64,000 nt of DNA from sequence record OK272482.1; one strand, given 5' to 3'. This document shows, piece after piece, positions 1 through 64,000 of the stretch. The notes under the pieces are model-generated. The model made no database searches. It was not told the DNA's origin and was given only the letters and a program-made list of their open reading frames with translations. The position numbers and the translations under genes were made by a program. This stretch comes from Escherichia phage JLBYU08. Numbering within the stretch: the first letter of the stretch is position 1; each line of letters opens with the position of its first letter.

Positions 1-309
1 ATGTACAAGCATTCCAGAGATCTTGAAAAAGATGCTGTGTTTGGCGACCAGATGAAGGAGCTGATCAAACTTATAGGTAGAATGGAAGATAAGTTTGACA
101 CTAAAATCTACATCGATAGCAAGATCTTCAACCACAAAATATGGACAAATGTGTGTGTTGGGCTACATGGTGATAAAGATATTGTAAATTTGGTTGTAAT
201 AAAGTTCATAGTGTGGCAGAATAGGACTATACGTTATTCCGATCCACACTTACTTGTTTATCCTATAAAAGACCTACTACAGAAGGAGGACTGCAATGCC
301 GTTATTTAA
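1..309 (+). CDS. hypothetical protein (may be 5'-truncated by window edge)
   Basis: 102-codon ORF starting at base 1; overlaps next ORF by 14 nt operon-style; no motif recognised. Confidence 0.4.
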   Translation: MYKHSRDLEKDAVFGDQMKELIKLIGRMEDKFDTKIYIDSKIFNHKIWTNVCVGLHGDKDIVNLVVIKFIVWQNRTIRYSDPHLLVYPIKDLLQKEDCNAVI

Positions 310-565
310 TCTTGCTAAACCTGTAGAAGCACACCAGTTTGATGGAAGCTCTTCATCAGTATCTGATCTGCAACGGTGGATTGATACAGGTGTGTTTACA
401 TCGTCACCTGTTCGGACCAGAGATATTCGTCGCATGTGTGAGCTTGTTGAGCCGTTTGGCAACTTGGTTTTGTACCAGGGAGATTGGTTAGTTGACTTTA
501 TGGGAGACTGGTTGGTAATGAGTAAAGAAGAGATGTTTAAAATTTTTAAGGAAGAGGCCGAGTAA
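296..565 (+). CDS. hypothetical protein
   Basis: 89-aa ORF; its TAA overlaps the ligase ATG by 1 nt. Confidence 0.5.
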   Translation: MPLFNLAKPVEAHQFDGSSSSVSDLQRWIDTGVFTSSPVRTRDIRRMCELVEPFGNLVLYQGDWLVDFMGDWLVMSKEEMFKIFKEEAE

Positions 566-1848
566 TGCATCAAATCAAAACAACACTGTACGCACTGAAC
601 AAAGATGGCAGCTACCAACAGTGGAAAGTATTCACTGATGGCGAAAAGGTTATCGTAGAGTTTGGCAAGCTTGACGGTAAATTGCAGTACAAAGAGACGG
701 TATGTACACCTAAAAACGTAGGTCGTGCCAACGAGACTACAGCTGAGCAACAGGCCGAGCTTGAGGCTATCAGCAAGTGGGAAAAACAAGTCCGTCTGGG
801 GTATGTTGAAAACATGGAAGATTGCGAGCAGGGTGTTGATCTTTTACCTATGCTGGTGCATGACTACCTGAAGCGTGGCAAGGCACTTAAATTACCTTGC
901 TGGATCTTGCGTAAGTTAGATGGCCTTCGTCTGCTTGTTGTTTTCCAAAATGGTGAGCCTAAATTTATTTCCCGTGGTAATAAGTCCTACCCTATTCAAG
1001 GAAAGCTTTTAGAGCAACTTCGTTCTTTCCATTCTACCACTGGGATTAAACAACTTGATGGGGAACTATACATTCATGGTCTTCCTTTGCAGAAAATAGT
1101 GTCTCTTGCTAAACGGTGGCGCACACAGGAAGAGATTCAGGCCGAGATCGATAAAGACTATGAGGCAGATAAAAAACGCCGTCATGCAGCAATTAAGGCA
1201 GGCTTATCAACATACAAAAACTTCAACAAGGTAGATATTCCTGTCGATGTTGAGCCTGTTCGTGATGATTTGCGTTACGGTGGATACTGTAGCTACGATC
1301 TGGAGTATCACATTTTTGATATTCCTAGCGACAAGGTGTGGTGGGATCCAGAAACAGAGTCTGGACGCTGCAAGGATCTTATGGATGCAGAGGATACCGT
1401 TACCACTCTGATGCTTGATCATATCAAGGTTGTTGACGCAGAGCTTGCGTACACAGTTGATCATTGCGAAGAATCTGTTGGTATATTCATGTCCGAAGGA
1501 TATGAAGGTACTATCATGCGTAATTTCTGCGGTAAATATGAGTATGGTCAGCGAACATCTGAAGCATTGAAATGGAAAAAGTTCAACGACGCAGAGGTGA
1601 AAGTTATTGACGTTGAGAAAGATAAGAATGATGAAGGTGTTCTTATCTGTGTTGACAAGGAAGGTGTTGTTGTTAAAATGAAGATGAAAGGCACGCACGA
1701 GGAGCGTAGCTATGACAGGATGCAGGAAATGATCGGCAAGTTTGTCACCTTCAAATACCAAGCAAGGACAGAAGACAACAACTACCAATTCCCTGTCGGT
1801 ATCTGCGTCCGAAATGTTAACCCAGACACTTGGGAGGTGCTTGAATGA
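565..1848 (+). CDS. ATP-dependent DNA ligase
   Basis: 427 aa; nucleotidyltransferase motif I KxDG (ILRKLDGLR), motif IV EGTIMR, motif V LKWKKF. Confidence 0.85.
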   Translation: MHQIKTTLYALNKDGSYQQWKVFTDGEKVIVEFGKLDGKLQYKETVCTPKNVGRANETTAEQQAELEAISKWEKQVRLGYVENMEDCEQGVDLLPMLVHDYLKRGKALKLPCWILRKLDGLRLLVVFQNGEPKFISRGNKSYPIQGKLLEQLRSFHSTTGIKQLDGELYIHGLPLQKIVSLAKRWRTQEEIQAEIDKDYEADKKRRHAAIKAGLSTYKNFNKVDIPVDVEPVRDDLRYGGYCSYDLEYHIFDIPSDKVWWDPETESGRCKDLMDAEDTVTTLMLDHIKVVDAELAYTVDHCEESVGIFMSEGYEGTIMRNFCGKYEYGQRTSEALKWKKFNDAEVKVIDVEKDKNDEGVLICVDKEGVVVKMKMKGTHEERSYDRMQEMIGKFVTFKYQARTEDNNYQFPVGICVRNVNPDTWEVLE

Positions 1849-1971
1849 TGTAGGAAGGTTCAGTAGGTAACGGTAGCCAATTGAATGATGGTTTTCAATC
1901 GGCACCTACATAACCACACTGTGTAGTGTTGTTGATCGTGTTAGTTATGAGTAAACTGGAGAGTATGAAAA

Positions 1972-2442
1972 ATGAAACTTGATAAAAATGTTCAACGAAA
2001 AGCTTTCTTGGACATGATCGCATATTCGGAAGGCACAGATAATGGTAGGCAACCCACTAAGGATCGGGGATACGATGTCATAGTTGGTGGCAAGCTGTTT
2101 AGCGATTACAGCAAGCATCCAGGTGTGTACGTTAAGCTAAATGCTAAACTTACCTCCTCCGCTGCTGGTCGTTACCAGGTTTTGGAGAAGTTTGCTAAAC
2201 ACTACATGGAACAGTTAGGATTGCCAGATTTTGGCCCCGCCAGTCAGGACAAGATTGCGTTGCAACTGATCCGTGAGTGCAAGGCTCTCGCCGACATTGA
2301 CGAAGGGCGTATCCACGAGGCTATCCATAAATGCCGTTCCCGCTGGGCTTCGTTACCTGGTGCTGGATATGGTCAGCATGAACAGAAGATCGAGAAGTTG
2401 ATCGAGGTGTTTAAAAAGGCAGGCGGTGTTGTCCTTGATTGA
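1972..2442 (+). CDS. endolysin, lambda R-like lytic transglycosylase
   Basis: 156 aa; colinear with lambda R as I recall it (FLDMIAYSEGTDNGRQ, GYDVIVGG, AAGRYQ, WASLPGAGYGQ). Confidence 0.9.
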   Translation: MKLDKNVQRKAFLDMIAYSEGTDNGRQPTKDRGYDVIVGGKLFSDYSKHPGVYVKLNAKLTSSAAGRYQVLEKFAKHYMEQLGLPDFGPASQDKIALQLIRECKALADIDEGRIHEAIHKCRSRWASLPGAGYGQHEQKIEKLIEVFKKAGGVVLD

Positions 2443-2445
2443 TCA

Positions 2446-2474
2446 TTGACATAACCACACGGACGTGGTATTGT
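2446..2474 (+). promoter_or_regulatory. sigma70-type promoter
   Basis: TTGACA-N17-TATTGT upstream of 2506 gene. Confidence 0.5.
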
Positions 2475-2505
2475 TACCTCATAAAATGTTTAGGAGGGCT
2501 TAACC

Positions 2506-2712
2506 ATGAAAGATTTTCTGTTGGCAATTTTGTTCATGGTAGCATGTCTGTCCTGTGGTGTCGTGTTTGCAGGTGAAACAGCGTATCTTGTCGATGTATA
2601 TCGGGACAATGGTAAACGTATTTGCCTTTATGAGACAAGTCAAGGTGAGCTCTACGAGCTTGTGAAACAAGGTGAGGCAGGTTCCTGCCCTCGCACCCAT
2701 TTCTTTGAATGA
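2506..2712 (+). CDS. small secreted protein or lipoprotein (a lysis accessory role is only a guess)
   Basis: 68 aa; N-terminal hydrophobic segment FLLAILFMVACLSCG with Cys; RBS AGGAGGG 7 nt upstream; directly after endolysin. Confidence 0.5.
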   Translation: MKDFLLAILFMVACLSCGVVFAGETAYLVDVYRDNGKRICLYETSQGELYELVKQGEAGSCPRTHFFE

Positions 2713-2722
2713 GGGAGAACAC

Positions 2723-3187
2723 GTGGAAGACGGACGTTTAATGAAGTCTGAACGCAGGCTTATTGTGCAACTGATCCCAGAAACAGCTTGGTATAATAAC
2801 CTCCGAAACGCTGTGAAGAAGAGTGAGTGGGATAAGATACGTAAGAAGTGCTATAGAGAAGCCAACTACACTTGTGAGGTGTGCGGCGGTAAAGGCAGCA
2901 AACACCCAGTGGAGTGTCATGAACTTTACACTTTCGAAGAGGGAGTGATCCGGCTTGTCGGACTGATAGCACTGTGCCCGGATTGTCACACATCGGTGCA
3001 TCCTGGGTTAGCAAATATCCGTGGAAAGTATGCTCAGGCAGTTAATCAGTTGGCTAAGGTGAATAAGATCACCAAGAGTATGGCAGAGGCGTATTACCGA
3101 GACTGCTTTGCAGAGTGGCGTGAGCTTAGTAAAGTTCCAGAATGGAAGACTGACTTTTCGTGGATAGAGGGTTACCTTGATGGCTAA
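2723..3187 (+). CDS. HNH-type (beta-beta-alpha-Me, zinc-binding) nuclease-like protein
   Basis: CEVCGG...ECHELY...CPDCHTSVH pattern; start moved to GTG 2723 (RBS GAGGGAG) or ATG 2741; the track start 2672 overlaps the upstream gene. Confidence 0.55.
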   Translation: MEDGRLMKSERRLIVQLIPETAWYNNLRNAVKKSEWDKIRKKCYREANYTCEVCGGKGSKHPVECHELYTFEEGVIRLVGLIALCPDCHTSVHPGLANIRGKYAQAVNQLAKVNKITKSMAEAYYRDCFAEWRELSKVPEWKTDFSWIEGYLDG

Positions 3188-3470
3188 GAGACCTGTAAAA
3201 GAGAAATTCGATAAGACAGCTTTTGTATTCGATACACCTCTGGACGACATCATTAGAGGTATGCAATCATTGTATCGGAAGGCTGAATCTGAGCAGCTGT
3301 CGGAATCAGAACTTTACTGGCTCGGTTGGTGGGAGTTAAACCTGCCTAAAGCTGAAAGTTCTTCTCTGAGAACTGTTAAAACGTGCGCCCAAGAAAACGC
3401 TGCACTTGGAATCTACCACAAAAGGAAAAGATCAACAAAAAGCTCTCCAAGAAAGACTAAAAAGTCTTGA
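3177..3470 (+). CDS. hypothetical protein
   Basis: 97 aa; overlaps upstream stop; basic tail KRKRSTKSSPRKTKKS. Confidence 0.5.
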   Translation: MMAKRPVKEKFDKTAFVFDTPLDDIIRGMQSLYRKAESEQLSESELYWLGWWELNLPKAESSSLRTVKTCAQENAALGIYHKRKRSTKSSPRKTKKS

Positions 3471-3496
3471 CAAAAGTGTTATTAATCTGATATTAT
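3467..3496 (+). promoter_or_regulatory. sigma70-type promoter
   Basis: TTGACA-N18-TATTAT, 34 nt before ATG 3530. Confidence 0.6.
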
Positions 3497-3529
3497 CGGT
3501 CAGATATCTATAAACTAGGAGAACTAGAT

Positions 3530-3838
3530 ATGCTTAAAATTTTTATTGTTGAAGATAAAGATATTGTCCAGTTGTATGCAAACGAGAATCATAAAGGTAT
3601 GATTCTGAAGAAGGCAAGCAACCTTCATGAAAACACAATTCAACCTGGCGATGTAATTAAGATCTGTGGTTATATGATACCAGACTCCTTGATGAAAATA
3701 ACCCACCACTGGGGGTCTAATCCGTTCCTTTTTGAAAAGTATTGGGATGTTGAGTCACTTATTGCAGAGAGTGATGATGCATTCCATTACAGCATCCAAC
3801 CATCTTGCAGAATAACTAACAGGAGGGTCTTTGAGTAG
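3530..3838 (+). CDS. hypothetical protein
   Basis: 102 aa; preceded by promoter 3467-3496 and RBS AGGAG. Confidence 0.55.
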   Translation: MLKIFIVEDKDIVQLYANENHKGMILKKASNLHENTIQPGDVIKICGYMIPDSLMKITHHWGSNPFLFEKYWDVESLIAESDDAFHYSIQPSCRITNRRVFE

Positions 3839-4970
3839 AGAATATCCACTTATTGAGTCCATAGATTGTCTGGCTGATCTTCTTGAACCTGACGCTATAG
3901 TTTATTATGACTTCGATCAGGTTGCATATCAAGCTGCAGCAAGTTGTGAAAAAAGGACAATTGAGGTAACACACAAAGCCTCCGGACGTAAGAAGATGTT
4001 TAAAACACGAACAGAGTTCTGGGGGCGGCAGAAGAACACAGTTGGTGGTTGGTTAAAAGCTGAGAATACCAACCGTGAAGCTGCATGTAAAAAGGCTGGC
4101 AAGGAGTTTATTCCGTGGACACGAGAAGATTTCGATGTCTTGGATATCCAAACCCCTGATCCTGTAGAGAACTGCTTGCACACAATTAAGTGTAAAGCGA
4201 ATGCAGTCCTTAATTATCTCGGTATTCCGGAAGATCGGTGCGTGGGGGTACTTGGAGGCACAGGTAATTTCAGACTAGATCTTCCCATGCCGGAAAGATA
4301 TAAAGCCAACCGTAACAATACTCTTCGACCACTGCTGCTTGGAGATGCAAGACAGTATCTCCAAAAGCAGTATAATGCTCAAGTGATCAACGGTATCGAG
4401 GCTGACGACTGGTTAGCTATCCAGCAATTTGAAGGTTGGAACCACTACCAAAAAACAGGTAAGTTCAACAAGTTTATTATCTCTATTGATAAGGACCAAA
4501 GAACACTGCCGGGGCTTGTGTTCGATCCCATGCGAAACGATAAGGGAGATTTTGTAAGGGAAACCCCCATGCTGATCGATAACGGTATGGGGAACATCTT
4601 CATGAAGCCTAATGGAGAGGTTGGTGGTTACGGAATGCTGTTCTTCGGATACCAAATGCTGTGTGGTGACTCTGCCGACAATATCAAGCCGTATCAAGGA
4701 CTTATCGGTAAGGGTAAGTTCGGGGATGCCTCAGCATTCTACCTACTGTCTCAGTGCAGCACTCCAAAGGAGATGTGGGTGGCTATTATTGATCAGTACA
4801 AGAAGTGGTTCCCGAAAGGTGTTGTTAAGTATACTGACTTCAATGGTGTTGATCGTAGAATTTCCGTAGGTCAATGGATGAGTATAATTTTTGACTGTTT
4901 GTATATGAAGCGAACATTCAATGATCAAACAAAACTTGTTAACGTTCTTAGAAATGTTGGAGCAATTTGA
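3831..4970 (+). CDS. 5'-3' exonuclease / flap endonuclease (FEN family)
   Basis: 379 aa; TTG start after RBS AGGAGGG; acidic metal-site motif GIEADDW and H3TH-like GDSADNIKPYQGLIGKG. Confidence 0.7.
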   Translation: MSREYPLIESIDCLADLLEPDAIVYYDFDQVAYQAAASCEKRTIEVTHKASGRKKMFKTRTEFWGRQKNTVGGWLKAENTNREAACKKAGKEFIPWTREDFDVLDIQTPDPVENCLHTIKCKANAVLNYLGIPEDRCVGVLGGTGNFRLDLPMPERYKANRNNTLRPLLLGDARQYLQKQYNAQVINGIEADDWLAIQQFEGWNHYQKTGKFNKFIISIDKDQRTLPGLVFDPMRNDKGDFVRETPMLIDNGMGNIFMKPNGEVGGYGMLFFGYQMLCGDSADNIKPYQGLIGKGKFGDASAFYLLSQCSTPKEMWVAIIDQYKKWFPKGVVKYTDFNGVDRRISVGQWMSIIFDCLYMKRTFNDQTKLVNVLRNVGAI

Positions 4971-5302
4971 TGACTAAAAATTCTGTAGATAGTGCAATTA
5001 TGGAAGCTGTTTTTGAGGATGATCATACAACAGGGACACTTAAAACAAAAAATACATTCGTTGTTGCCACAGGTATGTGGCGGTTGTATGAAGATGACAC
5101 CATTTCATACATCCTGTACACTGATGATTACGCAGATGACCGTGTATGGTCTGCTGTTTTAAAAGAGGATTGTGAACTGATTGAGGGCGAGCGGTTATGC
5201 ATGTTCACCAGTGTGGAAACAGATGTTAAGCTTTGCTCTCTCGTCTTGTTCAAAGATAAGGCTTATGCTCCTGATGAAGGAGAGGAGGATGAGGAAGTAT
5301 GA
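4967..5302 (+). CDS. hypothetical acidic protein
   Basis: 111 aa; ATGA overlap with upstream gene; tail DEGEEDEEV. Confidence 0.5.
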   Translation: MMTKNSVDSAIMEAVFEDDHTTGTLKTKNTFVVATGMWRLYEDDTISYILYTDDYADDRVWSAVLKEDCELIEGERLCMFTSVETDVKLCSLVLFKDKAYAPDEGEEDEEV

Positions 5303-5928
5303 GAGAGCGTCTATTATCCATAGACCAGTCGTTGACACACACAGCTTGCGTTGTATGGGACGATGGAAAGCCTGTTCATAAGGTTGTGTTACGAACTCAA
5401 AGCTCATCTGCAAAAGAGAAGAAACCAGGGACGGTTTCTTTTGCAACAGCTGCTGAGCGTATTGACTGGATCTGCAAACAGGTCAGATATTATATCCACA
5501 CGCACGGAGTTGACACCGTGGTTATGGAAGGACTTTCCTTCGGATCTCGCGGGGATGCCACACGTGAACTGGCTGGGTTGTTTTACGGTCTCGAAGTTAT
5601 GCTTTGGGATGCTTTAGCTGATTGTGAAAATGACGGCCTGTTTAAGGTTCACACAGTGACACCAACAACTGCCAAAAAGTTTGCTCGTAGTCATCTTCCT
5701 GAAGAACTTGCTTTTGAGGAGAAGAAAAAGCTTGACAAAAAGACAGGTAAAGAGCATACTGTGAAGAAACCTGTTACGATGGATAAAAAGTTGATGGTTA
5801 AGGCCTGCGAAGTATCTGAACCAGGGTTCCTAGATGGGATCAATTTGGTACAAGGTAAGGCCGATCTCGCAGATGCTTATTGGATAGGCAGGGCGCATCT
5901 GGAGGGGTTATCGCAAAGCGTAAAATAA
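5299..5928 (+). CDS. RuvC-like Holliday junction resolvase
   Basis: 209 aa; N-terminal LLSIDQS (catalytic Asp) and VVMEGLSFGS (Glu), as in phage RuvC-family resolvases. Confidence 0.65.
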   Translation: MRERLLSIDQSLTHTACVVWDDGKPVHKVVLRTQSSSAKEKKPGTVSFATAAERIDWICKQVRYYIHTHGVDTVVMEGLSFGSRGDATRELAGLFYGLEVMLWDALADCENDGLFKVHTVTPTTAKKFARSHLPEELAFEEKKKLDKKTGKEHTVKKPVTMDKKLMVKACEVSEPGFLDGINLVQGKADLADAYWIGRAHLEGLSQSVK

Positions 5929-6485
5929 GAAAGAAAGCTGTCAAAGCCCCCGTTCATAGCGGGTGGCTAAAAGATTCTAAGGACATAGCCAACTTTCGAA
6001 AAGAATTGTCAGAGGAGCAGGATGGTCTTGATCCGATCTTGTGCGAGCCACTTCGTAAGCCTTGTTTAGATCATGATCATCTGACTGGTCGTTGCAGGGG
6101 TGTTTTGTCTCAGTGCACTAATACCTTTGAGGGGTATGTGCTTAAATACTGGATGAAATACTGTAACGAGTATACAGATTGCAGTTTATCAGAGGCGTTG
6201 CGCCGGATGGCTGACTATCTGGAGAAAGACTACAGCGACTTCCCGCTCCACAAAAACTACAGAGATGATATGACAAAGTTCTTGAGGAGATGCTCTAAAG
6301 CTACGATTATTGCACGAGCAGAATCAGATCTCAATCTTGTCATTAATCCAGAGTGCACCAAGCATGAGGCTATTGAGTCCTACATGCAGGAGTTTATAAA
6401 GAAAACTGAGGAGAGAGATTTCTATGGGGATGAAAAAGGTATTCAATCCTTGCGACTCAGTCCTGATCAGGATGAAATACCGTAA
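5880..6485 (+). CDS. endonuclease VII-family (HNH-like) nuclease
   Basis: CLDHDHLTGRCRGVLSQCTN matches the EndoVII DH-x-H-x-TG-x-x-RG-x-LC-x-x-CN signature. Start is uncertain: TTG 5880 has no clear RBS, and there is no in-frame ATG after the ruvC stop. Confidence 0.6.
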   Translation: MDRQGASGGVIAKRKIRKKAVKAPVHSGWLKDSKDIANFRKELSEEQDGLDPILCEPLRKPCLDHDHLTGRCRGVLSQCTNTFEGYVLKYWMKYCNEYTDCSLSEALRRMADYLEKDYSDFPLHKNYRDDMTKFLRRCSKATIIARAESDLNLVINPECTKHEAIESYMQEFIKKTEERDFYGDEKGIQSLRLSPDQDEIP

Positions 6486-6645
6486 CTGGAAAGGTGTTGT
6501 TGCAGATCGCTGCGTTACTGAGCCTAATTTATGGTTTGGCTCTACAGAGTATCATAAAGAAGAGCAGTGGTTGATGCATGCCTTTGATGTAGACAAGGGC
6601 GAATATCGTGACTTCGCTTTAAAAGACATTCTTCAGTTTTACTAA
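6424..6645 (+). CDS. hypothetical protein
   Basis: 73 aa; RBS GAGGAGAGAG 6 nt upstream; overlaps 3' end of upstream gene. Confidence 0.45.
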   Translation: MGMKKVFNPCDSVLIRMKYRNWKGVVADRCVTEPNLWFGSTEYHKEEQWLMHAFDVDKGEYRDFALKDILQFY

Positions 6646-6657
6646 GGAATTTTGACG

Positions 6658-7641
6658 ATGATGACAAAGTTAACTCTTGAGCAAATTTTAACACTAAAGC
6701 AGCAGGGATACACTAATAGACAAATTGCTCGTGAATTTTTAGGCCGTGAGTCACGTGAGAGTTGGATCCGACTACAGCTTAAACGTGCACAAGAGAATAT
6801 GTCAGAGATTGTAGGAGAAGCAACGGAGCGCTTCCTTGAAGAACACAAAGGAGCTAAAGTTTGGGTGTATGATACAGAAACATCACCAACAAACGGCTGG
6901 TTCTTTGGGCACTATAAGACCAACATTCAAACCTGCGGTATTGAAATTATGCCCTATATGCTAACTTTCGCAGGTAAGTGGTTAGACAGTCCTAGTGTGG
7001 TTGACTGCGCTCTTCCCGATTACAAAATGTGGGATGAGGATATTCACAATGACCTCGAATTGATTCAGGACTTGTGGTATTATCTGGATAAATGTGATGT
7101 CGCAGTAGCCCACAATTCAGGTTTTGACTGTGGGTGGGCAAACCAACGATTTGCATTTCACGGGTTGCCTCCAACAAGCCCATACAAAGAGGTTGACACC
7201 CTTAAAATGATCAAGAAGGCATTCCGTTTGAATGCAAACACTTTGGAGTATGCATGCAAATACTTCCAACTTGCCAGACAGAAACTGATTGACCACACAT
7301 TTGAAATGTGGATCAAGTGTGTTCATGGTGATCTTGAGGCGTTTAAACAGATGCGGGAGTACAATGTTGGTGATATCCTATCTCTGGAAGGCCTGTATTT
7401 GCTGGCACGCCCGTTTGCTAAGCAGCACCCCAACATGTCATTGTACTACCAGGATGAGGAGCCAAAAGTTCGTTGCCCACGCTGCGGTGGAGAACACCTT
7501 CACGAGGAAGAAGCTTTGGCGTATACTCAACTGAGTGCATTTAAAACATATCGCTGCGAAGGTTGTGGATCTGTTGTTCGTGACCGTAACAACATCCGTA
7601 CCAGAGAAGAAATGAAAAACACCCTGATTAAGATAATCTAA
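6658..7641 (+). CDS. DEDD-type 3'-5' exonuclease with N-terminal HTH and C-terminal zinc ribbon
   Basis: VWVYDTETSP and VAHNSGFD exonuclease motifs; N-terminal LKQQGYTNRQIAREFLG (HTH-like); C-terminal CPRCGG...CEGCGS. Confidence 0.6.
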   Translation: MMTKLTLEQILTLKQQGYTNRQIAREFLGRESRESWIRLQLKRAQENMSEIVGEATERFLEEHKGAKVWVYDTETSPTNGWFFGHYKTNIQTCGIEIMPYMLTFAGKWLDSPSVVDCALPDYKMWDEDIHNDLELIQDLWYYLDKCDVAVAHNSGFDCGWANQRFAFHGLPPTSPYKEVDTLKMIKKAFRLNANTLEYACKYFQLARQKLIDHTFEMWIKCVHGDLEAFKQMREYNVGDILSLEGLYLLARPFAKQHPNMSLYYQDEEPKVRCPRCGGEHLHEEEALAYTQLSAFKTYRCEGCGSVVRDRNNIRTREEMKNTLIKII

Positions 7642-7650
7642 TCAAGTATA

Positions 7651-7679
7651 GGGAGGCTTGCGCCTCCCTTTTCCTTTTG
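7651..7679 (+). terminator. rho-independent terminator
   Basis: GGGAGGC-TTGC-GCCTCCC followed by TTTTCCTTTT. Confidence 0.7.
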
Positions 7680-7687
7680 GAGGCACT

Positions 7688-8506
7688 TTGAGCAAGAAAG
7701 AGTCCAACGACAAATATTACACAAACCCTGAGTATGCAGAATATCTTGTTGGTAAAGTAAAAGATAAGTATGGAAATTGTGCATACGTTGAGCCTTCTGC
7801 TGGAAGGGGTTCTTTTTCAAAACTATTTTCAGAGATACTGTCTTACGATCTAGTACCAGATCCTGAATTTGAAGGACCAACACCGTGCATTCAGGCAAAC
7901 TTCTTGGAGGTGCATCCCAAGGCAGATGTCTTCATAGGTAACCCACCATTTGGCAAGAATTCATCTTTAGCTTGCAAATTCTTTAACCATTGTGCATCAT
8001 TGCTAGAGCTTGGAGGGGCTATAGCCTTCATCTTGCCACGGACATTTGAAAAAATATTTTTTGCAAACAAACTGGACATGTCGATGCACCTTGTCTACAG
8101 TGAAAGGTGCCCTAAGAACTCGTTTCTACTTAATGGCAAACCTTATGACGTGCCGTGTGTTTTCCAAATTTGGGAGAAAAAGGCGTGCAACAGGGATCCT
8201 GTAGAGATTGGGGAGAATAAGTTATTTTCTTTTAGCACTCCAGATGACTACGACTTCTGTGTAAGACGTGTTGGGTATAATGCTGGAAAAGTATTGGGGG
8301 AGGATGACCCAAAATCTGAAGAATCAACATATTTCATAAAATCTTTAGTTGACGGTGTTGACAGAGTGTTTGCTGAATGCTATTCTTCTTTTCAAGAAGA
8401 AGCAGGTAAGACTGCCGGAATGAAGAGTATAGGTAAGAAAGAACTACAATACATTTTGGAGACTAGGTATGATCAAAAGCATAGACTTGACCAAAGAACT
8501 TACTGA
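7688..8506 (+). CDS. N6-adenine DNA methyltransferase (gamma-class order)
   Basis: Motif I VEPSAGRGSF followed by motif IV NPPFGK; start moved to TTG 7688 (RBS GGAGG) because the track start lies inside terminator 7651-7679. Confidence 0.7.
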   Translation: MSKKESNDKYYTNPEYAEYLVGKVKDKYGNCAYVEPSAGRGSFSKLFSEILSYDLVPDPEFEGPTPCIQANFLEVHPKADVFIGNPPFGKNSSLACKFFNHCASLLELGGAIAFILPRTFEKIFFANKLDMSMHLVYSERCPKNSFLLNGKPYDVPCVFQIWEKKACNRDPVEIGENKLFSFSTPDDYDFCVRRVGYNAGKVLGEDDPKSEESTYFIKSLVDGVDRVFAECYSSFQEEAGKTAGMKSIGKKELQYILETRYDQKHRLDQRTY

Positions 8507-8927
8507 TGCAAAAGCTTTTGGTGAGACAGCGGTACAAAGGGGGCAGGCGATGGGACTGGCACTACCTTTCGTATTAAAAGAGCACTTTACAGATTTTCAA
8601 CTTATCAAGGGTGATAAGGGAATGCTTATCCTGGAGCATAAGTTGAGTAAGAAACGCTATAAAGTTGTTTTTAATTCTAAAGCTCCAACAAAACTGGGAT
8701 TCAGAACTTACAATCTTAACCCATCCTACACTAAGGGTGTTGGAAGGGTAGAACAACAGCATTTCAGTGCCAGAGCTTCTTTAGCCCCTTTGATGCTAAA
8801 TTTCTCAGGGGTGGCTTTAGGATACCTTGATAAGAAAAGAGTTCTTCATGTCCGTTTAACAGACTTTGTAACGCTTCTAGCCAACAACGAGGTTGATGAA
8901 AAGGGACGTGTAAAAACAAACTTCTAA
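8469..8927 (+). CDS. hypothetical protein
   Basis: 152 aa; overlaps MTase 3' end; no motif recognised. Confidence 0.5.
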   Translation: MIKSIDLTKELTDAKAFGETAVQRGQAMGLALPFVLKEHFTDFQLIKGDKGMLILEHKLSKKRYKVVFNSKAPTKLGFRTYNLNPSYTKGVGRVEQQHFSARASLAPLMLNFSGVALGYLDKKRVLHVRLTDFVTLLANNEVDEKGRVKTNF

Positions 8928-8954
8928 TAACGCATAGTATGATTGGAGAACGCA

Positions 8955-9146
8955 ATGACACTAAAGTTAACAATTCCAGACAGCTTTTCAGAAGACTTTA
9001 TCCCAGAAATGATGGGTAAGATGCGATCATTGCTTGATCAGATCGAGGAAGCTGTTTGGGAAGACGATGCTGTAGTGGCTAACGAGCTGGTAGATAAGTG
9101 TAAAAGTATTATTGATGCAGTTGAAGAATACCACGGAGGTTTTTGA
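8955..9146 (+). CDS. hypothetical acidic protein
   Basis: 63 aa from ATG 8955 (RBS GGAGA); ATGA-type junction with next gene. Confidence 0.5.
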   Translation: MTLKLTIPDSFSEDFIPEMMGKMRSLLDQIEEAVWEDDAVVANELVDKCKSIIDAVEEYHGGF

Positions 9147-9760
9147 TGGATATTATTGTTCTTAACGCCCCACCCAGCAGTGGTAAGGATCACATTGCAG
9201 ATCTCTTGTTGGAAGCTATTCCTAACTCACACCACCGTGAGGTTAAGGAGATGCTCTTCAGTGTGGCAATTAAGGCAGCTGGTGTAACTCCTCAACTCTG
9301 GAATGCACTTTATGACCGCCACTACAAAGAAGAGCCTTGCCCTTTCTTAATGATAGACGGCAAGCATGTTTCTCCGCGAGAATGGATGATCCATTGTAGT
9401 GAAAATCTGATTAAACCTATCTTTGGTGAAGATGCTTTCGGTAAAGCCGCAGTCGCATCTTTGAAGAAAGATTTCCCTAAAGGTAAAGGGGTTGTTGTTT
9501 ACTCCGATGGTGGATTCAAAGAGGAGCTGGCATGCCTTAGCGAGTACGCGTACAGCACAGGTGGAGATCTGTTGTTGTTCCGTATTCACCGTGTCGGATA
9601 TGACTGGGGAAATGATTCCAGAACCTATCTAAGTCTGGAAAAGAACGGAATAAAAGGAATTGAGTTCGATGTTGTAAACCCTGAAGGTGCACCTTGGGAA
9701 TGTGCATCGGAGATTGTGTGCAAGTATATTGATGCTAAAGAGGCCCAAGAAGAATGTTAA
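9143..9760 (+). CDS. deoxynucleoside monophosphate kinase
   Basis: 205 aa; P-loop NAPPSSGKDHIAD resembling T4 gp1-type dNMP kinases. Confidence 0.65.
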   Translation: MMDIIVLNAPPSSGKDHIADLLLEAIPNSHHREVKEMLFSVAIKAAGVTPQLWNALYDRHYKEEPCPFLMIDGKHVSPREWMIHCSENLIKPIFGEDAFGKAAVASLKKDFPKGKGVVVYSDGGFKEELACLSEYAYSTGGDLLLFRIHRVGYDWGNDSRTYLSLEKNGIKGIEFDVVNPEGAPWECASEIVCKYIDAKEAQEEC

Positions 9761-10347
9761 TCGGTATTGATGTAGATTTGACACTGGTAGATTCAGGAAC
9801 AGCATGGTGGGAGTGGTTGGAGCGTTTATATGGTCCAGCCAGTAAGACAGTCACTAAACCTTCTAATGGGTTAATGTATTACGATCTGTCAAAGTATTGG
9901 CCTGATCGCCCCAAAGAAAACATCATAGGGCCTTTTGATTTCTGGAGTGACCCGTTCCTCTACGACTTTCTTAAGCCTGAAGAGGGGGCTATTGAGGTTA
10001 TGAAAGATTTGGTGGCTCGTGGTCACAAGCTTGCATTTATCTCGGTATGCAAGAAAGGTCACCTTGCATCTAAATCAAGGTTCTTAAAGCGTTGGACTAG
10101 TGATTTTATGGATCTGGACGATCACACCCAGGGTCACGGCTTCTACGCCACGCATTTCAAGGGAAATGTGGCTGTAGATGTTATAATTGACGACAGGCAT
10201 GAATACCTGAACCAATTCGCTTCACGCCCTGAAGTTATTAAAATCCTAAAAGATACGCCTTATGAGCAATTTGAGGAGTTAAAGGTTAGTGTTGACTATA
10301 CCGCTAATAGCTGGTATAAAATAGGAAAGTTTTTAGAAGGTATTTGA
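9754..10347 (+). CDS. HAD-superfamily phosphatase (possible 5'(3')-deoxyribonucleotidase)
   Basis: 197 aa; HAD motif I IGIDVDLTLVD at N-terminus, DD near C-terminus (IIDDRHE); sits among nucleotide-metabolism genes. Confidence 0.5.
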   Translation: MLIGIDVDLTLVDSGTAWWEWLERLYGPASKTVTKPSNGLMYYDLSKYWPDRPKENIIGPFDFWSDPFLYDFLKPEEGAIEVMKDLVARGHKLAFISVCKKGHLASKSRFLKRWTSDFMDLDDHTQGHGFYATHFKGNVAVDVIIDDRHEYLNQFASRPEVIKILKDTPYEQFEELKVSVDYTANSWYKIGKFLEGI

Positions 10348-10348
10348 A

Positions 10349-10549
10349 ATGGGCAGATGTTCTAAAGGTGGCGATCCTGTAGTCAGATACGGTGACTGGC
10401 TAGAGGTGTATGATCTGGGAGGTAAGCTGGTGTATGCCTCCAGGATCACCCAAGACATGTGCTCCGATATGTTCAACAGATACCTTGCATTTAAGGCCAA
10501 CATAAACCCAGACGAAATTTCCAAAATTAAAACAAGGAGAGCTAAATAA
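10349..10549 (+). CDS. hypothetical protein
   Basis: 66 aa; tightly packed between neighbours. Confidence 0.45.
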   Translation: MGRCSKGGDPVVRYGDWLEVYDLGGKLVYASRITQDMCSDMFNRYLAFKANINPDEISKIKTRRAK

Positions 10550-11532
10550 TGCTAAAACTGTGCACTGCAAAGATCATTGCTGACAGCATTTCCGAGAAAG
10601 GTAAGCGCATCACAACTTTTGAGCTAGAGTATCCTCGAATTATTCACTCAGAGCTTATGACGCACCGAGTGTTCAGCCGAAACGCCATGTCTTCCCGTGC
10701 AGTGCCTGTCGGAAAGATGCTACAACAGATTGTGGAGAATCCGGCAATGCCAGTTCGCTTCGGTGTAAATAAGCGAGGAATGGAAGATGGTGGGGAACAC
10801 GATCAAAAGATCCGTGTAGAGTACACTGATATGGAGCTAACTCCGGAAGAGTTTTGGAAAGAAGCTGCAAAAAACGCCGCTTGGCATGCAGAGAAGTTTG
10901 CCCTTGCTGGTTACCATAAGCAAGTATGTAACCGCTTAGTGGAGCCTTTTCAGCGCATGAAAACAGTTGTAACAAGCACCGAGTGGAATAATTTTTTCCA
11001 CCTCCGTTGCTGGCACGATGCGGATCCTACGATTCAGATGTTAGCTAATTGTATGTGGGAGGCTCTTGTGAATAGCACTCCTGAAATCCTTAAACCGGGT
11101 CAATGGCACACTCCATATGTAGAGCACGTTTATTTGGACGGGGAGTTTAACTACGCTGTACGTGACACAGAAGGAAAGCTCTGCATTCTCGATACTAAAG
11201 AAGCTCTGTCTATCAGTGCTAGTTGCTGTGCACAAGTATCTTATCGAAATATTGACAGCACGTTTGAAAAGGCAGACAGTGTGGCTAAAAAATTGATTGG
11301 TGGGGATCGTATTCATGCAAGCCCTTACGAGCACCAGGCAACACCTATGGATCACGATAACGCAATGGAACGTTTAAACTACTACCTGTCTTCATGTGAA
11401 ATCACACAAGACATCAGTACTTGGCAGGAAGGTGTAACCCATCAAGACCGTGATGGTAAATTCTGGTCTGCCAACTTTTGTGGGTGGGTTCAGCACAGAC
11501 AACTGCTTAATAACCACTTCGTGAAAGGTTAA
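10549..11532 (+). CDS. thyX: flavin-dependent thymidylate synthase
   Basis: 327 aa; ThyX signature (T)HRxxSxxxxSxR seen as THRVFSRNAMSSRA. Confidence 0.9.
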   Translation: MLKLCTAKIIADSISEKGKRITTFELEYPRIIHSELMTHRVFSRNAMSSRAVPVGKMLQQIVENPAMPVRFGVNKRGMEDGGEHDQKIRVEYTDMELTPEEFWKEAAKNAAWHAEKFALAGYHKQVCNRLVEPFQRMKTVVTSTEWNNFFHLRCWHDADPTIQMLANCMWEALVNSTPEILKPGQWHTPYVEHVYLDGEFNYAVRDTEGKLCILDTKEALSISASCCAQVSYRNIDSTFEKADSVAKKLIGGDRIHASPYEHQATPMDHDNAMERLNYYLSSCEITQDISTWQEGVTHQDRDGKFWSANFCGWVQHRQLLNNHFVKG

Positions 11533-11561
11533 TCCTATCACAGCGATAGGTAACTTTTGTG

Positions 11562-11590
11562 TTGACTAATAGTATTAGATAATCTATAAT
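11562..11590 (+). promoter_or_regulatory. sigma70-type promoter
   Basis: TTGACT-N17-TATAAT. Confidence 0.65.
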
Positions 11591-11630
11591 AATGGCTCAC
11601 TTTGTTGGTGAGCCAGAAATGGAGACAGAT

Positions 11631-12092
11631 ATGAGTAATGTTATGATTCCTAAAAAGACATTTATTTCAGTTACTTTGGATTTCCTATCTACCGTTCCCG
11701 GGTTTAACGTTCGCACACGAAACGGTCTCCGAGCTGCACTCTTTGCCGTAGGGTTTGATTTAAAAAGTATTGATGTTCTTCGTGGAAAAAACGTTCGATG
11801 CAAAAATAAGCCAACACATTATCGAAAGGCAGATGTATTTGCTGGTGTCATGCGTGCAGACTTTAGATACCCGCAAATGTATAACGGTGTAGATATTTTA
11901 GATGTGGATAAAGCACCTGGTGAGGCAATGCTTGTTCAAGATCTTCCGTATGATATTCCTGTAGAGGATCGTGTTAATGTAAGAAAGTATACAAAACAAT
12001 CTGAAAAGGCTGAAGATATTCATATTGTTGATGAACCTTTCAATTTTGAAGATCTGCATCGCCTGGAAAAATTATTCGGTATTGAAAGCTAA
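11631..12092 (+). CDS. hypothetical protein with helix-hairpin-helix resembling RNAP alpha-CTD
   Basis: The track ATG 11592 lies 2 nt after the -10 of promoter 11562-11590, so start is moved to ATG 11631 (RBS GGAGA). Contains VPGFNVRTRNGLRAALFAVGFDL. Confidence 0.5.
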   Translation: MSNVMIPKKTFISVTLDFLSTVPGFNVRTRNGLRAALFAVGFDLKSIDVLRGKNVRCKNKPTHYRKADVFAGVMRADFRYPQMYNGVDILDVDKAPGEAMLVQDLPYDIPVEDRVNVRKYTKQSEKAEDIHIVDEPFNFEDLHRLEKLFGIES

Positions 12093-12102
12093 GGTGGTGA
12101 AG

Positions 12103-12333
12103 ATGAGTCATAACTCCAAGTGGAAGGATCTTGGTTTTGCAAGTCGGTCAGAGTATGTTGGTTGGCTTTGGTTCAACGGCCTGACAAACGATATTAAAAT
12201 GTATGATGATGTTTATTATGACGAGTATACAGGCAAAATTATAAATATCTCTGTAGAAGAGGATACCTTTATCCAGCAAGATACTGATACCTGCCTTGAT
12301 AAATACGTTGATGAAGTGGAGGAAGCAAATTGA
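12103..12333 (+). CDS. hypothetical protein
   Basis: 76 aa from ATG 12103 (RBS AAGGTGG); stop overlaps nrdA TTG start. Confidence 0.5.
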   Translation: MSHNSKWKDLGFASRSEYVGWLWFNGLTNDIKMYDDVYYDEYTGKIINISVEEDTFIQQDTDTCLDKYVDEVEEAN

Positions 12334-14645
12334 TCACCAAGGTAATTAAAAGCAACGGATGTGAAGTGGCATTCGATCCAGAACGTTTAAATAAGGCAGC
12401 TATTTTCGGTGACGACGGTAACGGCAATTGGTCACATATTGCACTGGATGCATACAAACGACTGTATGATGGATGTACAACCAAAGAAGTTAACCAAGCT
12501 ATCATAGACTCCTGTGTTAGCCGTAAAGACGAAGCACATTCCCGTATGGCTGGTCGTGTTCTTATTGGTCAGATTTATAAAGAGGCTTTTGGAGGGTTTA
12601 CAAAGATCCCTTCCTTACCATCATTTTACAACGACATGGTTGAGAAAGGGTATTGGGAGGATATGGGATATAGCTTTACCGAGCTAAACACTTTAGACGC
12701 TGTTATTGACCACAGTAAAGATCTCGGTTATGGCTATGCAGTCCTTAAACAGTTTCGCGACAAATACGGGATCAAGGATACTCTTAAAGACACCTTGTTT
12801 GAATCTCCCCAGATGATGTTTATGGGGATAGCAATGGCTGTCATGAAGAATATGCCGAAAGAACGTCGTATCAACGATGTTGTAAAATTATACACTTATC
12901 TGTCCGACTTAAAGATCAATGCCCCGACACCGTACTTAAACGGGCTGCGCACAGGTAAGACAGGGTATGCATCTTGTTGTGTAATAAAAGCTGACGATAC
13001 AGCAAAATCTATTGGTGTGGCACGTGAAGTTGCGTACACAATGACGGTTAACCAAGCAGGTATCGGCTACTATTTATCATCAAGATCTGCAGGTGATGGT
13101 GTTCGCGGTAACACTATTAAACACATGGGTAAGATTCCATATTATCGAGGTATTGATGCTGGTGTTAAGGAGAACAGACAACAATCACGTGGCGGTTCTG
13201 CAACAGTATCATTCCTTGCACTGGACCCGCAGATTGATGAGCTAATCCGTTTGAGAAACCCTATGACTGTTGCTTCAAAAAGAATCAACACCATGGACTA
13301 CTCCATCGGTATTAATAGGTCGTTTATCAACCGTGTGGCTAAGAATTTAGATTGGATGCTTGTTTCTTATAAGCACGCTCCTCAACTGCATGAGGGTATC
13401 TTCACCATGTCTATGGAGGAGTTCGATGCAGAGGTTGAGCGTATTGCTAAAGATGACAGTATTCCTAAGACATGGATCCGGGCTAGAGATCTTGCTGTTG
13501 AGCTGATCACGCAGCGTACTGAGGTGGGAAGGCTGTACGTATACTGGACAGATGAGATGAATAGACATACACCTTTTAAAGATGTGATCTATTCAAGCAA
13601 CCTGTGTGCAGAAATAGCCCTCCCGACAAAAGGCTATTCAGATATGCGTAATATCTTCAAGTACGATGTTGATGATGGTGAGGTTGCATTGTGCTTCCTG
13701 TCATCTCTTGTAGCTGGAAGGGTTACCCCAGAGGAGTATGAGGATGTTGCATACTACACGGTGCTTATGATTGACAATGTTATGGAAATCATGACATATC
13801 CGTATGAAAACATGGAGAGTACTGTTAAAAAACGCAGATCCATCGGGGTTGGCCTTACCAATGTTGCACATTTTATTGCCAGCCACAAGGTTACTTACGG
13901 ATCTCCTGAAAGTAAACAGCTTGTTCACGATCTTGCAGAACTTCACAGCTACAGCTTGCATAAGGCAAGTTTACGGTTGGCAAAAGAGCGTGGTGTCTGC
14001 GAGTGGATGTATAAAACAAAATATCCAGAAGGTTGGTTACCAATCGACACTTATAACAAAGAGGTCGATAGTGTGGTGAAAGATCCTTCTCTTAAACAGG
14101 ATTGGGAAGGGTTACGTAAAGAAATCATTGAAAATGGTGGGCTACGTAATAGCGTTCTTGAAGCATATATGCCTAATGAAAGCTCTTCGCTGGCAACAAA
14201 CACCACTAACGGGGTTTATCCTGTCCGTGAGCACATTATCTTTAAAAAGTCGCCACAAGGGCAGGTGCTGTTTATCGTTCCTGAATACGATGAGTTGAAA
14301 GAGTATTACACTTCGGCTTGGGACGTTGATACTAACGACATGATCGATATGTATGCTGTGATTCAAAAATTCACAGGTCAGGCAATCAGCGCGGATTTAT
14401 ACATAGACTACACCAAGTTGAAAGATGGTAAAATTTCAATGAAGGAGCAGCTAGGGTACCTTATCCGTGCCACTAAATTCGGGATGAAGACATGGTATTA
14501 TTTAAACTCTAGGGTTGGTGCTGGTGACTCCTTGGCAGAGGAACTTCATGCCAAGAAACAGGCTGAAGATGAAACCAGAAAGAACTATCCTTTGATTGCA
14601 GATAGTTCAGTTGAAGATCCGTATTGCGAAAGCTGTGCACTATAA
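12330..14645 (+). CDS. nrdA: class Ia ribonucleotide reductase, alpha subunit
   Basis: 771 aa; N-terminal ATP-cone-like region, active-site NLCAEIALPT, C-terminal redox pair YCESCAL; TTG start. Confidence 0.95.
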   Translation: MITKVIKSNGCEVAFDPERLNKAAIFGDDGNGNWSHIALDAYKRLYDGCTTKEVNQAIIDSCVSRKDEAHSRMAGRVLIGQIYKEAFGGFTKIPSLPSFYNDMVEKGYWEDMGYSFTELNTLDAVIDHSKDLGYGYAVLKQFRDKYGIKDTLKDTLFESPQMMFMGIAMAVMKNMPKERRINDVVKLYTYLSDLKINAPTPYLNGLRTGKTGYASCCVIKADDTAKSIGVAREVAYTMTVNQAGIGYYLSSRSAGDGVRGNTIKHMGKIPYYRGIDAGVKENRQQSRGGSATVSFLALDPQIDELIRLRNPMTVASKRINTMDYSIGINRSFINRVAKNLDWMLVSYKHAPQLHEGIFTMSMEEFDAEVERIAKDDSIPKTWIRARDLAVELITQRTEVGRLYVYWTDEMNRHTPFKDVIYSSNLCAEIALPTKGYSDMRNIFKYDVDDGEVALCFLSSLVAGRVTPEEYEDVAYYTVLMIDNVMEIMTYPYENMESTVKKRRSIGVGLTNVAHFIASHKVTYGSPESKQLVHDLAELHSYSLHKASLRLAKERGVCEWMYKTKYPEGWLPIDTYNKEVDSVVKDPSLKQDWEGLRKEIIENGGLRNSVLEAYMPNESSSLATNTTNGVYPVREHIIFKKSPQGQVLFIVPEYDELKEYYTSAWDVDTNDMIDMYAVIQKFTGQAISADLYIDYTKLKDGKISMKEQLGYLIRATKFGMKTWYYLNSRVGAGDSLAEELHAKKQAEDETRKNYPLIADSSVEDPYCESCAL

Positions 14646-14652
14646 TTTTAAA

Positions 14653-14671
14653 GGGGCTTCGGCCCCATTTT
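14653..14671 (+). promoter_or_regulatory. GGGGC-UUCG-GCCCC hairpin between nrdA and nrdB (possible attenuator or processing site)
   Basis: Perfect 5-bp GC stem with UUCG tetraloop followed by ATTTT, 13 nt before the nrdB ATG. Confidence 0.5.
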
Positions 14672-14683
14672 AGAGGTAGAATA

Positions 14684-15772
14684 ATGGCTGTATTTAATGC
14701 TGAGAACACCGCTCATAAAACTGGTGACTATCCGCTGTTTCTGGGACAGCAAATGGGTATGTACGACTCTATCAACAAAAAATATCCACAACTGTTTGAA
14801 CTATACAAAAAACAAAAAGAGCAAGATTGGGCAGAGGATGAAGTGGATTTGTCGCAATCTATTTCAGATTTTGTAACATGCTCAAAGTCAACTTATGACG
14901 TGATGGTGCAGACCTTGATGTGGCAATGGGAGGCTGATAGCGTTGCGGCAAGATCGATCATCTGCCTCTTTTCACCATTCATCACTAATAGTGAGCTTTT
15001 CACTCTATTGATGAAACAGTCAGAGATTGAAGTTCTTCACGCACTAACTTACTCAGAGATTGTTAGACAATGCCTCCCCAATGCCCGTGAGATTATAGAA
15101 GAGATTCAGGAAAACCAAAACGTTCTGAGCAGATCCGGCGTTATTGTCAAATACATGCAAGAGCTTGAGGTTATTGGTGCAAAATACCGACTGGATCCTT
15201 CTAGTGTTGAAGAAGATATTGTGCGGAAATGCATTCTTAGAGCGCTTTTTGCACTTTTAGCCCTGGAAAGTATTGAGTTTATTGCAAGTTTTGCATGCAC
15301 TTTCGCAGTAGCTGAACAGGGTATTTTTGTTCAGGTGGCGCAGCTTGTTCAAAAAATCATGCTTGACGAAATGCTACATTCGAAAGGTGATTTTGCCATC
15401 ATTGATATCTTGCTTAACGATCCCGCATGGGAGAAAAGCTTCCTGGAGATAAAAGGGGAGTTAAAAGAGATTCTTGATGAAGTACGAACCAAAGAGTACG
15501 GTTGGAGTGACTATATTTTCAGCGAAGGAAGAGCGATTATAGGTCTTAACTCACCGTTGCTTAAAGAATGGGTTGACTATAACTGTTCACCGATTTATGA
15601 TTACTACGACATCGACAAAGACTTTGTGCCGCCAACAAAGGACCCGCTACCGTTTATGCAGGTGTGGATGAAACCTTCATTGCAACAGACGGCGAACCAA
15701 GAAATGTCGAACACTGACTACCGCGTCAACACAACTGTTAACGACGCTGAAGAAGAAATTTGGGAGTTTTAA
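14684..15772 (+). CDS. nrdB: class Ia ribonucleotide reductase, beta subunit
   Basis: 362 aa from ATG 14684 (the track start 14624 would read through the hairpin); ExxH iron ligand EVLHALTYSE; acidic tail EEIWEF. Confidence 0.9.
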   Translation: MAVFNAENTAHKTGDYPLFLGQQMGMYDSINKKYPQLFELYKKQKEQDWAEDEVDLSQSISDFVTCSKSTYDVMVQTLMWQWEADSVAARSIICLFSPFITNSELFTLLMKQSEIEVLHALTYSEIVRQCLPNAREIIEEIQENQNVLSRSGVIVKYMQELEVIGAKYRLDPSSVEEDIVRKCILRALFALLALESIEFIASFACTFAVAEQGIFVQVAQLVQKIMLDEMLHSKGDFAIIDILLNDPAWEKSFLEIKGELKEILDEVRTKEYGWSDYIFSEGRAIIGLNSPLLKEWVDYNCSPIYDYYDIDKDFVPPTKDPLPFMQVWMKPSLQQTANQEMSNTDYRVNTTVNDAEEEIWEF

Positions 15773-15775
15773 TAT

Positions 15776-16054
15776 ATGAGCTGCGAAAAATCTTTTTTCA
15801 TCATCATTTACGGTAAGGATAACTGCCCACATTGTGTCAGAGCAAAAGAATTTGCAATCAGCAAAGGTCTGCCTTTTGTATATAAGACACTTGGCGAGGG
15901 ATACACAAAAGAAGAGCTTATTGAGAAGTGTAGTCCAATCGTCCCCAGAACGTTGCCGCAGATCTTCTTAGAAAGCGATCTTGACAGTATCCATATAGGC
16001 GGTGCCGACGATTTCATCTCTTTTGTTAAGAATGGTTTTGGAGAGAAAAAGTGA
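15776..16054 (+). CDS. glutaredoxin/NrdH-like redoxin
   Basis: 92 aa; CPHC active site in YGKDNCPHCVRAKE; located between nrdB and nrdD. Confidence 0.75.
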   Translation: MSCEKSFFIIIYGKDNCPHCVRAKEFAISKGLPFVYKTLGEGYTKEELIEKCSPIVPRTLPQIFLESDLDSIHIGGADDFISFVKNGFGEKK

Positions 16055-18174
16055 AAGTTGTAAAACGGGACGGTAGAGAAGAGTTCTATAACGGAATTAA
16101 GGTGATCAAGGCGGCAGAGTCCGCCTTACTTGAGTCTGGACATACTGAAGAAGAAGCTTACCGGATCGCTTGTGCGGTTAATGAAGTTGTTGCTAACAAT
16201 CTACCAACCGACCAGTGCACGATCTCTGTAAAAAATATCCATATCCTTGTTGAAGATGCTCTTATGGATATGGGTTTAAAATGTGCAGCCAGAGAATACA
16301 TCCAGTATAGACAGACAAGAGATAATAACAGAGAGGCAGGTGGAAAACTGCTTGCAGATATTAGTGGCTTCTTGGATCGAACTTGTGATGAATTTACAAA
16401 AGAAAACGCAAATAAGCCTACCAATCATGTACACACTCATCGTGACCTGCTTGCAGGCATCCTTAGCAAACACCTTGCATCAACACAGATCCTGCCAGAC
16501 CGTGTCTCAGAAGAGCACAATAAAGGCTTCATCCATGTGCATGATCTTGACTACTTGATCAGTCCGTTAACAAACTGTTGTTTGGTAAATTATCCAGATA
16601 TGTTGGAAAACGGATTCAACATTGGTAACGCCCATGTCAGTAAGCCGAAGTCAATAGGGGTTGCAACAACAATCCTTAGCCAAATCTCTAGTGCGGTAGC
16701 TAGTGCTCAATATGGGGGTCAGACTATGAGCCATATTGATCATTATCTGGCACAGTATGCTGAGGCGACTTATGAGAAGAACCTTAAATTTTGCCAGGAA
16801 CATTGGTTGCCAGATGCTGAGACTGTTGCAATGCAGATGACAGATAAAGACGTATTTGACAGCATGCAGACTTTACTCTATCAAATCAATACGTTAACTT
16901 CTGTCAACGGGCAAACCCCATTCATCACATTAAGTTTAGGTCTGGACACCTCAGTCTTTGGTAGAATGATTACCAAAAACTACTTGAAAGTCCACAAAAT
17001 GGGTCTTGGTGAAGAACGTATCACACCTGTGTTCCCTAAAGTGTTGTTCTTCCTAGAAGAGGGTGTCAACATGAACCCTGGAGATCCTAACTATGATTTG
17101 AAACGATTAGCTCTGGAATGCTCTGCAGAGCGGATTTATCCTGACTTTGTTTCTGTTCCACTAAATCGTAAAGTGACAGGCTCGACAGATGGTAAAGTAA
17201 CGAGCATGGGTTGCCGGAGTTTTCTTAGCAAATACAATGACTTGGAAACAGGCGAGGAGAAATACCTTGGCAGATTTAACTTAGGCGTTGTTAGCCTTAA
17301 TCTGCCAATGATTGCGGCAAAAGCTAAAACGGAAGGTGTTGATTTCTTTGCAGTTCTTGACGAATACCTAGATCTTGCATACGAGGCTCACCTTGTAAGG
17401 GTTGATCGTCTAAAAGGGACAAAGGCAGGGCAGAACCCTATCATGTGGTGTGAAGGCGCTCTTGCTCGCCTGGACCCTGAAGAGAGTATTGATAAACTCT
17501 TCTACGACGGGTACGCTTCCATCAGTATTGGGTATATTGGTGTGTATGAAACCTGTCAGATTTTGGGCAGGGAGGGTGACAAGGCTTTAGCTCTTGGAAT
17601 ACTTCAGCACATGAGAGATGCTTGTGAGAGATACAAGAAGGAAAGTAGACTAGCGTTTAGCTTGTACGGCACCCCTTCTGAGAGTCTATGCTATAAAGCT
17701 GCAACCTGTCTGGATCGTGAATATCCTGAAGTGTTGAAGCACGAGCATGAATATCTCACCAACAGTTTCCATCAGCCAGTATGGATCAATAGCTCTCCTT
17801 TTGATAAGTGGGAGTATGAGGAAGGTTTTGCTATGATCTCCTCTGGTGGCAACATCGGATACGTAGAGACACCAAATCTGAAAAAAAACTTAGATGCTTT
17901 GGAAGCTCTTGTTGATTTCGGATATAAACACATTATGTATTTTGGTATCAACCAGCCTGTGGATAAATGTCTCAAGTGTGGTTTCTCTGGTGAGTTCAGT
18001 GCAACAGCTAAAGGCTTTGTATGCCCAGAGTGTGGAAACCATGAAGAGGGAACGATCAGCGTAATTCGACGTGTGTCTGGATACCTTTCCAGTCCTAACT
18101 CTCGTCCTTACAATAAAGGTAAGCAAGCGGAAGTTATCGAGCGAGTTAAGCACTACGGAAGTTGTGGTTGCTGA
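16051..18174 (+). CDS. nrdD: anaerobic (class III) ribonucleotide reductase
   Basis: 707 aa; TNCCLVNY active-site loop, zinc site CLKCGF...CPECG, glycyl-radical motif RRVSGYL near C-terminus. Confidence 0.95.
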   Translation: MKVVKRDGREEFYNGIKVIKAAESALLESGHTEEEAYRIACAVNEVVANNLPTDQCTISVKNIHILVEDALMDMGLKCAAREYIQYRQTRDNNREAGGKLLADISGFLDRTCDEFTKENANKPTNHVHTHRDLLAGILSKHLASTQILPDRVSEEHNKGFIHVHDLDYLISPLTNCCLVNYPDMLENGFNIGNAHVSKPKSIGVATTILSQISSAVASAQYGGQTMSHIDHYLAQYAEATYEKNLKFCQEHWLPDAETVAMQMTDKDVFDSMQTLLYQINTLTSVNGQTPFITLSLGLDTSVFGRMITKNYLKVHKMGLGEERITPVFPKVLFFLEEGVNMNPGDPNYDLKRLALECSAERIYPDFVSVPLNRKVTGSTDGKVTSMGCRSFLSKYNDLETGEEKYLGRFNLGVVSLNLPMIAAKAKTEGVDFFAVLDEYLDLAYEAHLVRVDRLKGTKAGQNPIMWCEGALARLDPEESIDKLFYDGYASISIGYIGVYETCQILGREGDKALALGILQHMRDACERYKKESRLAFSLYGTPSESLCYKAATCLDREYPEVLKHEHEYLTNSFHQPVWINSSPFDKWEYEEGFAMISSGGNIGYVETPNLKKNLDALEALVDFGYKHIMYFGINQPVDKCLKCGFSGEFSATAKGFVCPECGNHEEGTISVIRRVSGYLSSPNSRPYNKGKQAEVIERVKHYGSCGC

Positions 18175-18237
18175 TTCTTGACAAAAGCCACAAGGATGTG
18201 GCATATTATTGACACACAGTGAGCTAGGAGGTGCAGT

Positions 18238-18354
18238 ATGTCATCAGGTATTTATAAAATTTGCAAGTGCGGCTGTAGTTGTAATCTTCGTTGGTGCAAG
18301 GCACTAGACGATTTTATTTGGCATTGCCCTAAATGTGATGCGGAGTATCTATGA
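18238..18354 (+). CDS. 38-aa cysteine-rich (zinc-ribbon-like) micro-protein
   Basis: Not in the track (<60 aa). RBS AGGAGG 7 nt upstream; MSSGIYKICKCGCSCNLRWCKALDDFIWHCPKCDAEYL; ATGA overlap with nrdG. Confidence 0.45.
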   Translation: MSSGIYKICKCGCSCNLRWCKALDDFIWHCPKCDAEYL

Positions 18355-18824
18355 ACATTGCTGGATACACAGAAATATCTTACACCGAAGGACCAGGTAT
18401 TAGAACTGCCTTGTGGGTATCTGGGTGCCCACACGCTTGCCATGGTTGCTTTAATCAGGCATTTTGGTCAAAAGATAAGGGGAGGAAGTTCACTGAAGAA
18501 GACTTGCAAAAAATCTTGTCAGATTTAGATAACCCGTTTGTGTGCGGTATCTCTCTACTGGGTGGAGAACCCTTAGCATACTATAATGAGCCAGATATTA
18601 TTAGCCTGATGGAGAAAATTAAGGAAAAATTTGGTGACAAGAAAACTATTCTTGTATATACTGGGTTCACATTTGACCATATCTCTAGTGATGTTCTTAA
18701 ACTGGCTGATATCATCATTGACGGTAAGTATGTAAAAGATTTACCAACCAAGAAACCGTTCCGAGGCAGTGATAACCAAAGAATGTTTAAAAAAGTATCA
18801 GGCGGTTGGGTTCAGGTAGACTAG
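18351..18824 (+). CDS. nrdG: anaerobic RNR activating enzyme (radical SAM)
   Basis: 157 aa; CPHACHGCFN (CxxxCxxC) cluster motif. Confidence 0.9.
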   Translation: MNIAGYTEISYTEGPGIRTALWVSGCPHACHGCFNQAFWSKDKGRKFTEEDLQKILSDLDNPFVCGISLLGGEPLAYYNEPDIISLMEKIKEKFGDKKTILVYTGFTFDHISSDVLKLADIIIDGKYVKDLPTKKPFRGSDNQRMFKKVSGGWVQVD

Positions 18825-18827
18825 TTG

Positions 18828-18857
18828 TTGACAAAGCTTTGTTGAGTTGGTTATAAT
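18828..18857 (+). promoter_or_regulatory. sigma70-type promoter
   Basis: TTGACA-N18-TATAAT after nrdG. Confidence 0.65.
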
Positions 18858-18886
18858 TGCCGTAATGAAAGCAGAGGAGGTGCCAA

Positions 18887-19000
18887 ATGGCTAAAAAAGC
18901 CTTGAAGAAGGCGTACAAGAAAGAGATTGCGCTTGAGCTTAAGAAAAAACACAAGCGCGAAAAGAAACATCATGAAGATGAAGAGGGGGTGCAACAGTGA
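18887..19000 (+). CDS. 37-aa lysine-rich micro-protein
   Basis: Not in the track; RBS GAGGAGG; MAKKALKKAYKKEIALELKKKHKREKKHHEDEEGVQQ; stop overlaps next GTG start. Confidence 0.4.
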   Translation: MAKKALKKAYKKEIALELKKKHKREKKHHEDEEGVQQ

Positions 19001-19347
19001 CACAAGAACGTATCGATTTGGCTAATAAGTTTGTAGATCTCATTTTGCCACGGTTAGTTACTCAACATGCAGATGCTATTTCTACTAATCTTGATGGCTT
19101 ACGCCTAATGCTGAATCGCACAGATGACCCTCGTATTCGGGCTGATTTAGAAGCCTCTGCCAACAAACTGGAAAAGTTCTTGCAAGTAGACACGCAAGAA
19201 GCCTTGCACAAGATTATGGTGGAAGGTTTCTCTAAAGAATTTACCATTAAAGAGCTTAAGGAGCTGATCCACCAAGAAGAGATGAATATCCGAGTTCAGG
19301 CTGTTGCAAGCAGCATGGAAGCGGCTATTGAAAAACTGTTGCAGTAA
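18997..19347 (+). CDS. hypothetical protein (helical)
   Basis: 116 aa; GTG start overlapping upstream stop. Confidence 0.5.
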   Translation: MTQERIDLANKFVDLILPRLVTQHADAISTNLDGLRLMLNRTDDPRIRADLEASANKLEKFLQVDTQEALHKIMVEGFSKEFTIKELKELIHQEEMNIRVQAVASSMEAAIEKLLQ

Positions 19348-19385
19348 AAGTACTTGGCACATCTCAATCTGAAAGGAGTCCCAAC

Positions 19386-20174
19386 ATGGGTCGAGCTAAA
19401 GAAACAAAACGCATGCGTGATGAAGCTAGAGAGGCTCGCAAATCTGATCGCCTGCGTAAGGCTGCTGAGAAATTTGCTGACGAAAGAGAGCACACCGCTC
19501 CAGCTCTCCGACCAATGAATAAGAAGCAGCAAAAGTATCTTGATTATCTAGGGTCACGTAAGATTATTATTGTAAACGGTGTGTTTGGATCCGGTAAGAC
19601 ATTCATGGCATCTGCATATGCAGGTGATCTTCTGCGTAAGAACGAGATTGATAAGATTATTGTTGCACGTCCTTACGTTCAGACAGGAAAGACTTCAGGA
19701 TTTAAACCTGGAAATGCAATGCAGAAACTGTGGCCCTATCTTCGAAGCATGATGGACACGATTTGTCGTCGTGTTGGCAAAGGTGCTTTTGCCGCAATGC
19801 TGGGAGACGGTCAGAACAGCCGTATCGAGATTTGTGAAGTTGAAAGCATTCGTGGTCGTAGTTTCGATGAGCGATGCTTTGTCCTGATTGACGAGGCACA
19901 GCAAACTAACCCTGAAGAAATGTTGTCAATTATCACAAGGATCTCTGATCAAGCCACCCTTGTAATTATGGGTGATAATAGCCAACGTGACATCCCTGGT
20001 AAATCTGGCCTTGCATGGGTGACGGATTTCTTTACTCGTCATCCAGATCCTGAGGTTGGAATGATCAGCTTTGATAGTCCAGACGATGTCGTTCGTTCTG
20101 GGTTGGGTCGTCAGATCGCACTCAATCTTATTGAGGATCGTGCAAATCATATTTGGACCCCTGTTTCCGAGTAA
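19386..20174 (+). CDS. phoH: PhoH-like ATPase
   Basis: 262 aa; Walker A GVFGSGKTFMA, Walker B VLIDEAQ, typical PhoH length. Confidence 0.9.
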   Translation: MGRAKETKRMRDEAREARKSDRLRKAAEKFADEREHTAPALRPMNKKQQKYLDYLGSRKIIIVNGVFGSGKTFMASAYAGDLLRKNEIDKIIVARPYVQTGKTSGFKPGNAMQKLWPYLRSMMDTICRRVGKGAFAAMLGDGQNSRIEICEVESIRGRSFDERCFVLIDEAQQTNPEEMLSIITRISDQATLVIMGDNSQRDIPGKSGLAWVTDFFTRHPDPEVGMISFDSPDDVVRSGLGRQIALNLIEDRANHIWTPVSE

Positions 20175-20180
20175 TACAGA

Positions 20181-20200
20181 AGGGTGGTTATTCCACCCTT
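20181..20200 (+). terminator. terminator-like hairpin after phoH
   Basis: AGGGTGG-TTATT-CCACCCT; weak T tract. Confidence 0.5.
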
Positions 20201-20218
20201 AAATATCTAAAACAGTTG

Positions 20219-20247
20219 TTGACAAATAGGTAAGCTTTAGATATTAT
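20219..20247 (+). promoter_or_regulatory. sigma70-type promoter
   Basis: TTGACA-N17-TATTAT. Confidence 0.6.
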
Positions 20248-20275
20248 TATCGGACAAAACAGAGAGAAGGACAGT

Positions 20276-20587
20276 ATGGCTACAATACAAGAGAAACTGA
20301 ATAAAATATACTGCCTGTTTGTCTATAACGGCGAGACAATTTTGGCAAATAAGGGATCCAAGAATGTGTGGACCAAGGACAGCGGTGGTAATATAATTAA
20401 CTTAGCGTTGCTACGTGAGCGCCGACACAGATTCTTTATCGAGTCTCGAATTATTGAAAGCAGCACTTGCTACAGAACAGGCGATAAAGTAATTGTTGAC
20501 AATGATACGTGGTATGTGGTAGACTGGCAATCATTGAGTTGTGATGCTTCTGACAATCGTAAGTATTCCATAGTGATTGCTAAATAA
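20276..20587 (+). CDS. hypothetical protein
   Basis: 103 aa; follows terminator 20181-20200 and promoter 20219-20247. Confidence 0.5.
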   Translation: MATIQEKLNKIYCLFVYNGETILANKGSKNVWTKDSGGNIINLALLRERRHRFFIESRIIESSTCYRTGDKVIVDNDTWYVVDWQSLSCDASDNRKYSIVIAK

Positions 20588-20647
20588 AGGTAAATGTGAA
20601 TCAGGTTTAAATAAATAGCTTTCAACTTCCAATATTAAGGATTTCTC

Positions 20648-21697
20648 ATGAATTTAACACCTCGCAGAACCATGGTACACGGCATGAAAGAAAAACAGAA
20701 CGGTTTCGAACCTATGAGTAATAAAATGTTTGGTATGCCGGGCGGTATCATGGAAACATACAGCTACCCAACACCTGTTGTTGACCACGTTCTTTATATC
20801 GACGATTTGGAAGACTTACAAGATCATATGTCTCGTCTGCAGACGATCCGTATGGCTCAGCCGGAAGAAAGCATTCGGGTGATCATCAATAGCACTGGGG
20901 GTTGCGTGCACATTGCAATGGCTTATCTGCAGGCATTCCGAGAGTCTCAGGCAAGCGTTGTTGCACATGCTGAAGGGATGTGCTGCTCTGCTGGAACAAT
21001 CTTATGGCTTGGTTGTAAAGAACGTACTGTGGCTCCGGACACAGAGTTTATGTTCCACTACTATCAAGGTGGCACTTATGGTAACGGTGTGAACATGAAT
21101 ACTCAGGTCAGCTACTGGAAAAAACGTTTTGAACGCCTGATCGAAAAATACTACGGTGGGGTGCTGACAGAAGATGAGATCGCATCCATCACAGCTGGTG
21201 GCGAAGTGTGGTTGGACGGAGAAGAGCTGGCAGCACGCACTGGAGCTATTATTCTGGATGAAGGCAACATACAACGCATCCAGAACGGACAAAAACCGAA
21301 AAATCTTCTGGCAAAAGGTGATGAAGAAGGCGTGTTAGGTGAAGCAGGTCTTCCGGAGATTCACCAGTGCACATCTTTAGATGAGTTAGTTCATGCTGTT
21401 GAATCTGCAAAAGCGGGTGGTTCGAAAGGTGATGTTCACACTGTGTTCCTGAATCTGCAGATGGAAAGTGGCGAGACCGTCAGAATTGCCCTGAGTGAGA
21501 TTACTTCAGAAGATCTGCAGAGATTCTCTGTCGTTGAACTTCAGGATATTCTGTCTCAATTGAAGACTACTCTGAACGGCGGTGAAGAGGTTAAGGTGAA
21601 AGATAAGACTCGCAAGCGTCTGGTGGACAATATTATTAAAACAGCAAAAGAGCTCAATGAAAAAATCCTGGGTGCAGGAATTGTCGAAGAAGCTTAA
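20648..21697 (+). CDS. ClpP-family (S14) serine protease with about 150-aa C-terminal extension
   Basis: IRVIINSTGGCVHIAMAYLQ, catalytic-Ser context GMCCSAGTILW, His context FMFHYYQGG; the acidic/helical C-terminal half has no ClpP counterpart. Confidence 0.7.
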   Translation: MNLTPRRTMVHGMKEKQNGFEPMSNKMFGMPGGIMETYSYPTPVVDHVLYIDDLEDLQDHMSRLQTIRMAQPEESIRVIINSTGGCVHIAMAYLQAFRESQASVVAHAEGMCCSAGTILWLGCKERTVAPDTEFMFHYYQGGTYGNGVNMNTQVSYWKKRFERLIEKYYGGVLTEDEIASITAGGEVWLDGEELAARTGAIILDEGNIQRIQNGQKPKNLLAKGDEEGVLGEAGLPEIHQCTSLDELVHAVESAKAGGSKGDVHTVFLNLQMESGETVRIALSEITSEDLQRFSVVELQDILSQLKTTLNGGEEVKVKDKTRKRLVDNIIKTAKELNEKILGAGIVEEA

Positions 21698-21710
21698 ACA
21701 TTAATTCTAA

Positions 21711-21733
21711 AGCCCTCTTCGGAGGGCTTTTAT
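21711..21733 (+). terminator. rho-independent terminator
   Basis: AGCCCTC-TTCG-GAGGGCT followed by TTTTA. Confidence 0.7.
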
Positions 21734-21748
21734 GATCTGGAGATTTGC

Positions 21749-22282
21749 ATGACTTGTGCTAGAAAACCTGATGAACAACGTAACGCCTACGATGAGTATG
21801 TGACACCGGAGTGGTGTGCAGAAGGGCTGTATGACCTTATTCCGTTCCCAGAAGACTGGACCTACTTAGAGCCTTGCAGGAATAGTGCCTCAGGTGTGTT
21901 CTACTCCCGTATGCCGTTAGGATCTGCATGGGGAGAAATACAAGAAGGTGTTGACTATCTGAATACAGAATACAACCATGTTGACTGTATTATCACCAAC
22001 CCACCATACAGCCTGGCTCGTGAGTTTGTAGACAAGGCGTTGAAAGATGCTGACGTAGTTATTATGCTTTTGCGTCTTAATTTTCTGGAAAGCAAAGCCA
22101 GATTTGAATGGTGGCTTGATAATGCACCTACTACTGTGATCACAATATCTAAGCGTCCATCATTTCAATCAAACGGCAGAACTGACGGGCAAGCATATGC
22201 ATATTTTGTGTGGGATAAGAAAAACCGTTTAGACTTGCCGCCGTTTATGTGGTTGGCACCCCCAGAGGTAGACCTGAAATGA
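21749..22282 (+). CDS. small N6-adenine DNA methyltransferase
   Basis: 177 aa; catalytic motif IITNPPYSLAREF; YVTPEW near N-terminus, as in phage orphan adenine MTases. Confidence 0.7.
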   Translation: MTCARKPDEQRNAYDEYVTPEWCAEGLYDLIPFPEDWTYLEPCRNSASGVFYSRMPLGSAWGEIQEGVDYLNTEYNHVDCIITNPPYSLAREFVDKALKDADVVIMLLRLNFLESKARFEWWLDNAPTTVITISKRPSFQSNGRTDGQAYAYFVWDKKNRLDLPPFMWLAPPEVDLK

Positions 22283-22563
22283 AAATGAGTGCTAAGGACA
22301 AATTACACCAGTTAGCGCTAAAACGCCCTGTAACGCTCCCTGACGAGCTTAACTCCATTTATGATGCGATTGTAGGGGAGATACAAAATAAAGCGTTAGC
22401 AGGCTTTCTGGGGTGCGGATTTTCGATAAATCTACCCTCGCATCTCTCAGATTACTTCCCGCACATTGTTGGAGATTTAAGGGCAGGAGGTCTGCAGGTA
22501 GATGTTGTTGGCATCTCCCCAGAGAAAAATAATACGGTTGCCTACTTGACAGTAACCTGGTAG
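22279..22563 (+). CDS. hypothetical protein
   Basis: 94 aa from ATG 22279; ATGA overlap with MTase stop. Confidence 0.5.
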   Translation: MKMSAKDKLHQLALKRPVTLPDELNSIYDAIVGEIQNKALAGFLGCGFSINLPSHLSDYFPHIVGDLRAGGLQVDVVGISPEKNNTVAYLTVTW

Positions 22564-22599
22564 TTGTGTATTGTTGTTTTCAACAAGAGGGGGTCATTT

Positions 22600-22839
22600 A
22601 TGTACAAGTCATTTTCAATCTACTCAAGACAGGCGAAACACTACACAGAGATCCTGATCACTCAGAAAAAATCTGTGGAAGGTGAGTGGGAATATCACCA
22701 TAAAATGTTGCGTCCAGACTGGGTTTTTGATAGACTTATTGCTATGATCCCTCTCGGAGAAGTATACCCTCTGACAGCCCATCGCGATGCTTGGGATTTA
22801 ATTGATTACATAGATTCATTTAAGGAGCCTAGATTATGA
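22600..22839 (+). CDS. hypothetical protein
   Basis: 79 aa from ATG 22600 (RBS AGAGGGGG). Confidence 0.5.
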   Translation: MYKSFSIYSRQAKHYTEILITQKKSVEGEWEYHHKMLRPDWVFDRLIAMIPLGEVYPLTAHRDAWDLIDYIDSFKEPRL

Positions 22840-23234
22840 AGATTGAGATTACTAAAGAAGGTAAGAAAGTGTCCGGCAACTATGCAACAGTAATTCGGGA
22901 TTTAATGTTTGAAGCCACCAAGATCGGTACATCTAAAGTTGGTCAAACTGTTAGTGTGAAAAGTAATATCTCCACAGGAGAGAAGGTATTCATTGTGGTC
23001 AAAGGGCAGGATCCCGTGGAAGGAACAGTGGGCCGAGGTGGCTACCTGTGCATTTCTGAAGAGCCGCGTATGTTAGTGGCTGACGCTACTATGGGTGGGA
23101 AACGTGTGTGCGAGGCGGATGAGGTAATGATTATCCAACCTGTTGATCCAGATGACCCAGCAACTTGGGTGGTAGGAAATGAAATCTTCTCTTTAGAAGA
23201 GTTATCCTTCCCAGCACCGCGCTCTGTTCAGTAA
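22836..23234 (+). CDS. hypothetical protein
   Basis: 132 aa; ATGA overlap; starts MKIEIT like the small-protein family. Confidence 0.5.
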   Translation: MKIEITKEGKKVSGNYATVIRDLMFEATKIGTSKVGQTVSVKSNISTGEKVFIVVKGQDPVEGTVGRGGYLCISEEPRMLVADATMGGKRVCEADEVMIIQPVDPDDPATWVVGNEIFSLEELSFPAPRSVQ

Positions 23235-23271
23235 TAATTTATCTTACCAGGGACGGTAGGTAGGAGGTAGC

Positions 23272-23505
23272 ATGAAAGTTAAATTTCTTACAGATTTAGG
23301 GTACCCTTCCTTGGTTGACTGTGTTGGTAAAATTGTGGAAGCAAAACGGCTATCTGCAAACGAGAATGTTGTCCTGGTTAAAGGGAAGGATTTACTAGCT
23401 GCAGGTGCAGAGTCTGGCAGGATCTCTCCTGATTATATGTATTACCTATCTTTAAGTAATCTGCCAGAGCGAGGCGGTAAAGGCCTTGAAGTTGTGGAGG
23501 AGTGA
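23272..23505 (+). CDS. small acidic protein, family A (MKVK...KGxDLxAAGA...EVVEE)
   Basis: 77 aa; RBS AGGAGG; shares N-terminal, central and C-terminal motifs with 26922, 27139, 29015, 29283. Confidence 0.6.
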   Translation: MKVKFLTDLGYPSLVDCVGKIVEAKRLSANENVVLVKGKDLLAAGAESGRISPDYMYYLSLSNLPERGGKGLEVVEE

Positions 23506-23510
23506 CAGGT

Positions 23511-24047
23511 ATGCTTCTGATTAACTGGGAAGACCTCTATGGGGACAAAGACCCTGTTGCGTTTGTTGATCGTAGGTGGAGATACACTGAAGAACAACTG
23601 GCGGCAAAAAATTTAACTGCAAAACGCAGAAAGATCATCCAGTGCAAGTACAAATACGCACAGTTTGCTGCAAAAGTGTCTCCACAAATCGAGAGCTTTG
23701 TGCTTAAATTGTATGACGAGTACCTCAAATTCAAATTGGATTTTGTGCAGGTGTACCGTGCACAGGTACGACCAGATACCAACATATGTAGATGGAAGGT
23801 TGTTTGTGAAGGTAAAGATTTGCCGCTCAGCTTGACAATTGAGTGGCGTTATGGGTATCATGAGTGTGGTCTGTATGATATTTGGGATGTCATTGTAGAT
23901 CCTGCTAAGCATCTGAACACAGAGGAGCTGGAATATATCAATAAGGTTATTCTCGATATGTTTTTCAGCTACACACATGAAAACTCTGAGAAAGAACGGG
24001 ATAATTTTCTTGACACCCTCAGCGACCATTTGCAGTGTACAATTTAA
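23511..24047 (+). CDS. hypothetical protein
   Basis: 178 aa from ATG 23511 (the track uses GTG 23502). Confidence 0.5.
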   Translation: MLLINWEDLYGDKDPVAFVDRRWRYTEEQLAAKNLTAKRRKIIQCKYKYAQFAAKVSPQIESFVLKLYDEYLKFKLDFVQVYRAQVRPDTNICRWKVVCEGKDLPLSLTIEWRYGYHECGLYDIWDVIVDPAKHLNTEELEYINKVILDMFFSYTHENSEKERDNFLDTLSDHLQCTI

Positions 24048-24065
24048 CCTACAAAGGGAGGACCA

Positions 24066-24293
24066 ATGAGTATAAATGTTGTGCTAATAGCTTACCTGGT
24101 AATGTCCGTTATAACAGCGGTATTCTTGACAGGTGTATGCATCGTGTCCAGACGAAGGGTGAAGTTTGATGATTTTATCACCATCATTACTGCTGCACCT
24201 TTTTGGCCTGTTGTTATCTTCATCGTAATAATGTGCCTAGTTTATTACTACAAGAATATCAGGAAGGAGAGTAGAGATGGAGACCGCACCTAA
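24066..24293 (+). CDS. small membrane protein (2 predicted TM)
   Basis: 75 aa; two hydrophobic stretches; RBS AGGGAGG. Confidence 0.55.
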   Translation: MSINVVLIAYLVMSVITAVFLTGVCIVSRRRVKFDDFITIITAAPFWPVVIFIVIMCLVYYYKNIRKESRDGDRT

Positions 24294-24429
24294 AACTATC
24301 TATACTGTTCTTAAAGAGATTGCGTTCTACGCAGATCTTAGCCAGGCACCTTTATGGGAAAAGAGCATGTATTTAAAATGGTGCGTTAATTTAGGGAGAC
24401 CTTCTAGTGTTTCAAGCCATGTTTATTGA
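24277..24429 (+). CDS. hypothetical 50-aa protein
   Basis: Not in the track; RBS AGGAAGGAG; overlaps upstream gene end. Confidence 0.35.
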   Translation: METAPKTIYTVLKEIAFYADLSQAPLWEKSMYLKWCVNLGRPSSVSSHVY

Positions 24430-24512
24430 GATGCTATCTGGGATATTGTTACTGGTAGCCATCTTAGGTGGTGCAGTTCTGATGTATAACTATCTTGAAA
24501 AAGGAGACAGCA

Positions 24513-24698
24513 ATGGCAAAAAATAAATCTTTAGAGCAGGCTGAAAACCTTCTCCACGAGCTGGTAAAGGAGTGGAAAGTTGAATACTTAGATTTTAATG
24601 CACGAGAGGGTGAAGATTATTGGCCTACGGAGCGCTCAGAGGGCGAATGGTATCAAGATTTCATAGAGTGGTTATATCAGACGTGCGATGAGGGGTGA
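24513..24698 (+). CDS. hypothetical acidic protein
   Basis: 61 aa from ATG 24513 (RBS AAAGGAG). Confidence 0.5.
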   Translation: MAKNKSLEQAENLLHELVKEWKVEYLDFNAREGEDYWPTERSEGEWYQDFIEWLYQTCDEG

Positions 24699-25156
24699 CG
24701 ATGTTTGTTAAATATGTAAAAACGTGCCTCAACAATCTTGGTAGAGAGCATTGGTACACCTTGCTTGAAAAAGGAGAAATTTTAACAAAATCTGGAAAGA
24801 TAACTTTAATACCCTTGGACGATAAAGACCCGTCACTACTTATCATAGATGATTACGTTACAGGTGTGTCGTACGAGGTCTCTGTGGGGAGGTTAATACG
24901 CAGATCTGGAGGTCCTTATGACCGAAGAGAGTATGTTTTCGATTCTATTACAGAGAAGGAAGATCCGTCTCTAATGTTTAGGATGGTAATCAGAGATATG
25001 AAATCATCTATAAATAGGATCGTAAAGGACATTAAGGAACCTTTTAGAGTAAAAGTTAAGAAGTTTTTCGATTCTAAGATTAACATACTCGCCGTTGCAC
25101 TAGGTGTAGTTCAACTTCTGTTAATTTTGCACTATTTTGGACTACTATTTAAGTAG
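24695..25156 (+). CDS. hypothetical protein with C-terminal TM anchor
   Basis: 153 aa; ATGA overlap; C-terminal ILAVALGVVQLLLILHYFGLLF. Confidence 0.5.
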   Translation: MTMFVKYVKTCLNNLGREHWYTLLEKGEILTKSGKITLIPLDDKDPSLLIIDDYVTGVSYEVSVGRLIRRSGGPYDRREYVFDSITEKEDPSLMFRMVIRDMKSSINRIVKDIKEPFRVKVKKFFDSKINILAVALGVVQLLLILHYFGLLFK

Positions 25157-25218
25157 TGGTTGAGATATGGCACAAAGGATGTGCCATAGTGAAATAAACT
25201 AAGAAAGAGGTAGAGAGA

Positions 25219-25566
25219 ATGCCAAAGATTAAAACGTTATTAATGTGGGTAGCTGTTTTAGCTTTTATAGGGTACTGGACTTGGGAAACTGAATTAAAAG
25301 ATATCGGATATACCAGTCTTGAGAGCAAGGCGTGCATTGGTATAACCGATGCATTCAGGCAAAATGCTATGGATCACGAATGTGTTGATGCAGATATAGA
25401 TGAGAAACTGTCTAAGGACAAGGATTTTTACCATGGGCATGCTTTGCTTGATAGTGGTGACACTGTAGAGTTCTGGTCGTGGTTCCGTGAAGATGGAACA
25501 ATAAAAACAGCAGTAAAGATCTCTAACAAAGAGTTAATGCTGTTGCAGCAGAAGGAGGCTCAATGA
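25219..25566 (+). CDS. hypothetical protein with N-terminal TM/signal segment
   Basis: 115 aa; LLMWVAVLAFIGYW near N-terminus. Confidence 0.5.
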   Translation: MPKIKTLLMWVAVLAFIGYWTWETELKDIGYTSLESKACIGITDAFRQNAMDHECVDADIDEKLSKDKDFYHGHALLDSGDTVEFWSWFREDGTIKTAVKISNKELMLLQQKEAQ

Positions 25567-25850
25567 TCTGGATATCCTATACTGATGGCACCATGCTGTA
25601 TACTGCAGGTACCCGATATGAGGTTCAGGAGGACGATAAAAAATTTATCGTAAAAACATTTGACAAGGACGACAACCTTTTGCTAGAATTGACTTACAAG
25701 GTTGGAGAGGTATCCGATATCCAATTGGATTGTGGTCATAAAGATAATCCACTCAAAAAACCTGGAATAGGCAAGGCTTCAGAAGAACGTTTGTCTCGTA
25801 TTGCAGAAAGCGTTTCTCCCCAAAAATCTAAGAAGAGGAGTAGAAAATGA
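25563..25850 (+). CDS. hypothetical protein
   Basis: 95 aa; ATGA overlaps on both sides. Confidence 0.5.
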   Translation: MIWISYTDGTMLYTAGTRYEVQEDDKKFIVKTFDKDDNLLLELTYKVGEVSDIQLDCGHKDNPLKKPGIGKASEERLSRIAESVSPQKSKKRSRK

Positions 25851-26047
25851 GTGACAAAATTCTTAAATTTAATACCTACTATGAGAATGATTTGAACGAT
25901 CTGTATTATATAGTGCGTAGCGAAAACCCGAATGTAGTACTGTTTTGCCGAGAACCTTTCAAAGGAGAGGAGATTGAATCTACCATGAATGTGGATCAGA
26001 TTTCACACCTGCTGCTCCTTGGATCATTAAAAGAGGCAGTATTCTAA
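25847..26047 (+). CDS. hypothetical protein
   Basis: 66 aa; ATGA overlap. Confidence 0.5.
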   Translation: MSDKILKFNTYYENDLNDLYYIVRSENPNVVLFCREPFKGEEIESTMNVDQISHLLLLGSLKEAVF

Positions 26048-26066
26048 ACCAGGATGGAGGGTTTTT

Positions 26067-26252
26067 ATGAAGCACTATTGTCTGTCTGGTAGGATGGGTG
26101 CAGATTGTGATTGGGTTTTCTTAAAACTTGTCAGTATTCGAGAGTTCATTCCAGAGGAAGAGCAAGAAAGTGAGCTGATGTCATGGATCAACCATTACGG
26201 TAACACTTTTCGGCATGTTAAGGTGGAAGAGTTGCCAAGCGAGGCTGATTGA
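26067..26252 (+). CDS. hypothetical protein
   Basis: 61 aa; RBS GGAGGG. Confidence 0.45.
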   Translation: MKHYCLSGRMGADCDWVFLKLVSIREFIPEEEQESELMSWINHYGNTFRHVKVEELPSEAD

Positions 26253-26254
26253 CT

Positions 26255-26344
26255 ATGATTGCATCAATATTAACGTTTATGGGTGGCGTGGCATTCGGAT
26301 TCATTGTTTGCCTGTTTATAGTGATTATGTCTATGCGAGGCTGA
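26255..26344 (+). CDS. 29-aa hydrophobic micro-peptide
   Basis: Not in the track; MIASILTFMGGVAFGFIVCLFIVIMSMRG; fills the gap between neighbours exactly. Confidence 0.4.
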   Translation: MIASILTFMGGVAFGFIVCLFIVIMSMRG

Positions 26345-26347
26345 ATT

Positions 26348-26641
26348 ATGAAACTTTTTGAGTGGTTTAAAAAGTTTAAATATAAAGCTGTAGCCATCGT
26401 GCCGTGGTCCATTCAGTGGGTGGACGATGATGGATTACCAATTCCAGGTGATAAAGACACGGGATACTGGATCATGCTTGAGAACGGGTTCGGTAAACGG
26501 AAATATTCCTGCACGGATACCTCAGGAGCATCTTTTAGGAGAATTCCTGGGTATAAATGTATGATTGTGTGGAAGATGTCTGGTGTACCTCCGGCCAATG
26601 CACAATATCTTACTACCAATCCAACCACAGAAGAGGACTAG
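26348..26641 (+). CDS. hypothetical protein
   Basis: 97 aa. Confidence 0.5.
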   Translation: MKLFEWFKKFKYKAVAIVPWSIQWVDDDGLPIPGDKDTGYWIMLENGFGKRKYSCTDTSGASFRRIPGYKCMIVWKMSGVPPANAQYLTTNPTTEED

Positions 26642-26643
26642 TA

Positions 26644-26925
26644 ATGAAAAAGATTTGCGATACAGATGTGGAGTTCAAGGTGTGTAGTAAGGAGACCTAT
26701 TGGGAAGTGAGACAAAAGGTATATTTGTTTGGACTTATCCCATATTGGTCTAAATTCTACTGGGGAGCAGATGAATTAGGGAGATATGCCACCAAAGCTA
26801 TGGCGCTTATAGGTATAGCTGAATATATTGCTGCTAGGGACAGGGCTGGAAAAACCTGCTACTACACTGCTGACGAGATTCGTAACAGTGTTTACGTCCC
26901 ACAACCACCTGATGGAGACCGTTGA
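26644..26925 (+). CDS. hypothetical protein
   Basis: 93 aa from ATG 26644; the track start 26557 overlaps the upstream gene. Confidence 0.5.
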   Translation: MKKICDTDVEFKVCSKETYWEVRQKVYLFGLIPYWSKFYWGADELGRYATKAMALIGIAEYIAARDRAGKTCYYTADEIRNSVYVPQPPDGDR

Positions 26926-27149
26926 TGAAAGTTAAAGTTTTAGATTCAAGCTTCTATATTGGTCAGGAGCCTTTAGTAGGGAAAGTGTTTACTGCTGTCC
27001 CTAACGAAGATTACCCTGACCTTTTAAAAATAAAAGGGGCAGATCTTATTGCCGCTGGTGCATCTCAGGACTGCTTTGACAGCCAGTGGGACTACAACTT
27101 TGCCCTAGGTGAGGATGTAGAGATAGTGGAGGACGATCATGAAGGTTAA
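26922..27149 (+). CDS. small acidic protein, family A
   Basis: 75 aa; MMKVKVLDSSFYIGQ...IKGADLIAAGAS...VEIVEDD. Confidence 0.6.
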   Translation: MMKVKVLDSSFYIGQEPLVGKVFTAVPNEDYPDLLKIKGADLIAAGASQDCFDSQWDYNFALGEDVEIVEDDHEG

Positions 27150-27393
27150 AATTCTTGATTCTAACGTCTACTTGGGGCAATCCTTCCTGAAAGGAAAGGT
27201 CGTCCCTGCGGTATACTTTGAAGGGTTGCCGTGGGATGATCCTGTGCGGCAACATCACAGTTATGTAGGCCACAACGTGGTGTTTATTTTAGGATCAGAC
27301 CTGATCACCGCTGGTGCACCTGAATATTATTTCGGGGAAGAGTCCTATTATGCCTTTGGGGTAGGGTCAGATGCAGATATTGTAGAGCTGTGA
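27139..27393 (+). CDS. small acidic protein, family A
   Basis: 84 aa; MKVKILDSNVYLGQ...LGSDLITAGAP...DADIVEL. Confidence 0.6.
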   Translation: MKVKILDSNVYLGQSFLKGKVVPAVYFEGLPWDDPVRQHHSYVGHNVVFILGSDLITAGAPEYYFGEESYYAFGVGSDADIVEL

Positions 27394-27405
27394 TGGGTAA
27401 CCGTT

Positions 27406-27804
27406 GTGAAAAATAAACTGTTCAAAGTTACAATGAAAATTCGCGGAGCTTGGAGCGTAAAGCAAGGGCGTATCCCAGAATTTGAGAAAGACTTCTACGT
27501 AGTCTCCACCTCGGAGGAGGCTGCATGCTGGCAGGCTGGCTATGCCTATGCAAGAACCTGGTACGAAGGATACCAGACTGGGGGCTATGACGGAGAAATT
27601 GTCAGCAAGGGTGTAGAAGAAATTAATGTGTTGACAAGTGAAAAAGTTTTTGTTATAGTGCATCCAGATTCCAGAGTGAAGCATTACTGGAATGCCAGAA
27701 CAAAAACTTGGACACCGTTTGCAGATTCTGCTACTCCACTTTTAAACCAGAAAGCTCTTGACTCTACCCCAAGTTATGGGGTTGTTGAAGAAAAGCTAAA
27801 CTGA
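27406..27804 (+). CDS. hypothetical protein, family B (paralogue of 29615-30010)
   Basis: 132 aa (GTG start, uncertain); shares HPxS...YW(N/D)...WTP...AT.L block with 29615-30010. Confidence 0.55.
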   Translation: MKNKLFKVTMKIRGAWSVKQGRIPEFEKDFYVVSTSEEAACWQAGYAYARTWYEGYQTGGYDGEIVSKGVEEINVLTSEKVFVIVHPDSRVKHYWNARTKTWTPFADSATPLLNQKALDSTPSYGVVEEKLN

Positions 27805-27821
27805 AACAGTGAGGTGTCACC

Positions 27822-28112
27822 ATGATGGATTTAATTCTAAATATTGATAACGCAGGAGAGTTTAAAGACGATGGTGTAACAAGCATGGACAAACCCTGCT
27901 CTGCTAAGGTTGACTCAAAATGGACCTATAAGTTTGATGGAGAGATCTTCGCAAATGATGAGAAGGTTGTAGATGCTGCAGCCATTTTGAACGCTCTAGG
28001 TTACGACCCTGTGAATTCTTTGATCAAGGATCCTGTTGAGTTTGCGGAGTATGTTCGAAAAATGGCAGATCTTGCTGTAGATATTTTAAAAACTATCGAC
28101 AACAAGCTATAA
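27822..28112 (+). CDS. hypothetical acidic protein
   Basis: 96 aa; RBS GAGGTG. Confidence 0.5.
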   Translation: MMDLILNIDNAGEFKDDGVTSMDKPCSAKVDSKWTYKFDGEIFANDEKVVDAAAILNALGYDPVNSLIKDPVEFAEYVRKMADLAVDILKTIDNKL

Positions 28113-28117
28113 AACTG

Positions 28118-28146
28118 TTGACACAATGCTTCAGCTATAGTATTAT
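28118..28146 (+). promoter_or_regulatory. sigma70-type promoter of hpf
   Basis: TTGACA-N17-TATTAT. The leader contains hairpin AGAGAGA-N10-TCTCTCT. Confidence 0.6.
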
Positions 28147-28198
28147 TGTTTTCAAAGAGAGATGGTTGTTACTCTCTCTTCCTTAAAAGGAGCACGTT

Positions 28199-28516
28199 AT
28201 GCAAATTGAAATCACTGGCAACGTAGAAATCACTGAAGGTATGGTGTCTTTCATTTCCCACAAAATGTCTAAGCTGGAGCGTTTGCACCCCTCTGCCAAC
28301 TATGCACGTGTGAGTGTAAAAGTTGAAAATGATCACCAGGAAGTTATGGCGTTCATTTTTGACAATTCTGGAAAAGAAGTTATTGCCAAGGCTAAAGGCA
28401 GTGATGCTTACGAGGCAACTGACCGTATGGTAGATGTTGCAGCACGTCAGCTGGCTAAATGCGGTGGAAAGAAAGGTAAGGGGAAAGGCAAAGTAAAGAT
28501 TGACTTTGGAGAATGA
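28199..28516 (+). CDS. hpf: ribosome hibernation promoting factor (HPF/YfiA family)
   Basis: 105 aa; MQIEITGNVEITEGMVSFISHKMSKLE and DAYEATDRMVDVAARQLAK are colinear with E. coli HPF (MQLNITGNNVEITEAL...DMYAAIDGLIDKLARQLTK) as I recall it; own promoter 28118-28146. Confidence 0.8.
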   Translation: MQIEITGNVEITEGMVSFISHKMSKLERLHPSANYARVSVKVENDHQEVMAFIFDNSGKEVIAKAKGSDAYEATDRMVDVAARQLAKCGGKKGKGKGKVKIDFGE

Positions 28517-28525
28517 GGTGCTACA

Positions 28526-28627
28526 ATGGGTGTGATTAAGAAATTAGCCCCAAATGTAGAGATTGCATGCTTTGAAATTATGTTTGCAATCGCAGTTGTA
28601 GTTAATGTGTTAGGTTACGGCTATTAA
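28526..28627 (+). CDS. 33-aa hydrophobic micro-peptide
   Basis: Not in the track; RBS GAGGTG; MGVIKKLAPNVEIACFEIMFAIAVVVNVLGYGY. Confidence 0.35.
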   Translation: MGVIKKLAPNVEIACFEIMFAIAVVVNVLGYGY

Positions 28628-28653
28628 TATCAAATAATTGAGGAGACCTCTAA

Positions 28654-28923
28654 ATGAAAATTAAATTATTCCAAACTGAGCTGGCAGACAAAAATTGTGG
28701 ACTGGTTGAAGGCATGATTGTTGAAGCACAACCAGTGGACTATATGAAGGTGGTTCGTGATGCCCTAGGTGAAGGTTTTGATCTGATGGAGCCAGCTCTG
28801 CGAGAAGATGTTATCGAGATGGCTAAAAAGCACACACCTGAAGGTTTGGTGGTGTTTGTTGCACCGGGTAACGGAGAAGAGTTGATTGTAACTCCCGATG
28901 TGTATGAGATTGTAGAGGAATAA
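28654..28923 (+). CDS. small acidic protein, family A (subgroup ii)
   Basis: 89 aa; MKIKLFQTE...VYEIVEE; RBS GAGGAG. Confidence 0.55.
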   Translation: MKIKLFQTELADKNCGLVEGMIVEAQPVDYMKVVRDALGEGFDLMEPALREDVIEMAKKHTPEGLVVFVAPGNGEELIVTPDVYEIVEE

Positions 28924-29014
28924 TCCTGCTTGGATTAGCATACTTCCTCGCTAAGGAAGATTTGTAATTATTTGTGGGAAAGGAGTCCCAATCTCTTACC
29001 AGAGGTGATACTAT

Positions 29015-29278
29015 ATGATTGTTTATTTTAAAACTTCAGGTGGATACCCTGATTCTCAAAGCTTGATCGGAAAAACGTGCACAGCATACTCACCTCTTGA
29101 TGAGGAGGTAAGCGATATTTTACGAAATATGTATCGGATTGACCCCCAAGAAGCCTTTGATCAAAACCTTGTATTTGTCAAGGGCTCGGATATGAAGTCT
29201 TTGGGAGCATTCCCTGAAGCAGATGATGATGCCGTTTATTCGTTCATGACTCCTTTTGAAGCTATGGTTGTTGGGTGA
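29015..29278 (+). CDS. small acidic protein, family A
   Basis: 87 aa; ...LIGKTCTAYSP...VKGSDMKSLGAF... Confidence 0.55.
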   Translation: MIVYFKTSGGYPDSQSLIGKTCTAYSPLDEEVSDILRNMYRIDPQEAFDQNLVFVKGSDMKSLGAFPEADDDAVYSFMTPFEAMVVG

Positions 29279-29282
29279 TAAT

Positions 29283-29615
29283 ATGAAAGTACGCTTTATT
29301 GGTGAAACAATTCCTGTGCATCTCCGGTCGCCTGAGGATTCTGCAGATCTTGCATCTCAAAAGGCGAGAGGTTATGATAAGAAAGTAACCTCAACCGATG
29401 TAGTGCTTGAGGCTACTAGTCTACCTGACCCTGCTGCATTCTTTAATCATTATGGGTACTATTTCAGCAATCTGATGAATATCGGTGAGCTTGTGTTTAT
29501 TAGTGGTGGAGAAATTGTTAGCAAGCTTGGCGGCGATCCGGATATCTTTCATGAAACCTGTCCTTTTGCATTTGTGGTAGGTTCAGATGTGGAAGTTATT
29601 GAGGAGGTGCGGTAA
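29283..29615 (+). CDS. small acidic protein, family A
   Basis: 110 aa from ATG 29283; MKVRFIGE...VVGSDVEVIEEVR. Confidence 0.55.
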   Translation: MKVRFIGETIPVHLRSPEDSADLASQKARGYDKKVTSTDVVLEATSLPDPAAFFNHYGYYFSNLMNIGELVFISGGEIVSKLGGDPDIFHETCPFAFVVGSDVEVIEEVR

Positions 29616-30010
29616 TGGTAAGCCTATACCGTGTTGAGTATAGCTCAGATACTGTATACAACGTAAGAAGCAAAGATCGCAGCGACAGAGTGCAAGAAAT
29701 GTATGTTCTTGCCGACAGTCCGTTATCTGCAGCGTTCAAGGCAGGGGCTCTTGCATCTCGTTGGAAATTTGAAGGTGGATCTTCCTATGAAGAAACCCTT
29801 GAAGATTCTGTTGTTATTTCTTCTGTAGAGGTTTCAGATGACTACGAAGGGAAAAAGTTCGTAATGCGGCACCCACACAGCAACATTGCGTACTACTGGG
29901 ATGTTCTGAACAACGAGTGGACCCCAGATCTTCAGAAGGCTACTGTGCTAACACCGTTTTTGGCAGATAAGTTCCCACCAGAAGGTAATTTATCCGCACT
30001 GTTTCAGTAA
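29615..30010 (+). CDS. hypothetical protein, family B (paralogue of 27406-27804)
   Basis: 131 aa; RBS GGAGGTG; HPHSNIAYYWDVLNNEWTPDLQKATVLTPFL aligns with the 27406 product. Confidence 0.55.
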   Translation: MVSLYRVEYSSDTVYNVRSKDRSDRVQEMYVLADSPLSAAFKAGALASRWKFEGGSSYEETLEDSVVISSVEVSDDYEGKKFVMRHPHSNIAYYWDVLNNEWTPDLQKATVLTPFLADKFPPEGNLSALFQ

Positions 30011-30018
30011 TTTTCTTG

Positions 30019-30047
30019 CACACAGGTGTTGACAACGCCAACCCTGT
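30019..30047 (+). promoter_or_regulatory. sigma70-type promoter
   Basis: TTGACA-N17/18-AATAAT/ATAATA, embedded in inverted repeat CACAGG...CCTGTG. Confidence 0.5.
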
Positions 30048-30089
30048 GTGAAATAATACCTTCATCTTAATAAGACAGGGGACCGATTG

Positions 30090-30347
30090 ATGAAGATTAA
30101 ATTGAAAAACCTTGAAACGGCAGAGATTCAGGACGGTGTTGATTTCCGTTCTAAAGATGGTGACATCTTAGAGGTAAATATTCCAACCTACGAGCTGATT
30201 AAAGGTTTTGGCAACGTTCCGGAAGAGGATATTACAGAAATTCTTATGATGTTGATTCTTGACGGAACTGTGTTTGTAGGTGAAGGTGAGAACGCTATTG
30301 CAATCCCAGGCCATTTTTATGAAGTAGTTGACGAAGAGGTGCTGTAA
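30090..30347 (+). CDS. small acidic protein, family A (subgroup ii)
   Basis: 85 aa; MKIKLKNLE...FYEVVDEEVL; after promoter 30019-30047. Confidence 0.55.
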   Translation: MKIKLKNLETAEIQDGVDFRSKDGDILEVNIPTYELIKGFGNVPEEDITEILMMLILDGTVFVGEGENAIAIPGHFYEVVDEEVL

Positions 30348-30698
30348 ATGAAAGTAGAAATTACCGGTTTTGATGTGAATGTGGTTCCGGAAGATATTTT
30401 AGCTAAACTTCCAGAAGGTTTTGGTAACGGCGTTGTGGTGGATGCTGTTCCTCCTACCAAAGACATTCTGCTGCAGTATGGTGTAGCAGAGGAAGATGTC
30501 GATAAAGTTCTTACAATGATGGCAATCGATCGTGTTGTCGTTGTTAAAGGTCTCGATAATTTTGAGAGTGATCCCCTGATTATTCGTGGAGATGACTACA
30601 AAATCATCGATAATGAAGGCCAAGAGTTCTATGAACCTTGTGCAGAAGATATTCTTAACTTATTACTGGAAGCAGGTACCGAAGAGGAGGACGAATAA
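30348..30698 (+). CDS. small acidic protein, family A (subgroup ii)
   Basis: 116 aa; MKVEITGFD...EEDVDKVLTMMAIDRVVVVKG... Confidence 0.55.
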   Translation: MKVEITGFDVNVVPEDILAKLPEGFGNGVVVDAVPPTKDILLQYGVAEEDVDKVLTMMAIDRVVVVKGLDNFESDPLIIRGDDYKIIDNEGQEFYEPCAEDILNLLLEAGTEEEDE

Positions 30699-31027
30699 TG
30701 AAGATTGACCCGTTACTGAAGGCTCGTGCAGAAAAAGCGTACACCATTAAGCTGACCAACCTGGTTCCTACTTGTCATCCAGATGTAGGTTGGCCTGAAG
30801 GTCTGGTAGAGGGGACTGTAACAGCTGCATACCTCCCTAACATCAAATACCTTATGGAAATCTTGGAGCTGGATGAGGAAACGGCAGAAGAGTTCCAGTT
30901 GGACATGAAACAAAGTGGGACTCTGGTTATTCACGGGTGGTATAATACTAAAGACGCAGAAGACCCTCTTGTAACTTCTAATCTGGCATATGAAATCTTA
31001 GGACCTTTGAACCTGGGGGAAGACTAA
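30698..31027 (+). CDS. small acidic protein (family A-related)
   Basis: 109 aa; 1-nt overlap junctions; ...AYEILGPL. Confidence 0.5.
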   Translation: MKIDPLLKARAEKAYTIKLTNLVPTCHPDVGWPEGLVEGTVTAAYLPNIKYLMEILELDEETAEEFQLDMKQSGTLVIHGWYNTKDAEDPLVTSNLAYEILGPLNLGED

Positions 31028-31314
31028 TGAAAGATCTGGTTAAGATTAAGATTAAAGATACCAACGGCGAACTCAGCCATTTTGGAATTAATGATGGTGA
31101 CGAGCTGATCGCACACCTGCCTACCAAGGAAGTTGTAAGCAAAGCAGTTGCCGGAGAAGAAGATGCAATGCAGGCTGCAGGTGTGGATGAAAACTATGTA
31201 GCCATGTGCATGTGCCGAGACCAGGTTGTTCTGTATAAAGCGTATCGACCAAACGGAGCCACGGAGTGGCTTGTATTCCGACCCGAAGGATATGAAATCT
31301 TAGAGGCACTATGA
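31027..31314 (+). CDS. small acidic protein (family A-related)
   Basis: 95 aa; ...EGYEILEAL. Confidence 0.5.
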   Translation: MKDLVKIKIKDTNGELSHFGINDGDELIAHLPTKEVVSKAVAGEEDAMQAAGVDENYVAMCMCRDQVVLYKAYRPNGATEWLVFRPEGYEILEAL

Positions 31315-31394
31315 TAAATCTTGCCAAGGTTGCAACGGCACTGTTAATTATTTGCTGGTCAGTAACCTTAACACTGTGTCTTGTATTTCAGTAA
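31311..31394 (+). CDS. 27-aa hydrophobic micro-peptide
   Basis: Not in the track; ATGA overlap; MINLAKVATALLIICWSVTLTLCLVFQ. Confidence 0.35.
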   Translation: MINLAKVATALLIICWSVTLTLCLVFQ

Positions 31395-31403
31395 GGTGCT
31401 TAT

Positions 31404-31667
31404 ATGAACATCCTGATGTGGGTTGTAGCAGTGGCGTTTGTTGCATGTTTTTGCTGCTGGGTTGCGGTGAGGATTTCTGTAGCTACCCTTCGGAAGTTGG
31501 GGTTCTCAGAGTGGGATATTAATATCCTTTCTTTTCGCAATGAAACAATCTCAGCCGCCCTGCTCTGTAAGAAATTCAAGTGGGAACCTTGCGAGGTCAT
31601 GAACTATCTAAGAACGGGAGATATCCCTGAAAGATTTAAAAAAGTTCTTGACGACAAGGATAAATGA
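31404..31667 (+). CDS. small membrane protein (N-terminal TM)
   Basis: 87 aa; ILMWVVAVAFVACFCCWVAV. Confidence 0.5.
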   Translation: MNILMWVVAVAFVACFCCWVAVRISVATLRKLGFSEWDINILSFRNETISAALLCKKFKWEPCEVMNYLRTGDIPERFKKVLDDKDK

Positions 31668-31676
31668 TAGTATAGT
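31648..31676 (+). promoter_or_regulatory. sigma70-type promoter
   Basis: TTGACG-N17-TATAGT inside the 3' end of 31404-31667. Confidence 0.55.
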
Positions 31677-31695
31677 GACTAACAAGAGGTGAGGA

Positions 31696-31836
31696 ATGAC
31701 TGATTTTACTGAAGCTTTAATGATGGCCTTGTCTGTTTTAGCGCTATCGGTGTGTTTTGGGGCGTTATTCACATCTCTGGTTAAAGTTTTACATACAGTA
31801 TTATTACCCAAGGAGCGCAGTAATGATGAAGATTGA
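31696..31836 (+). CDS. 46-aa membrane micro-protein
   Basis: Not in the track; follows promoter 31648-31676; RBS AAGAGGTGAGG; MTDFTEALMMALSVLALSVCFGALFTSLV... Confidence 0.45.
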   Translation: MTDFTEALMMALSVLALSVCFGALFTSLVKVLHTVLLPKERSNDED

Positions 31837-32074
31837 CTTAAATGCCGGAGACCATGTTGTTGTCAAATGCATCGGAGATTATCTTGGATTCACAATCGGC
31901 AATACTTACGAGGCGGTAGTGGCGAAGGTTTACCATGATAAAGTCCTCAGTCTTGTATTTGACTGCGATGATGATGGGGATGACCGATACGTCTGTGAGG
32001 TGCTGGCACGAGACGATAGTGAAGACCAGAAATTCCTGGTTATTGAACTGAACGGTATTTTTGTAGAACGTTAA
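31823..32074 (+). CDS. hypothetical protein with DDDGD..C motif
   Basis: 83 aa from ATG 31823 (RBS AAGGAG); VFDCDDDGDDRYVCEV. Confidence 0.5.
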   Translation: MMKIDLNAGDHVVVKCIGDYLGFTIGNTYEAVVAKVYHDKVLSLVFDCDDDGDDRYVCEVLARDDSEDQKFLVIELNGIFVER

Positions 32075-32102
32075 TTTAAAACAACATAAGGAGACTCTTA
32101 CT

Positions 32103-32408
32103 ATGGCTAAATCTAAAGTTGAACTGTTCACCTCTCTTCCTTCTGACACTGCAGAACGTGATCGCCTTCGCAAAACAATCGAAGAACTGGTGGAACTCCA
32201 ACTTCAGATTAAAGATCTGAAAGATGCCATCAAGGATATCATTCTTGTTGAGAAGCAGGATCATCTGTATTCTCCTAAATTCATCAAATCTCTGGTGGCT
32301 ACCGAGTTCGATATTCGATATGAGGCTGAAAAACGTCGAGCTAAAATCGAAGAAGAGGTTGAGCACATGTCCGAGGCAGACATTCTGTTCAAACGCTCTG
32401 TAGAATAA
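32103..32408 (+). CDS. hypothetical coiled-coil protein
   Basis: 101 aa; RBS AAGGAG; followed by strong terminator 32417-32440. Confidence 0.55.
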   Translation: MAKSKVELFTSLPSDTAERDRLRKTIEELVELQLQIKDLKDAIKDIILVEKQDHLYSPKFIKSLVATEFDIRYEAEKRRAKIEEEVEHMSEADILFKRSVE

Positions 32409-32416
32409 TGACAAAG

Positions 32417-32440
32417 AGAGGGGCTTGGGCCCCTCTTTTT
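32417..32440 (+). terminator. rho-independent terminator
   Basis: AGAGGGG-CTTGGG-CCCCTCT followed by TTTT. Confidence 0.75.
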
Positions 32441-32463
32441 ACTATCTATGAAGGAGATTTGAG

Positions 32464-32790
32464 ATGGGTATACCGATCACTGTAAAAGAATTGAATGAAC
32501 GTGATGCAGGCGGTCTATGGCCTGCACGAAAAATACGCTGTGTCTACATGAAAGAGAATCTTGAACATCTTGATCAACAGATCAAGGTCGGTGATATTTT
32601 CGAGGTCTTCTATTCCAATCGTCGCAACTGGGAAACCATTCAACCTTCTGGTTTTGTTCTTGCCAAACTTGACACTGGAGAAGTGATTATCCCAGGGTTG
32701 GATATTGTCTTCGAAATTATCCAGGAGTGGGATCCGGATAAGATTAGATACGAAGAGTTATTCGGTAAAGGTATTATCAAACCTGCGTGA
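32464..32790 (+). CDS. hypothetical protein
   Basis: 108 aa; RBS AAGGAG. Confidence 0.5.
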   Translation: MGIPITVKELNERDAGGLWPARKIRCVYMKENLEHLDQQIKVGDIFEVFYSNRRNWETIQPSGFVLAKLDTGEVIIPGLDIVFEIIQEWDPDKIRYEELFGKGIIKPA

Positions 32791-32798
32791 GGTGGATT

Positions 32799-33098
32799 AT
32801 GTCTACAAAGGCGGCTAAATACTCCTACATGCCATCAACCTCTGCAGAGGTAGACTTTAGTTTCGATGTGTTTCCACTGTTTGAGGTGGTTCTGGCATAC
32901 CCAACAATACTATCTACTCCCGAATCACTTGTGCCTGTTAAGTTGCAGAACGCTATGCATTCTATGCACTACAACAATAAATGTAGGCACAGATGGTGTC
33001 AGGACGGGGAAAAAGATCTGGATAGTTTGAGAGATTTTGACAGTCACCTTTTGACACCTTTCAGCTACTCCAACCTTGATAAGCCCTCGTGGGTATAG
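32799..33098 (+). CDS. hypothetical protein
   Basis: 99 aa from ATG 32799 (RBS GAGGTGG). Confidence 0.5.
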   Translation: MSTKAAKYSYMPSTSAEVDFSFDVFPLFEVVLAYPTILSTPESLVPVKLQNAMHSMHYNNKCRHRWCQDGEKDLDSLRDFDSHLLTPFSYSNLDKPSWV

Positions 33099-33123
33099 CA
33101 AAATATCAAATTTAAGACACCTA

Positions 33124-33149
33124 GGACGCTCTGTGGCGTCCTTTTCTTT
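33124..33149 (+). terminator. rho-independent terminator
   Basis: AGGACGC-CTGTG-GCGTCCT followed by TTTCTTT. Confidence 0.7.
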
Positions 33150-33311
33150 ATCTAGTGCACGATTGCATACCTTGGACAGGTAATCTCATTACAGAGCGTT
33201 TAAGAGCTTTCTGCAAACAACTCCATATTTCGAGCGTAGCGAGAACGCACGTCCGTTTTGACCCAAATCACCATACGCTCGGATTTTAACCAAACCCTCG
33301 CGGCGTTTCTG

Positions 33312-33345
33312 TTGACACATTACCGCCCTCGTGATATTATCCACA
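33312..33345 (+). promoter_or_regulatory. sigma70-type promoter overlapping a perfect DnaA-box 9-mer
   Basis: TTGACA-N17-TATTAT; TTATCCACA at 33337-33345 overlaps the -10. Confidence 0.55.
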
Positions 33346-33372
33346 CATCGTTTAGAGAATATAGGATACACA

Positions 33373-33462
33373 ATGAGAACATTGTCCGAAGTTTTAGTGG
33401 TGATCCTGATGATCATTACGTCCATAGCGGCTGTTGCCGGAATACTCACGGGTGGAACATGA
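33373..33462 (+). CDS. 29-aa hydrophobic micro-peptide
   Basis: Not in the track; first ATG after promoter 33312-33340; MRTLSEVLVVILMIITSIAAVAGILTGGT; ATGA overlap with next ORF. Confidence 0.4.
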   Translation: MRTLSEVLVVILMIITSIAAVAGILTGGT

Positions 33463-33671
33463 TCAACACACCTGTATCTGAAGAGACATTCAAAGAAGTG
33501 ACCATATGTCCCTTGGCTGAGCCAGGGAAAGAGGAAAACTTCGATTCTGAAGATTCTCCATCTTCGCTACAGGTAGATCCTGAGGCTGATGACCTGACGT
33601 GGGAGGACATCGTAGATATCTGGTTCTCTATTATGCCTGAGCACGAAGAGTTCAGGGGTGGTAGACTATGA
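33459..33671 (+). CDS. hypothetical acidic protein
   Basis: 70 aa from ATG 33459; the track ORF 33258-33671 would include the promoter itself, so it is shortened. Confidence 0.45.
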   Translation: MINTPVSEETFKEVTICPLAEPGKEENFDSEDSPSSLQVDPEADDLTWEDIVDIWFSIMPEHEEFRGGRL

Positions 33672-33791
33672 AGCACCGAGCACACACAGGTTCCTCATGC
33701 TAAAGCATGGCCTGAAGAGGCAAACGTGCATAATTCCTGTGCATTGTGACGTATAAAACCCGTCCACACTCTCATTTTCAGAGGAGATTTC

Positions 33792-34007
33792 ATGAAGATA
33801 GAAATATTTGGTGGAGCTGACAACACTCGTGGCCTGATTTACCTTGAATTCGATGAATCATACCTGCCAGAGGTGTTAAATATAGACTCTGTTGCGGAGG
33901 CTTTGGGAGTAAACCCTAAAGAACTCCACTCTTGTGCTGAGATCGATGGTTGGGAAGAGACCATGAACATTGATTTCAGTGAAGTAGAGGATGAACCGCT
34001 GGACTGA
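33792..34007 (+). CDS. small acidic protein (family A-like N-terminus MKIEIF)
   Basis: 71 aa; RBS GAGGAG; last gene of the + strand block. Confidence 0.5.
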   Translation: MKIEIFGGADNTRGLIYLEFDESYLPEVLNIDSVAEALGVNPKELHSCAEIDGWEETMNIDFSEVEDEPLD

Positions 34008-34134
34008 CACACAATTAGCTGCCCGGCTAAAGTGCTGGAAGCACCTATAACACATCTTTCAACTAAATTTCCTACAACCACAATCACTTACCTCCCACAC
34101 ATGACTGTTTGCTTGTTTAGTGAGCAGTCATGCC

Positions 34135-34162
34135 TTGACATTCTTGCCTATCCTGATAAAAT
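34135..34162 (+). promoter_or_regulatory. sigma70-type promoter firing into ORF-free DNA
   Basis: TTGACA-N16-TAAAAT. No credible ORF for >2 kb downstream. Confidence 0.45.
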
Positions 34163-34357
34163 TAAGTTCTTCTCTTTTCTTTTACCGAGTAATTCGGGTT
34201 TTCTGTTCTCTTCGGTTTGAAGGGGTATGGAGATACACCTGAGTGAACAGGGTGAACAACCGAACATTTGGCTATGGCATTAGCATGGCGAAGCGGACGG
34301 GTGACGAAAGAGGGGCCGGAGGACACCAGTCACTGCCATATGATATATGGGTGATAA

Positions 34358-34900
34358 CCTGAAGAGTCTGAATAAGTGTTTAAGTACCAGTCAGAGGAAA
34401 AGGTGAATGGTAGCCGAAGGGGGAGGGGGGGTTTCTTGTATCTTTAATTTGTATATTATGTATACACTTGTAAACCAATCTCATTTGAATTTGTTTACCA
34501 CACAAAGGGGATAGAGACAAATATTATCTATTAAACTTGAATTATTTATAGAAAATACCACAACACCACTTAAGTCTTTGATTTTACACACAAATCCTAC
34601 AGATATTCACCCTCCATATTTAACATACCTGTAACATATTCCATACCCTACCTGTCTGATCAATTCACCCAACCACACCCTCCATATTTTCCCTGTCTGT
34701 ACCACCCCTGCCCCGCCGGGAGTCCCGTCATATCTGGCTTTCCAGCAAATATCACACCCACAAATATCATTGCCTGAAGAGGGTTTCATCCCATAATACC
34801 TGCCTTACCTGAAGAGCGCTTCATATACCCCGTAAATTTTTTTAATTGACCTCCTCCCCGCCGCCGGAGGGGTCGGCTTTTCCCACACAGGCCTGAAGAG
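34358..34900 (+). repeat. four dispersed copies of CCTGAAGAG
   Basis: At 34358, 34773, 34808, 34892. The two central copies continue as CCTGAAGAG-sGs-TTCAT, 35 bp apart. Confidence 0.6.
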
Positions 34901-35143
34901 TCAGCCAGAAATATTTGAACAGGTCCAGTTATACCACGATTTTGACCTGACCGACAGGGAGGCCCGAAGGGTCTAGCTTTCAGCTAGAGTCCTTGCAGGA
35001 CCTACAGGAGCGCTGCCAGGCGGACGAAATGGGAATACTTCTCATTCTTATAACAATTCTCAAATATCAAGGCAGTGAGGCAAATTAATAGGTGAGGCCG
35101 TTCACATAGTGGCACAACATTTGCAATCTATTTTGTGTGGGGG

Positions 35144-35180
35144 AATGAGAATACATATCATTGTGAGAACCATTATCATT
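35144..35180 (+). promoter_or_regulatory. two tandem TGAGAA-N4-TATCATT boxes (Fur-box-like)
   Basis: aATGAGAATacaTATCATTgTGAGAACcatTATCATTa. Confidence 0.45.
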
Positions 35181-35532
35181 ACGGGCAATTTAACATAATA
35201 CCCATTATACGCACCACTGACGATACATACAGGGATTGATAACATGGGTTACTGTTTACGCATATAACAATTATATTTCTTACTATTTGTGTGGGATATA
35301 GTTAGCAGCCGATAGATTAGATATTGACCTGCGGACTTCTGACCGTCTAGACGTCTAAACGCCCACACAACAAGGCTTATACATACATCGCTGAATGTAA
35401 ACAGGGCCGCAAAAATGCTACCATACCAGATTGTAAATTTTTCATGCAGCACTTGACAAAGAGGAGAAAAACTTGTCTGACACAATATGACATACTGGGC
35501 ACATTAAACACACTTTAGACTTAATTGACATG

Positions 35533-35674
35533 CCTGACTGTTTACGCTGTCACTATTCACGCTATTACTATTCACTCCCTTTACTGTTCACGCTCTTACT
35601 GTTTACATGCTTAATGGTTTACATGCTTAATATACTGCATGTCTAATAGTTTACATAGCTAACTATTTATACAG
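35533..35674 (+). repeat. array of nine contiguous degenerate 14-17-bp units (core ACTGTTTAC / ACTATTCAC)
   Basis: Units start at 35533, 35547, 35562, 35577, 35593, 35610, 35626, 35642, 35659. The core recurs at 35251, 36058 and inverted at 35397. Confidence 0.7.
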
Positions 35675-35683
35675 ATATGATAA

Positions 35684-35908
35684 GCCATGCCATTCGTTTG
35701 CATGTTAATAATTTATGACATAATATAAAAGCAGGGCAACTATTAGCAGATCTATAGTTGCCTTGCTTGTCATGTCATGATTAACTAAATACAAGGCAAC
35801 TATGATCTGATTAATAGTTTGCAGACAAACTATCACGGGGGTGATGGTTACTGCTTTTATATTATGTCGCGACTCCGTCGCGCCATGCCATTCGTTTGCA
35901 TAGTTGCC
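35684..35908 (+). repeat. nested repeat structure (20-bp direct repeat, 16-bp inverted repeat, GGCAACTAT sites)
   Basis: GCCATGCCATTCGTTTGCAT at 35684 and 35882. CATAATATAAAAGCAG 35719-35734 versus CTGCTTTTATATTATG 35851-35866. GGCAACTAT at 35735 and 35795, inverted at 35754 and 35900. Confidence 0.75.
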
Positions 35909-36511
35909 TTATTGTTACAGATAAAATAATTGTATTGTTAATTATTTCTTATCTTTCTCTTAGTCATCTAATGATTCCAGTTAGTATAGTAATGTACAGT
36001 AAACATTAGACGACTAAAGATTTATATGCTTATAATAACTTACAGTGACAATTTCGGACTGTTTACGAAAAATGTTGACACCTGAGCCGATTTATGTTAT
36101 GCAGTTTACACGAATAATTATTTTATGCAGGTATTGACTATTCCGTTATTCCATGGTTGGAATAAATACTTAGCAGTCTATAGAATGGTGACGCTACGTG
36201 AATTCTGGAATTTAGTGGCTATAGTTATACTCGATTTTTCACGTAGAACACGCTTTTGTTAGTGTGTAAGTGTATGACTTATAAAGATTTTTAGTTGTTG
36301 ACAAGATACTGAAGATATGCATCAGGTTAAATTTTGTGCAATAGCGGCATTACGTGCAATTTTGGGAGAGAAAACGGGCAAAAATGGCCTTGCTACCACA
36401 CAATGAAAAATTATGCAATAGTTATTTTCCATGTATATTTGTACAGTGTGTGGGATTAATGGCTAGTCAATTATTCCACTTGCCAGGTAGGGCCGTTTAT
36501 GGTAGGAGAAG

Positions 36512-36542
36512 AGCAGACAAAAAGAAAGGGGCCTAAGCCCCT
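36512..36542 (-). terminator. rho-independent terminator closing the island
   Basis: Minus strand AGGGGC-TTAG-GCCCCT followed by TTCTTTTTGT, 20 nt after stop of 36562 gene. Confidence 0.7.
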
Positions 36543-36561
36543 TGATAATTCAGTTAAAAAA

Positions 36562-36981
36562 TTATAATGATTCGTATATTTCAAAAATCCGATTTGCCAG
36601 GTCGTTACGGTAGCGGAATTTTTCCTCACGTTTGATCATAAGATCTTTATAGCCGTACTCTTTAAGCACTTCATTAACTTTATGGCGGCATACTTTCATA
36701 TTATCCTGCGCGTCACCAATAAATCTGTTGCTATGGTGCATGGCTTTAATTTCTTCTTCCAGGACCAGGGCAACTATGCGGACCGGATCAAGCTGATAGG
36801 CGGTAACATCCATGCGGCATTGTAGACGGCTTTTAACGTCCGCCACCGGATATACTGCAACCTCTTCCCCGTCAACATTGACAATAATTAGTTTACCATC
36901 GATTTCGAATCCTTTCGCCGCCGGACCGTGACAAAAAGCGTTATCAAAGCTATATGCCGGATTATCAGATTTAATGTTCAT
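36562..36981 (-). CDS. hypothetical protein (island)
   Basis: 139 aa; own promoter TTGACA-N17-TATATT at ~37032-37060 (minus); followed by terminator 36512-36542. Confidence 0.55.
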   Translation of the reverse strand: MNIKSDNPAYSFDNAFCHGPAAKGFEIDGKLIIVNVDGEEVAVYPVADVKSRLQCRMDVTAYQLDPVRIVALVLEEEIKAMHHSNRFIGDAQDNMKVCRHKVNEVLKEYGYKDLMIKREEKFRYRNDLANRIFEIYESL

Positions 36982-37127
36982 GGTGTTTTTTTACCTCTCA
37001 GTTAATTTTCTTACAACTTCCCTTCAAAAAAGAATATAGCAAAACTGCCGATCCCTGTCAACCAAGGATAGCATAATTTTTATGTGATCAAGGGGCTTTA
37101 TTGCCCCTGACCATGTAACTTGTTGTA

Positions 37128-37391
37128 TTATTTGTTGCTCATCCAGTTTTCCCAAGCTGCCTGATAATCTGCCTCACTACGGCGGATCTCTTCTTGTTCT
37201 TCAAGTCGGATCTCTTCTTCCAGGTACCCCAAGATGTCAGCCTTTTTGGTCTGGCGTAGCATCCAGTCATCTTTTTTGCGGGTAAAGATCTTATAAGCTT
37301 TCTCGCAAACCTCTTTTTTGCTACCTTTCTGGACTTCCAGAACACGATAAGCCATATATTGAACTAGTTTGAGCTGGTCAAGACGTTTCAT
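37128..37391 (-). CDS. hypothetical protein (island)
   Basis: 87 aa, charged/helical; RBS AAGAGGAAA. Confidence 0.55.
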   Translation of the reverse strand: MKRLDQLKLVQYMAYRVLEVQKGSKKEVCEKAYKIFTRKKDDWMLRQTKKADILGYLEEEIRLEEQEEIRRSEADYQAAWENWMSNK

Positions 37392-37453
37392 GATGTTTTT
37401 CCTCTTTATGTGGTTTTTGTTTAGTGGGCCTTTTGGCCCGTGTCATTATCTTA

Positions 37454-37726
37454 TTACTTACGGCGGCAGAATTCAAGCGTTTTTAATTGATAATCTTCCT
37501 CAGCCTGGAGTACAACCGCCTCGATCATTTCGTTGGCATTGTTGAAGCCATACCCTTTAGCGAACTCATCCGCACCACCTTCGTGATCATGTTCTGCGTT
37601 CATCGCTTCCACGAAATGGAATTCAAGATTATTGAGATAAGGGCTTGATGTTCCGTCCTCTTTTTCGATGAGATCCCAAATAGCATTAAAACGTGATTCG
37701 ACTTCTTGATTAATCCAGCTTGACAT
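37454..37726 (-). CDS. hypothetical acidic protein (island)
   Basis: 90 aa; promoter-hairpin-RBS cassette upstream (hairpin 37756-37769). Confidence 0.55.
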   Translation of the reverse strand: MSSWINQEVESRFNAIWDLIEKEDGTSSPYLNNLEFHFVEAMNAEHDHEGGADEFAKGYGFNNANEMIEAVVLQAEEDYQLKTLEFCRRK

Positions 37727-37834
37727 AATGTTTTCCTCTCTTCTGGTTGTTGTGTGGGCACTTTTGCCCCTTCAAGATAAATGTTACCCCACCACCTGGC
37801 AGATGTCAACGGTTTTTATAGTTCTTATATGACA

Positions 37835-37863
37835 GGCAGGCCCGGTGATTGTCTCCCCCTGTT
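37835..37863 (-). repeat. inverted copy of the AACAGGGG..GAGACAATCACCGGGCCTGCC element
   Basis: Reverse complement matches 47398-47430 except for a 4-nt indel. Confidence 0.7.
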
Positions 37864-37945
37864 CCCAAGTGCCGCCCGTTTAATAAGAATAGCAAAAGGG
37901 GCCGAACAAGTCAACCCCCAAAATCAGTACCAAAACACTTTTTAT

Positions 37946-38257
37946 TTATACGGTCCGATCATTGGCCTTTGTCCAGGACCTGGCGATCCGTTTCCCGGTC
38001 ACCTGGAACGGAGACTGCATTGTGTGTAAGGAGTCCAGCGTAAGGGAGGACCGTTTACGGCGTATCTTCAGGATCGCTAACGTATTGTCCATCTCACGGC
38101 CAGGCCCTGGGCGGTATGGTGTGCCTCCAGCGTTAAGGTTGATGATCTCATGTATTGAGATCCGGCGTTGTTTTGCTTCCGCATCTTTGAAGATAGCCAG
38201 CGGAGGAGCTATGCGTTGCCGATACCAATCTAAAACGGTTGGCGTAATAGCGATCAT
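37946..38257 (-). CDS. hypothetical protein (island)
   Basis: 103 aa; ATGA overlap with upstream gene; the C-terminal third looks low-complexity, so the end is uncertain. Confidence 0.4.
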   Translation of the reverse strand: MIAITPTVLDWYRQRIAPPLAIFKDAEAKQRRISIHEIINLNAGGTPYRPGPGREMDNTLAILKIRRKRSSLTLDSLHTMQSPFQVTGKRIARSWTKANDRTV

Positions 38258-38445
38258 ATTTTACCCCCTATGTAGTCCGGTCGGTTTTTCTCTGTCATGC
38301 GCTTAAGCAATTCTTGCATATGGCTGATAGCTTGTAGCGTGTCTTCTTCCAGGCTTGAATCTACATAATCAGGATCGTCTATGACCTTTCTATGATTATG
38401 ATAACGCAGTACCGCCAATACCTTTCTAACTTGTTCAGTATTCAT
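38254..38445 (-). CDS. hypothetical protein (island)
   Basis: 63 aa; RBS AAGGGAG. Confidence 0.5.
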   Translation of the reverse strand: MNTEQVRKVLAVLRYHNHRKVIDDPDYVDSSLEEDTLQAISHMQELLKRMTEKNRPDYIGGKI

Positions 38446-38461
38446 TTTACATCTCCCTTAC

Positions 38462-38752
38462 TTATTGTTGGCGGTTTACGTAAGCTTTACCGTTTACGGT
38501 GATGGGCAGATCTTCCAGGTCTGGATCTTCCTTAAGGTCGCGAGCAAGCTCACCGCACCGGATACCCTCAAATCCGTAGTACTCTGTTGTACCGTCATTA
38601 AAAGTTTTAGTGGCAAGGCATAAGCGATAAGTAACCCCGATTCGATTGACGGCATGAATATCCGTTAGATTAACCTCTTTTGCCAGCTCATTAGCCATTG
38701 CAGGCGCACTAAGTCCAACAACCAGGGCAACCACTGCGATCATCTTTTTCAT
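38462..38752 (-). CDS. secreted small protein (island)
   Basis: 96 aa; clear signal peptide MKKMIAVVALVVGLSAPAMA. Confidence 0.6.
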   Translation of the reverse strand: MKKMIAVVALVVGLSAPAMANELAKEVNLTDIHAVNRIGVTYRLCLATKTFNDGTTEYYGFEGIRCGELARDLKEDPDLEDLPITVNGKAYVNRQQ

Positions 38753-38843
38753 TGTGTCTATCCTCTTTCTGCTACGTTTAAGGCGGCGGTAACCGCCTGT
38801 TTATGCTTTGTTGGTTAATTTTCGGGTATCGGTATAAATTAAA

Positions 38844-39059
38844 CTATGCTGTACGCTCAACTATAACAACGGTTTGGGGGATCTCCCCTTCCACCACTAG
38901 TAAGGCCTTTTTCTGCGTGATAGATATCTTTACCCGTTGCAGCGTGGCGGTGAAGTCTTTCATTTCGTCACGCGGTGTTTTAGTGCAGTACCAGATCTCA
39001 GGCTTGCCGATCTGTAAGTTGCGTAAAAATTCTGTTTTGCCTGTTTTGTTAGTGATCAT
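38844..39059 (-). CDS. hypothetical protein (island)
   Basis: 71 aa; RBS GAGGTTGG. Confidence 0.5.
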   Translation of the reverse strand: MITNKTGKTEFLRNLQIGKPEIWYCTKTPRDEMKDFTATLQRVKISITQKKALLVVEGEIPQTVVIVERTA

Positions 39060-39068
39060 TTGCCAACC

Positions 39069-39173
39069 TCACCCGATACCGTTGGAAGACAAGATCATAT
39101 TAGACATGGTTGCAATCAGGCCAATACCCAGGGCAATAACCAAGATCACTGCATCGATTAATTTCTGTTTCAT
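39069..39173 (-). CDS. 34-aa membrane micro-peptide (island)
   Basis: Not in the track; MKQKLIDAVILVIALGIGLIATMSNMILSSNGIG. Confidence 0.4.
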   Translation of the reverse strand: MKQKLIDAVILVIALGIGLIATMSNMILSSNGIG

Positions 39174-39250
39174 AGTGTTTATTCTCTTCTGTTAGTAACC
39201 TTATTCATGGGGCCGCTACCACAGCCCCAGGGTAAGGCGGCTATGTGCTT

Positions 39251-39496
39251 TTAGTGTTTCATTCCAACCATCGCGGCACGGATCGCCGTAGTGCTGTACT
39301 TGAAGCCGTCCGGGGTCTTATCTTGTCCGGTTAGCTCCAGAAAAAGCATCATATCCCGCGCCGCATCATTACGATCAGCATTAGCGTTAATAAATCCTTG
39401 GGCCAACCGGTACAATGACTCATCGTTATTAATCCAAAGGCTTACATTCCAATGAGTTTTGTTTTTGTAACCGTTATAACCTTTATTGCTTTTCAT
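39251..39496 (-). CDS. hypothetical protein (island)
   Basis: 81 aa; W-rich N-terminal motif THWNVSLWINNDESLY; cassette upstream. Confidence 0.55.
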   Translation of the reverse strand: MKSNKGYNGYKNKTHWNVSLWINNDESLYRLAQGFINANADRNDAARDMMLFLELTGQDKTPDGFKYSTTAIRAAMVGMKH

Positions 39497-39587
39497 GGTG
39501 TTTACCTCTTCTTTGTTCCGGGTGGCGGATCATTCCACCACCTTATGTATTATGCTTTGTTAGATGGTTGTTTGTTGTCAAACTATT

Positions 39588-39767
39588 TTAACGATAATCA
39601 TCGTACGCTTTATTAACCTGGCGAATATAACATTCAAAAGCTAGATCAATAGATTCATATTCACGGATATACTCACCATAGGAAACCACATACATTTCTA
39701 TAACTTCCTCATATGCGAGGAGAATAGAATCTAAGCCTACGATCTCGGTCTTTGCAATAATAGCCAT
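39588..39767 (-). CDS. hypothetical 59-aa protein (island)
   Basis: Not in the track; cassette TTGACA-N16-TATATA, hairpin 39794-39808, RBS AAAGAGGA directly upstream. Confidence 0.5.
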   Translation of the reverse strand: MAIIAKTEIVGLDSILLAYEEVIEMYVVSYGEYIREYESIDLAFECYIRQVNKAYDDYR

Positions 39768-39843
39768 GATTTTTTATCCTCTTTGTGGTTGGTGGGGCTT
39801 GTTGCCCCCTTTGATTTATATACTACAGTTTTATATGGTCATG

Positions 39844-40077
39844 TCAACTATTTTCAAAAAATTTTTCTGCTGTAATATTTTTCCCGGTAGGGTTCGCTAC
39901 TTTCAAAATTTTATCATGCACTGGACGCCCAAAAGAATAAGCGCCGTACACAGTGCACCAATAATCGCCGTCAGGCTGTACTATTACAGCCGCATAGGGT
40001 ACGCCTTTTTCGTTTTTGCTGACAAAATAGATCACGTTGCCATTAATAGCCTCGGCGCGTTTAATTTGTTCCATCAT
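39844..40077 (-). CDS. hypothetical protein (island)
   Basis: 77 aa; hairpin GGGGCCGAAAAGGCCCC in leader. Confidence 0.55.
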   Translation of the reverse strand: MMEQIKRAEAINGNVIYFVSKNEKGVPYAAVIVQPDGDYWCTVYGAYSFGRPVHDKILKVANPTGKNITAEKFFENS

Positions 40078-40132
40078 GATGATTTGCCTCTCTTTATTTT
40101 CATAATTGGGGGCCTTTTCGGCCCCGCCAGGT

Positions 40133-40417
40133 TTATTTATTGATAGCGTGCAGCGGGAAAGGTACGCCAGGTTGATAGATAACTTTTACAACCTCATCAG
40201 AGCAAAAGAAATTACAAAATTCACCCTGATAAGCCTCATCCTCTTTTAATTCTTCATCAACATACTGGAAAAAGTAGTCAATGCTTGGATAATCCTGACC
40301 GGGATTATATTCAACCATGGTTAATAACAATTCTTGATCATTCCGTATGATATGCATACCAGCTTTTAAGTATTTGGCTTCCATTTCTACTACATCGCCA
40401 ACGGTAACAATAGCCAT
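40133..40417 (-). CDS. hypothetical acidic protein (island)
   Basis: 94 aa; RBS TAGGAG. Confidence 0.55.
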   Translation of the reverse strand: MAIVTVGDVVEMEAKYLKAGMHIIRNDQELLLTMVEYNPGQDYPSIDYFFQYVDEELKEDEAYQGEFCNFFCSDEVVKVIYQPGVPFPLHAINK

Positions 40418-40549
40418 GGTTTTAACTCCTATCTATCCGGTTAATGATTGGAGGCCTCACCGCCCCCGACACCCTTTATTATCCATATTGTAGGACTTGA
40501 TGCAAGTACTTCTTTAAAAATTTTTTAAGCGCCTTGGGGGCCGCTGTAA

Positions 40550-40587
40550 CGCCAAAATAATAAAGGCTATGCAACCGCATAGCCTTT
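40550..40587 (-). terminator. rho-independent terminator
   Basis: Minus strand AAAGGCTATGC-GGTT-GCATAGCCTTT followed by ATTATTTT. Confidence 0.7.
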
Positions 40588-40622
40588 ATGTGATTATATC
40601 GCTGCAGGCCCTGCCAGGGACC

Positions 40623-40973
40623 TTATTTTGCATTCTTTCCTATATTGCCGCTACGGTACCAGCGTTTACGGTGAAAATGGTAATAATCACCATCGGCATT
40701 GAACATCAGATGATTTTCAATAACCAGCTTACGAAGGTGGGCCGGATCTTGTTCCATTCTTGCCAGATTCTGGCGGCTGTTACGTAAGCGGATAAATTCT
40801 ATATTCAGGCCGTTGATTGCAGCATGGATGTCAAAGTAACCACCTTTGAGACGTTCACGCATGGCGTTAAGCTCAACACAATATACAGATTTCTCACAAA
40901 TCAAGGTATTAGCCAGGGCGCGGACCTGGGCAAGGGGGTTAAGCTCATTAAGGTAATATAGTTTTACTTTCAT
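40623..40973 (-). CDS. hypothetical protein (island)
   Basis: 116 aa; followed by terminator 40550-40587. Confidence 0.55.
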   Translation of the reverse strand: MKVKLYYLNELNPLAQVRALANTLICEKSVYCVELNAMRERLKGGYFDIHAAINGLNIEFIRLRNSRQNLARMEQDPAHLRKLVIENHLMFNADGDYYHFHRKRWYRSGNIGKNAK

Positions 40974-40990
40974 AAAATCACCTGCTGAAA

Positions 40991-41290
40991 TTAGTTTGAG
41001 AAAACATCGTTCACAATAGCGATCACAATGCCGCCCACCTTGTCACGGTCAACAATGCACAAATCACCATAGATCATGTGGTAGTCTGGATGATCTTTGA
41101 CGGAATAGTCGATAAGTGTTTTCTTGTCATCCAGCTTACTAACTTCCATTCTCATAACGATATGAGAATCATCAAAGGCATTATTCCGAAAAGTCATAAC
41201 CTGACCGCCAGGGCACCCGGTGATTTCCACCTCCACGCCGTCTACGATCTGACCATCAAAGAAATAAAGATTATTAGCCTGGATAAACAT
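40991..41290 (-). CDS. hypothetical protein (island)
   Basis: 99 aa from ATG 41290 (RBS AAAGGAG); preceded by 44-bp promoter repeat 41335-41378. Confidence 0.55.
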   Translation of the reverse strand: MFIQANNLYFFDGQIVDGVEVEITGCPGGQVMTFRNNAFDDSHIVMRMEVSKLDDKKTLIDYSVKDHPDYHMIYGDLCIVDRDKVGGIVIAIVNDVFSN

Positions 41291-41334
41291 GATCATTACT
41301 CCTTTTTGCACTGATTATTTTAACAAGGTTTAAA

Positions 41335-41378
41335 TTTACTTTATTGATGGCCCTGGAGTCAAGGCCATCTAAAAATAA
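41335..41378 (-). repeat. 44-bp promoter-palindrome repeat, copy 1
   Basis: tttactttattgatggccctggAgtcaaggccatctaaaaataa. Minus strand reads GATGGCC-TTGACT-CCAG-GGCCATC...TAAATT. Confidence 0.8.
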
Positions 41379-41381
41379 ATT

Positions 41382-41582
41382 TTACAGGCCTACAATCTCT
41401 TTAATTCGTTTTACTGCTGCCTCAGCGCCTTGAGGGTAAAAATTATGGTAACCAATCACGCGAGTGATACTAATCGCCGTTTGATGATCTTCATAATCAC
41501 CTTTAAAGATTTCTTGACCGTCAATCAGCACGGCAATTTTTTCTTCTTTTTTGAAGTTAATAACGCGGATATTGTTGCTCAT
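41382..41582 (-). CDS. hypothetical protein (island)
   Basis: 66 aa; cassette with hairpin GGGGAGACACTCCCC upstream. Confidence 0.55.
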   Translation of the reverse strand: MSNNIRVINFKKEEKIAVLIDGQEIFKGDYEDHQTAISITRVIGYHNFYPQGAEAAVKRIKEIVGL

Positions 41583-41684
41583 TTTGTTTCTCCTTTTGGA
41601 ACTTTGTCTATGCGGTGGGGAGTGTCTCCCCGTTGATTGTTATTATCCATATTCTGGATCGGATTGCAACACTCAGGGAGAAAA

Positions 41685-41720
41685 AAATTTGAAAAGTTAG
41701 GCCCCCATGATCGGGGGGCC
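41685..41720 (-). terminator. rho-independent terminator
   Basis: Minus strand GGCCCCC-CGATCAT-GGGGGCC followed by TAACTTTTCAAATTTTTTT. Confidence 0.65.
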
Positions 41721-41724
41721 GTTC

Positions 41725-41844
41725 TTAGTTACTTACAGCGATAAAGTACATCCCTACGCCTAGCAATATTTCAAGGGCGATAATCTCAAGCCATACCATA
41801 ACGCGGCGCACCTTATCGGTGCATGGCTTATCCTTGGTTGTCAT
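41725..41844 (-). CDS. 39-aa membrane micro-peptide (island)
   Basis: Not in the track; RBS AAGGAAAGGGGGAG; MTTKDKPCTDKVRRVMVWLEIIALEILLGVGMYFIAVSN; terminator 41685-41720 follows. Confidence 0.45.
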   Translation of the reverse strand: MTTKDKPCTDKVRRVMVWLEIIALEILLGVGMYFIAVSN

Positions 41845-41953
41845 CGTCTCCCCCTTTCCTTCTGGTAGTAGTGACGCGATCTACAATGGCCCCCAGGAGT
41901 CCTATCCCGACACACACCACAAGAAAAATTATCTCCGCTGTTGTTCGATCCAT
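41828..41953 (-). CDS. 41-aa membrane micro-peptide (island; frame ambiguous)
   Basis: MDRTTAEIIFLVVCVGIGLLGAIVDRV... looks like a genuine TM segment, but it overlaps an alternative-frame ORF. Confidence 0.3.
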   Translation of the reverse strand: MDRTTAEIIFLVVCVGIGLLGAIVDRVTTTRRKGGDDDNQG

Positions 41954-42086
41954 TGTTATAAAATTCCTCAAGATCAGGCCTGAAAATAAAGCGTTCGTTA
42001 TTGAATCCATCCCGCCAGGCGGCTGGCTTCAAATCTTCACTAAAGGGATTAATTAACGTGGCATTATTTAAACGGCTGGTCCACAT
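41841..42086 (-). CDS. hypothetical protein (island; frame ambiguous)
   Basis: 81 aa from ATG 42086. The N-terminal two-thirds look protein-like; the C-terminal third overlaps the TM ORF in another frame. Confidence 0.3.
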   Translation of the reverse strand: MWTSRLNNATLINPFSEDLKPAAWRDGFNNERFIFRPDLEEFYNNGSNNSGDNFSCGVCRDRTPGGHCRSRHYYQKERGRR

Positions 42087-42435
42087 ATTTTCTATTCCTC
42101 TCAAATAGGCGATCCGCCTCAGTTAAACAAATCTCATGGGCGTGATCTCTGGTTTTAGCTTCATCGAAAACCTGTTGTGCAAGGCTGCAACGTAGGGAGA
42201 CTGGAAGATCACTATAATAGGCGTTGACAAACGTTTGAGCGTCGTACAGGTCTGAAAATACTTTACCCTTTCTATTATTCCCCTTGTCAACAATTGCAAG
42301 GATAACCAATACAATAGTTGCAACCACCCCCAGGAAAATAGATATAATAAACCATAAAAAGGCGGATCTTCCCATCTTGCCAGCGATCCAGGCGTTAAAC
42401 AAGGCAACCAATACAGCCAAAATAATAAATTCCAT
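42064..42435 (-). CDS. membrane protein, 2 TM + soluble C-terminal domain (island)
   Basis: 123 aa from ATG 42435 (RBS AAAGAGG); MEFIILAVLVALFNAWIAG...FLWFIISIFLGVVATIVLVILAIV. Confidence 0.55.
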   Translation of the reverse strand: MEFIILAVLVALFNAWIAGKMGRSAFLWFIISIFLGVVATIVLVILAIVDKGNNRKGKVFSDLYDAQTFVNAYYSDLPVSLRCSLAQQVFDEAKTRDHAHEICLTEADRLFERNRKYVDQPFK

Positions 42436-42459
42436 TCTATGTACCTCTTTTACAGTTCT

Positions 42460-42490
42460 GATTAACAATAAGGCGGCAAATATGCCGCCT
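42460..42490 (-). terminator. rho-independent terminator
   Basis: Minus strand AGGCGGCA-TATT-TGCCGCCT followed by TATTGTT. Confidence 0.6.
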
Positions 42491-42499
42491 GCTACCTGA

Positions 42500-42880
42500 T
42501 TAAAAATTATCGCCGTAAATCTTTCCGCTTTCTACCCATACCACCACGCGAGGCATACTATCCCACACGTCTTGTTTTAGATTGAGCGCGTGCAATTCTT
42601 CGGTGGTGCTCATACCGGGCACGGGCTGATTGTATACTGCAAAACGACCGCCTGCATAATCATAGGCCAGGGTTAAATCACACTGGATCATCTTTTTGAT
42701 CATGGTATTAAGCATGGCGTTAGCCGCATATTGATCACGTTTTAAAGGCAACTCTTTGATTAGTTTGCGATAGTTTTCGATATGGTCGCACACTGTTTCA
42801 CGAGGAAGATCTTTCATATCTTCACGGAATGTAACCAGGTTAAACATAACGGTGTCAATAGCCTTGGTAGTGTTTTTCAT
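42500..42880 (-). CDS. hypothetical protein (island)
   Basis: 126 aa; cassette TTGCAA-N17-TATATT, hairpin GGGGGCAAGACGTTTGCCCC; terminator 42460-42490. Confidence 0.55.
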   Translation of the reverse strand: MKNTTKAIDTVMFNLVTFREDMKDLPRETVCDHIENYRKLIKELPLKRDQYAANAMLNTMIKKMIQCDLTLAYDYAGGRFAVYNQPVPGMSTTEELHALNLKQDVWDSMPRVVVWVESGKIYGDNF

Positions 42881-42970
42881 GATGTTATCCTCTTTGTTTT
42901 GTGTTGGGGCAAACGTCTTGCCCCCTTGAGTTTTAATATAGCAGGTTTTTAGGTTATTGCAACACTTTAT

Positions 42971-43594
42971 TTATGAAAAAGTCATCTCACCATATTCATC
43001 GACATCAAACCGCCAATCATTGGCCTCGATAAGGCCGATCAGGTTTTCTGCGGTGAACTGTTCTAGATAGGCCTCCTCCAGGTCTACGTAAACCTTGCGG
43101 GATAGCTCCCGTACCGTCTCGGTGATCAGTTCTTCCAGGTCTTCCACTTTGTTTTCTTGTTTGGCGGTCAGATCTAGCCAAGTGGTATCAATGTACCCGC
43201 TTACAGTGTTTTCATGGCTGTAATGGCTGTACTTGTCGCGTTCAACACTGGCTGATAACTCGCCATCGTGCATTGTGCCGAACAAGTGACGAATTGATCG
43301 GAACTTGGTCAGGGCCTTTACTTTACGCAAAAATTTTTCTAAATCCACGTTTTCAGCACTGATTGACGCGCCGTCACCCTGGCACCAAAAGCCTGACCAA
43401 TGTACTTCGGTATCTTCAAGGCCATACTCTGGAAAAACATATTCTTTATAGTATTCAATTACACTTTCTGCAAAAAAGTTATCCCCGCTGTGTTCTTCTC
43501 TTTCGCGGACCATTTCAACGGCTTTTTCTTTTTGTTCGTCGGTCAGCACGTCGAAAGATAAATTGTAACCTGCGGTAATGTTAACGGTGGTCAT
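42971..43594 (-). CDS. hypothetical protein, largest island product
   Basis: 207 aa; conserved-looking HWSGFWCQGDGASI motif; cassette 43623-43679 upstream. Confidence 0.6.
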   Translation of the reverse strand: MTTVNITAGYNLSFDVLTDEQKEKAVEMVREREEHSGDNFFAESVIEYYKEYVFPEYGLEDTEVHWSGFWCQGDGASISAENVDLEKFLRKVKALTKFRSIRHLFGTMHDGELSASVERDKYSHYSHENTVSGYIDTTWLDLTAKQENKVEDLEELITETVRELSRKVYVDLEEAYLEQFTAENLIGLIEANDWRFDVDEYGEMTFS

Positions 43595-43622
43595 GATATT
43601 TTCTCCTATTTTCTTTGTTAGT

Positions 43623-43641
43623 GGCGGGAAGTTTTCCCGCC
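43623..43641 (-). promoter_or_regulatory. 5'-leader GC hairpin (example cassette)
   Basis: GGCGGGAA-AAC-TTCCCGCC begins about 10 nt after the -10, with no U-tract after it. Confidence 0.55.
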
Positions 43642-43651
43642 TGTGTGTTTA

Positions 43652-43679
43652 AGTATACTTATTGAGGCTTACTTGTCAA
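43652..43679 (-). promoter_or_regulatory. island promoter (example cassette)
   Basis: Minus strand TTGACA-N16-TATACT. Confidence 0.6.
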
Positions 43680-43929
43680 CACTATTTTTTAAATTATTGT
43701 GGCGCAAAATGTTTAAAATCTCCTCAACGTCATCAACACGGCGGCAATTTTTAAACGCTACCAATTGCCCCATGATTTTAATCACTGGGCGGCCTTGCCA
43801 GTGCCCTTGAATAAAGCGCGCCTTAACCTTATCGGTGGAACTATCCCGCCACCAAACGGCTTTATTATTGCAGTAGTAAAAATTATTTAGGACAACATCG
43901 ACTTTATCAAAATTTTTCAATTTACGCAT
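43669..43929 (-). CDS. hypothetical protein (island)
   Basis: 86 aa; promoter TTGACA-N17-TATACT at ~43957-43985 (minus). Confidence 0.55.
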   Translation of the reverse strand: MRKLKNFDKVDVVLNNFYYCNNKAVWWRDSSTDKVKARFIQGHWQGRPVIKIMGQLVAFKNCRRVDDVEEILNILRHNNLKNSVDK

Positions 43930-44112
43930 GGCGTTTACCCCCCTTACTTCTCGCTTTGATGTGATTAGTATAGCTAACCTGTTGACGATGTCAATGATAT
44001 TTTTAACGCCATGAAACGGCCCTGGGCGATGTTTTCAGGTTAAAGGGGGCGATTGCATAGGTGGGGGCCTTTTTGGCGCTTACAGGGCCAACCAGGGGCG
44101 CTATTCGTAGGA

Positions 44113-44144
44113 TAGAAATAAAAAGCCCCGCACAATGGCGGGGC
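44113..44144 (-). terminator. rho-independent terminator
   Basis: Minus strand GCCCCGC-CATTGT-GCGGGGC followed by TTTTTATTT. Confidence 0.75.
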
Positions 44145-44152
44145 GTTGGTTG

Positions 44153-44350
44153 TTATTTGTCTTTATGGCGGTATCGTTCTGCCTGTCGTTCACGTTCCAA
44201 AAGTAGGCCGGGCAATTTACGATCATAATGATTACGCCAGATCTTCCCAAACCTTTTTGGCTTATTCAGTTTATTGTTACGCTGGCGGCGTTCTGGCAGC
44301 TCTTCGGAATCATGAGGGCGCTTTACAATTTTCTCGAAATTAATTTTCAT
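44153..44350 (-). CDS. highly basic small protein (island)
   Basis: 65 aa from ATG 44350 (RBS AAGGGGGG); Arg/Lys-rich; terminator 44113-44144 follows. Confidence 0.5.
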   Translation of the reverse strand: MKINFEKIVKRPHDSEELPERRQRNNKLNKPKRFGKIWRNHYDRKLPGLLLERERQAERYRHKDK

Positions 44351-44693
44351 ATATTCCCCCCTTGCTAACTTCAATATTGGCCTGAATAGCCCGGATACGG
44401 CGCTTTATAACTTCCTGATCTGTGTGGTCGTATCCCCAAAAGTCTACAATTTTTGCGCCCCCCGCCTCCAGGCGGTATAGTGTTTCCTGCATTTTGTAAG
44501 CCGGGATCGGTCGCGGTGTTACTTGGTCACCTTCTTTATTTTTATACTTTATAATATAATCTTCGTTATCGTTGAATGCCCAAAATGGATATTCTGCAAG
44601 GGCGGTACTTCCTCTTTCCTTTTTATCCTGGATCTTATTTACAATTAAAGCCGTAGCAATAGCGCCAATAATAAAACTTGCCCCGCTGATCAT
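44340..44693 (-). CDS. N-terminally anchored membrane protein (island)
   Basis: 117 aa; MISGASFIIGAIATALIV. Confidence 0.55.
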   Translation of the reverse strand: MISGASFIIGAIATALIVNKIQDKKERGSTALAEYPFWAFNDNEDYIIKYKNKEGDQVTPRPIPAYKMQETLYRLEAGGAKIVDFWGYDHTDQEVIKRRIRAIQANIEVSKGGIYEN

Positions 44694-44767
44694 GTACTTT
44701 CTCCTTTCATGGTGTTAATAAATTATCTTTATAGATGGCCCTGCAACCAGGACCACCGAAAAAATAA

Positions 44768-45013
44768 CTATTTCACAATGCCTACAAAACAGATCCCGCC
44801 TTCACCTATATAAGCAATATCGGTCACTTTATAACTTGTCAAGATCTGCTTATTTAGTTCATTAATAAAATCGGTCATTGCGTTGGTGTAGTTGTCTTCC
44901 GTGTCTAAGGCATAATCCCAGGTGTACACCTTTTTACGTCCGAAGCCTTTTACCATGATACGGGCGCTTTTGGTGTTGGTAGGGGCATAATATTTGGTGA
45001 TTAGTGCTGCCAT
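44768..45013 (-). CDS. hypothetical protein (island)
   Basis: 81 aa; preceded by 44-bp promoter repeat 45057-45100. Confidence 0.55.
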   Translation of the reverse strand: MAALITKYYAPTNTKSARIMVKGFGRKKVYTWDYALDTEDNYTNAMTDFINELNKQILTSYKVTDIAYIGEGGICFVGIVK

Positions 45014-45056
45014 GGTTTTAACTCCTATGCATTAGTTCAGTGTTAACAGTATAAAG

Positions 45057-45100
45057 TTTACTTTATTGATGGCCCTGGTGTCAAGGCCATCTAAAAATAA
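45057..45100 (-). repeat. 44-bp promoter-palindrome repeat, copy 2
   Basis: Identical to copy 3 and 1 mismatch to copy 1. Minus strand TTGACA-N18-TAAACT with the -35 flanked by GATGGCC/GGCCATC arms. Confidence 0.8.
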
Positions 45101-45102
45101 GC

Positions 45103-45444
45103 TTACTCGTTTTCTTCCAGCTCCGCAAGCTCTTCTTTTGCTTCTTCTAACTCTGTCTGTAATTCCTGGTATTCTTCATCGTCCTCAATATCCAGGCTGT
45201 CGATGTAGTCGCTAAATCCGCAGCGGTAAGCGATAGGATCTAGCTCCTTGAGGATACGCGACGGAAGAAAAGAAATGTTTCCGATCATAATTTCGCCGTA
45301 GATCTCGTCTAACCATTCATCATAGTTTTCGTCGTACTTGTCCTCGTCGATTTCAAAGTTATCGATCTTATTCTCAAGGTCTGCGATCTGTTTTTTCAGT
45401 TCAGCGATCTGCATAGCTTTTTCTGAGGCGGTCATAGTAGTCAT
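45103..45444 (-). CDS. very acidic coiled-coil protein (island)
   Basis: 113 aa; about 40% D/E by eye; cassette with hairpin 45471-45483. Confidence 0.55.
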   Translation of the reverse strand: MTTMTASEKAMQIAELKKQIADLENKIDNFEIDEDKYDENYDEWLDEIYGEIMIGNISFLPSRILKELDPIAYRCGFSDYIDSLDIEDDEEYQELQTELEEAKEELAELEENE

Positions 45445-45495
45445 GGTGTTTTTCTCCTTTTGTGTGTTCTGGGAAGTTTTCCCGTTTATGTGCTT

Positions 45496-45523
45496 ATTAT
45501 ATCGATTTAAGTTAGCTTGTCAA
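45496..45523 (-). promoter_or_regulatory. island promoter (example cassette)
   Basis: Minus strand TTGACA-N16-TATAAT, followed by hairpin GGGAAAACTTCCC (45471-45483). Confidence 0.6.
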
Positions 45524-45643
45524 TTAAAAGTTTAAGAAAAATTTTGCGACACCGTTGGCGCTACCCATCAACATTTGCGCCAGGATGTACCCAATGATGC
45601 AAACGATGATGGTTACCTTTGTGTGCTGGCGTGTAGTGCTCAT
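45524..45643 (-). CDS. 39-aa membrane micro-peptide (island)
   Basis: Not in the track; RBS AAAGGAGG; MSTTRQHTKVTIIVCIIGYILAQMLMGSANGVAKFFLNF; preceded by promoter repeat 45678-45721. Confidence 0.5.
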   Translation of the reverse strand: MSTTRQHTKVTIIVCIIGYILAQMLMGSANGVAKFFLNF

Positions 45644-45677
45644 CTTTAAGCCTCCTTTTCCGCTCAACTGTGGTTAG

Positions 45678-45721
45678 TTTACTTTATTGATGGCCCTGGT
45701 GTCAAGGCCATCTAAAAATAA
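45678..45721 (-). repeat. 44-bp promoter-palindrome repeat, copy 3
   Basis: tttactttattgatggccctggtgtcaaggccatctaaaaataa. Confidence 0.8.
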
Positions 45722-45723
45722 AC

Positions 45724-46119
45724 TCAATAAGTTTTTAGTACTTTCCCGTCCAATCTGTCAAGCTGGATCTCGATAGCTGCAGAAAACCTATTGTAAACCA
45801 CATCGCCCAGGGAGTCCAGCCAATCTATGACGTTATATACCTGCTCTTTATTCTTGCAAGTCCGGATCCGTTTCATTACGTAAGACGGATCAATATTAGC
45901 GCTCTCGTTGTTGTGGTCCTGCGCCTGGCCTGCTGCGCTAGTTATAGATTTTACAACCACCTGAAAGGGCTTTAAGGTGCCTTTTGCGTTCATCTCACGC
46001 GCTTTTGCGGCGCGGTTGTTATATGTTACACAACGGCGGCAAATGTTGACCAAATGCATATCAATAATTTTTTCATCGTTTGCCAGTTCGTTCATGATGC
46101 GGCGTACGTTCTTATTCAT
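45724..46119 (-). CDS. hypothetical protein (island)
   Basis: 131 aa; promoter TTGACA-N17-TAAACT upstream. Confidence 0.55.
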   Translation of the reverse strand: MNKNVRRIMNELANDEKIIDMHLVNICRRCVTYNNRAAKAREMNAKGTLKPFQVVVKSITSAAGQAQDHNNESANIDPSYVMKRIRTCKNKEQVYNVIDWLDSLGDVVYNRFSAAIEIQLDRLDGKVLKTY

Positions 46120-46201
46120 GATCTTTTTCCTTTGTGCTGGCGGGAAACATTCCAGCCTTTTGTGTCTAGTTTACTTAAATTTTGCAGCGTGTCAATGATT
46201 T

Positions 46202-46600
46202 TTATTCGTGGGCGCATGTTACAATGTGTTTTTTATAGCCCAGGTGGTCAGCAAGTGCCGACAAAAACTCTTCTTCGTAGATCCAGCCGTCGGCAGTGAT
46301 CCCCATAGCATTTAATGCGCTCTCAAGTGCTGCGTTAGCTTTATCGTAACCGTGACCGCTCGCCTTGCCGCCAGTATAACCGTACTTATTGTTCTTGTTG
46401 TCGTGAATCCAAAACACGCAGTAGTGAGTGTTCCCGCTGGCGGCGGCATAATACCGGATCTCAGCTACTTCGTGCAAATTATTGTCATCGTCCAGGCCCA
46501 CCAGATTATAAGCCTTGTAAAATCCACGATCACGGCGGCAGTTCTTGACATCAGAAAAAGAAAAGTCTGCATTATCAAAATTAAAGGTAGTGGTTTTCAT
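46202..46600 (-). CDS. hypothetical protein (island)
   Basis: 132 aa; motif GGKASGHGYDKANAALESAL; RBS TAAGAGGA. Confidence 0.55.
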   Translation of the reverse strand: MKTTTFNFDNADFSFSDVKNCRRDRGFYKAYNLVGLDDDNNLHEVAEIRYYAAASGNTHYCVFWIHDNKNNKYGYTGGKASGHGYDKANAALESALNAMGITADGWIYEEEFLSALADHLGYKKHIVTCAHE

Positions 46601-46664
46601 GATTTTATCCTCTTAGTGTCTTTTGTGCTTTTAGTGTATTTGGTGTCGGACTGTATGTCAATAC

Positions 46665-46862
46665 TTATTTTTTATTAAACCAGTGGTTGATCTGACCTTT
46701 TGTCAGGGCGCAACGATTAAGCTGTTGCAGGGTATAGCTATGACCGCGACGAAATTTATAAAGGCCTTGCCCGTTGTTGATGGTTACATCCACCCGGCAA
46801 ATCACTTGATTGGTGACCACCTGGCGAGTGTTGCGACGTACTTTGATCCCGTATGCGTTCAT
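46665..46862 (-). CDS. hypothetical basic protein (island)
   Basis: 65 aa from ATG 46862 (RBS AAAGAGGA) downstream of promoter at ~46905-46940. Confidence 0.5.
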   Translation of the reverse strand: MNAYGIKVRRNTRQVVTNQVICRVDVTINNGQGLYKFRRGHSYTLQQLNRCALTKGQINHWFNKK

Positions 46863-46948
46863 AAATTTATCCTCTTTACTGGTTAGTGCGGTGTTGTTCA
46901 CCTTGTAGGGTAATAATACCATGATTAACCTTGTTGTCAACGACTATT

Positions 46949-47110
46949 TTAAATTATTTTTATGATAGAATCCACCTGCCGTCCCCGCCAGGTTAACCAC
47001 CATTTTTCGTACTCTTCTTTATGTTCCAACGCTCCCGCCATAGCCTTTTCAACCAGGGCGATAGCCTCAGAGTCATTAATAGCTACATTTTCCAGGGGGG
47101 ATCATATCAT
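46949..47110 (-). pseudogene. first island ORF, interrupted by in-frame TGA at codon 3 / C6-tract frameshift
   Basis: Strong RBS GAGGAGG, then ATG ATA TGA, continuing in frame for 50 codons (...VAINDSEAIALVEKAMAGALEHKEEYEKWW...). A second ATG 5 nt later is +1 out of frame across a C6 run (G6 at 47095-47100 on +). Confidence 0.3.
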
Positions 47111-47268
47111 TTTTGTACCTCCTCTTCAATTGTTACCTATCCTGTAGCATAGGCCCACCAGGTTTACAAGCCTTCATTCTCCCCTACCTGGTCAGTTAGG
47201 TCCTGCCAGGCTGGCCCCGCCAGGTGGCACAATATACCTATCGAAAGGACGGCAGGCACCGGTGACGG

Positions 47269-47285
47269 GGGAGACAACCACCGGG
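47269..47285 (+). repeat. GGGAGACAACCACCGGG (related core copy)
   Basis: 16/17 identical to 47408-47424. Confidence 0.55.
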
Positions 47286-47301
47286 GATGGGCGCTGCATA
47301 A

Positions 47302-47326
47302 AATGAGAACGGTTATCATTATCATT
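47302..47326 (+). promoter_or_regulatory. Fur-box-like operator
   Basis: GAGAACGGTTATCATTATC (47305-47323) matches the Fur consensus GATAATGATAATCATTATC at 15/19 by hand count; flanked by 8-bp inverted repeat TGCATAAA/TTTATGCA. Confidence 0.45.
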
Positions 47327-47397
47327 TAAAAATTTATGCAAAAAAAAAAATCCTTGCTTTCTTTGTCCTGTGTGATACTATAATAACAAGCCGGGGC

Positions 47398-47430
47398 AAC
47401 AGGGGCCGGGAGACAATCACCGGGCCTGCC
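47398..47430 (+). repeat. AACAGGGGccggGAGACAATCACCGGGCCTGCC element
   Basis: Directly downstream of a TATAAT (47379-47384). Inverted partner at 37835-37863. Confidence 0.7.
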
Positions 47431-47442
47431 CGTTATTCTGCA

Positions 47443-47490
47443 AACGAGAATGATTATCATTCAAAATTCTAAATGAGAACTCCTCGCATT
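47443..47490 (+). promoter_or_regulatory. Fur-box-like operator plus a degenerate third box
   Basis: GAGAATGATTATCATTCAA (47446-47464) matches at 14/19; second box aaATGAGAACtcctcgCATT at 47471-47490. Confidence 0.45.
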
Positions 47491-47571
47491 TAATAAATTT
47501 AATTAGCACGCTAATTACCCTCCGTAACAATTTACTATAAAATAGTATCCACTAAAATATTCCCATATAGA

Positions 47572-47760
47572 AATTTTAAAAATCCATTTCTGAAAACGAA
47601 AAATCGATTTCGTCCCCAAAAATTTCAGGTTGAGAGCCGGAACGATTTCCAGAAAATCCGATTCAGAAAACGAAAAACAGATCGAGTACTGAGAAATTTA
47701 TCGAGAAAAATTTTCAGAAAATCCAAGCCCTGAAATGAAAAGTAGATCGAGTACCTGGAA
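47572..47760 (+). repeat. three degenerate direct repeats, period ~64-73 bp
   Basis: Each unit reads GAAAATCC-N5-6-TGAAA(A/T)(C)GAAAA-N2-(A)GATCGAGTAC; the first unit is more diverged. Confidence 0.6.
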
Positions 47761-47925
47761 AGCTGCACCGCAACTTCAAGATAGCGGTTAGATTGTTACC
47801 ATAGAAGGTCAAGGGTAAGTGGAGGAAGTTCTAGTAGAGAGAGGTTAGCATGTGTGGGAAATCTATAATGGTGGCCTGGAATATGGTGCAAACGATAGGA
47901 TGAGTTATTCAGCTTGTCGCGCCTA

Positions 47926-48035
47926 CTCTGAAAAATCCATTTTAGTTTTCGATCCATTTTCTGATTTTCTAAGAATTTTAAAATATCCAGCCCGGTGAAA
48001 TATCAAAAGGAGGAAATCCATTTTAGAAATCCCCC
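47926..48035 (+). repeat. further AAATCCATTTT motifs in both orientations
   Basis: GAAAAATCCATTTTAG, CGATCCATTTTCTG, GGAAATCCATTTTAG. Confidence 0.5.
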
Positions 48036-48066
48036 TTATACTTGATATGCCAGAAATTTTCAAGTA

Positions 48067-48396
48067 TCAGTTGTCTTTGTTTTTAGGTTTGTACATGCGC
48101 AGAGGTATGGTCTTTGTAACATTCCATTTCCTCAACCCTTCCCAGCTCCAGTTGTGGGCGTGGTATCCGGTTATGCATGCACTACTGGAGTGATCGTAAG
48201 CATAAGAGAACGCTAAGCGCACCAGGTGGGGCCAGTCCTTCCATGGTTGTGGACCGTAAGCTTTTCTCCAACACCGACACAAACTAAATGTCTCAAGGAT
48301 AGGAAGGATAACAAACCCATACACTGTCACCAAAATAGCCAGTGCAATGATTGTCAGGAATACATACCCTGCAGTTGAAATGATGATCTCTGTCAT
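48067..48396 (-). CDS. N-terminally anchored membrane protein
   Basis: 109 aa; IIISTAGYVFLTIIALAILVTVYGFVILPIL. Confidence 0.55.
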   Translation of the reverse strand: MTEIIISTAGYVFLTIIALAILVTVYGFVILPILETFSLCRCWRKAYGPQPWKDWPHLVRLAFSYAYDHSSSACITGYHAHNWSWEGLRKWNVTKTIPLRMYKPKNKDN

Positions 48397-48590
48397 TTGT
48401 CCTCCCCTTTCTTACGAATATAGATGTGAGATCCTGCCTGTATATAAATTTCTCGACCATCTTCTGCAAAGATATGAAATACACGATCACCTTCGTACTC
48501 GATACGAGATATTTTCATAATGGTCTTTCCACCTGGGATACGGATCTCGTCCCCCACAGCGATGTTCCATGCAGATTTAAGCTTAAACAT
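48393..48590 (-). CDS. hypothetical protein
   Basis: 65 aa from ATG 48590 (RBS GGAAGGTG). Confidence 0.5.
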   Translation of the reverse strand: MFKLKSAWNIAVGDEIRIPGGKTIMKISRIEYEGDRVFHIFAEDGREIYIQAGSHIYIRKKGEDK

Positions 48591-48828
48591 CTGCACCTTC
48601 CTTTGGGAGCTCGAACTCTGGCATAGCCATATACGCCACAACAGGGTTGTAATCAAAGTAGAAATGACCGTTAATTATCCCAGTTTTGTGAGCATAGTCA
48701 CCAGATCCTGCAAGAACAACCTCGCAAACTCCGAAATCAACCTTGCCATTCTCATCTGCCATGGCTACAATATACTTTCCTAGAGGCATGTTTTTAACGC
48801 CGTCTACAAATGTCCACCCTTTGTTCAT
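48583..48828 (-). CDS. hypothetical protein
   Basis: 81 aa. Confidence 0.5.
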   Translation of the reverse strand: MNKGWTFVDGVKNMPLGKYIVAMADENGKVDFGVCEVVLAGSGDYAHKTGIINGHFYFDYNPVVAYMAMPEFELPKEGADV

Positions 48829-48849
48829 AACTTTATCTCCTGGACTTTC

Positions 48850-49182
48850 TTAAGGTAACCAGTAAACAATTTCGCCTTTCAGTTCCATGTCGTTACCGAC
48901 ATAGATTTTCCAGCCATCCATTTTAGCCACTGCAGGAGTGAAGTCCGAAGAACCACTAACCTCTTTCCAAGTCCCGTAGTCAGGTTGCCAGATATAGAAT
49001 CCACCTTCCTTGTCCCATGCTCCATATACCACATCGAGCAGGTTGCCCATTGCAACAATAGTAGGCCGTGGGAATAATACACCTACAGATGCACCACAAT
49101 TTCGGGTAGATTTTAAATTACAATCCCAAAAGATGTCTGCCAGTGTGGCGGCAATAGCTTTACGTCTTTCCAATGTTACCAT
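48850..49182 (-). CDS. hypothetical protein
   Basis: 110 aa. Confidence 0.5.
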   Translation of the reverse strand: MVTLERRKAIAATLADIFWDCNLKSTRNCGASVGVLFPRPTIVAMGNLLDVVYGAWDKEGGFYIWQPDYGTWKEVSGSSDFTPAVAKMDGWKIYVGNDMELKGEIVYWLP

Positions 49183-49192
49183 GGCACGATAC

Positions 49193-49384
49193 TCACTTGT
49201 TGTTAAGAAGTTCTAAAACTTTCTGTTTTACTTTGTCAAGGTCTGTGGATTCAAAAACTGTACGATATCCCCAACTTTGCCCATAGGAGTGACTGCAATC
49301 CCCGTAGCACCATTGCTCAATTTGATAGTATTCAAGGAAGGGGTGCTGTCTAACTATGATACCATCCCGGTTAAAAATTACCAT
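49193..49384 (-). CDS. hypothetical protein
   Basis: 63 aa; promoter 49416-49443 upstream. Confidence 0.5.
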   Translation of the reverse strand: MVIFNRDGIIVRQHPFLEYYQIEQWCYGDCSHSYGQSWGYRTVFESTDLDKVKQKVLELLNNK

Positions 49385-49415
49385 AATACATCACTCTCTG
49401 TTAGTTTATGCATAT

Positions 49416-49443
49416 ATTATACACTGCAGTTTTCAGATGTCAA
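49416..49443 (-). promoter_or_regulatory. sigma70-type promoter
   Basis: Minus strand TTGACA-N16-TATAAT. Confidence 0.6.
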
Positions 49444-49447
49444 TCTT

Positions 49448-49642
49448 TTACAGGTTACTCCAGTATAATCGGCATTTACATTTTGGGCAATGAGGTTCTT
49501 TTATGTAATAACCATCAGTCTTTGGAACACTTTTTGGTGCAGTTTTAAGATTGTACCTGGTAAAACATCGGAAGCAGGTTACCTCTCCCACCTGTTGATC
49601 GTTGATCCACTCACCAGAGTAAAGCTCTTTCTTGTTTCTCAT
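49448..49642 (-). CDS. zinc-ribbon small protein
   Basis: 64 aa from ATG 49642 (RBS GGGAGAG); CFRC...CPKCKC. Confidence 0.5.
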   Translation of the reverse strand: MRNKKELYSGEWINDQQVGEVTCFRCFTRYNLKTAPKSVPKTDGYYIKEPHCPKCKCRLYWSNL

Positions 49643-49668
49643 AATTCTCTCCCAAATCCTCTGCAATC

Positions 49669-49839
49669 TTATACCAAAATCTCCAGCCAGAAAGCACACG
49701 GGAACACCTTGAGGATTGAATCTTTACTTGGCTCGGAAGTTCTTTTTCCGTATGGTAGGTAGAAATACCCCCCTGCAGATTCGAATATAGCTCCTTCGGT
49801 TGTATCTACCACAGCAAGAATTAAGATTTTAGTCTCCAC
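49669..49839 (-). CDS. hypothetical 56-aa protein
   Basis: Not in the track; GTG start with RBS AGAGAGGAGAG; promoter TTGACG-N17-TATAGT just upstream. Confidence 0.4.
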   Translation of the reverse strand: METKILILAVVDTTEGAIFESAGGYFYLPYGKRTSEPSKDSILKVFPCAFWLEILV

Positions 49840-49893
49840 AGTGCTCTCCTCTCTTAGTTGTTGTGGAAACTATATCACCTCAGAAGATGGTCG

Positions 49894-50352
49894 TCAACAC
49901 TTTTTGTACTCTACTACAACCACATCAATATCTGTGGTTGCAAGATTAATTACATCTTCTACATGTTCCCACTTTAGACCGCCAATACCGCATCCAATTT
50001 TAGGAATGTAGAACGGCAATGACACACCTTTGAATACCTCGTTGACTCGCTCAAAACCTTTCATTATTGAGAAGTATTCAGCATTGGGCCCTGGGTAGAA
50101 CTGGGTATACAGGTTGATTCCATATACGACCCTGTTCTTGGCAAAATGCTCCCAACAAGAAAACATACCCAGCTTGTCCAGATTACCATAGGCAGTCTCT
50201 TTGTCGGCTGCCAGTGCTTGAGGGAACTCACGGGCAATATCTTTCGCTATGCCTGCACCCATTGTATGAAAGCAGTTACAACCGTGGATCAGGTGACCAG
50301 CACCGCTCTTAAAAAGGGAGATTAAATCTCCCGCTACAGTATCAATAATCAC
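49894..50352 (-). CDS. macrodomain protein, TARG1/OARD1/DarG-like
   Basis: 152 aa; GDLISL...LIHGCNCFHTMGAGIAKDI and IPKIGCGIGGLKWEHV align with TARG1 GDLFAC...LAHCISEDCRMGAGIA and MPRIGCGLDRLQWENV as I recall them. Confidence 0.75.
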   Translation of the reverse strand: MIIDTVAGDLISLFKSGAGHLIHGCNCFHTMGAGIAKDIAREFPQALAADKETAYGNLDKLGMFSCWEHFAKNRVVYGINLYTQFYPGPNAEYFSIMKGFERVNEVFKGVSLPFYIPKIGCGIGGLKWEHVEDVINLATTDIDVVVVEYKKC

Positions 50353-50767
50353 GGTATGTTAGCTCCTCTTCCGCAATTTCAAAAAACTCATCCCAACCTT
50401 GTGGCATATTTGAGTTGCCGAAGTGGCTTTCATAGTAAAGGTTCTCACCACTTGGGAGATAGAAATCTGTTACCTCGTAGAATCCACAATCGTCGCACTC
50501 GCCTTCTTCAAACTTGGCCTCAACCTTAATACCTAGGAAGGTGAAAAGTTTATGGATATCTTCAGTTTCGAACTCCCAGAAGATATTGTTTTCCGCATCG
50601 GTGTAGAACTGGATCAGCAGACCATTATCCAGTTTACCAAAATATTCTGTGAAGTAACTACCTTCCCAGAAATCTTTATGACAAATAATATCCATGCGCT
50701 TGCCCATGATAAAGGTGTGGGCGTTTTGGGCATCGTCACGAATCAGTTTTGGCATTTCATAGATCAT
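50342..50767 (-). CDS. hypothetical protein, translationally coupled to macrodomain gene
   Basis: 141 aa; 11-nt overlap with 49894-50352. Confidence 0.5.
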   Translation of the reverse strand: MIYEMPKLIRDDAQNAHTFIMGKRMDIICHKDFWEGSYFTEYFGKLDNGLLIQFYTDAENNIFWEFETEDIHKLFTFLGIKVEAKFEEGECDDCGFYEVTDFYLPSGENLYYESHFGNSNMPQGWDEFFEIAEEELTYRDY

Positions 50768-50835
50768 CTTAGTTCTCCGGGTTCAACAGGTGGGGGTGCT
50801 ACAGGAAGATCATAAAACATAGCTATCACAGTCTC

Positions 50836-51033
50836 TTACACAGGAATTGCTTCAAACAGGCCGTTATCTATACCGTCCTTCAGATAGAGATTATATTCTA
50901 TGTCGGTATCTGTATAAAGGGCAGCATCCAGCATTCTATCTGTGAGTCCATCCATTGGGTGGAGAAACCACCACCCACGCCAGTCAAAGTAACAGCCTGG
51001 TGCATCTTCTCTTACACGGATTCGATAAATCAT
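50836..51033 (-). CDS. hypothetical protein
   Basis: 65 aa. Confidence 0.5.
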   Translation of the reverse strand: MIYRIRVREDAPGCYFDWRGWWFLHPMDGLTDRMLDAALYTDTDIEYNLYLKDGIDNGLFEAIPV

Positions 51034-51129
51034 GGGCAGTGGCCTCCTGTTAGTTATACATCCCAGTTTTCTTCGTTCATCACGTCCTCCCGTTCTATGA
51101 AGTTATAATTGCACACCTTTCCACCTGTG

Positions 51130-51546
51130 TCAACAGAAAACTTCAACAAACTCTTCCACAGTTTTAATGTCGTGGGAAAAAGGTTTACGGCTATAACGGG
51201 CAATAGCACTATCAACCACCGCCCGGTACTCCAAATCTTCAGAATATTTCATGAAGCATTGCAGCGTCTCTGGGCAGATAGCTAAATAGCTCCACCACCC
51301 TTCTTCAGATTGGTAGTCGAATCCCATACTTTCCAACCATGAAGCATATACTCCTGCACCCTCAAGCCAGTGAGTATTTTCATCCAGAAACTTGTTAATA
51401 GACATGTGAGCTTCTAAGCATTTATCCAGCTCTTTTCCGTTAACCAGCCACGCACTGACCGTGGCGCATCCAAGGTCTACAGATTGAGTTGACAGGTTGT
51501 ATTGGTCATAGTTCTCAGGTTTAACAATGATATCTTCTAATGTCAT
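51130..51546 (-). CDS. hypothetical protein
   Basis: 138 aa; RBS AAGGAG. Confidence 0.5.
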   Translation of the reverse strand: MTLEDIIVKPENYDQYNLSTQSVDLGCATVSAWLVNGKELDKCLEAHMSINKFLDENTHWLEGAGVYASWLESMGFDYQSEEGWWSYLAICPETLQCFMKYSEDLEYRAVVDSAIARYSRKPFSHDIKTVEEFVEVFC

Positions 51547-51608
51547 TTTTTAGATCTCCTTATACAAAAATGCCCCACCCTTTCGGGCAGGGCTATGTTA
51601 ACTAAATG

Positions 51609-52835
51609 TTAAAATGGGATGTCATCATCAAAGACGTACTGTGCTGGATTCTGATCCATTGGGTCATCTTCCGCATCATTTACAGGAGGAGCGTCTACAG
51701 TGTTTTGCTGTGGAGCTGCTTCCTGTTTGGCAGCCTGAGGTTCTTGATGGTCAGTGGACTCAGCACCGTTCTTGATCCAATCGTACAACGGCTCAGCTAG
51801 ATTAGTCAAGACATCTTTTGCTTCTGCAGTAATTGCCACTGCAAAATCATCAACTTTCGTTTTCTTGTCAATACGGCGACAAGCGTTCAACACCGCATTA
51901 CCGACACTGGCACCTACTTCATCTTCAGTTCGGTTGGTGGCTTGAGCATACTCTTTCTTAAGCTCAATGGTGACTACGTGCAGTGTTTTAGCCACGCCCA
52001 GTGGGTCGTCTACCTTAAACCCGCGATCCAGGATGATCTGCAACGCATTGATGCTATGCCCCGTTTCCACACCGATAGGGTCGTAAGAGGATTTACGCTT
52101 GCCACCAGAGCCTTGAGTGCCGTTCTCTGCCTTAGGGGGATAGGCCTTGAAACCACTGATAATGTTTCCGGTGTCTTTGTCAACAATGGCTGCAACACGA
52201 CCACCTACCACCAGGTCTTTAAGCTGCTCATCAGTTACAACCATAGCACCTTCGCCAATCTTGTGGTCATTAACAGTAACCACGTTGCCAACAATCTGAG
52301 TCACATCACCATAGATGCGTAAAACGTCCTGATTGGCATTCTGCTGAGGTTTCTGCTTCTGGCCTTGTGATTGTGCACCTTGTTGCTGTTTTTGCTGCTG
52401 AGTCGCTGCTGGAGCCTCTCCTGCACCCAGCTTAACCATCTTAGCCAGTGAGCCCTTGTAATAGGTCTTACCGTTATGCTCGTTTGCCTTCAAAGGGATA
52501 TTTACGATCCATCCTGGCGTTACGGTTTCCCACTTGTCATCAATCTTAACAGAGACAGAGTCTTGATGACCTGGTTTAAGCAGCTTATCACCCATGCTGA
52601 TCCAGACTTCTTCACCACCTTGAAGCAGGTTATCAGAGGAATCCAGTTCAGAAATCAGTAAAGAGATGGTGTGGCTGGATTCAATTTTCTTACCTTGCCA
52701 CACAGTGGTTTTAATACCTGTTGTAGGATCAGCACCTTTGATAGGCTTAATGCTAACACGTTTAATCATGCCGTGAGCCAGTAAAACAGTTTCACGCGGA
52801 TTCATTGGGTTAGCGAATTGTTGAATAACGCTCAT
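51609..52835 (-). CDS. ssDNA-binding-like protein with bacterial SSB C-terminal tip
   Basis: 408 aa; ends in FDDDIPF (E. coli SSB ends DFDDDIPF); Q-rich linker QQQKQQQGAQSQGQKQKPQQ; located in the replication module. Confidence 0.55.
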   Translation of the reverse strand: MSVIQQFANPMNPRETVLLAHGMIKRVSIKPIKGADPTTGIKTTVWQGKKIESSHTISLLISELDSSDNLLQGGEEVWISMGDKLLKPGHQDSVSVKIDDKWETVTPGWIVNIPLKANEHNGKTYYKGSLAKMVKLGAGEAPAATQQQKQQQGAQSQGQKQKPQQNANQDVLRIYGDVTQIVGNVVTVNDHKIGEGAMVVTDEQLKDLVVGGRVAAIVDKDTGNIISGFKAYPPKAENGTQGSGGKRKSSYDPIGVETGHSINALQIILDRGFKVDDPLGVAKTLHVVTIELKKEYAQATNRTEDEVGASVGNAVLNACRRIDKKTKVDDFAVAITAEAKDVLTNLAEPLYDWIKNGAESTDHQEPQAAKQEAAPQQNTVDAPPVNDAEDDPMDQNPAQYVFDDDIPF

Positions 52836-53200
52836 TATTTATCTCCTTGTTCTTCGTTAGTGTTTGCCGTGTGTGCAAACCCTGCTTGAATTAATTTGTC
52901 CTGAACTTGAGCCAACAGGCCCATTGCAAAACTTGTGGTCCCAGAGAGGGCCATTAGCATATCTCGTTGTTGAGCTACCCAACCTAAGGCATAGTCCAAA
53001 CGACGATATTTTTCTTCTTCGCGCAGAGCCTGAAATAATTGTTCAGCCTCCGGTTGTTGTGTGAGCTCCTGAAGTCTTCCCATGAAAGAAGAAAGCACTA
53101 GCAAAAGAGACACTTGATCTTTACTTAACCCTAAGAAAAATTCTTGAGGTTGTTCTTGCTCGTTCATCGCAACCGACTCTTGATCGTTCATTTGTTCCAT
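52835..53200 (-). CDS. hypothetical protein coupled to SSB-like gene
   Basis: 121 aa; its TAA stop overlaps the downstream SSB-like ATG by 1 nt (TAATG). Confidence 0.5.
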   Translation of the reverse strand: MEQMNDQESVAMNEQEQPQEFFLGLSKDQVSLLLVLSSFMGRLQELTQQPEAEQLFQALREEEKYRRLDYALGWVAQQRDMLMALSGTTSFAMGLLAQVQDKLIQAGFAHTANTNEEQGDK

Positions 53201-53283
53201 TATGGAATCTCCGATTTTATTTGAACAACATAGAAGGAGACACTATTTTAGCATCCCCTTCTGTAAATTACAATAGGTATTTG

Positions 53284-53529
53284 TTAGTCAATCACTTCAA
53301 AAGTTCCCCAATTCCCGTCCAGCAGGCAGGTGATCGGATCCCCATCGTCGTCAAAGATTTCAAAGTTCTCAGCATCCAGGATGTGGCCCTCGAACACAAT
53401 ACTTTCGTCGCCACCACCAGAAATAACAGCGTATTCCTTACCTTGAGTCAAGTTTTGACATCCTTTGCCACCAAAACCTACTTCAACACAACGTACTTTC
53501 TGTCCTGCGCGAGCAACTACTTCAGTCAT
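53284..53529 (-). CDS. small protein with DDDGDPITC motif
   Basis: 81 aa. Confidence 0.5.
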   Translation of the reverse strand: MTEVVARAGQKVRCVEVGFGGKGCQNLTQGKEYAVISGGGDESIVFEGHILDAENFEIFDDDGDPITCLLDGNWGTFEVID

Positions 53530-53546
53530 CTTAAGGTCTCCTGATA

Positions 53547-53849
53547 TTAATCGTCAAGTTCAAAATAGATTTTAACAGCTTCATCAAAGATTGGAATCCC
53601 GATGTTGTTGATAAGCTGCCAAACTACCATATCTTTGCCTGGGTCTGGGAGAATGTCAACCTTTCTCCATGCGCTGTATATCCAGTTTGGACCACCTTCT
53701 GCACTAACTGGCAGATTTTCACCAGCCTCCTGCAGATACTTATACAGCAAAAGATATTCTGGATACTCTAGAACACTGTCCTCTGTAGTATATAGCAGTT
53801 CACGGTATACTTTTAAGAACCCTGCTGGGGTGATGTTTTCAGTCTTCAT
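53547..53849 (-). CDS. hypothetical protein
   Basis: 100 aa from ATG 53849 (RBS GGGAGAAG). Confidence 0.5.
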   Translation of the reverse strand: MKTENITPAGFLKVYRELLYTTEDSVLEYPEYLLLYKYLQEAGENLPVSAEGGPNWIYSAWRKVDILPDPGKDMVVWQLINNIGIPIFDEAVKIYFELDD

Positions 53850-54231
53850 TTGCTGCTTCTCCCGCATTCATCAGATCTGCCATAGCGTCACCCACGAAGA
53901 GAACAACCACATCGTTTACCGCGTCAGCATCATCTTTGTTGACGTTGCTGAATTTAGGACACACAGCAATAATCATATAGACACCGTTACCAACCTGAAC
54001 TGTCCGTGTGGTGCACATCATGGTGGTATTTGTGCCTTCTTTGAAGGCGAAGCCTTGAAGACGCTCCTCTAAAGTGTTACCGGTAGATTTCAGAAGCGCC
54101 AGCTCGTCCAAGGCATAGATGATATCTCCGGAAGTTAGTGTTGCCTTGCCATCAGACACCATAATAACTCCATCAGCACCGTCAAGCTTAGAGGCTTCAA
54201 AGATATCAATATCCCAAATATTTTTCATCAC
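53839..54231 (-). CDS. hypothetical protein
   Basis: 130 aa. Confidence 0.5.
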   Translation of the reverse strand: MMKNIWDIDIFEASKLDGADGVIMVSDGKATLTSGDIIYALDELALLKSTGNTLEERLQGFAFKEGTNTTMMCTTRTVQVGNGVYMIIAVCPKFSNVNKDDADAVNDVVVLFVGDAMADLMNAGEAANED

Positions 54232-54488
54232 GCTTCCTCGTCGTCTAAAGAGTTGAAGATTTCACCGAAGTATTCTAAGACTTCTAGCTCCCGTGTGGTG
54301 CAGAAAACACAGTCACCGTTGTCATCCTCGATAACGGCCTCTTTACCCAGCACATCTACTTCAAGTTTATCGTTCAACAGGACAGCCCCTGTGTAAACTT
54401 TGTCGGCTGTGCAGTCCCGAAAAGCAGAGTCTTTCTCCAGATAGTCTGGCTTAACCTTGGCTTTAATTCGTTGGTATTGTTTGGTCAT
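54228..54488 (-). CDS. small protein with EDDNGDCVFC motif
   Basis: 86 aa from ATG 54488, placed downstream of promoter 54520-54548. Confidence 0.5.
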   Translation of the reverse strand: MTKQYQRIKAKVKPDYLEKDSAFRDCTADKVYTGAVLLNDKLEVDVLGKEAVIEDDNGDCVFCTTRELEVLEYFGEIFNSLDDEEA

Positions 54489-54519
54489 TGCTGTGGTCCC
54501 CTTTCGTTTTGATAGGGCC

Positions 54520-54548
54520 ATTATATTAGGCTCCATCACTGTTGTCAA
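54520..54548 (-). promoter_or_regulatory. sigma70-type promoter
   Basis: Minus strand TTGACA-N17-TATAAT. Confidence 0.65.
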
Positions 54549-54551
54549 GTA

Positions 54552-54779
54552 TTAATGTTCAGGTTTTACAAAAACTACTTCATTAACAGTGCACCAGACA
54601 GAGTCTCCTTCATCATCTTTAAAGGTAAGGCACTGTGCTGAGTTTTCCAGCTCATCGATCTCTTCTTGTGATAAAGGGGCCCCTTCTTCCAGGAGGGCTT
54701 TTACCAGGGGGGTTCTCACAAAACTCTGCTTCATAAATTGCACCGACTGTGCAATCTTTAAAAGCTCGGTCATTTGCAA
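54552..54779 (-). CDS. small protein with KDDEGDSVWC motif
   Basis: 75 aa. Confidence 0.5.
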   Translation of the reverse strand: MQMTELLKIAQSVQFMKQSFVRTPLVKALLEEGAPLSQEEIDELENSAQCLTFKDDEGDSVWCTVNEVVFVKPEH

Positions 54780-54883
54780 CGCATTCTGACTTCAAAGTAA
54801 TTTTCATCTTGGCAGTCTCCTTAGTTATTTAAAAATCAACGCTCTGTTTGTGTGAAACATCTTATATCTAATCTTACTTCTTG

Positions 54884-55255
54884 TCAATGACTATTTTCAA
54901 TCAGCCACACAGGGTCGAGGTAAATTTGTTGGCGTGTTGCCCAATGACAAACTTCATTGTACATCTGAACCTCTTTGTCTGTCAATTCACGAATAGGCTC
55001 ATCTATACCCTCATTTTTGTGGTAATCCCAGTCGGCATCGATTTCCCACAGCCATGACTTGTTGTCACCACGCTTACGCACACAGAAGTCACCAGGACGG
55101 CCTGCCAGTGCATTTAAGAACTCGTTCTCTGCTCGCTCCTGAAGAATGCTAAGGAGCAAAACGTTAGAACATGACCGTAGAATATGCTTCAGCTCACAAT
55201 CATCAATCTCAACTTCAATACGCTGTTTGACTGTGTGAGTACCTTTTACTAACAT
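54884..55255 (-). CDS. hypothetical protein
   Basis: 123 aa from ATG 55255 (RBS GGGGAGG). Confidence 0.5.
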   Translation of the reverse strand: MLVKGTHTVKQRIEVEIDDCELKHILRSCSNVLLLSILQERAENEFLNALAGRPGDFCVRKRGDNKSWLWEIDADWDYHKNEGIDEPIRELTDKEVQMYNEVCHWATRQQIYLDPVWLIENSH

Positions 55256-55265
55256 CCTGCCTCCC

Positions 55266-55460
55266 CTATACAAACTCTGCAAGTGTTGTGTTGTTCACTG
55301 CACCGCAGTAAATGGAGTATCCCAGCCCATTAAAGTGCAGAAACCACGGCGTGCCGGAATTATCTTTCACGTAGACATCGCCGTTGCTTGTAAAGGGCCA
55401 ATATTCTTCACCAAGGGTGAAATACCTACTCATACCCTCAGCCAGATACTTTACTTTCAT
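55266..55460 (-). CDS. small protein, tandem paralogue 1 (..KDxxGxxWFL..)
   Basis: 64 aa; VYVKDNSGTPWFLHF. Confidence 0.5.
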   Translation of the reverse strand: MKVKYLAEGMSRYFTLGEEYWPFTSNGDVYVKDNSGTPWFLHFNGLGYSIYCGAVNNTTLAEFV

Positions 55461-55684
55461 AGGCCCTCTTCAACAGCTACAAACTTGGCAAGCAGGGTGG
55501 TTCCGTAGATATGATACTCACCGTTTGCCAGATGGGAGATAAACCAGGCAATCCCTTCCTCGTCTTTAATCATCTTGTTTGCACGATTTTTATCGTAATA
55601 AACCTCGTAGGTCTTTCCTTCTTTAAAGAATGACAGGTCTGTCATCTTTTCTTCTACAAAGGTAGCTTTAACCAAAGTCGTCAT
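55457..55684 (-). CDS. small protein, tandem paralogue 2
   Basis: 75 aa; MIKDEEGIAWFISHL. Confidence 0.5.
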   Translation of the reverse strand: MTTLVKATFVEEKMTDLSFFKEGKTYEVYYDKNRANKMIKDEEGIAWFISHLANGEYHIYGTTLLAKFVAVEEGL

Positions 55685-55965
55685 TGATCGGTCTCCTTCT
55701 TGTTAAGTCTGAATACTGCAATAATAGCATTCCCAAGGTGCAGTGTCAAGTCATTTCCAAGATACCACAGCATCCCACGGTCATCTTTAATGAAAGGGTA
55801 ACAATCTGGTGCCTTCCAGACATTGTACACTTTCCCAACCTGAAAGAAATCAGGCCCTGTTGGGATTTTGGTGCCAGGCCACACTTGAGATACCTGAACA
55901 CACTCCACCTGCATAATAACAGGAATGGTCATGGATGTAAATGTTTTTGTTGGCTCTACTACCAT
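55681..55965 (-). CDS. small protein, tandem paralogue 3
   Basis: 94 aa from ATG 55965 (RBS AAGAGGAG); FIKDDRGMLWYLGND; the longer track ORF would overlap polymerase exon 2. Confidence 0.5.
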   Translation of the reverse strand: MVVEPTKTFTSMTIPVIMQVECVQVSQVWPGTKIPTGPDFFQVGKVYNVWKAPDCYPFIKDDRGMLWYLGNDLTLHLGNAIIAVFRLNKKETDQ

Positions 55966-56014
55966 AAAAGTCTCCTCTTTGCTCAACAACACTTCCATGT
56001 GTTGATAGTTTACA

Positions 56015-56368
56015 TTAGTGACAATCACCCCAATTACGACCACACAAGTATTCACCTGTGATCTGGAACGGGACTCCCATCATTTTAGAAGCTTGCCAGA
56101 AGCAATGTACCACCATTTCGCCCACAGGACTCCAGATAAGTTCAAGCTTTCCGTCATCGTTCAAGATAGGATCGTACACCGTGTTTCCGTCTCTGTCAAC
56201 CACTTCGTTTCCGTTTTCATCCTTGCGTGCCTTTTTGTACTTATGACCGTCGAACACATGAAGTTTGGCCTCCTGCTCTGCCTTAAATGCTTCCAATTCT
56301 TCAATTGTGTCGAAGGTGTACACAGTCTTATACTTCGGTGTGTCAGGTACTTGAAGCTGATATTCATC
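56015..56368 (-). CDS. DNA polymerase (family A), exon 2
   Basis: Begins DEYQLQV (second half of motif C HDE) and ends ...GEYLCGRNWGDCH*, the typical Pol I-family C-terminus. Confidence 0.8.
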   Translation of the reverse strand, partial: DEYQLQVPDTPKYKTVYTFDTIEELEAFKAEQEAKLHVFDGHKYKKARKDENGNEVVDRDGNTVYDPILNDDGKLELIWSPVGEMVVHCFWQASKMMGVPFQITGEYLCGRNWGDCH

Positions 56369-56697
56369 CATCTGTTCAGGTAGGTCGTTAAGCTACCCCG
56401 CACCATTACGTGCATAGCCATACAGTTTCCTGTATGGATCGGACTACCTCACTGCCTTGGTAACAAGGCACCTCCCATTTCGACCGCACTTGCTGGCCTA
56501 CTCTACTCGCTTCTTCACACCAACCTATGTTGGAGCTATGCTTTCGATAGTCTCTGAACGTTCATCCTCTCGGATGCTTCGCTGCGGATTAGCATATTGA
56601 GCTTTTACCATACTCAGGTGTAAAAGTCAACTTAGCTTTCCCGTCAATTAAAGAGGTTATTCGACATAGATCACTCTATGAAGCCACAATGTTATTT
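56369..56697 (-). ncRNA. group I self-splicing intron (ORF-less) in DNA polymerase gene
   Basis: Minus-strand RNA contains P AAUUGACGGGAAAGCU, Q AAUCCGCAGC, R GUUCAGAGACUAUCG, S GAGGUAGUCCG in order. 5' splice site follows U, with exon CCAU pairing to intron GUGG. Intron ends in G. CAUU can pair with exon-2 GAUG (P10). Confidence 0.8.
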
Positions 56698-59121
56698 ATG
56701 GTAATAGATAATACGACGGACACCTTCATCGTACCACCCACGCTTCACCATTTGGTGGTGCATGAGTATCCCAACTAAGTCACACAACGATGCACCACCA
56801 TTTTGTTGGTATGCATTAAGTAAAGAGTGTTTAGATCGGGTCCAGATGGCATGACCATCAAAAGAGTATATAAACTTCTTACCAGTTGCTTCCCAGAATT
56901 TCTCCAGATCCTCTTTACGCCCCTTAAGACCAGGGTTGGCATCCCAAAGCGCATCGATTACCCTTTGCCCCAACTCTGGAGAGATATCCAGCATGTCTGC
57001 AACTTTATCTTTTTGTGCCCCGTACATAACCCCATACGTGATAGGTTTACCGTCGTTACGGGACACCTCTCTGCCTGCTACTTTTGTATATGCCTCAGCA
57101 TTGTTTTGGTGTGCGTCCCCGTTACTTACAACATCATAATACAAGCCGTTGTCGAACTCAAAGGCACCCCAAGCCCCGATAAGCTGCTCTAAGTTGGACC
57201 CGTCAATACCGATCTCAAAGTATCCTGGAGGAACACCCCACAGACTACGCATCTCTTTACCCATAACCACTTTAGGAGATGGTTTAGGCATGTTTGCACA
57301 AATACTGTGTTTCTGTCGGGAAGTGTTTGTTAGCCCAGAACTTTTAGCAGGAAGCTTATGGTCAATCTTCAAACGTGGGTGATTAAGAAGACCAGTATCA
57401 ACCTTATCCTCCTTGATTGGATCAAGGACCGATCTGCGGTTTCGCAATGATAACCACAAGACGATATCTTTAGCCATCTCTCCGTTCAATTTTTCAAGAT
57501 TTGGGCATAGGTGTCCAAACGTATCTTTCAGCTGCGGAGAAGTAATAAGTGCTCTGGCTTTTCTACGTATTTTCCCGAATACTTCCTTTTTAATCCTTTC
57601 GGAGTTAGGAAAGCTTCGGAACTTGTGCACGGTTGTCTGAAACTTAGCATCAGTTTTGTTCCAGAAGTTGATAATCAGGTCACAATACTCTGACTCTAAA
57701 AGCTCGTCCATGTATGCATATACTCGTGCATCAACATCTGCATCAGGTAGAGCTTTCTTCTTGCTGTCTTTAGTTACATCCTTAGTTCTCCACATTGTCG
57801 GAAGCCAACCAGCACTGATCAGGTATCGCTTAATGTCGTCCTGATTGCTGATTTTCATAGGTATCTTGCAGTCCGGCATTCGCTTCTGCTGTAGATCACT
57901 TATTGCCTGATCCATCAGCTCTTTAGGTAAAGGTTGTGGTGTGGAAGTGCCCTTAATATAGCCTCTCAAGAAATCAGCCATCTTATCAGGGTCTTTGCAG
58001 CCCATCTCTTCACACCATTTTATCCCCATCTTGCTGACATCTCCTGTGGAGGTAAATGCTCGCTTAGGCGGGGCTTTGAACTCCAAAGCACTCATGTCCA
58101 CAGGATAGCCAAGCTTATCTTTTAACCATTTCCAACCATTGTTGGAGATTGTCCCATCTTGGTTAAACGGCTTTTCAGGGAACTTGGGCCGCTGAGACAT
58201 TGACAGCTCTTTTAAAGGAAGTTGAGGTTCAACACGATCAGCGATTTCTTTCATCCACGCATCGCAACGGTCACGTAAAGCAATAGCTCCATCTATGTCG
58301 AAGTATACACCCTGACGGGCCTGCAGCTCCATCAGGAAGTGCTGCAGCATGCCTCGACGTAGTGCGTTCTTCCAGGTGATCTTCTTGAACCCTTTCGGCT
58401 TCTCTTTGGCTGGATCGTACATAAAGTTCTGCATGTCAGATTTGCCGTAGAATACACCTTTTGATTCCGCTACCAGCTCTTTCCAGAGCAGCTCCTGGAT
58501 GATAACGTCCTCGAATACACGATCCACATACTTCCACAACGGAAGATCGCGCCAGTCATCAATTTGAACTTTCTGGTTACCAAGGGCGTAGCCCCATGCC
58601 ATAAGGCCGTGAGGACCAACAGGCTGCATTTTCTTAGTAACCGGGTTGAATACAGAGTCCGGACAACCTTTTGGTAAAGGGCGATCAGGCCACAAGATTC
58701 GGCTCATCGCCAACGTATCAAACAGGTTAACCTGGTGGTCGTTGATAGTCCCCATACATTTAGGATCACGGAACATATCAAAATGAATACCGGATAATCT
58801 CTCCATCAGCATAAAGTCATAACTGTAGCAGTTATGGCAGTTCAAAGCTGTTGGTGACCAGTCGGAATTGCCTGTAAGCCAACCCTCCAACTCTGAAAAA
58901 TCTGCTATGCGAACTTCAAAATCTTTATAAAAAGTTTTCTTTGCCAGAATAAAGTTCTTAGCCTTCTCTATATCCTCTTCGGAGTAGTGTGTGCGGTCAT
59001 TTAGAGGAAGGAACAGCATAAAACGGTTCTTATTCAGCTCTTTAAACAGGCCGCAGTGATAATAAAGATCTGGGTCTTCCAGCAAACCGGATGACTCAAA
59101 ATCGAACGACCACATGCTCAT
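56698..59121 (-). CDS. DNA polymerase (family A) with 3'-5' exonuclease domain, exon 1
   Basis: 808 codons up to ...RRIIYYH; Exo I FDFESSG at N-terminus. The unspliced reading adds K* from intron sequence. Confidence 0.85.
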
Positions 59122-59179
59122 ATACAGTTCTCCTTAAAGGGGAGGTGGTTGTACTACCCCTCCCACTCTTTGTTAAACA

Positions 59180-61258
59180 TTAAAAAGGTGTTTCATCATC
59201 CTCAAAACCAGGGACCGGATCAGAGGATGGATCATCGTATTGGAGGTCTTCCTGCGTGTCAATAGGCTTGACAGTGGGTGTTACAACCTTATCAGCCACA
59301 ACCTTGCCCATAGGTGTTTCTACAACTGCATGCTCCTGATCCTCAAACATAGCCTGAGGTCTCCAAACAACCTCCCCACCTTCTCCGTCTGTGAACATCT
59401 GCATTTCTTTGTCCCAGTACCAATTACTGGCATCATAGAACTTACCTGTATGCGGATCCATAACTAAAGTGTCAGCAATACCTAAAGTTTTTGCTGGACG
59501 GTTTTTAAGACCTACCAGACGGACACGTCCACGAGAACGATCCACCATTTCTTCGGCCTCGACACCTATGACTACCCAACTCAACTGTTCAAGCCCAGCC
59601 GATCCTCGCAAATTCTCTTTTCGCACAGGATACCAGAAAGGTAATGGGTTACCATCCTTGTCCTTAGGGGGCACAATCTCTGTACGTTTGAGGTGAGCGA
59701 TCACCAAGATAAACACGTTAAACTGCTTACAAAACGCAGCCAGTTGGGTCATAGCCATGTCCAGTTCTTTTCGCTCATCCTTAACATTAAGCCCTGAAAT
59801 TACCATGGACAGGTGATCCAGCACAATATAACGACAATGGTACAGGCAAACCATTTGCTTAAGCTTGGTAATCAACTCGTCCACTGGAATAGACCCGAAA
59901 TGTTTGAACACTTTGATTTTTCCAGCTTTTGCCCATGATTGGTGAATCTCTGCGTGTTCTTGATCAGTTAAAAACTGGCTAGGATCTTCAACAAACTCTT
60001 TAACATCAAACCCTAACTGGTTTGCATACAAGGAGTTAATTGCTTCCTCTGGGTCCTCCTCAAGATGAATCATGCATAGACGATCATCCTCTTCATAGTC
60101 ATCGGCCTTCGGGCATGTCGGGTCCATTAGGTATCTTGCAATACAGTGTTCCAGTTTTTTAGCCACGGTTGTTTTACCGCCGCCTGATGGACCTGTAAGC
60201 ATTACAAGTGTCCCTTTGTGCAAGCCTTTTAGCATTTTTTGCAGTTTTGGGAACTCTGCACTGATATCTACCCCGTTGGAAGTCTTTTTCCGCAAAGACT
60301 CGATAGAGAAGTCTTCTAAATCCGACACAGCATCAGGCACATATTTAACAGGGTGCCGGAACATGTTGACAATATCTTCCAGCTTTTTAGCCTTCAGCAT
60401 GTCTCGGATATCTTTTACACCGTCAGGGTCATTTACTTCACCAGGGTATTCTACGTGGTAAACGTTATCAGCCATCAAAAATGCTGCGATATTGTGCGTG
60501 GCCTCAACACCTTTAATGACGTGTTTTTGCTTCTCTACCTCGTTAGCTGCATCGTTATCCATTGCCAGCACAACTGTTCCATAGCTACGGATAAACTTCT
60601 CATTGTTTGCAAAAGTATCTACTGCGTTTGCACATCCACAGTTAATTCCAACAAAAGGCAGGCAGGGTTTTCCTGCCAGATCACCACCGTTGATAACTGC
60701 GTCGATCCCGTCCTGGACCTCTTTAGCCCACTGCTTCACCTTTGCCGGGGCTTTAGCGTTGGTGAGAATCCCTTTTACTTGTATCTGATATGCAGCCTGC
60801 CATGCTGCAATAACATCACCTTCTCCCTCACAAACGTTAATCTGCTTACGGTTGTTGGAAGATGCACACAGCTTTTGACCAAACATCTGGGAGTTGGCCT
60901 TTACGATACCAACAACGGAGAAATGGCCCCTTTGCTCTTTAGGAATAGTCCAGTCACGCTTTTTGAAACCAGACAGATTTCCGTAGCGGTCGTAATATGG
61001 GAAATATGTTGCAGTGACTGTCACACCGTCTTCTTGGGACAATGCTGATCGCACACCAAAATATTGTGCAGCCATCAGACCGATATTTTGTTGTGGGACA
61101 GGGACAATTTTAGTATTTTCTAAAACAGTCTCTACAGTTTCAACTTCTTTTTCATCACGATAGTCTCGTTTCACACTTCCCCCACTTTTATACTTAGTTT
61201 CTTTCGGGTTTGGCTCACCGAAACGGTTGTATGCAGATGCCATAAATTTACTTCCCAT
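59180..61258 (-). CDS. bifunctional primase-helicase (T7 gp4-like)
   Basis: 692 aa; TOPRIM VCEGEGDVIA and AMDNDAAN; helicase Walker A LTGPSGGGKTT and Walker B IVLDHLS. Confidence 0.85.
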   Translation of the reverse strand: MGSKFMASAYNRFGEPNPKETKYKSGGSVKRDYRDEKEVETVETVLENTKIVPVPQQNIGLMAAQYFGVRSALSQEDGVTVTATYFPYYDRYGNLSGFKKRDWTIPKEQRGHFSVVGIVKANSQMFGQKLCASSNNRKQINVCEGEGDVIAAWQAAYQIQVKGILTNAKAPAKVKQWAKEVQDGIDAVINGGDLAGKPCLPFVGINCGCANAVDTFANNEKFIRSYGTVVLAMDNDAANEVEKQKHVIKGVEATHNIAAFLMADNVYHVEYPGEVNDPDGVKDIRDMLKAKKLEDIVNMFRHPVKYVPDAVSDLEDFSIESLRKKTSNGVDISAEFPKLQKMLKGLHKGTLVMLTGPSGGGKTTVAKKLEHCIARYLMDPTCPKADDYEEDDRLCMIHLEEDPEEAINSLYANQLGFDVKEFVEDPSQFLTDQEHAEIHQSWAKAGKIKVFKHFGSIPVDELITKLKQMVCLYHCRYIVLDHLSMVISGLNVKDERKELDMAMTQLAAFCKQFNVFILVIAHLKRTEIVPPKDKDGNPLPFWYPVRKENLRGSAGLEQLSWVVIGVEAEEMVDRSRGRVRLVGLKNRPAKTLGIADTLVMDPHTGKFYDASNWYWDKEMQMFTDGEGGEVVWRPQAMFEDQEHAVVETPMGKVVADKVVTPTVKPIDTQEDLQYDDPSSDPVPGFEDDETPF

Positions 61259-62042
61259 TAATTCTGCTCCTTACTGCAGGCTCGTTTGCTAAGAATACGG
61301 CTTTTGCCCAGCCACGTGGTGTGAGGCTTCGGATCATCTTCGTTCTTGCACTCTTTCCACCCAGCTTGGCGTGTTGCATGGAATACCCGCTAACCGCGTC
61401 AACTATTTGCTGGACAGGTTTTGTGGCCGGGATTATAAATCCATTACCTATCCAGCCGCAAGTTATTTTTGGATAGGCATCACGTGGAGCTATAAATTCA
61501 GGAAACCAGGGGTTTACATCATCCTCCGGTAAATACCCGCCATAGTCAGAAGGGTGAAAACGGTAATCAGGTTTGCGCCACAGTGTGGACATAACACCCA
61601 CAGGATTCTCTACATGCCACGGGCAATCGTAAATCTCTCCCAACTCTTCTGCAACCCGAGCATCCTTTACAGCATTAATCTGGATCAGCGGGTCCTTAGC
61701 CAGCTTCTTCTTAAAGTGTGCAGCACCTGACACCGCTAAGTGGGTGCACGGAGGAAATGCAAGAACAAAGTCCGGAGCTGGGTACATGCAGAAAGTTTCC
61801 TGAGGGAACCATGGATCAATCCAATAATCTACATAGTGAATATTTGGATGATCGGTGATCACCTCTGCATAACTGCCGTGGTCAGCACCTTCTGCGTTAA
61901 AGCACAGGCACAGATATCCAGCTTTTGCCCAGTCAATGACTGCACCGCCAGATCCGTCAAATAGACTCCACACAACACCTTTGTGGTAGTGTTCTTTATA
62001 GATAAATTTCAATTTGCTGTCTCCTAATGCAAAAAGCCCCAC
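61248..62042 (-). CDS. DNA (cytosine-5) methyltransferase-like protein, unusually short
   Basis: 264 aa; motif I SLFDGSGG, motif IV FPPCTHLAVSGA (Pro-Cys), motif VI HVENPVG. No obvious QxRxR or target-recognition domain seen. Confidence 0.55.
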   Translation of the reverse strand: MGLFALGDSKLKFIYKEHYHKGVVWSLFDGSGGAVIDWAKAGYLCLCFNAEGADHGSYAEVITDHPNIHYVDYWIDPWFPQETFCMYPAPDFVLAFPPCTHLAVSGAAHFKKKLAKDPLIQINAVKDARVAEELGEIYDCPWHVENPVGVMSTLWRKPDYRFHPSDYGGYLPEDDVNPWFPEFIAPRDAYPKITCGWIGNGFIIPATKPVQQIVDAVSGYSMQHAKLGGKSARTKMIRSLTPRGWAKAVFLANEPAVRSRINGK

Positions 62043-62063
62043 CCTTTCGGGCAGGGCCTAGTG

Positions 62064-62546
62064 TTAAACCCGGATACCTATTGTATACTCGGTGGATACC
62101 AATGTCAAATCTAAATTTAAAATTTCTTGCATCTCATAGTATGCATCCAGGGTGAGATACATTTCCCCATCCTTTTCTACATACTTGTCAAGGTGTTTGA
62201 GGCACTTTGGATAACTATTAAGGGCAGCCTTTAGGCACTCAAACTCTGTGCTGTTGATGAATCCTTCCATCTTGGCTACCCGTTCTGGGGTAACGATAGC
62301 ACTGTAGTGAGATTTAGCTTCCTGAATGCAATGGGTCCAAGCATCAACTTTCTCTTCGAAAAGTCCGAAGAACTTCTTTTTGGTGAGCTTCAGATTCTTT
62401 AAGTGCTTAAGCACTCGGTTGCCGATCACAGATACATCACGAAACTTAAAGATCACTTTGTCAATATCCTCGCGGCCTATTTTTACAAAGCAAGCCTCGC
62501 ACATTTCAGGAGAGGCATAACCTACTTTCCACATAAAATCTGACAT
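62064..62546 (-). CDS. hypothetical protein
   Basis: 160 aa. Confidence 0.5.
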   Translation of the reverse strand: MSDFMWKVGYASPEMCEACFVKIGREDIDKVIFKFRDVSVIGNRVLKHLKNLKLTKKKFFGLFEEKVDAWTHCIQEAKSHYSAIVTPERVAKMEGFINSTEFECLKAALNSYPKCLKHLDKYVEKDGEMYLTLDAYYEMQEILNLDLTLVSTEYTIGIRV

Positions 62547-62558
62547 AACACTCTCTCC

Positions 62559-62954
62559 TTATTCCTGAAAAGCAACGATATCATATGCACTTACCAATGA
62601 TTCCGGTGAAGAATGACTCCAGTCCAGGTTATCAGAGTATCCAGCGTGCTGTGCACCGCTACGTAGTTTGTATTTTACCCACTTACCTGGTGCAGGGTTT
62701 TCACCACCTTCCCATGCTTCCCAGTCTTCTGACAGGCCGTCCTGAGAGCAGTCATCCACTTCACTGATAATCTTAGGGTTTGGCACCAAGATCCCTGCAG
62801 GCTCCTCCTTCCGGATAAGTGTCCACACAGCGTAGGTGTCTGAGCAGGCGCATGATAGCAAAGTATATCCACTATTTAGAACTTCTGCAAGCTCTTTTTC
62901 AGCATCTTCCAATTTGGTTAAGTGGTATTGGATAATCTTCACACCTGTAATCAT
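62559..62954 (-). CDS. hypothetical protein
   Basis: 131 aa. Confidence 0.5.
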   Translation of the reverse strand: MITGVKIIQYHLTKLEDAEKELAEVLNSGYTLLSCACSDTYAVWTLIRKEEPAGILVPNPKIISEVDDCSQDGLSEDWEAWEGGENPAPGKWVKYKLRSGAQHAGYSDNLDWSHSSPESLVSAYDIVAFQE

Positions 62955-63298
62955 CAGAAACCTCCCACTTCTTCAGCAAATGCAGCTGCTGTCGTCGCTG
63001 CATCCAGATAGGACTCTAGTTCACGAGCTGCACGTTTGTAAATTGAGTGGCGAATATCGTTTGGCAGTTGGTGGAAGTCCACCTCTTCACCGTTGCGGTA
63101 AACATGCACATCAGTGATCTGTCTAAATCCGTAATAGTCAACATCAGAATCACGGCACTCCGGGTCTGGCAACTGGACAACTGCCTGAGCTTCTACAGTG
63201 AACATATCGTCAAGTTCGAAATCGATTTCAAAAGTGTATGGTTTATAACGTTTCATCATTTGATTGTACTCTTTATTGATCAGACTTATCTTTCGCAA
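62954..63298 (-). CDS. hypothetical protein
   Basis: 114 aa; 1-nt overlap with downstream gene. Confidence 0.5.
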   Translation of the reverse strand: MRKISLINKEYNQMMKRYKPYTFEIDFELDDMFTVEAQAVVQLPDPECRDSDVDYYGFRQITDVHVYRNGEEVDFHQLPNDIRHSIYKRAARELESYLDAATTAAAFAEEVGGF

Positions 63299-64000
63299 TT
63301 AAGGTCGGGGCAAGTTTGTAATAACGGAAGCCACCACCACCTTGCCAGTTTACAGACTTAGAAATACCACCTTGATCTTCACCGTCGATCACTTTTTCCA
63401 AGCGCGGAATAATATGGGTATGACAATGATCACCTAGCTCGATTGAGATCCAACATCTTTTCATCTTGTGAGCTACAGCGGCGGTAGTTCCCGAACCACC
63501 GAATGAATCCAATACCAAATCACCTTCTCGCGTACACATTTCGAAAATCCGCTTCAAAAGCGCTTCCGGTTTTTTCCCATTTTTGAAACTAACGCCGCCT
63601 TCATTTGCTATTCCATTCCAACTAATGTCTGTCCAAACATCAGTTATCAGTTCCGCAGGTTGCATCTCACCATCAATTTCCAAAAGCCTGTTGGAGTAAA
63701 AGACCATTTGCCTACCATTTGCGATATAAAATCCTTCAACATCCTCATTTGGATGTACATAAACCTTATCTCTATCTTTCTTTGACTTCTCTATAGTTTC
63801 TTTTCTCTTTATTTTAGCACCACCACCAATTGCAACAGATTGAAATACACGTTCTGCATTATCAATTGCGAATTGTGCTAATTCATCATCGAATGTATTA
63901 GGCAGTTTTTTCTTGGCTTCTTTTGCATCTTTATAGCCATTGGCCTTTGCAAACGCATCGGCAATACCGCACCACGTCCAATTTTTATAATGGTCGTCCG
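63273..64000 (-). CDS. beta-class N4/N6 DNA methyltransferase (5' end outside window)
   Basis: AdoMet motif LDSFGGSGTTAAVAHKM near the C-terminus. The reading frame stays open upstream of the track ATG (63707) to the window edge, so the DPPY-type motif is expected beyond 64000. Confidence 0.7.
   Translation of the reverse strand, partial: DDHYKNWTWCGIADAFAKANGYKDAKEAKKKLPNTFDDELAQFAIDNAERVFQSVAIGGGAKIKRKETIEKSKKDRDKVYVHPNEDVEGFYIANGRQMVFYSNRLLEIDGEMQPAELITDVWTDISWNGIANEGGVSFKNGKKPEALLKRIFEMCTREGDLVLDSFGGSGTTAAVAHKMKRCWISIELGDHCHTHIIPRLEKVIDGEDQGGISKSVNWQGGGGFRYYKLAPTLIAKDKSDQ

What the first reader, a model, noticed from the sequence alone, without database searches (positions are those of the whole stretch)
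34008..35130. ORF-free DNA after the + strand block: an orphan promoter, a purine-rich then pyrimidine-rich strand switch, and repeated CCTGAAGAG
After the last + strand gene (stop 34007) there is no credible ORF for 2.5 kb. This is very unusual in an otherwise tightly packed phage genome. A good promoter (TTGACA-N16-TAAAAT, 34135-34162) points into this DNA. The + strand is strikingly purine-rich at about 34210-34440, ending in GGGGGAGGGGGGG. It is AT-rich at 34440-34600 and pyrimidine-rich at about 34600-34900. The pyrimidine-rich part includes ACCCTCCATATTT at 34609 and 34678 and CCCCTGCCCCGCCGGG. CCTGAAGAG occurs four times. Candidate explanations are a non-coding RNA, an unwinding or origin element, or a packaging or injection-related site. 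I cannot choose between them from sequence alone.
Basis: seen in the sequence. Interest (0 to 1): 0.5.

Follow-up and report, generated by a model that had tools for sequence, protein, structure and literature searches.

The report
Phage genome-end region hiding an RNA gene
The gene-free stretch is the non-coding DNA next to the physical ends of this rV5-like phage chromosome, and its first part looks like a previously undescribed, very highly conserved structured RNA gene with its own host-type promoter.

Summary
The window is a Vequintavirus (rV5-like) coliphage, and 34008-36561 is its one large ORF-free gap, lying between two convergent gene blocks. The rV5 paper marks this gap "non-coding" and leaves it unexplained. 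Records from independent labs begin at window 35019 or end at 35477. Two papers report 458/459-bp terminal repeats for three such relatives. So 35019-35477 is the direct terminal repeat (DTR), and the gap is the concatemer junction.

The flagged stretch is the arm left of the DTR. It has two modules.

Module A (34135-34431) is an extended -10 sigma-70 promoter followed by a roughly 265-nt element ending in G5AG7. It is at least 95% identical in 118 records. A divergent uncultured clade carries it too, with compensatory changes in several helices and G-U pairs that work only on the + strand. It is not coding, matches no Rfam family and is annotated nowhere. I read it as a new structured RNA of unproven function.

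Module B (34600-35018) is C-rich with ordered repeats, including CCTGAAGAG. It is colinear in the divergent clade, and looser versions of its motifs recur in Klebsiella phage KPP-1. It shows no RNA-folding signal. It is probably the protein-recognition landscape for DNA packaging.

The parts
34100..34132 (+). Inverted repeat CATGACTG-N17-CAGTCATG immediately upstream of the -35 hexamer. It may be a terminator-like hairpin for the upstream + strand block, or an operator.
   Evidence: Read directly from the sequence. It is nearly invariant in 15 relatives. The divergent clade has a different inverted repeat (ATACCTAC...GTAGGTAT) at the same place.
34135..34162 (+). Sigma-70 promoter TTGACA-N16-TGaTAAAAT with an extended -10. 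The expected transcription start is near 34169.
   Evidence: Matches 11 of 12 consensus positions, with TG before the -10. Both hexamers are invariant in the 15 full-length Vequintavirus sequences aligned. The divergent clade has TTGCAA-N17-TGnTATAAT at the same distance from the element.
34169..34431 (+). Module A: a candidate structured non-coding RNA of about 265 nt.

- Closing helix: pyrimidine leader 34169-34184 pairs with the purine/G-run 34417-34431.
- Hairpin P1: 34185-34188 / 34194-34197.
- Hairpin P2: 34199-34213 / 34219-34233.
- Invariant island TGAGTGAACAGGGTGAACAACCGAA: 34240-34264.
- Long-range stem P3: 34273-34279 / 34334-34340.
- Internal CCTGAAGAG: 34358-34366.
- Hairpin P5: 34367-34371 / 34391-34395, presenting the invariant loop GTTTAAGTACCAG (34378-34390).
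- G5AG7: 34419-34431.
   Evidence: Conservation: about 0.99 mean pairwise identity, against 0.82-0.89 for the rest of the gap. It is at least 95% identical in 118 phage records and at least 99% in 58.

Homologues: 8 variants of a divergent clade carry it.

Structure: RNAalifold finds 47 pairs, 10 of them changed on both sides. An explicit listing shows P1, P3 and P5 remain paired with different sequences. Within the divergent clade alone, 99.4% of cells are paired against 48-57% in slid controls, and helix 5 has 2 compensatory pairs.

Strand: many G-U pairs are possible only on the + strand.

Not coding: indels between clades are not multiples of three.

Not known: no Rfam match.
34432..34600 (.). 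AT-rich spacer (GC about 0.27) directly after the G-run. It contains a conserved block at 34530-34589.
   Evidence: Composition. Conservation is 0.97-1.0 at 34530-34589. A similar block is present in L008.
34600..34949 (+). Module B: C-rich subterminal DNA with ordered motifs.

- CACCCTCCATATTT x2 (34608, 34676)
- C-runs plus GGAGTCCCGT (34705-34730)
- CAAATATCA x2 (34746, 34761)
- CCTGAAGAG x3 (34773, 34808, 34892)
- C-run hairpin (34850-34876)
- TCCCACACA (34881)
   Evidence: Motifs. The same motifs occur in the same order in the divergent clade. Looser versions (CCTGAAGTG, AAAATATCA repeats, a C-run hairpin) lie just left of the KPP-1 DTR. There is no RNA-folding signal on either strand, z = -0.80 and -0.25.
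34950..35018 (.). Hypervariable, indel-rich segment immediately outside the left DTR boundary. It ends in the conserved ...ACAGGAGYGCTGCCAG just before the cut.
   Evidence: Mean pairwise identity is 0.10-0.33 with about 66% gaps.
35019..35477 (.). Sequence that forms the 459-bp direct terminal repeat of the virion DNA. The left end starts GGCGGACG and the right end stops at ...AAACTTGTC. It contains a - strand promoter-like site TTGTCA-N18-TACAAT at 35459-35430.
   Evidence: Gotham annotates repeat_region 1-459 and 136567-137025. The first 459 nt of the HdK5 record are repeated identically at its end. Both sets of ends align to window 35019 and 35477. Other records start at query position 1012 or end at 1470. 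Published values are 459-bp (PMC7471380) and 458-bp (PMC6563267) terminal repeats. The right-end motif is conserved in KPP-1.
35478..35683 (+). Hypervariable arrays just right of the DTR. TGACA repeats begin exactly at the cut (35478, 35488, 35526). They are followed by about 15-16-bp iteron-like repeats of ACTGTTYAC type (35537-35680).
   Evidence: Repeat families. Across 12 relatives the array varies in copy number and sequence, but the motif persists in all. Mean pairwise identity is 0.08-0.63.
35684..35917 (.). Composite repeat element. A 20-mer direct repeat GCCATGCCATTCGTTTGCAT (35684, 35882) brackets a perfect 18-nt inverted repeat (35717-35734 / 35851-35868) and four GGCAACTAT/ATAGTTGCC copies.
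   Evidence: Murica annotates a - strand terminator in this area. Some relatives carry insertions here.
35900..36525 (.). AT-rich left-arm DNA (GC 0.28-0.39) with no conserved ORF.
   Evidence: Composition. ORF 36354-36536 is intact in only 5 of 15 relatives.
36526..36543 (-). Intrinsic terminator ending the - strand gene block (AAGGGGCTTAGGCCCCTT followed by a T-run).
   Evidence: Annotated as a terminator in Murica, Gotham and HdK5.

Best explanation
The flagged DNA is the non-coding arm that lies just inside the right end of the virion chromosome of a rV5-like phage. This phage packages DNA with short, exact direct terminal repeats (T7-type).

In the replicating concatemer the layout is: last + strand gene | module A | AT-rich spacer | module B | variable segment | DTR 35019-35477 | TGACA and ACTGTTYAC arrays | composite repeats and AT-rich DNA | terminator of the - strand block.

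Shown or strongly supported:
(i) The DTR position.
(ii) Module A (34135-34431) is a promoter plus a roughly 265-nt element. Its secondary structure is maintained by compensatory change on the + strand only. It is therefore a gene for a structured, non-coding RNA transcribed by host RNA polymerase toward the genome end.
(iii) Module B and the arrays flanking both DTR boundaries are conserved as motif arrays, not as RNA folds.

Inferred:
- Module B and the flanking arrays are where the packaging machinery (terminase, possibly with host factors) recognises the junction and makes the two cuts that generate the repeat.
- My preferred role for the RNA, at about 35%, is cis-acting. The G-rich transcript ends at the conserved G-run next to AT-rich DNA, and would form an R-loop that opens or primes DNA for the phage's T7-like replisome (family-A polymerase plus gp4-type primase-helicase).
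- A trans-acting role, as a decoy or regulator, is about equally likely (about 30%).
For: Identity and context. The window is a Vequintavirus. The gap lies between convergent gene blocks, as in rV5, where the published map labels it 'non-coding'.

DTR. Gotham's annotated 459-bp repeats and HdK5's 459-bp end duplication align to window 35019-35477 with identical boundaries. Further records begin or end at the same bases. [quoted passage not shown] KPP-1, from another genus, has a PhageTerm-confirmed 514-bp DTR with T7-type packaging. Its DTR lies in the equivalent gap and has a homologous right-end motif.

RNA.
- Near-invariance in 118 records.
- Promoter with extended -10 kept in both clades.
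- Compensatory pairs, with G-U pairs that work only on the + strand.
- The + strand folds better than the - strand: z = -1.42 against -0.12.
- Coding is excluded.
- No known family and no host homologue.

Module B and the arrays. Motif enrichment. Colinearity across lineages. No RNA-fold signal. Hypervariable arrays with a persistent motif at both DTR edges.

Cis-acting or origin idea. The G-run is conserved in both clades and followed by AT-rich DNA. A family-A DNA polymerase is in the window, and a gp4-like primase-helicase is reported for rV5.
Against: - There are no read-level terminus data for this particular isolate. The DTR is placed by homology, at about 89% mean pairwise identity with identical boundary sequences.
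- There is no expression evidence for the RNA, and no transcriptome of any Vequintavirus was found.
- The covariation rests on only two clades plus small within-clade variation, so few independent events are involved.
- The fold z-score is modest (-1.42).
- The leader/G-run closing helix pairs a pyrimidine tract with a purine tract, which is easy to keep by chance.
- No clear 3' terminator is shared by both clades, so the RNA's 3' end is unknown.
- Terminase binding to module B or the arrays is pure inference, and TerL/TerS lie outside the window.
- For the R-loop idea: the AT-rich tract is only about 60 nt in the divergent clade before an insertion. KPP-1 lacks module A altogether, so the element is not essential to the subfamily's replication or packaging scheme.
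Confidence: 0.6

Rival explanations
1. Module A encodes a trans-acting structured RNA, such as a decoy, sponge or regulator aimed at a host or defence protein or RNA. It would be made early by host RNA polymerase. Its position near the genome end would be incidental. The G-run would simply be the 3' strand of the closing helix.
For: It has a strong host-type promoter with no ORF downstream. Invariant single-stranded motifs (GUUUAAGUACCAG and UGAGUGAACAGnGUGAACAnCCGAA) are presented on stems whose sequence is free to change. That pattern is typical of a ligand- or partner-binding RNA. KPP-1 packages with a DTR but lacks the element, so the element looks accessory.
Against: No target or partner was identified. 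There is no similarity to any Rfam family, including 6S, tmRNA and pRNA. It has no Hfq-type terminator. This reading does not explain why a G-run followed by AT-rich DNA is kept in both clades.
Confidence: 0.3
2. Transcription from the 34135 promoter matters, rather than the RNA product. As at the T7 right end (phiOR promoter and concatemer-junction pause), RNA polymerase running toward the DTR would help open or mark the junction for terminase cutting and repeat duplication.
For: The promoter points at the DTR about 860 bp downstream, with no gene in between. Relatives use T7-type DTR packaging. The T7 phiOR and concatemer-junction precedent is recalled from my own knowledge, not tested here.
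Against: Mere transcription would not need 265 nt of near-invariant, structure-preserving sequence. The divergent clade tolerates 0.6-0.9 kb of insertions, including an HNH gene on the opposite strand, between the element and module B. KPP-1 has no such promoter.
Confidence: 0.12
3. Module A is a DNA-level element, not an RNA. It would be a binding platform for a phage or host protein, for example one recognising TGTTCAC-type sites, which also form the array right of the DTR. The apparent base-pairing would be coincidental.
For: The most conserved island holds two GTGAACA copies, the reverse complement of the iteron core. Conservation is extreme at the sequence level. The gap is full of DNA repeat families.
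Against: Stems P1, P3 and P5 change sequence but keep pairing. The pairs include many G-U that would be A-C mismatches in a DNA cruciform or on the other strand. A conserved extended -10 promoter sits at a fixed distance. GTGAACA is only a 7-mer, and its excess was not tested.
Confidence: 0.1
4. The gap is decayed coding DNA, or holds overlooked small genes. Several depositors annotate 40-90-aa 'hypothetical proteins' there.
For: Murica, Gotham, JEP1, the rV5_ev records and others annotate small ORFs in the gap.
Against: Those ORFs are broken in most relatives. For example, 34607-34789(-) is intact in 3 of 15, 35249-35485(-) in 4 of 15 and 36354-36536(+) in 5 of 15. None shows codon-position bias, whereas the control gene ORF163 does. 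ORFs inside module A survive only because the sequence is invariant, and frames are not preserved in the divergent clade. Annotations disagree with one another between records.
Confidence: 0.03

Closest known systems
T7-type concatemer junction: short exact direct terminal repeats flanked by short-repeat arrays, with the phiOR promoter upstream of the right repeat
   Same: A short exact DTR (459 bp) with fixed ends. PhageTerm calls packaging T7-type in subfamily member KPP-1. The DTR lies in non-coding DNA. Arrays of short repeats sit on both sides of the repeat. A promoter points at the repeat from several hundred bp upstream. The replisome is T7-like: family-A polymerase and gp4-like primase-helicase. 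The T7 details are from my own knowledge, not tested here.
   Different: This is a 137-kb myovirus with no phage RNA polymerase, so the promoter is a host sigma-70 type. The junction gap is far larger (2.55 kb). It contains a structured RNA gene, which has no T7 counterpart. The repeat motifs are unrelated in sequence.
The 'non-coding' box of phage rV5 (Kropinski et al. 2013, PMC3606486) and the terminal repeats reported for Gotham, EdH4 and HdK5 (PMC7471380, PMC6563267)
   Same: It is the same locus. The rV5 gap 104014-106617 is 89% identical to window 34008-36561. The published terminal repeats map inside it.
   Different: None of the three papers consulted links the non-coding box to the termini, and none describes the RNA element or the repeat modules. 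The records annotate nothing, or mutually inconsistent small ORFs, there.
Transcription-primed or R-loop replication origins: ColE1 RNA II, T4 oriF/oriG, T7 promoter plus AT-rich origin, mitochondrial CSB II G-run
   Same: A promoter with no ORF, a G/purine-rich structured transcript, a conserved G-run (G5AG7) at its 3' boundary, and AT-rich DNA immediately downstream. The resemblance to these systems is recalled from my own knowledge.
   Different: No evidence of initiation here. No antisense regulator of RNA I type was found. The element is absent from KPP-1. The AT-rich tract is short in the divergent clade.
phi29 packaging RNA (pRNA)
   Same: A structured phage RNA encoded close to a genome end and transcribed from an early host-type promoter.
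   Different: No match to the Rfam pRNA family or to any other family. phi29 has protein-primed ends, not a DTR. There is no evidence that the RNA contacts the packaging motor.
Iteron-type origins and multi-site terminase recognition regions (lambda cosB R sites, SPP1 pac boxes)
   Same: Arrays of 9-16-bp direct repeats with regular spacing lie next to an AT-rich tract and next to the cut sites.
   Different: The arrays vary greatly in copy number between near-identical phages. No initiator gene or TerS binding was shown. There are no DnaA boxes in this phage, although L008 has three perfect ones.

Membership tests
T7-type short-DTR packaging junction | The sequence forming an exact direct repeat at both virion ends is present, with defined boundaries | tested here: met
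   Window 35019-35477 aligns end to end with the 459-bp repeats of Gotham and HdK5, with identical boundary bases. Other records start or end at the same bases.
T7-type short-DTR packaging junction | Fixed physical ends and 2x read coverage in this isolate | not testable with these tools
   No reads are available. Published for relatives only.
T7-type short-DTR packaging junction | Terminase of the short-DTR clade | not tested
   The terminase genes lie outside the 64-kb window.
Any described RNA family (Rfam 15, 4227 models, including pRNA, 6S, tmRNA, ribozymes, GOLLD/ROOL, RNAI) | Covariance-model match | tested here: not met
   No hit at gathering thresholds in the window other than a group I intron elsewhere. 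No hit at E <= 10 in 33950-36650 other than a chance miRNA match in the left arm.
Structured non-coding RNA gene (generic) | Base pairs maintained through compensatory change, strand-specific | tested here: met
   Ten pairs changed on both sides between clades. P1, P3 and P5 remain paired with different sequences. Within the divergent clade, 99.4% of cells are paired against 48-57% when slid, and 3 of 500 shuffles reach the observed covariation. G-U pairs work only on the + strand. The support is limited to two clades.
Structured non-coding RNA gene (generic) | Own promoter, conserved | tested here: met
   An extended -10 sigma-70 promoter is present in both clades at the same distance.
Structured non-coding RNA gene (generic) | Transcript detected, with defined 3' end | not testable with these tools
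   No transcriptome was found in the literature. No terminator is shared by both clades.
R-loop or transcription-primed origin (ColE1 RNA II, T4 ori, T7 ori type) | Promoter followed by a G-rich transcript segment and an AT-rich unwinding element | tested here: met
   Promoter. The purine fraction is 0.64, G5AG7 lies at 34419-34431, and GC is 0.22-0.26 in the next 60-160 nt. In the divergent clade the AT-rich tract is only about 60 nt.
R-loop or transcription-primed origin (ColE1 RNA II, T4 ori, T7 ori type) | Replication actually initiates there, with a persistent RNA-DNA hybrid | not testable with these tools
   Needs marker-frequency, 2D-gel or DRIP data.
R-loop or transcription-primed origin (ColE1 RNA II, T4 ori, T7 ori type) | Antisense regulator RNA opposite the 5' part (ColE1 type only) | tested here: not met
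   There is no - strand promoter-like site within 34170-34440.
Iteron-type origin (for the left arm, 35478-36300) | Tandem direct repeats with regular spacing next to an AT-rich tract | tested here: met
   The ACTGTTYAC-type array has about 15-16-bp spacing at 35537-35680. GC is 0.28-0.33 at 35900-36300.
Iteron-type origin (for the left arm, 35478-36300) | DnaA boxes or a cognate initiator gene nearby | tested here: not met
   There is no exact TTATNCACA in the gap. The neighbouring proteins have no Pfam match. The array is hypervariable between near-identical phages.
Protein-coding gene(s) | Frame conserved in relatives and third-position bias | tested here: not met
   with ORF163 passing as the control.

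The most novel reading that the evidence does not exclude
Module A is a phage-encoded primer or origin RNA, a functional analogue of ColE1 RNA II for a T7-like replisome. Host RNA polymerase would make a folded, G-rich RNA. Its conserved G5AG7 tract would form a persistent R-loop at the edge of an AT-rich unwinding element about 600 bp from the terminal repeat. In this way it would set the replication start of a 137-kb lytic myovirus. The alternative pairing of the G-run with the RNA's own pyrimidine leader would act as a switch. This would be the first defined origin for the Vequintavirinae, and a new RNA class.
Probability: 0.25. Interest if true: 0.85.

Novelty: new variant of a known kind. 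Interest (0 to 1): 0.62.

Why it matters
rV5-like phages are widely isolated and are used for typing and biocontrol of pathogenic E. coli. Their single large non-coding region has stayed unexplained since the 2013 genome paper.

Tying it to the physical genome ends gives a rational start point for genome records. It also gives a map of where not to insert payloads when engineering these phages. It identifies candidate packaging signals that could be used to build transducing or packaging vectors.

The ultra-conserved RNA candidate is a new RNA family with a testable structure. If it proves to be a primer or origin RNA, or an anti-host decoy, it would open a direct experimental route to how this subfamily starts replication or takes over the host.

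Tried and rejected
- Long hairpin between the purine-rich and pyrimidine-rich halves. The duplex energy is -123.3 kcal/mol, against -122.4 +/- 7.4 for composition-matched shuffles, and 90 of 200 shuffles do as well. Rejected.

- Known RNA families. Rfam gave nothing relevant at gathering thresholds on the whole window or at E <= 10 on the gap. There are no tRNA or tmRNA genes.

- Host or plasmid origin of module A. There is no match in 5,426 complete E. coli genomes. The plasmid collection was not searched.

- Small ORFs or decayed genes. Rejected by frame conservation and codon-position tests. The 104-aa opposite-strand ORF in L008 has no Pfam match. One protein comparison failed because of stop codons.

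- Module B as an RNA. There is no folding signal on either strand. The C-run hairpins are present in three lineages but are not statistically remarkable.

- DnaA-box origin in this phage. There is no exact box in the gap.

- Covariance model of the whole element. Pair counts were therefore done by RNAalifold, explicit listing and the count of structure pairs on the divergent clade only.

- More distant homologues. Exact-pattern scans of viral and metagenome collections found only the two clades. Most other hits were chance matches, screened out with nhmmer. blastn with the divergent-clade element finds no cultured representative.

- Literature. No transcriptome, sRNA report or origin mapping was found for Vequintavirinae. 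One of these searches was too broad to be useful.
Full report
**What the window is**

megablast of 33700-36900 finds 166 phage records. Ninety-two of them cover at least 80% of the query, and nearly all are Vequintavirus (rV5-like) coliphages at 90-96% identity. In rV5 itself the homologous gap lies between ORF163 and ORF164, at 104014-106617. The rV5 genome paper draws it as a grey box labelled "non-coding". It only remarks that bidirectional terminators are expected there, and that a GC-skew change at 104425-105475 coincides with the change in transcription direction (PMC3606486).

**Checking the observation**

- No credible ORF lies between 34007 and 36562.
- TTGACA-N16-TAAAAT at 34135-34162 matches 11 of 12 consensus positions and has a TG extended -10.
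- The purine fraction is 0.641 at 34210-34440 (top 0.2% of such windows in the 64 kb).
- GC is 0.267 at 34440-34600.
- The purine fraction is 0.389 at 34600-34900 (bottom 0.7%).
- GGGGGAGGGGGGG lies at 34419-34431.
- CACCCTCCATATTT occurs at 34608 and 34676.
- CCTGAAGAG occurs four times in the interval and seven times in the window, all on the + strand, against 0.48 expected.

The small ORFs that some depositors annotate here are not genes. They are interrupted in most of 15 relatives and show no third-position bias. The adjacent control gene ORF163 is intact in 14 of 15, with variable columns 7/3/26 by codon position.

**The gap contains the physical genome ends**

A sensitive blastn of the gap showed that several complete-genome records begin at query position 1012, and others end at query position 1470.

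Gotham (MT682716) annotates a repeat_region at 1-459 and at 136567-137025. The first 459 nt of HdK5 are repeated exactly at its end. Aligned to the window, both phages give the same boundaries. The left end starts GGCGGACG at window 35019. The right end stops at ...AAACTTGTC at window 35477.

[quoted passage not shown] They report "short terminal redundancies of 458 bp" for EdH4 and HdK5 (PMC6563267).

Klebsiella phage KPP-1 belongs to a different genus of the Vequintavirinae. It has a 514-bp DTR, confirmed by coverage and PhageTerm as T7-type (PMC9862379). That DTR also lies in a gene-poor gap between convergent blocks. Its right end, CTTGACAAGGAGAGAGAATTGTGT, is recognisably homologous to the window's CTTGACAAAGAGGAGAAAAACTTGTC.

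So 34008-36561 is the concatemer junction. The flagged interval is the arm left of the DTR and overlaps it by 112 bp. For this isolate the placement is by homology, because no reads are available.

**Conservation profile**

In an alignment of 15-16 Vequintavirus sequences, the non-coding DNA is about as conserved as the flanking genes:

| Segment | Mean pairwise identity |
|---|---|
| Right arm | 0.82 |
| DTR | 0.89 |
| Upstream coding | 0.84 |

There are two notable exceptions. Directly outside each DTR boundary lies a hypervariable, indel-rich spot (34950-35009 and 35490-35670). In contrast, 34110-34410 is almost invariant, at about 0.99. In the phage collection, all 118 records that carry this core match at 95% or more, and 58 match at 99% or more, while the gap as a whole is 86-94% identical.

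**Module A is a structured RNA candidate**

An IMG/VR contig, L008, has a diverged copy at about 77% identity in patches. Pattern scans of viral and metagenome contigs, screened with an nhmmer profile, yielded eight variants of this "divergent clade". The clade has no cultured representative.

Both clades keep the following features:

- a sigma-70 promoter with an extended -10 at the same distance (TTGACA-N16-TGaTAAAAT in one, TTGCAA-N17-TGnTATAAT in the other);
- a pyrimidine leader;
- the islands TGAGTGAACAGnGTGAACAnCCGAA and GTTTAAGTACCAG;
- a terminal G-run (G5-7 A G5-7 in one, G4-6 TA/TG G5-6 in the other).

Between these islands the sequence differs, but the pairing is kept:

| Helix | Vequintavirus | Divergent clade |
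|---|---|---|
| P1 | CCGA/UCGG | CCAGAA/UUCUGG |
| P3 | UAUGGCA/UGCCAUA | UAUCGCA/UGCGAUG |
| P5 | UCUGA/UCAGA | AAUAGCG/CGCUGUU |

P5 presents the invariant loop. Within the divergent clade, five different P5 variants all remain paired.

RNAalifold on the joint alignment predicts 47 pairs, 10 of them with changes on both sides. Counted on the divergent clade alone, 99.4% of cells are paired, against 48-57% when partners are slid. Helix 5 has two compensatory pairs, and only 3 of 500 shuffles reach the observed covariation.

Many pairs are G-U. They would be A-C on the other strand or in a DNA cruciform, so the + strand, the one served by the promoter, is the RNA strand. The + strand also folds better than the - strand (z = -1.42 against -0.12).

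Indels of 1, 1, 5, 1 and about 19-25 nt between the clades rule out a conserved reading frame. No Rfam family matches, even at E <= 10. No E. coli genome contains anything similar. No record annotates a feature there.

There are weaknesses. Only two clades are available, so few independent substitution events are involved. The z-score is modest. No terminator is shared. There are no expression data.

**Module B and the arrays flanking the DTR**

The pyrimidine-rich part (34600-35018) carries an ordered set of motifs:

- C-runs with GGAGTCCCGT;
- two CAAATATCA copies;
- CCTGAAGAGGGTTTCAT and a second copy;
- a T-run;
- a C-run hairpin;
- TCCCACACA followed by a third CCTGAAGAG.

The same order is seen in the divergent clade. 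Looser versions (CCTGAAGTG, AAAATATCA repeats, a C-run hairpin) lie just left of the KPP-1 DTR. KPP-1 has no module A, so the two modules are separable.

Module B shows no RNA-folding signal on either strand, and the hairpins are not individually significant. The purine-rich and pyrimidine-rich halves are not specifically complementary.

On the other side of the DTR, TGACA repeats start exactly at the cut. An array of roughly 15-16-bp ACTGTTYAC-type repeats follows. Both vary in number and sequence between near-identical phages, yet the motif is present in all of them.

An unbiased k-mer count confirms that these families are concentrated in the gap:

| Motif | In the gap | Elsewhere in the window |
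|---|---|---|
| ACTGTTTAC | 4 | 0 |
| TCCCACACA | 4 | 2 |
| CCTGAAGAG | 4 | 3 |
| GGCAACTAT | 4 | 2 |
| CAAATATCA | 3 | 1 |

Further right lie a composite repeat element (35684-35917), AT-rich DNA, and the terminator of the - strand block.

**How it most likely works**

Shown: the DTR position by homology, the RNA-like constraint on module A, and the motif-array nature of the DNA flanking the DTR.

Inferred: the arrays on both sides of the DTR are the recognition landscape for terminase, possibly with host DNA-bending proteins. At the concatemer junction the two sequence-specific cuts at 35019 and 35477, together with strand-displacement synthesis, would regenerate the repeat, as in T7.

For the RNA I slightly favour a cis-acting role, at about 35%. 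It is G-rich and ends in a conserved G-run. That G-run can pair either with the RNA's own pyrimidine leader or with its DNA template. AT-rich DNA follows immediately (GC 0.22-0.26 in this phage, and about 0.27-0.35 for 60 nt in the divergent clade). The phage replisome is T7-like. A family-A DNA polymerase, split by a group I intron, is in the window. The rV5 paper reports a gp4-type primase-helicase. T7, T4 and ColE1 all start replication from a transcript next to an unwinding element; that point is from my own knowledge.

A trans-acting decoy or regulator is about as likely (about 30%). That reading is favoured by the invariant loops on variable stems and by the absence of the element from KPP-1. 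Transcription-coupled junction processing of the T7 phiOR type (about 12%) and a purely DNA-level element (about 10%) are less likely. Hidden coding is essentially excluded.

**Comparison with what is known, and novelty**

The non-coding box and the short terminal repeats of relatives are both published. None of the three papers I consulted connects them, and none describes the internal anatomy.

The packaging junction is a new, much larger and more elaborate variant of the T7-type junction, here in a myovirus that uses host RNA polymerase.

The RNA matches no described family. It fails the only membership tests available, for Rfam families including phi29 pRNA. It is best called a new RNA family of unknown function.

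**Verdict**

Interest is moderate to high because of the RNA candidate, and because the only unexplained large non-coding region of a much-used phage genus becomes experimentally tractable.

Noticed in passing
window 56419-56707 (-), with ORF 56692-59121 (-): A group I intron (Rfam RF00028, 72.5 bits) sits at the 3' end of an 809-aa ORF. That ORF matches only part of the family-A DNA polymerase profile, so the phage DNA polymerase gene appears to be split by a self-splicing intron.
   Followed up: partly
L008 8716-9486 (+ in the locus, - in window orientation): In the divergent-clade contig, a 256-aa HNH_3 homing endonuclease gene is inserted between the RNA element's G-run and module B. Other members of that clade also have 0.6-0.9 kb of extra DNA there.
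   Followed up: partly
L008 about 7840-7885 (read on the - strand of the locus): Three perfect DnaA boxes (TTATCCACA) in direct orientation lie within about 45 bp, in or near the DTR-equivalent region of the divergent clade. The window's gap has no exact DnaA box.
   Followed up: partly
window 34243-34258 and 35537-35680: The most conserved island of the RNA element contains two GTGAACA copies. This is the reverse complement of the TGTTCAC core of the iteron-like array on the other side of the DTR. It may be chance, since it is only a 7-mer, or it may be a shared protein-binding site.
   Followed up: no
window 34419-34431: The G-run length is polymorphic among otherwise identical elements: G5AG7, G6AG6, G5AG6, G7AG6 and G5AG5. 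The cause could be real slippage or homopolymer sequencing error.
   Followed up: no
window 36562-36981 (-): ORF164, the first gene of the - strand block, is missing altogether in FV3, Gotham, HdK5 and rV5_ev146. It is therefore an accessory gene bordering the junction. It has no Pfam match.
   Followed up: partly
window 34093, 34881 (+) and 35288, 36447 (-): TCCCACACA occurs four times in the gap, twice on each strand. The two + strand copies lie to the left and the two - strand copies to the right, a mirrored arrangement around the left part of the DTR.
   Followed up: no
window 35684-35917: A composite element is formed by a perfect 20-mer direct repeat bracketing a perfect 18-nt inverted repeat and four GGCAACTAT/ATAGTTGCC copies. 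JEP1, A147 and EPFV3 carry insertions inside it. Its function is unknown.
   Followed up: no
phage collection records MG0656xx: About 20 'Campylobacter phage' records, at least one marked UNVERIFIED and several unannotated, are 90-96% identical to this E. coli Vequintavirus. They are probably mis-assigned or contaminant assemblies.
   Followed up: no
L010 (IMGVR_UViG_3300014004_000001, 153 kb): A contig encodes an ORF164 homologue (88% amino-acid identity), but the DNA on the gap side is entirely different. This gene therefore also occurs outside the junction context.
   Followed up: no

What the first reader, a model, noticed from the sequence alone, without database searches (positions are those of the whole stretch)
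35144..47490. Fur-box-like TGAGAA-N4-TATCATT operators on both sides of the island
Five copies of an imperfect palindrome, (A)ATGAGAA-N4-TATCATT, occur only in the two non-coding flanks: two tandem copies at 35144-35180 and three at 47302-47326, 47443-47461 and 47471-47490. All are in the same orientation. By hand count against the E. coli Fur-box consensus GATAATGATAATCATTATC they score 15/19 (47305-47323), 14/19 (47446-47464), 12/19 and 11/19. The best two are in the range of functional Fur sites. Either host Fur (iron status) gates or is titrated by this phage region, or a phage repressor uses a similar AT-rich palindrome. Iron-responsive control of a lytic-phage early region would be unusual.
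Basis: partly seen in the sequence, partly recalled or inferred. Interest (0 to 1): 0.5.

Follow-up and report, generated by a model that had tools for sequence, protein, structure and literature searches.

The report
Host Fur-binding sites in lytic phage
The repeated palindrome is real and matches the strongest known binding sites of the bacterial iron sensor Fur; it sits in the terminal repeat of an rV5-like lytic phage and next to two gene-less promoters 12 kb in, which suggests an undescribed use of the host's iron sensor by lytic phages.

Summary
The window is an rV5-like lytic coliphage (Vequintavirus). I derived a Fur matrix de novo from 17 E. coli Fur-regulated promoters. Its five best hits in all 64 kb are the reported boxes (17.5-24.6 bits). 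The best E. coli promoter sites score 25.0, 23.5 and 23.3 bits. No shuffle of the window reached the two top boxes. About 135 kb of other phage DNA has no hit of 16 bits or more. The boxes are 17/19 identical to the fhuA and fecI sites. Variation among relatives falls on the positions Fur does not read. The phage encodes no Fur homolog.

The left boxes lie inside the 459-bp direct terminal repeat (window 35019-35477). The right boxes sit about 50 nt downstream of rightward promoters that have no gene, 12.3 kb from the genome end. Klebsiella phage KPP-1 shows the same two-place layout. In other genera the boxes form arrays with 29-bp spacing. Phage T5 carries equally strong boxes in its injection-stop region.

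Fur binding is very likely. Its purpose is unproven. I found no paper describing Fur boxes in virulent phages.

The parts
35019..35477 (.). Homolog of the 459-bp direct terminal repeat. The physical left end of the virion DNA is at 35019 and the right end at 35477.
   Evidence: Phage ECP2309 has an exact 459-bp repeat at both ends of its record, and it maps to window 35019-35477. The bov10K2 record starts at 35019 and ends at 35018. A 459-bp terminal repeat is published for the Vequintavirus Gotham (PMC7471380).
35028..35046 (.). Fur-like box L1, AATGGGAATACTTCTCATT, 14.0 bits. It starts 9 nt from the genome end.
   Evidence: It is invariant in 8 relatives except at the two central positions.
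35144..35162 (.). Fur-like box L2, AATGAGAATACATATCATT, 17.5 bits.
35162..35180 (.). Fur-like box L3, TGTGAGAACCATTATCATT, 19.2 bits. It abuts L2 with an 18-bp offset.
   Evidence: Relatives vary only at the centre and at positions 6/14.
36560..36578 (.). Weaker Fur-like site, AATTATAATGATTCGTATA, 16.1 bits, at the 3' end of the last island gene. It may be incidental.
   Evidence: It is conserved in five relatives.
37830..37920 (-). Third copy of the promoter-plus-leader module (TTGACT-17-TATTCT, then a leader with the GAGACAATCAC core). It points left and has no strong box.
47228..47299 (+). Module A: the remnant -10 element (its -35 and UP part was lost in this phage by a 68-bp deletion), followed by a leader with the core GAGACAACCAC.
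47302..47326 (.). Fur-like double box R1: AATGAGAACGGTTATCATT (23.6 bits) plus a site shifted by 6 bp, AACGGTTATCATTATCATT (20.3 bits).
   Evidence: It is 17/19 identical to the E. coli fecI site. Neighbouring sites 6 bp apart are typical of Fur site clusters (PMC2189734 abstract).
47332..47385 (+). Module B promoter: an A-tract, TTGCTT, then TGaTACTATAAT. It points right.
   Evidence: Read from the sequence. The same layout occurs in PVP-SE1, nepoznato and IMG/VR relatives.
47390..47441 (+). Module B leader, G+C-rich, with the core GAGACAATCACCGGGCCTG.
   Evidence: It is conserved at 72-86% identity in distant genera. A single-sequence fold gives z = -2.66, but no consensus structure was found.
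47443..47461 (.). Fur-like box R2, AACGAGAATGATTATCATT, 24.6 bits, the best hit in the window. It lies about +52 from the predicted start of module B.
   Evidence: It is 17/19 identical to the E. coli fhuA site. The box starts exactly 14 nt after the 19-nt leader core in eight lineages.
47472..47490 (.). Weak box R3, AATGAGAACTCCTCGCATT, 11.0 bits, 29 bp after R2.
   Evidence: The 29-bp spacing is the commonest spacing in arrays of relatives.
47500..48066 (.). AT-rich stretch without genes, containing three ~57-nt repeats (47566-47761). The rightward promoters fire into it.

Best explanation
The palindromes are high-affinity binding sites for the host's iron-loaded Fur repressor, kept by selection in rV5-like lytic phages.

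Shown:
- Their sequence is equivalent to the best E. coli Fur boxes.
- They are confined to two special non-coding places: the 459-bp direct terminal repeat, and the stretch just downstream of two tandem rightward sigma-70 promoters that have no gene behind them, 12.3 kb from the left genome end.
- This two-place layout recurs in another genus.

Inferred:
- In iron-replete cells Fur dimers occupy these sites. In relatives they would coat arrays of 2-5 boxes spaced 29 bp apart.
- Bound about +50 from the transcription start, Fur acts as a roadblock that stops the rightward, non-coding transcripts. A weak leftward promoter, TTGAAT-18-CAGAAT, has box R2 in its spacer and may also be repressed.
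- When iron is scarce Fur leaves, and rightward transcription runs into the AT-rich DNA and against the leftward early genes.
- In this way the phage would read the host's iron state at the border of its left-end block of small early genes.
For: - Matrix. An unseeded palindromic EM on 17 E. coli Fur-regulon promoters converged on AATGATAATCATTATCATT. This is the same 19-bp, single-dimer architecture (-9 to +9) as the published M9 model (PMC2189734).
- Scores. The five best hits in the window are the boxes, at 24.6, 23.6, 20.3, 19.2 and 17.5 bits. The best sites of the E. coli promoters are ryhB 25.0, fhuF 23.5 and fecI 23.3.
- Specificity. No hit of 16 bits or more lies outside the 17 promoter regions in the 92 kb of fetched E. 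coli loci. There is also none in 75 kb of the rest of a sister phage genome.
- Chance. Shuffles of the whole window and of the flanks alone exclude chance.
- Identity to host sites. R2 is 17/19 identical to the fhuA site and R1 is 17/19 identical to the fecI site. Fur shifted oligonucleotides containing the predicted fhuA, ryhB, exbB and fhuF sites in Chen et al..
- Independent motif. The motif found de novo in phage DNA, AATGAGAATSATTCTCATT, correlates at r = 0.92 with the Fur matrix.
- Selection. Variability of the six boxes among 8 relatives anticorrelates with Fur information content (rho = -0.63, p = 0.004). Relatives also swap GAGAA and GATAA halves.
- No phage Fur. tblastn with E. coli Fur finds nothing better than E = 3.1.
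- Other lineages. The same boxes follow the same promoter-plus-leader module at a fixed 14-nt distance in Seunavirus, Phapecoctavirus and several IMG/VR lineages; Mydovirus phages (Mydo, KPP-1) carry the same box pair 29 bp apart at the homologous place.
- Same layout elsewhere. Klebsiella phage KPP-1 has boxes in and next to its 514-bp terminal repeat (24.5, 24.7 and 22.9 bits) and again 8.8 kb further in (27.5 bits).
- Unrelated phages. T5-like phages carry the same boxes. This argues for a shared host factor rather than a private phage protein.
Against: - There are no binding or expression data.
- No box overlaps a strong promoter, and Fur roadblocks at +50 are not a standard mode of action.
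- Phage boxes prefer G at position 6 (57-73%), whereas E. coli sites prefer T (64%) and have G in only 18%. This could point to a different protein.
- The whole right-flank module is nearly invariant within the genus, so selection on the boxes themselves cannot be isolated there.
- The terminal-repeat copies have no promoter next to them, so a purely transcriptional role does not explain them.
- In this phage the first rightward promoter has lost its -35 element.
- My matrix comes from my own motif search, not from a curated list of footprinted sites.
Confidence: 0.55

Rival explanations
1. Fur decoy. The boxes act in trans. As the phage genome replicates to hundreds of copies, each with about 7-8 strong sites (the terminal-repeat copies count twice), they soak up Fur and de-repress the host Fur regulon (iron uptake, RyhB, NrdHIEF). 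This would feed the phage's iron-dependent DNA synthesis.
For: The best phage boxes equal or exceed the best host sites: 27.5 bits in relatives against 25.0 for ryhB. Sites occur in arrays of up to 5. They do not overlap promoters. Multicopy Fur boxes de-repressing Fur-controlled genes is the principle of the Fur titration assay (established knowledge, from memory).
Against: A decoy would not need the fixed 14-nt spacing to the leader core or the conserved positions in the terminal repeat and 8-12 kb further in. T5, which has the same arrays, degrades host DNA early in infection (abstract of bioRxiv 10.64898/2026.04.02.716235, listed), so host de-repression cannot be the purpose there. This genome has only 4-5 strong sites per unique sequence.
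Confidence: 0.18
2. The boxes are sites for a phage-encoded protein, or for another non-Fur protein. They work at the DNA level as iterons of a replication origin next to an AT-rich unwinding region, or as recognition sites for packaging and end processing.
For: The boxes form regular 29-bp arrays next to AT-rich, repeat-rich DNA. This resembles the lambda origin, which has four dyad-symmetric iterons plus an AT-rich region (from memory). Three boxes lie inside the terminal repeat, one of them 9 nt from the end. There is a systematic G at position 6.
Against: The motif matches Fur at every informative position, including secondary preferences (C at positions 5 and 9). The same 19-mer occurs in unrelated T5-like phages and in 68 unrelated sequence contexts in IMG/VR. 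That is hard to explain by private phage proteins. No adjacent initiator gene or candidate DNA-binding protein was found.
Confidence: 0.15
3. The boxes are chance AT-rich palindromes or neutral remnants with no function.
For: The flanks are AT-rich (39-40% G+C). The pattern with up to 3 mismatches is only mildly enriched in the window (47 matches against 32 expected).
Against: Matrix scores exceed all shuffles. The boxes are conserved across genera whose flanking DNA no longer aligns. The substitution pattern follows Fur information content.
Confidence: 0.02

Closest known systems
Fur boxes of E. coli iron-regulated promoters (fhuA, fecI, ryhB, fhuF, exbB)
   Same: They share the 19-bp 9-1-9 palindrome (7-1-7 core TGAKAAT-N-ATTMTCA). 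The phage boxes are 17/19 identical to the fhuA and fecI sites, and the commonest box of relatives is 18/19 identical to the ryhB site. The scores fall in the same range, and there are overlapping sites 6 bp apart.
   Different: The host boxes overlap the -35/-10 elements of a promoter for an iron-related gene. The phage boxes lie in a terminal repeat and about 50 nt downstream of promoters that have no gene. They favour G at position 6 and form arrays with 29-bp spacing in relatives.
Fur-controlled cargo genes of temperate phages (the sit operon on lambdoid phages, PMC6969025; the stx1 promoter, from memory)
   Same: A host Fur box is carried on a phage genome.
   Different: In those cases the box is a classical operator of one accessory gene expressed from a prophage. 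Here the phage is virulent and the boxes lie in conserved non-coding architecture, with no iron-related gene nearby.
Injection-stop-signal (iss) region of phage T5
   Same: Both are conserved, repeat-rich, non-coding regions at the inner border of a left-end block of small early genes. In T5 this is 7.9% of the genome and here about 9%. T5 carries Fur-grade boxes at 9552, 9656 and 9691 (22.6-27.5 bits) inside the annotated iss.
   Different: T5's region lies inside a 10-kb terminal repeat. It also holds paired DnaA boxes, and its close relative VEc33 (L138) has a perfect LexA box there (not checked in T5 itself). The window flanks have neither a LexA core nor a DnaA box, apart from one relaxed DnaA-box match at 34582. 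Two-step DNA entry is not known for rV5-like phages. The paper on iss (bioRxiv 10.1101/866236) does not mention Fur.
Promoter-early stem-loop (PeSL) cassettes of T4-type phages (from memory, Arbiol et al. 2010)
   Same: A short, repeated intergenic cassette joins a sigma-70 early promoter to a G+C-rich element. Copies are scattered in a region of small variable early genes.
   Different: Here the G+C-rich element follows the promoter, its structure is unproven, there are only three copies in 64 kb, and two of them are followed by Fur boxes.
Origin of phage lambda (dyad-symmetric iterons plus an AT-rich region)
   Same: Both have arrays of about 19-bp palindromes at regular spacing beside AT-rich DNA.
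   Different: The lambda iterons bind the phage O protein and lie inside its gene. Here the motif equals a host repressor's site and no initiator gene is adjacent.

Membership tests
Fur box (binding site of the ferric uptake regulator) | Match to the 19-bp palindromic single-dimer model (9-1-9; 7-1-7 core) | tested here: met
   Scores with the de novo E. coli matrix are 24.6, 23.6, 20.3, 19.2 and 17.5 bits. These are the five best hits in the 64 kb.
Fur box (binding site of the ferric uptake regulator) | Score within the range of sites in experimentally Fur-regulated promoters and above the genomic background | tested here: met
   The E. coli promoter best sites score 9.0-25.0 bits. No hit of 16 bits or more lies outside the 17 promoter regions in the 92 kb of fetched E. 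coli loci, or in about 135 kb of other phage DNA.
Fur box (binding site of the ferric uptake regulator) | Clustered or overlapping sites offset by 6 bp | tested here: met
   The sites at 47302 and 47308 are offset by 6 bp. Similar pairs occur in relatives. The rule is stated in PMC2189734 (abstract).
Fur box (binding site of the ferric uptake regulator) | Overlaps the -35/-10 of the promoter it controls | tested here: not met
   The boxes lie about +50 from the rightward promoters or inside the terminal repeat. Only a weak leftward candidate, TTGAAT-18-CAGAAT, has box R2 in its spacer (read from the sequence).
Fur box (binding site of the ferric uptake regulator) | Bound by Fur-Fe2+/Mn2+, with iron- and fur-dependent regulation | not testable with these tools
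   This needs EMSA or footprinting, ChIP, and infection of a fur mutant.
Operator of a phage-encoded repressor | A cognate phage DNA-binding protein, with a motif private to the phage lineage | tested here: not met
   There is no Fur homolog in about 139 kb of phage DNA. The same 19-mer occurs in T5-like phages and in 68 unrelated contexts. A non-homologous phage protein cannot be excluded.
T5-type injection stop region | A conserved non-coding repeat region at the inner border of the first-entering early block | tested here: inconclusive
   The position (12.3 kb, about 9% from the left end) and the Fur boxes are shared with T5. The DnaA and LexA boxes and the long terminal repeat are absent. 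Stepwise DNA entry is unknown for this phage.
Iteron-type replication origin | Repeated initiator sites next to an AT-rich unwinding element and an initiator gene | tested here: inconclusive
   Arrays with 29-bp spacing and adjacent AT-rich repeats are present. No initiator gene is adjacent. The rV5 paper found skew changes only where gene orientation switches.

The most novel reading that the evidence does not exclude
The Fur-box arrays mark a host-dependent checkpoint for genome entry or early-to-later progression, shared by rV5-like and T5-like phages.

The left end of the DNA, with Fur boxes in the terminal repeat, enters first together with the ~12-kb block of small early genes. The two gene-less rightward promoters at 47.2-47.4 kb would then drive or license entry or expression of the rest of the genome, as E. 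coli RNA polymerase pulls in T7 DNA. Fur bound about 50 nt downstream would be the brake.

The same logic would give the unexplained T5 injection stop signal a molecular component, because T5's Fur boxes bracket the calculated first-step-transfer shear point at 9618.
Probability: 0.1. Interest if true: 0.9.

Novelty: new variant of a known kind. Interest (0 to 1): 0.66.

Why it matters
Lytic phages are usually thought to run a fixed programme. Conserved, consensus-grade sites for the host iron sensor at the genome end and at the border of the early block would mean that large virulent enterobacterial phages are wired into host iron status, or borrow an abundant host DNA-binding protein for a step at the DNA level.

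The same sites in the T5 injection-stop region offer a new and cheap test of a 50-year-old puzzle: compare first-step transfer in a fur mutant or in iron-starved cells.

There is also a practical side. rV5-like and T5-like phages are used in therapy and biocontrol, often in iron-poor host tissue.

Tried and rejected
- Rfam, at gathering and at E-value thresholds, found no known RNA family in the right flank.
- RNAalifold on 20 copies of the leader element gave no consensus structure, so the 'hairpin' rests on a single-sequence fold only.
- There are no tRNA genes in the window.
- No LexA core lies in either flank. The only DnaA-box match near them is one relaxed-pattern hit (TTTTACACA) at 34582 in the left flank, so the T5 combination of sites is not copied here.
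- tblastn with E. coli Fur found no phage homolog.
- The 61-aa + strand ORF at 46962-47147 is not similar to the lone + strand genes that precede the module in PVP-SE1 and Mydo. I dropped it as a candidate binding protein.
- A protein-anchored search of IMG/VR for unbiased relatives gave only 2 loci, so I used GenBank records instead.
- The supplement of Chen et al. with the footprinted sites is not held. I therefore rebuilt a matrix from K-12 promoter regions.
- Literature searches found nothing on Fur boxes in virulent phages and no transcriptome of a Vequintavirus.
- Some records start at 47301 or 34532. I considered these as possible ends, but only 35019 and 35477 are backed by an exact terminal repeat.
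- The sigma-70 pattern scan is not enriched over shuffles in either flank, so I make no promoter claim beyond the two conserved modules.

Full report
**What the window is.** The 14.5 kb around the finding is 93-95% identical to many rV5-like coliphages of the genus Vequintavirus, such as isim, navn and WalterGehring.
- The finding's 'island' (36562-47110) is a run of small genes of unknown function on the - strand.
- The left flank (34300-36560) is the 2.2-kb 'non-coding' box already drawn in the rV5 genome paper, which found none of the terminators it expected there.
- The right flank (47111-48066) is a ~950-bp gap inside a continuous series of - strand genes.

**The observation.** The pattern TGAGAA-N4-TATCATT is exact at 35146, 35164 and 47304. 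It has one mismatch at 47445 and two at 47474, and no other match of that quality exists in the 64 kb.
- Read as a 19-bp palindrome, the motif is AATGAKAAT-N-ATTMTCATT.
- There is a sixth copy at 35028-35046, and a second site shifted by 6 bp at 47308.
They use a register shifted by 3 bp from the dyad.

**Is it Fur-like beyond chance?**
- I fetched 17 promoter regions of the E. coli K-12 Fur regulon. I ran an unseeded palindromic EM motif search of width 19. It converged on AATGATAATCATTATCATT. This has the same architecture as the published single-dimer 'M9' model and contains the 7-1-7 core (PMC2189734).
- Scanned over the window, the five best hits are exactly the reported boxes: 47443 (24.6 bits), 47302 (23.6), 47308 (20.3), 35162 (19.2) and 35144 (17.5). 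The copy at 35028 scores 14.0 and the one at 47472 only 11.0.
- On the same scale the best sites of the E. coli promoters are ryhB 25.0, fhuF 23.5, fecI 23.3 and fhuA 20.0.
- In 200 Markov shuffles of the window the top score never passed 22.3 bits. Hits of 16 bits or more numbered 0.37 expected against 6 seen. Shuffling only the AT-rich flanks gave P = 0/1000 for the right flank and 0.005 for the left.
- The matrix is specific. No hit of 16 bits or more falls outside the 17 promoter regions in the 92 kb of fetched E. coli loci, and none in 75 kb covering the rest of the sister genome isim. There are only a few weak hits in roughly 20 unrelated viral loci fetched by chance.
- Box 47443 is 17/19 identical to the fhuA site and box 47302 is 17/19 identical to the fecI site. 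Chen et al. showed that Fur shifts oligonucleotides containing the predicted fhuA, ryhB, exbB and fhuF sites.

**Evidence for function from relatives.**
- A ~70-110-nt piece of the right flank (about 47393-47502), including box R2, is conserved at 72-86% identity in distant genera. These include Phapecoctavirus, Seunavirus PVP-SE1, Mydovirus, and Pantoea, Pectobacterium and Aeromonas phages. It is never annotated.
- In PVP-SE1, nepoznato and several IMG/VR lineages the order is the same. A sigma-70-like promoter comes first, then a G+C-rich leader with the core GAGACAAHCACCG..CCTG. The first box starts exactly 14 nt after that core.
- Relatives carry one to five boxes. The commonest centre-to-centre spacing is 29 bp (12 of 26 neighbouring pairs). 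The scores reach 27.5 bits, above any of the 17 host promoters.
- A motif search on phage DNA alone returns AATGAGAATSATTCTCATT, which correlates at r = 0.92 with the E. coli matrix. The one systematic difference is G rather than T at position 6. E. coli sites also tolerate G there (18%), and the fhuA, fecI, ryhB, exbB and fhuE sites have it.
- Among eight Vequintavirus sequences, substitutions inside the six boxes fall on the central and other low-information positions (rho = -0.63, p = 0.004). One relative has swapped GAGAA..TATCA for GATAA..TCTCA. The sample is small and the sequences are related, so this is supportive only.
- In the right flank the whole module is almost invariant within the genus, so the boxes cannot be singled out there.
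- The phage encodes no Fur homolog.

**New context: the left boxes are in the terminal repeat.**
- A published Vequintavirus (Gotham) has 459-bp direct terminal repeats and a fixed start (PMC7471380).
- The record of phage ECP2309 carries an exact 459-bp repeat at both ends, which maps to window 35019-35477. The record of bov10K2 is cut exactly at 35018/35019.
- The three left boxes therefore occupy positions 10-28, 126-144 and 144-162 of the terminal repeat. They are present at both ends of the virion DNA.
- Counting from that left end, the 'island' is the first block of genes. The right-flank boxes lie 12.28-12.47 kb in, about 9% of a 136.4-kb genome.
- Klebsiella phage KPP-1 (Mydovirus) has a published 514-bp repeat at 116,316-116,829 (PMC9862379). 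It shows the same two-place pattern, although its end region does not align with this one. It has boxes of 24.5, 24.7 and 22.9 bits in and just right of the repeat. It has boxes of 27.5 and 16.6 bits at 125,152 and 125,181, 8.8 kb further in.

**New context: the right boxes follow promoters that have no gene.**
- The window holds only three copies of the promoter-plus-leader module. Two point right, at 47228-47299 and 47332-47441. One points left, at about 37830-37920.
- The two rightward copies face the - strand genes. They fire into AT-rich, repeat-rich DNA with no convincing + strand ORF.
- The boxes start about 50 nt after the predicted transcription starts.
- In this phage a 68-bp deletion between ggccccgccagg repeats has removed the -35 and UP part of the first promoter.
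- A weak leftward promoter candidate, TTGAAT-18-CAGAAT, has box R2 in its spacer. Its TTGAAT is conserved in Vequintavirinae but not in Phapecoctavirus (read). I treat it as a possibility only.
- The leader folds into a hairpin in single-sequence prediction (z = -2.66). RNAalifold found no common structure.

**Wider distribution.**
My estimate of the chance expectation is about 1-5.
- In the 119 newly fetched loci there are 252 non-overlapping boxes of 18 bits or more. Only 29% of them lie in long stop-free stretches, although such stretches cover 81% of the DNA. The loci fall into 68 unrelated sequence contexts. Some of these contigs may be prophages or host fragments.
- T5-like phages are clear cases. 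In T5 itself the boxes lie at 9552, 9656 and 9691/9697 (22.6-27.5 bits). All are inside the annotated injection stop signal. They bracket the calculated first-step-transfer shear point at 9618.
- In the T5-like phage VEc33 (L138) the same boxes lie next to paired DnaA boxes and a perfect LexA box.
- The detailed paper on that region discusses DnaA boxes and many repeats but not Fur.
- Four literature searches found no description of Fur boxes in virulent phages.

**Interpretation.**
- Host Fur is by far the most economical binding partner. The motif matches at every informative position. Unrelated phage lineages that share hosts share the motif. No phage Fur exists. I put the chance that Fur binds these sites at about 0.8.
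- What the binding achieves is inference. My preferred reading is that Fur bound about +50 acts as an iron-dependent roadblock on the rightward non-coding transcripts, and perhaps represses an overlapping leftward promoter. This would tie the border of the left-end early block to host iron status.
- That reading does not explain the terminal-repeat copies. So a DNA-level role (end protection, entry, replication or packaging) or a decoy role stays open.
- The decoy idea fits the very high site quality and the arrays. It does not fit the rigid placement, nor T5, which destroys host DNA early.
- The boldest reading not excluded is a Fur-dependent entry or progression checkpoint analogous to the T5 injection stop.

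**Verdict.** The finding is real, is not chance, and is correctly identified as Fur-like. All functional statements need the experiments listed under next steps.

Noticed in passing
T5 NC_005859.1 9552-9721 (locus L182 5553-5722); VEc33 locus L138 1045-1571: T5-like phages carry Fur-grade boxes (22.6-27.5 bits) inside the annotated injection stop signal. They bracket the calculated first-step-transfer shear point at 9618. In the T5-like phage VEc33 (L138) the same boxes lie next to paired DnaA boxes and a perfect LexA box (tACTGTATAAATATACAGTa). The paper on this region does not mention Fur.
   Followed up: partly
IMG/VR loci L063-L181: The exact 19-mer AATGAGAATGATTATCATT occurs in more than 120 viral contigs, in 68 unrelated sequence contexts. 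It is mostly outside long ORFs and often comes in clusters (for example 15 hits in L146, 12 in L065, 8 in 1.5 kb of L157). Fur-box clusters on viral DNA look widespread.
   Followed up: partly
window 47228-47299 (+), 47332-47441 (+), about 37830-37920 (-): There are three copies of a cassette made of a sigma-70 promoter and a G+C-rich leader (core GAGACAAHCACCG..CCTG). It is conserved across Vequintavirinae and Stephanstirmvirinae and also occurs in G+C-rich contigs (L007, L010). In three relatives, copies of both cassette types carry the same CC-to-GG change, which suggests concerted evolution or a trans-acting reader. It resembles the PeSL cassettes of T4-type phages. No consensus RNA structure was found.
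   Followed up: partly
window 47205-47215: This phage lacks 68 bp that all seven compared relatives have, between two ggccccgccagg repeats. The deletion removes the TTGACA -35 element and the T-rich upstream part of the first rightward promoter.
   Followed up: yes
window 56419-56707 (-): There is a group I intron (Rfam RF00028, 72.5 bits, E = 1.9e-16, full-length model match). The host gene was not examined.
   Followed up: no
window 47566-47761 and 35537-35613: The AT-rich right flank holds three ~57-nt repeats containing TTCAGAAAACGAAAAA..GATCGAG, and a similar motif is present in PVP-SE1. Just right of the terminal repeat there are 15-nt tandem repeats (ACTATTCACGCTATT). The function of both is unknown.
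   Followed up: no
L004 1290-1440; L003 1340-1470: A second conserved non-coding element (AGAAGAGGAARCGCCACCCCACGGCG.AAAGGCGGGGCTAAC...GGATCGCCGGTAG) lies behind its own promoter just upstream of the module in PVP-SE1, nepoznato and several IMG/VR contigs. It is absent from this window and may be a small RNA gene.
   Followed up: no
window 46949-47110 (-): The first island gene, annotated as 58 aa in isim, reads MI*SPLENV... here. There is an in-frame TGA at codon 3, and the next ATG leaves only 30 aa. This could be a real truncation or a sequencing error.
   Followed up: no
GenBank records MG0656xx: About 20 records named 'Campylobacter phage' are about 94% identical to E. coli rV5-like phages over this region. 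The host label is probably wrong.
   Followed up: no
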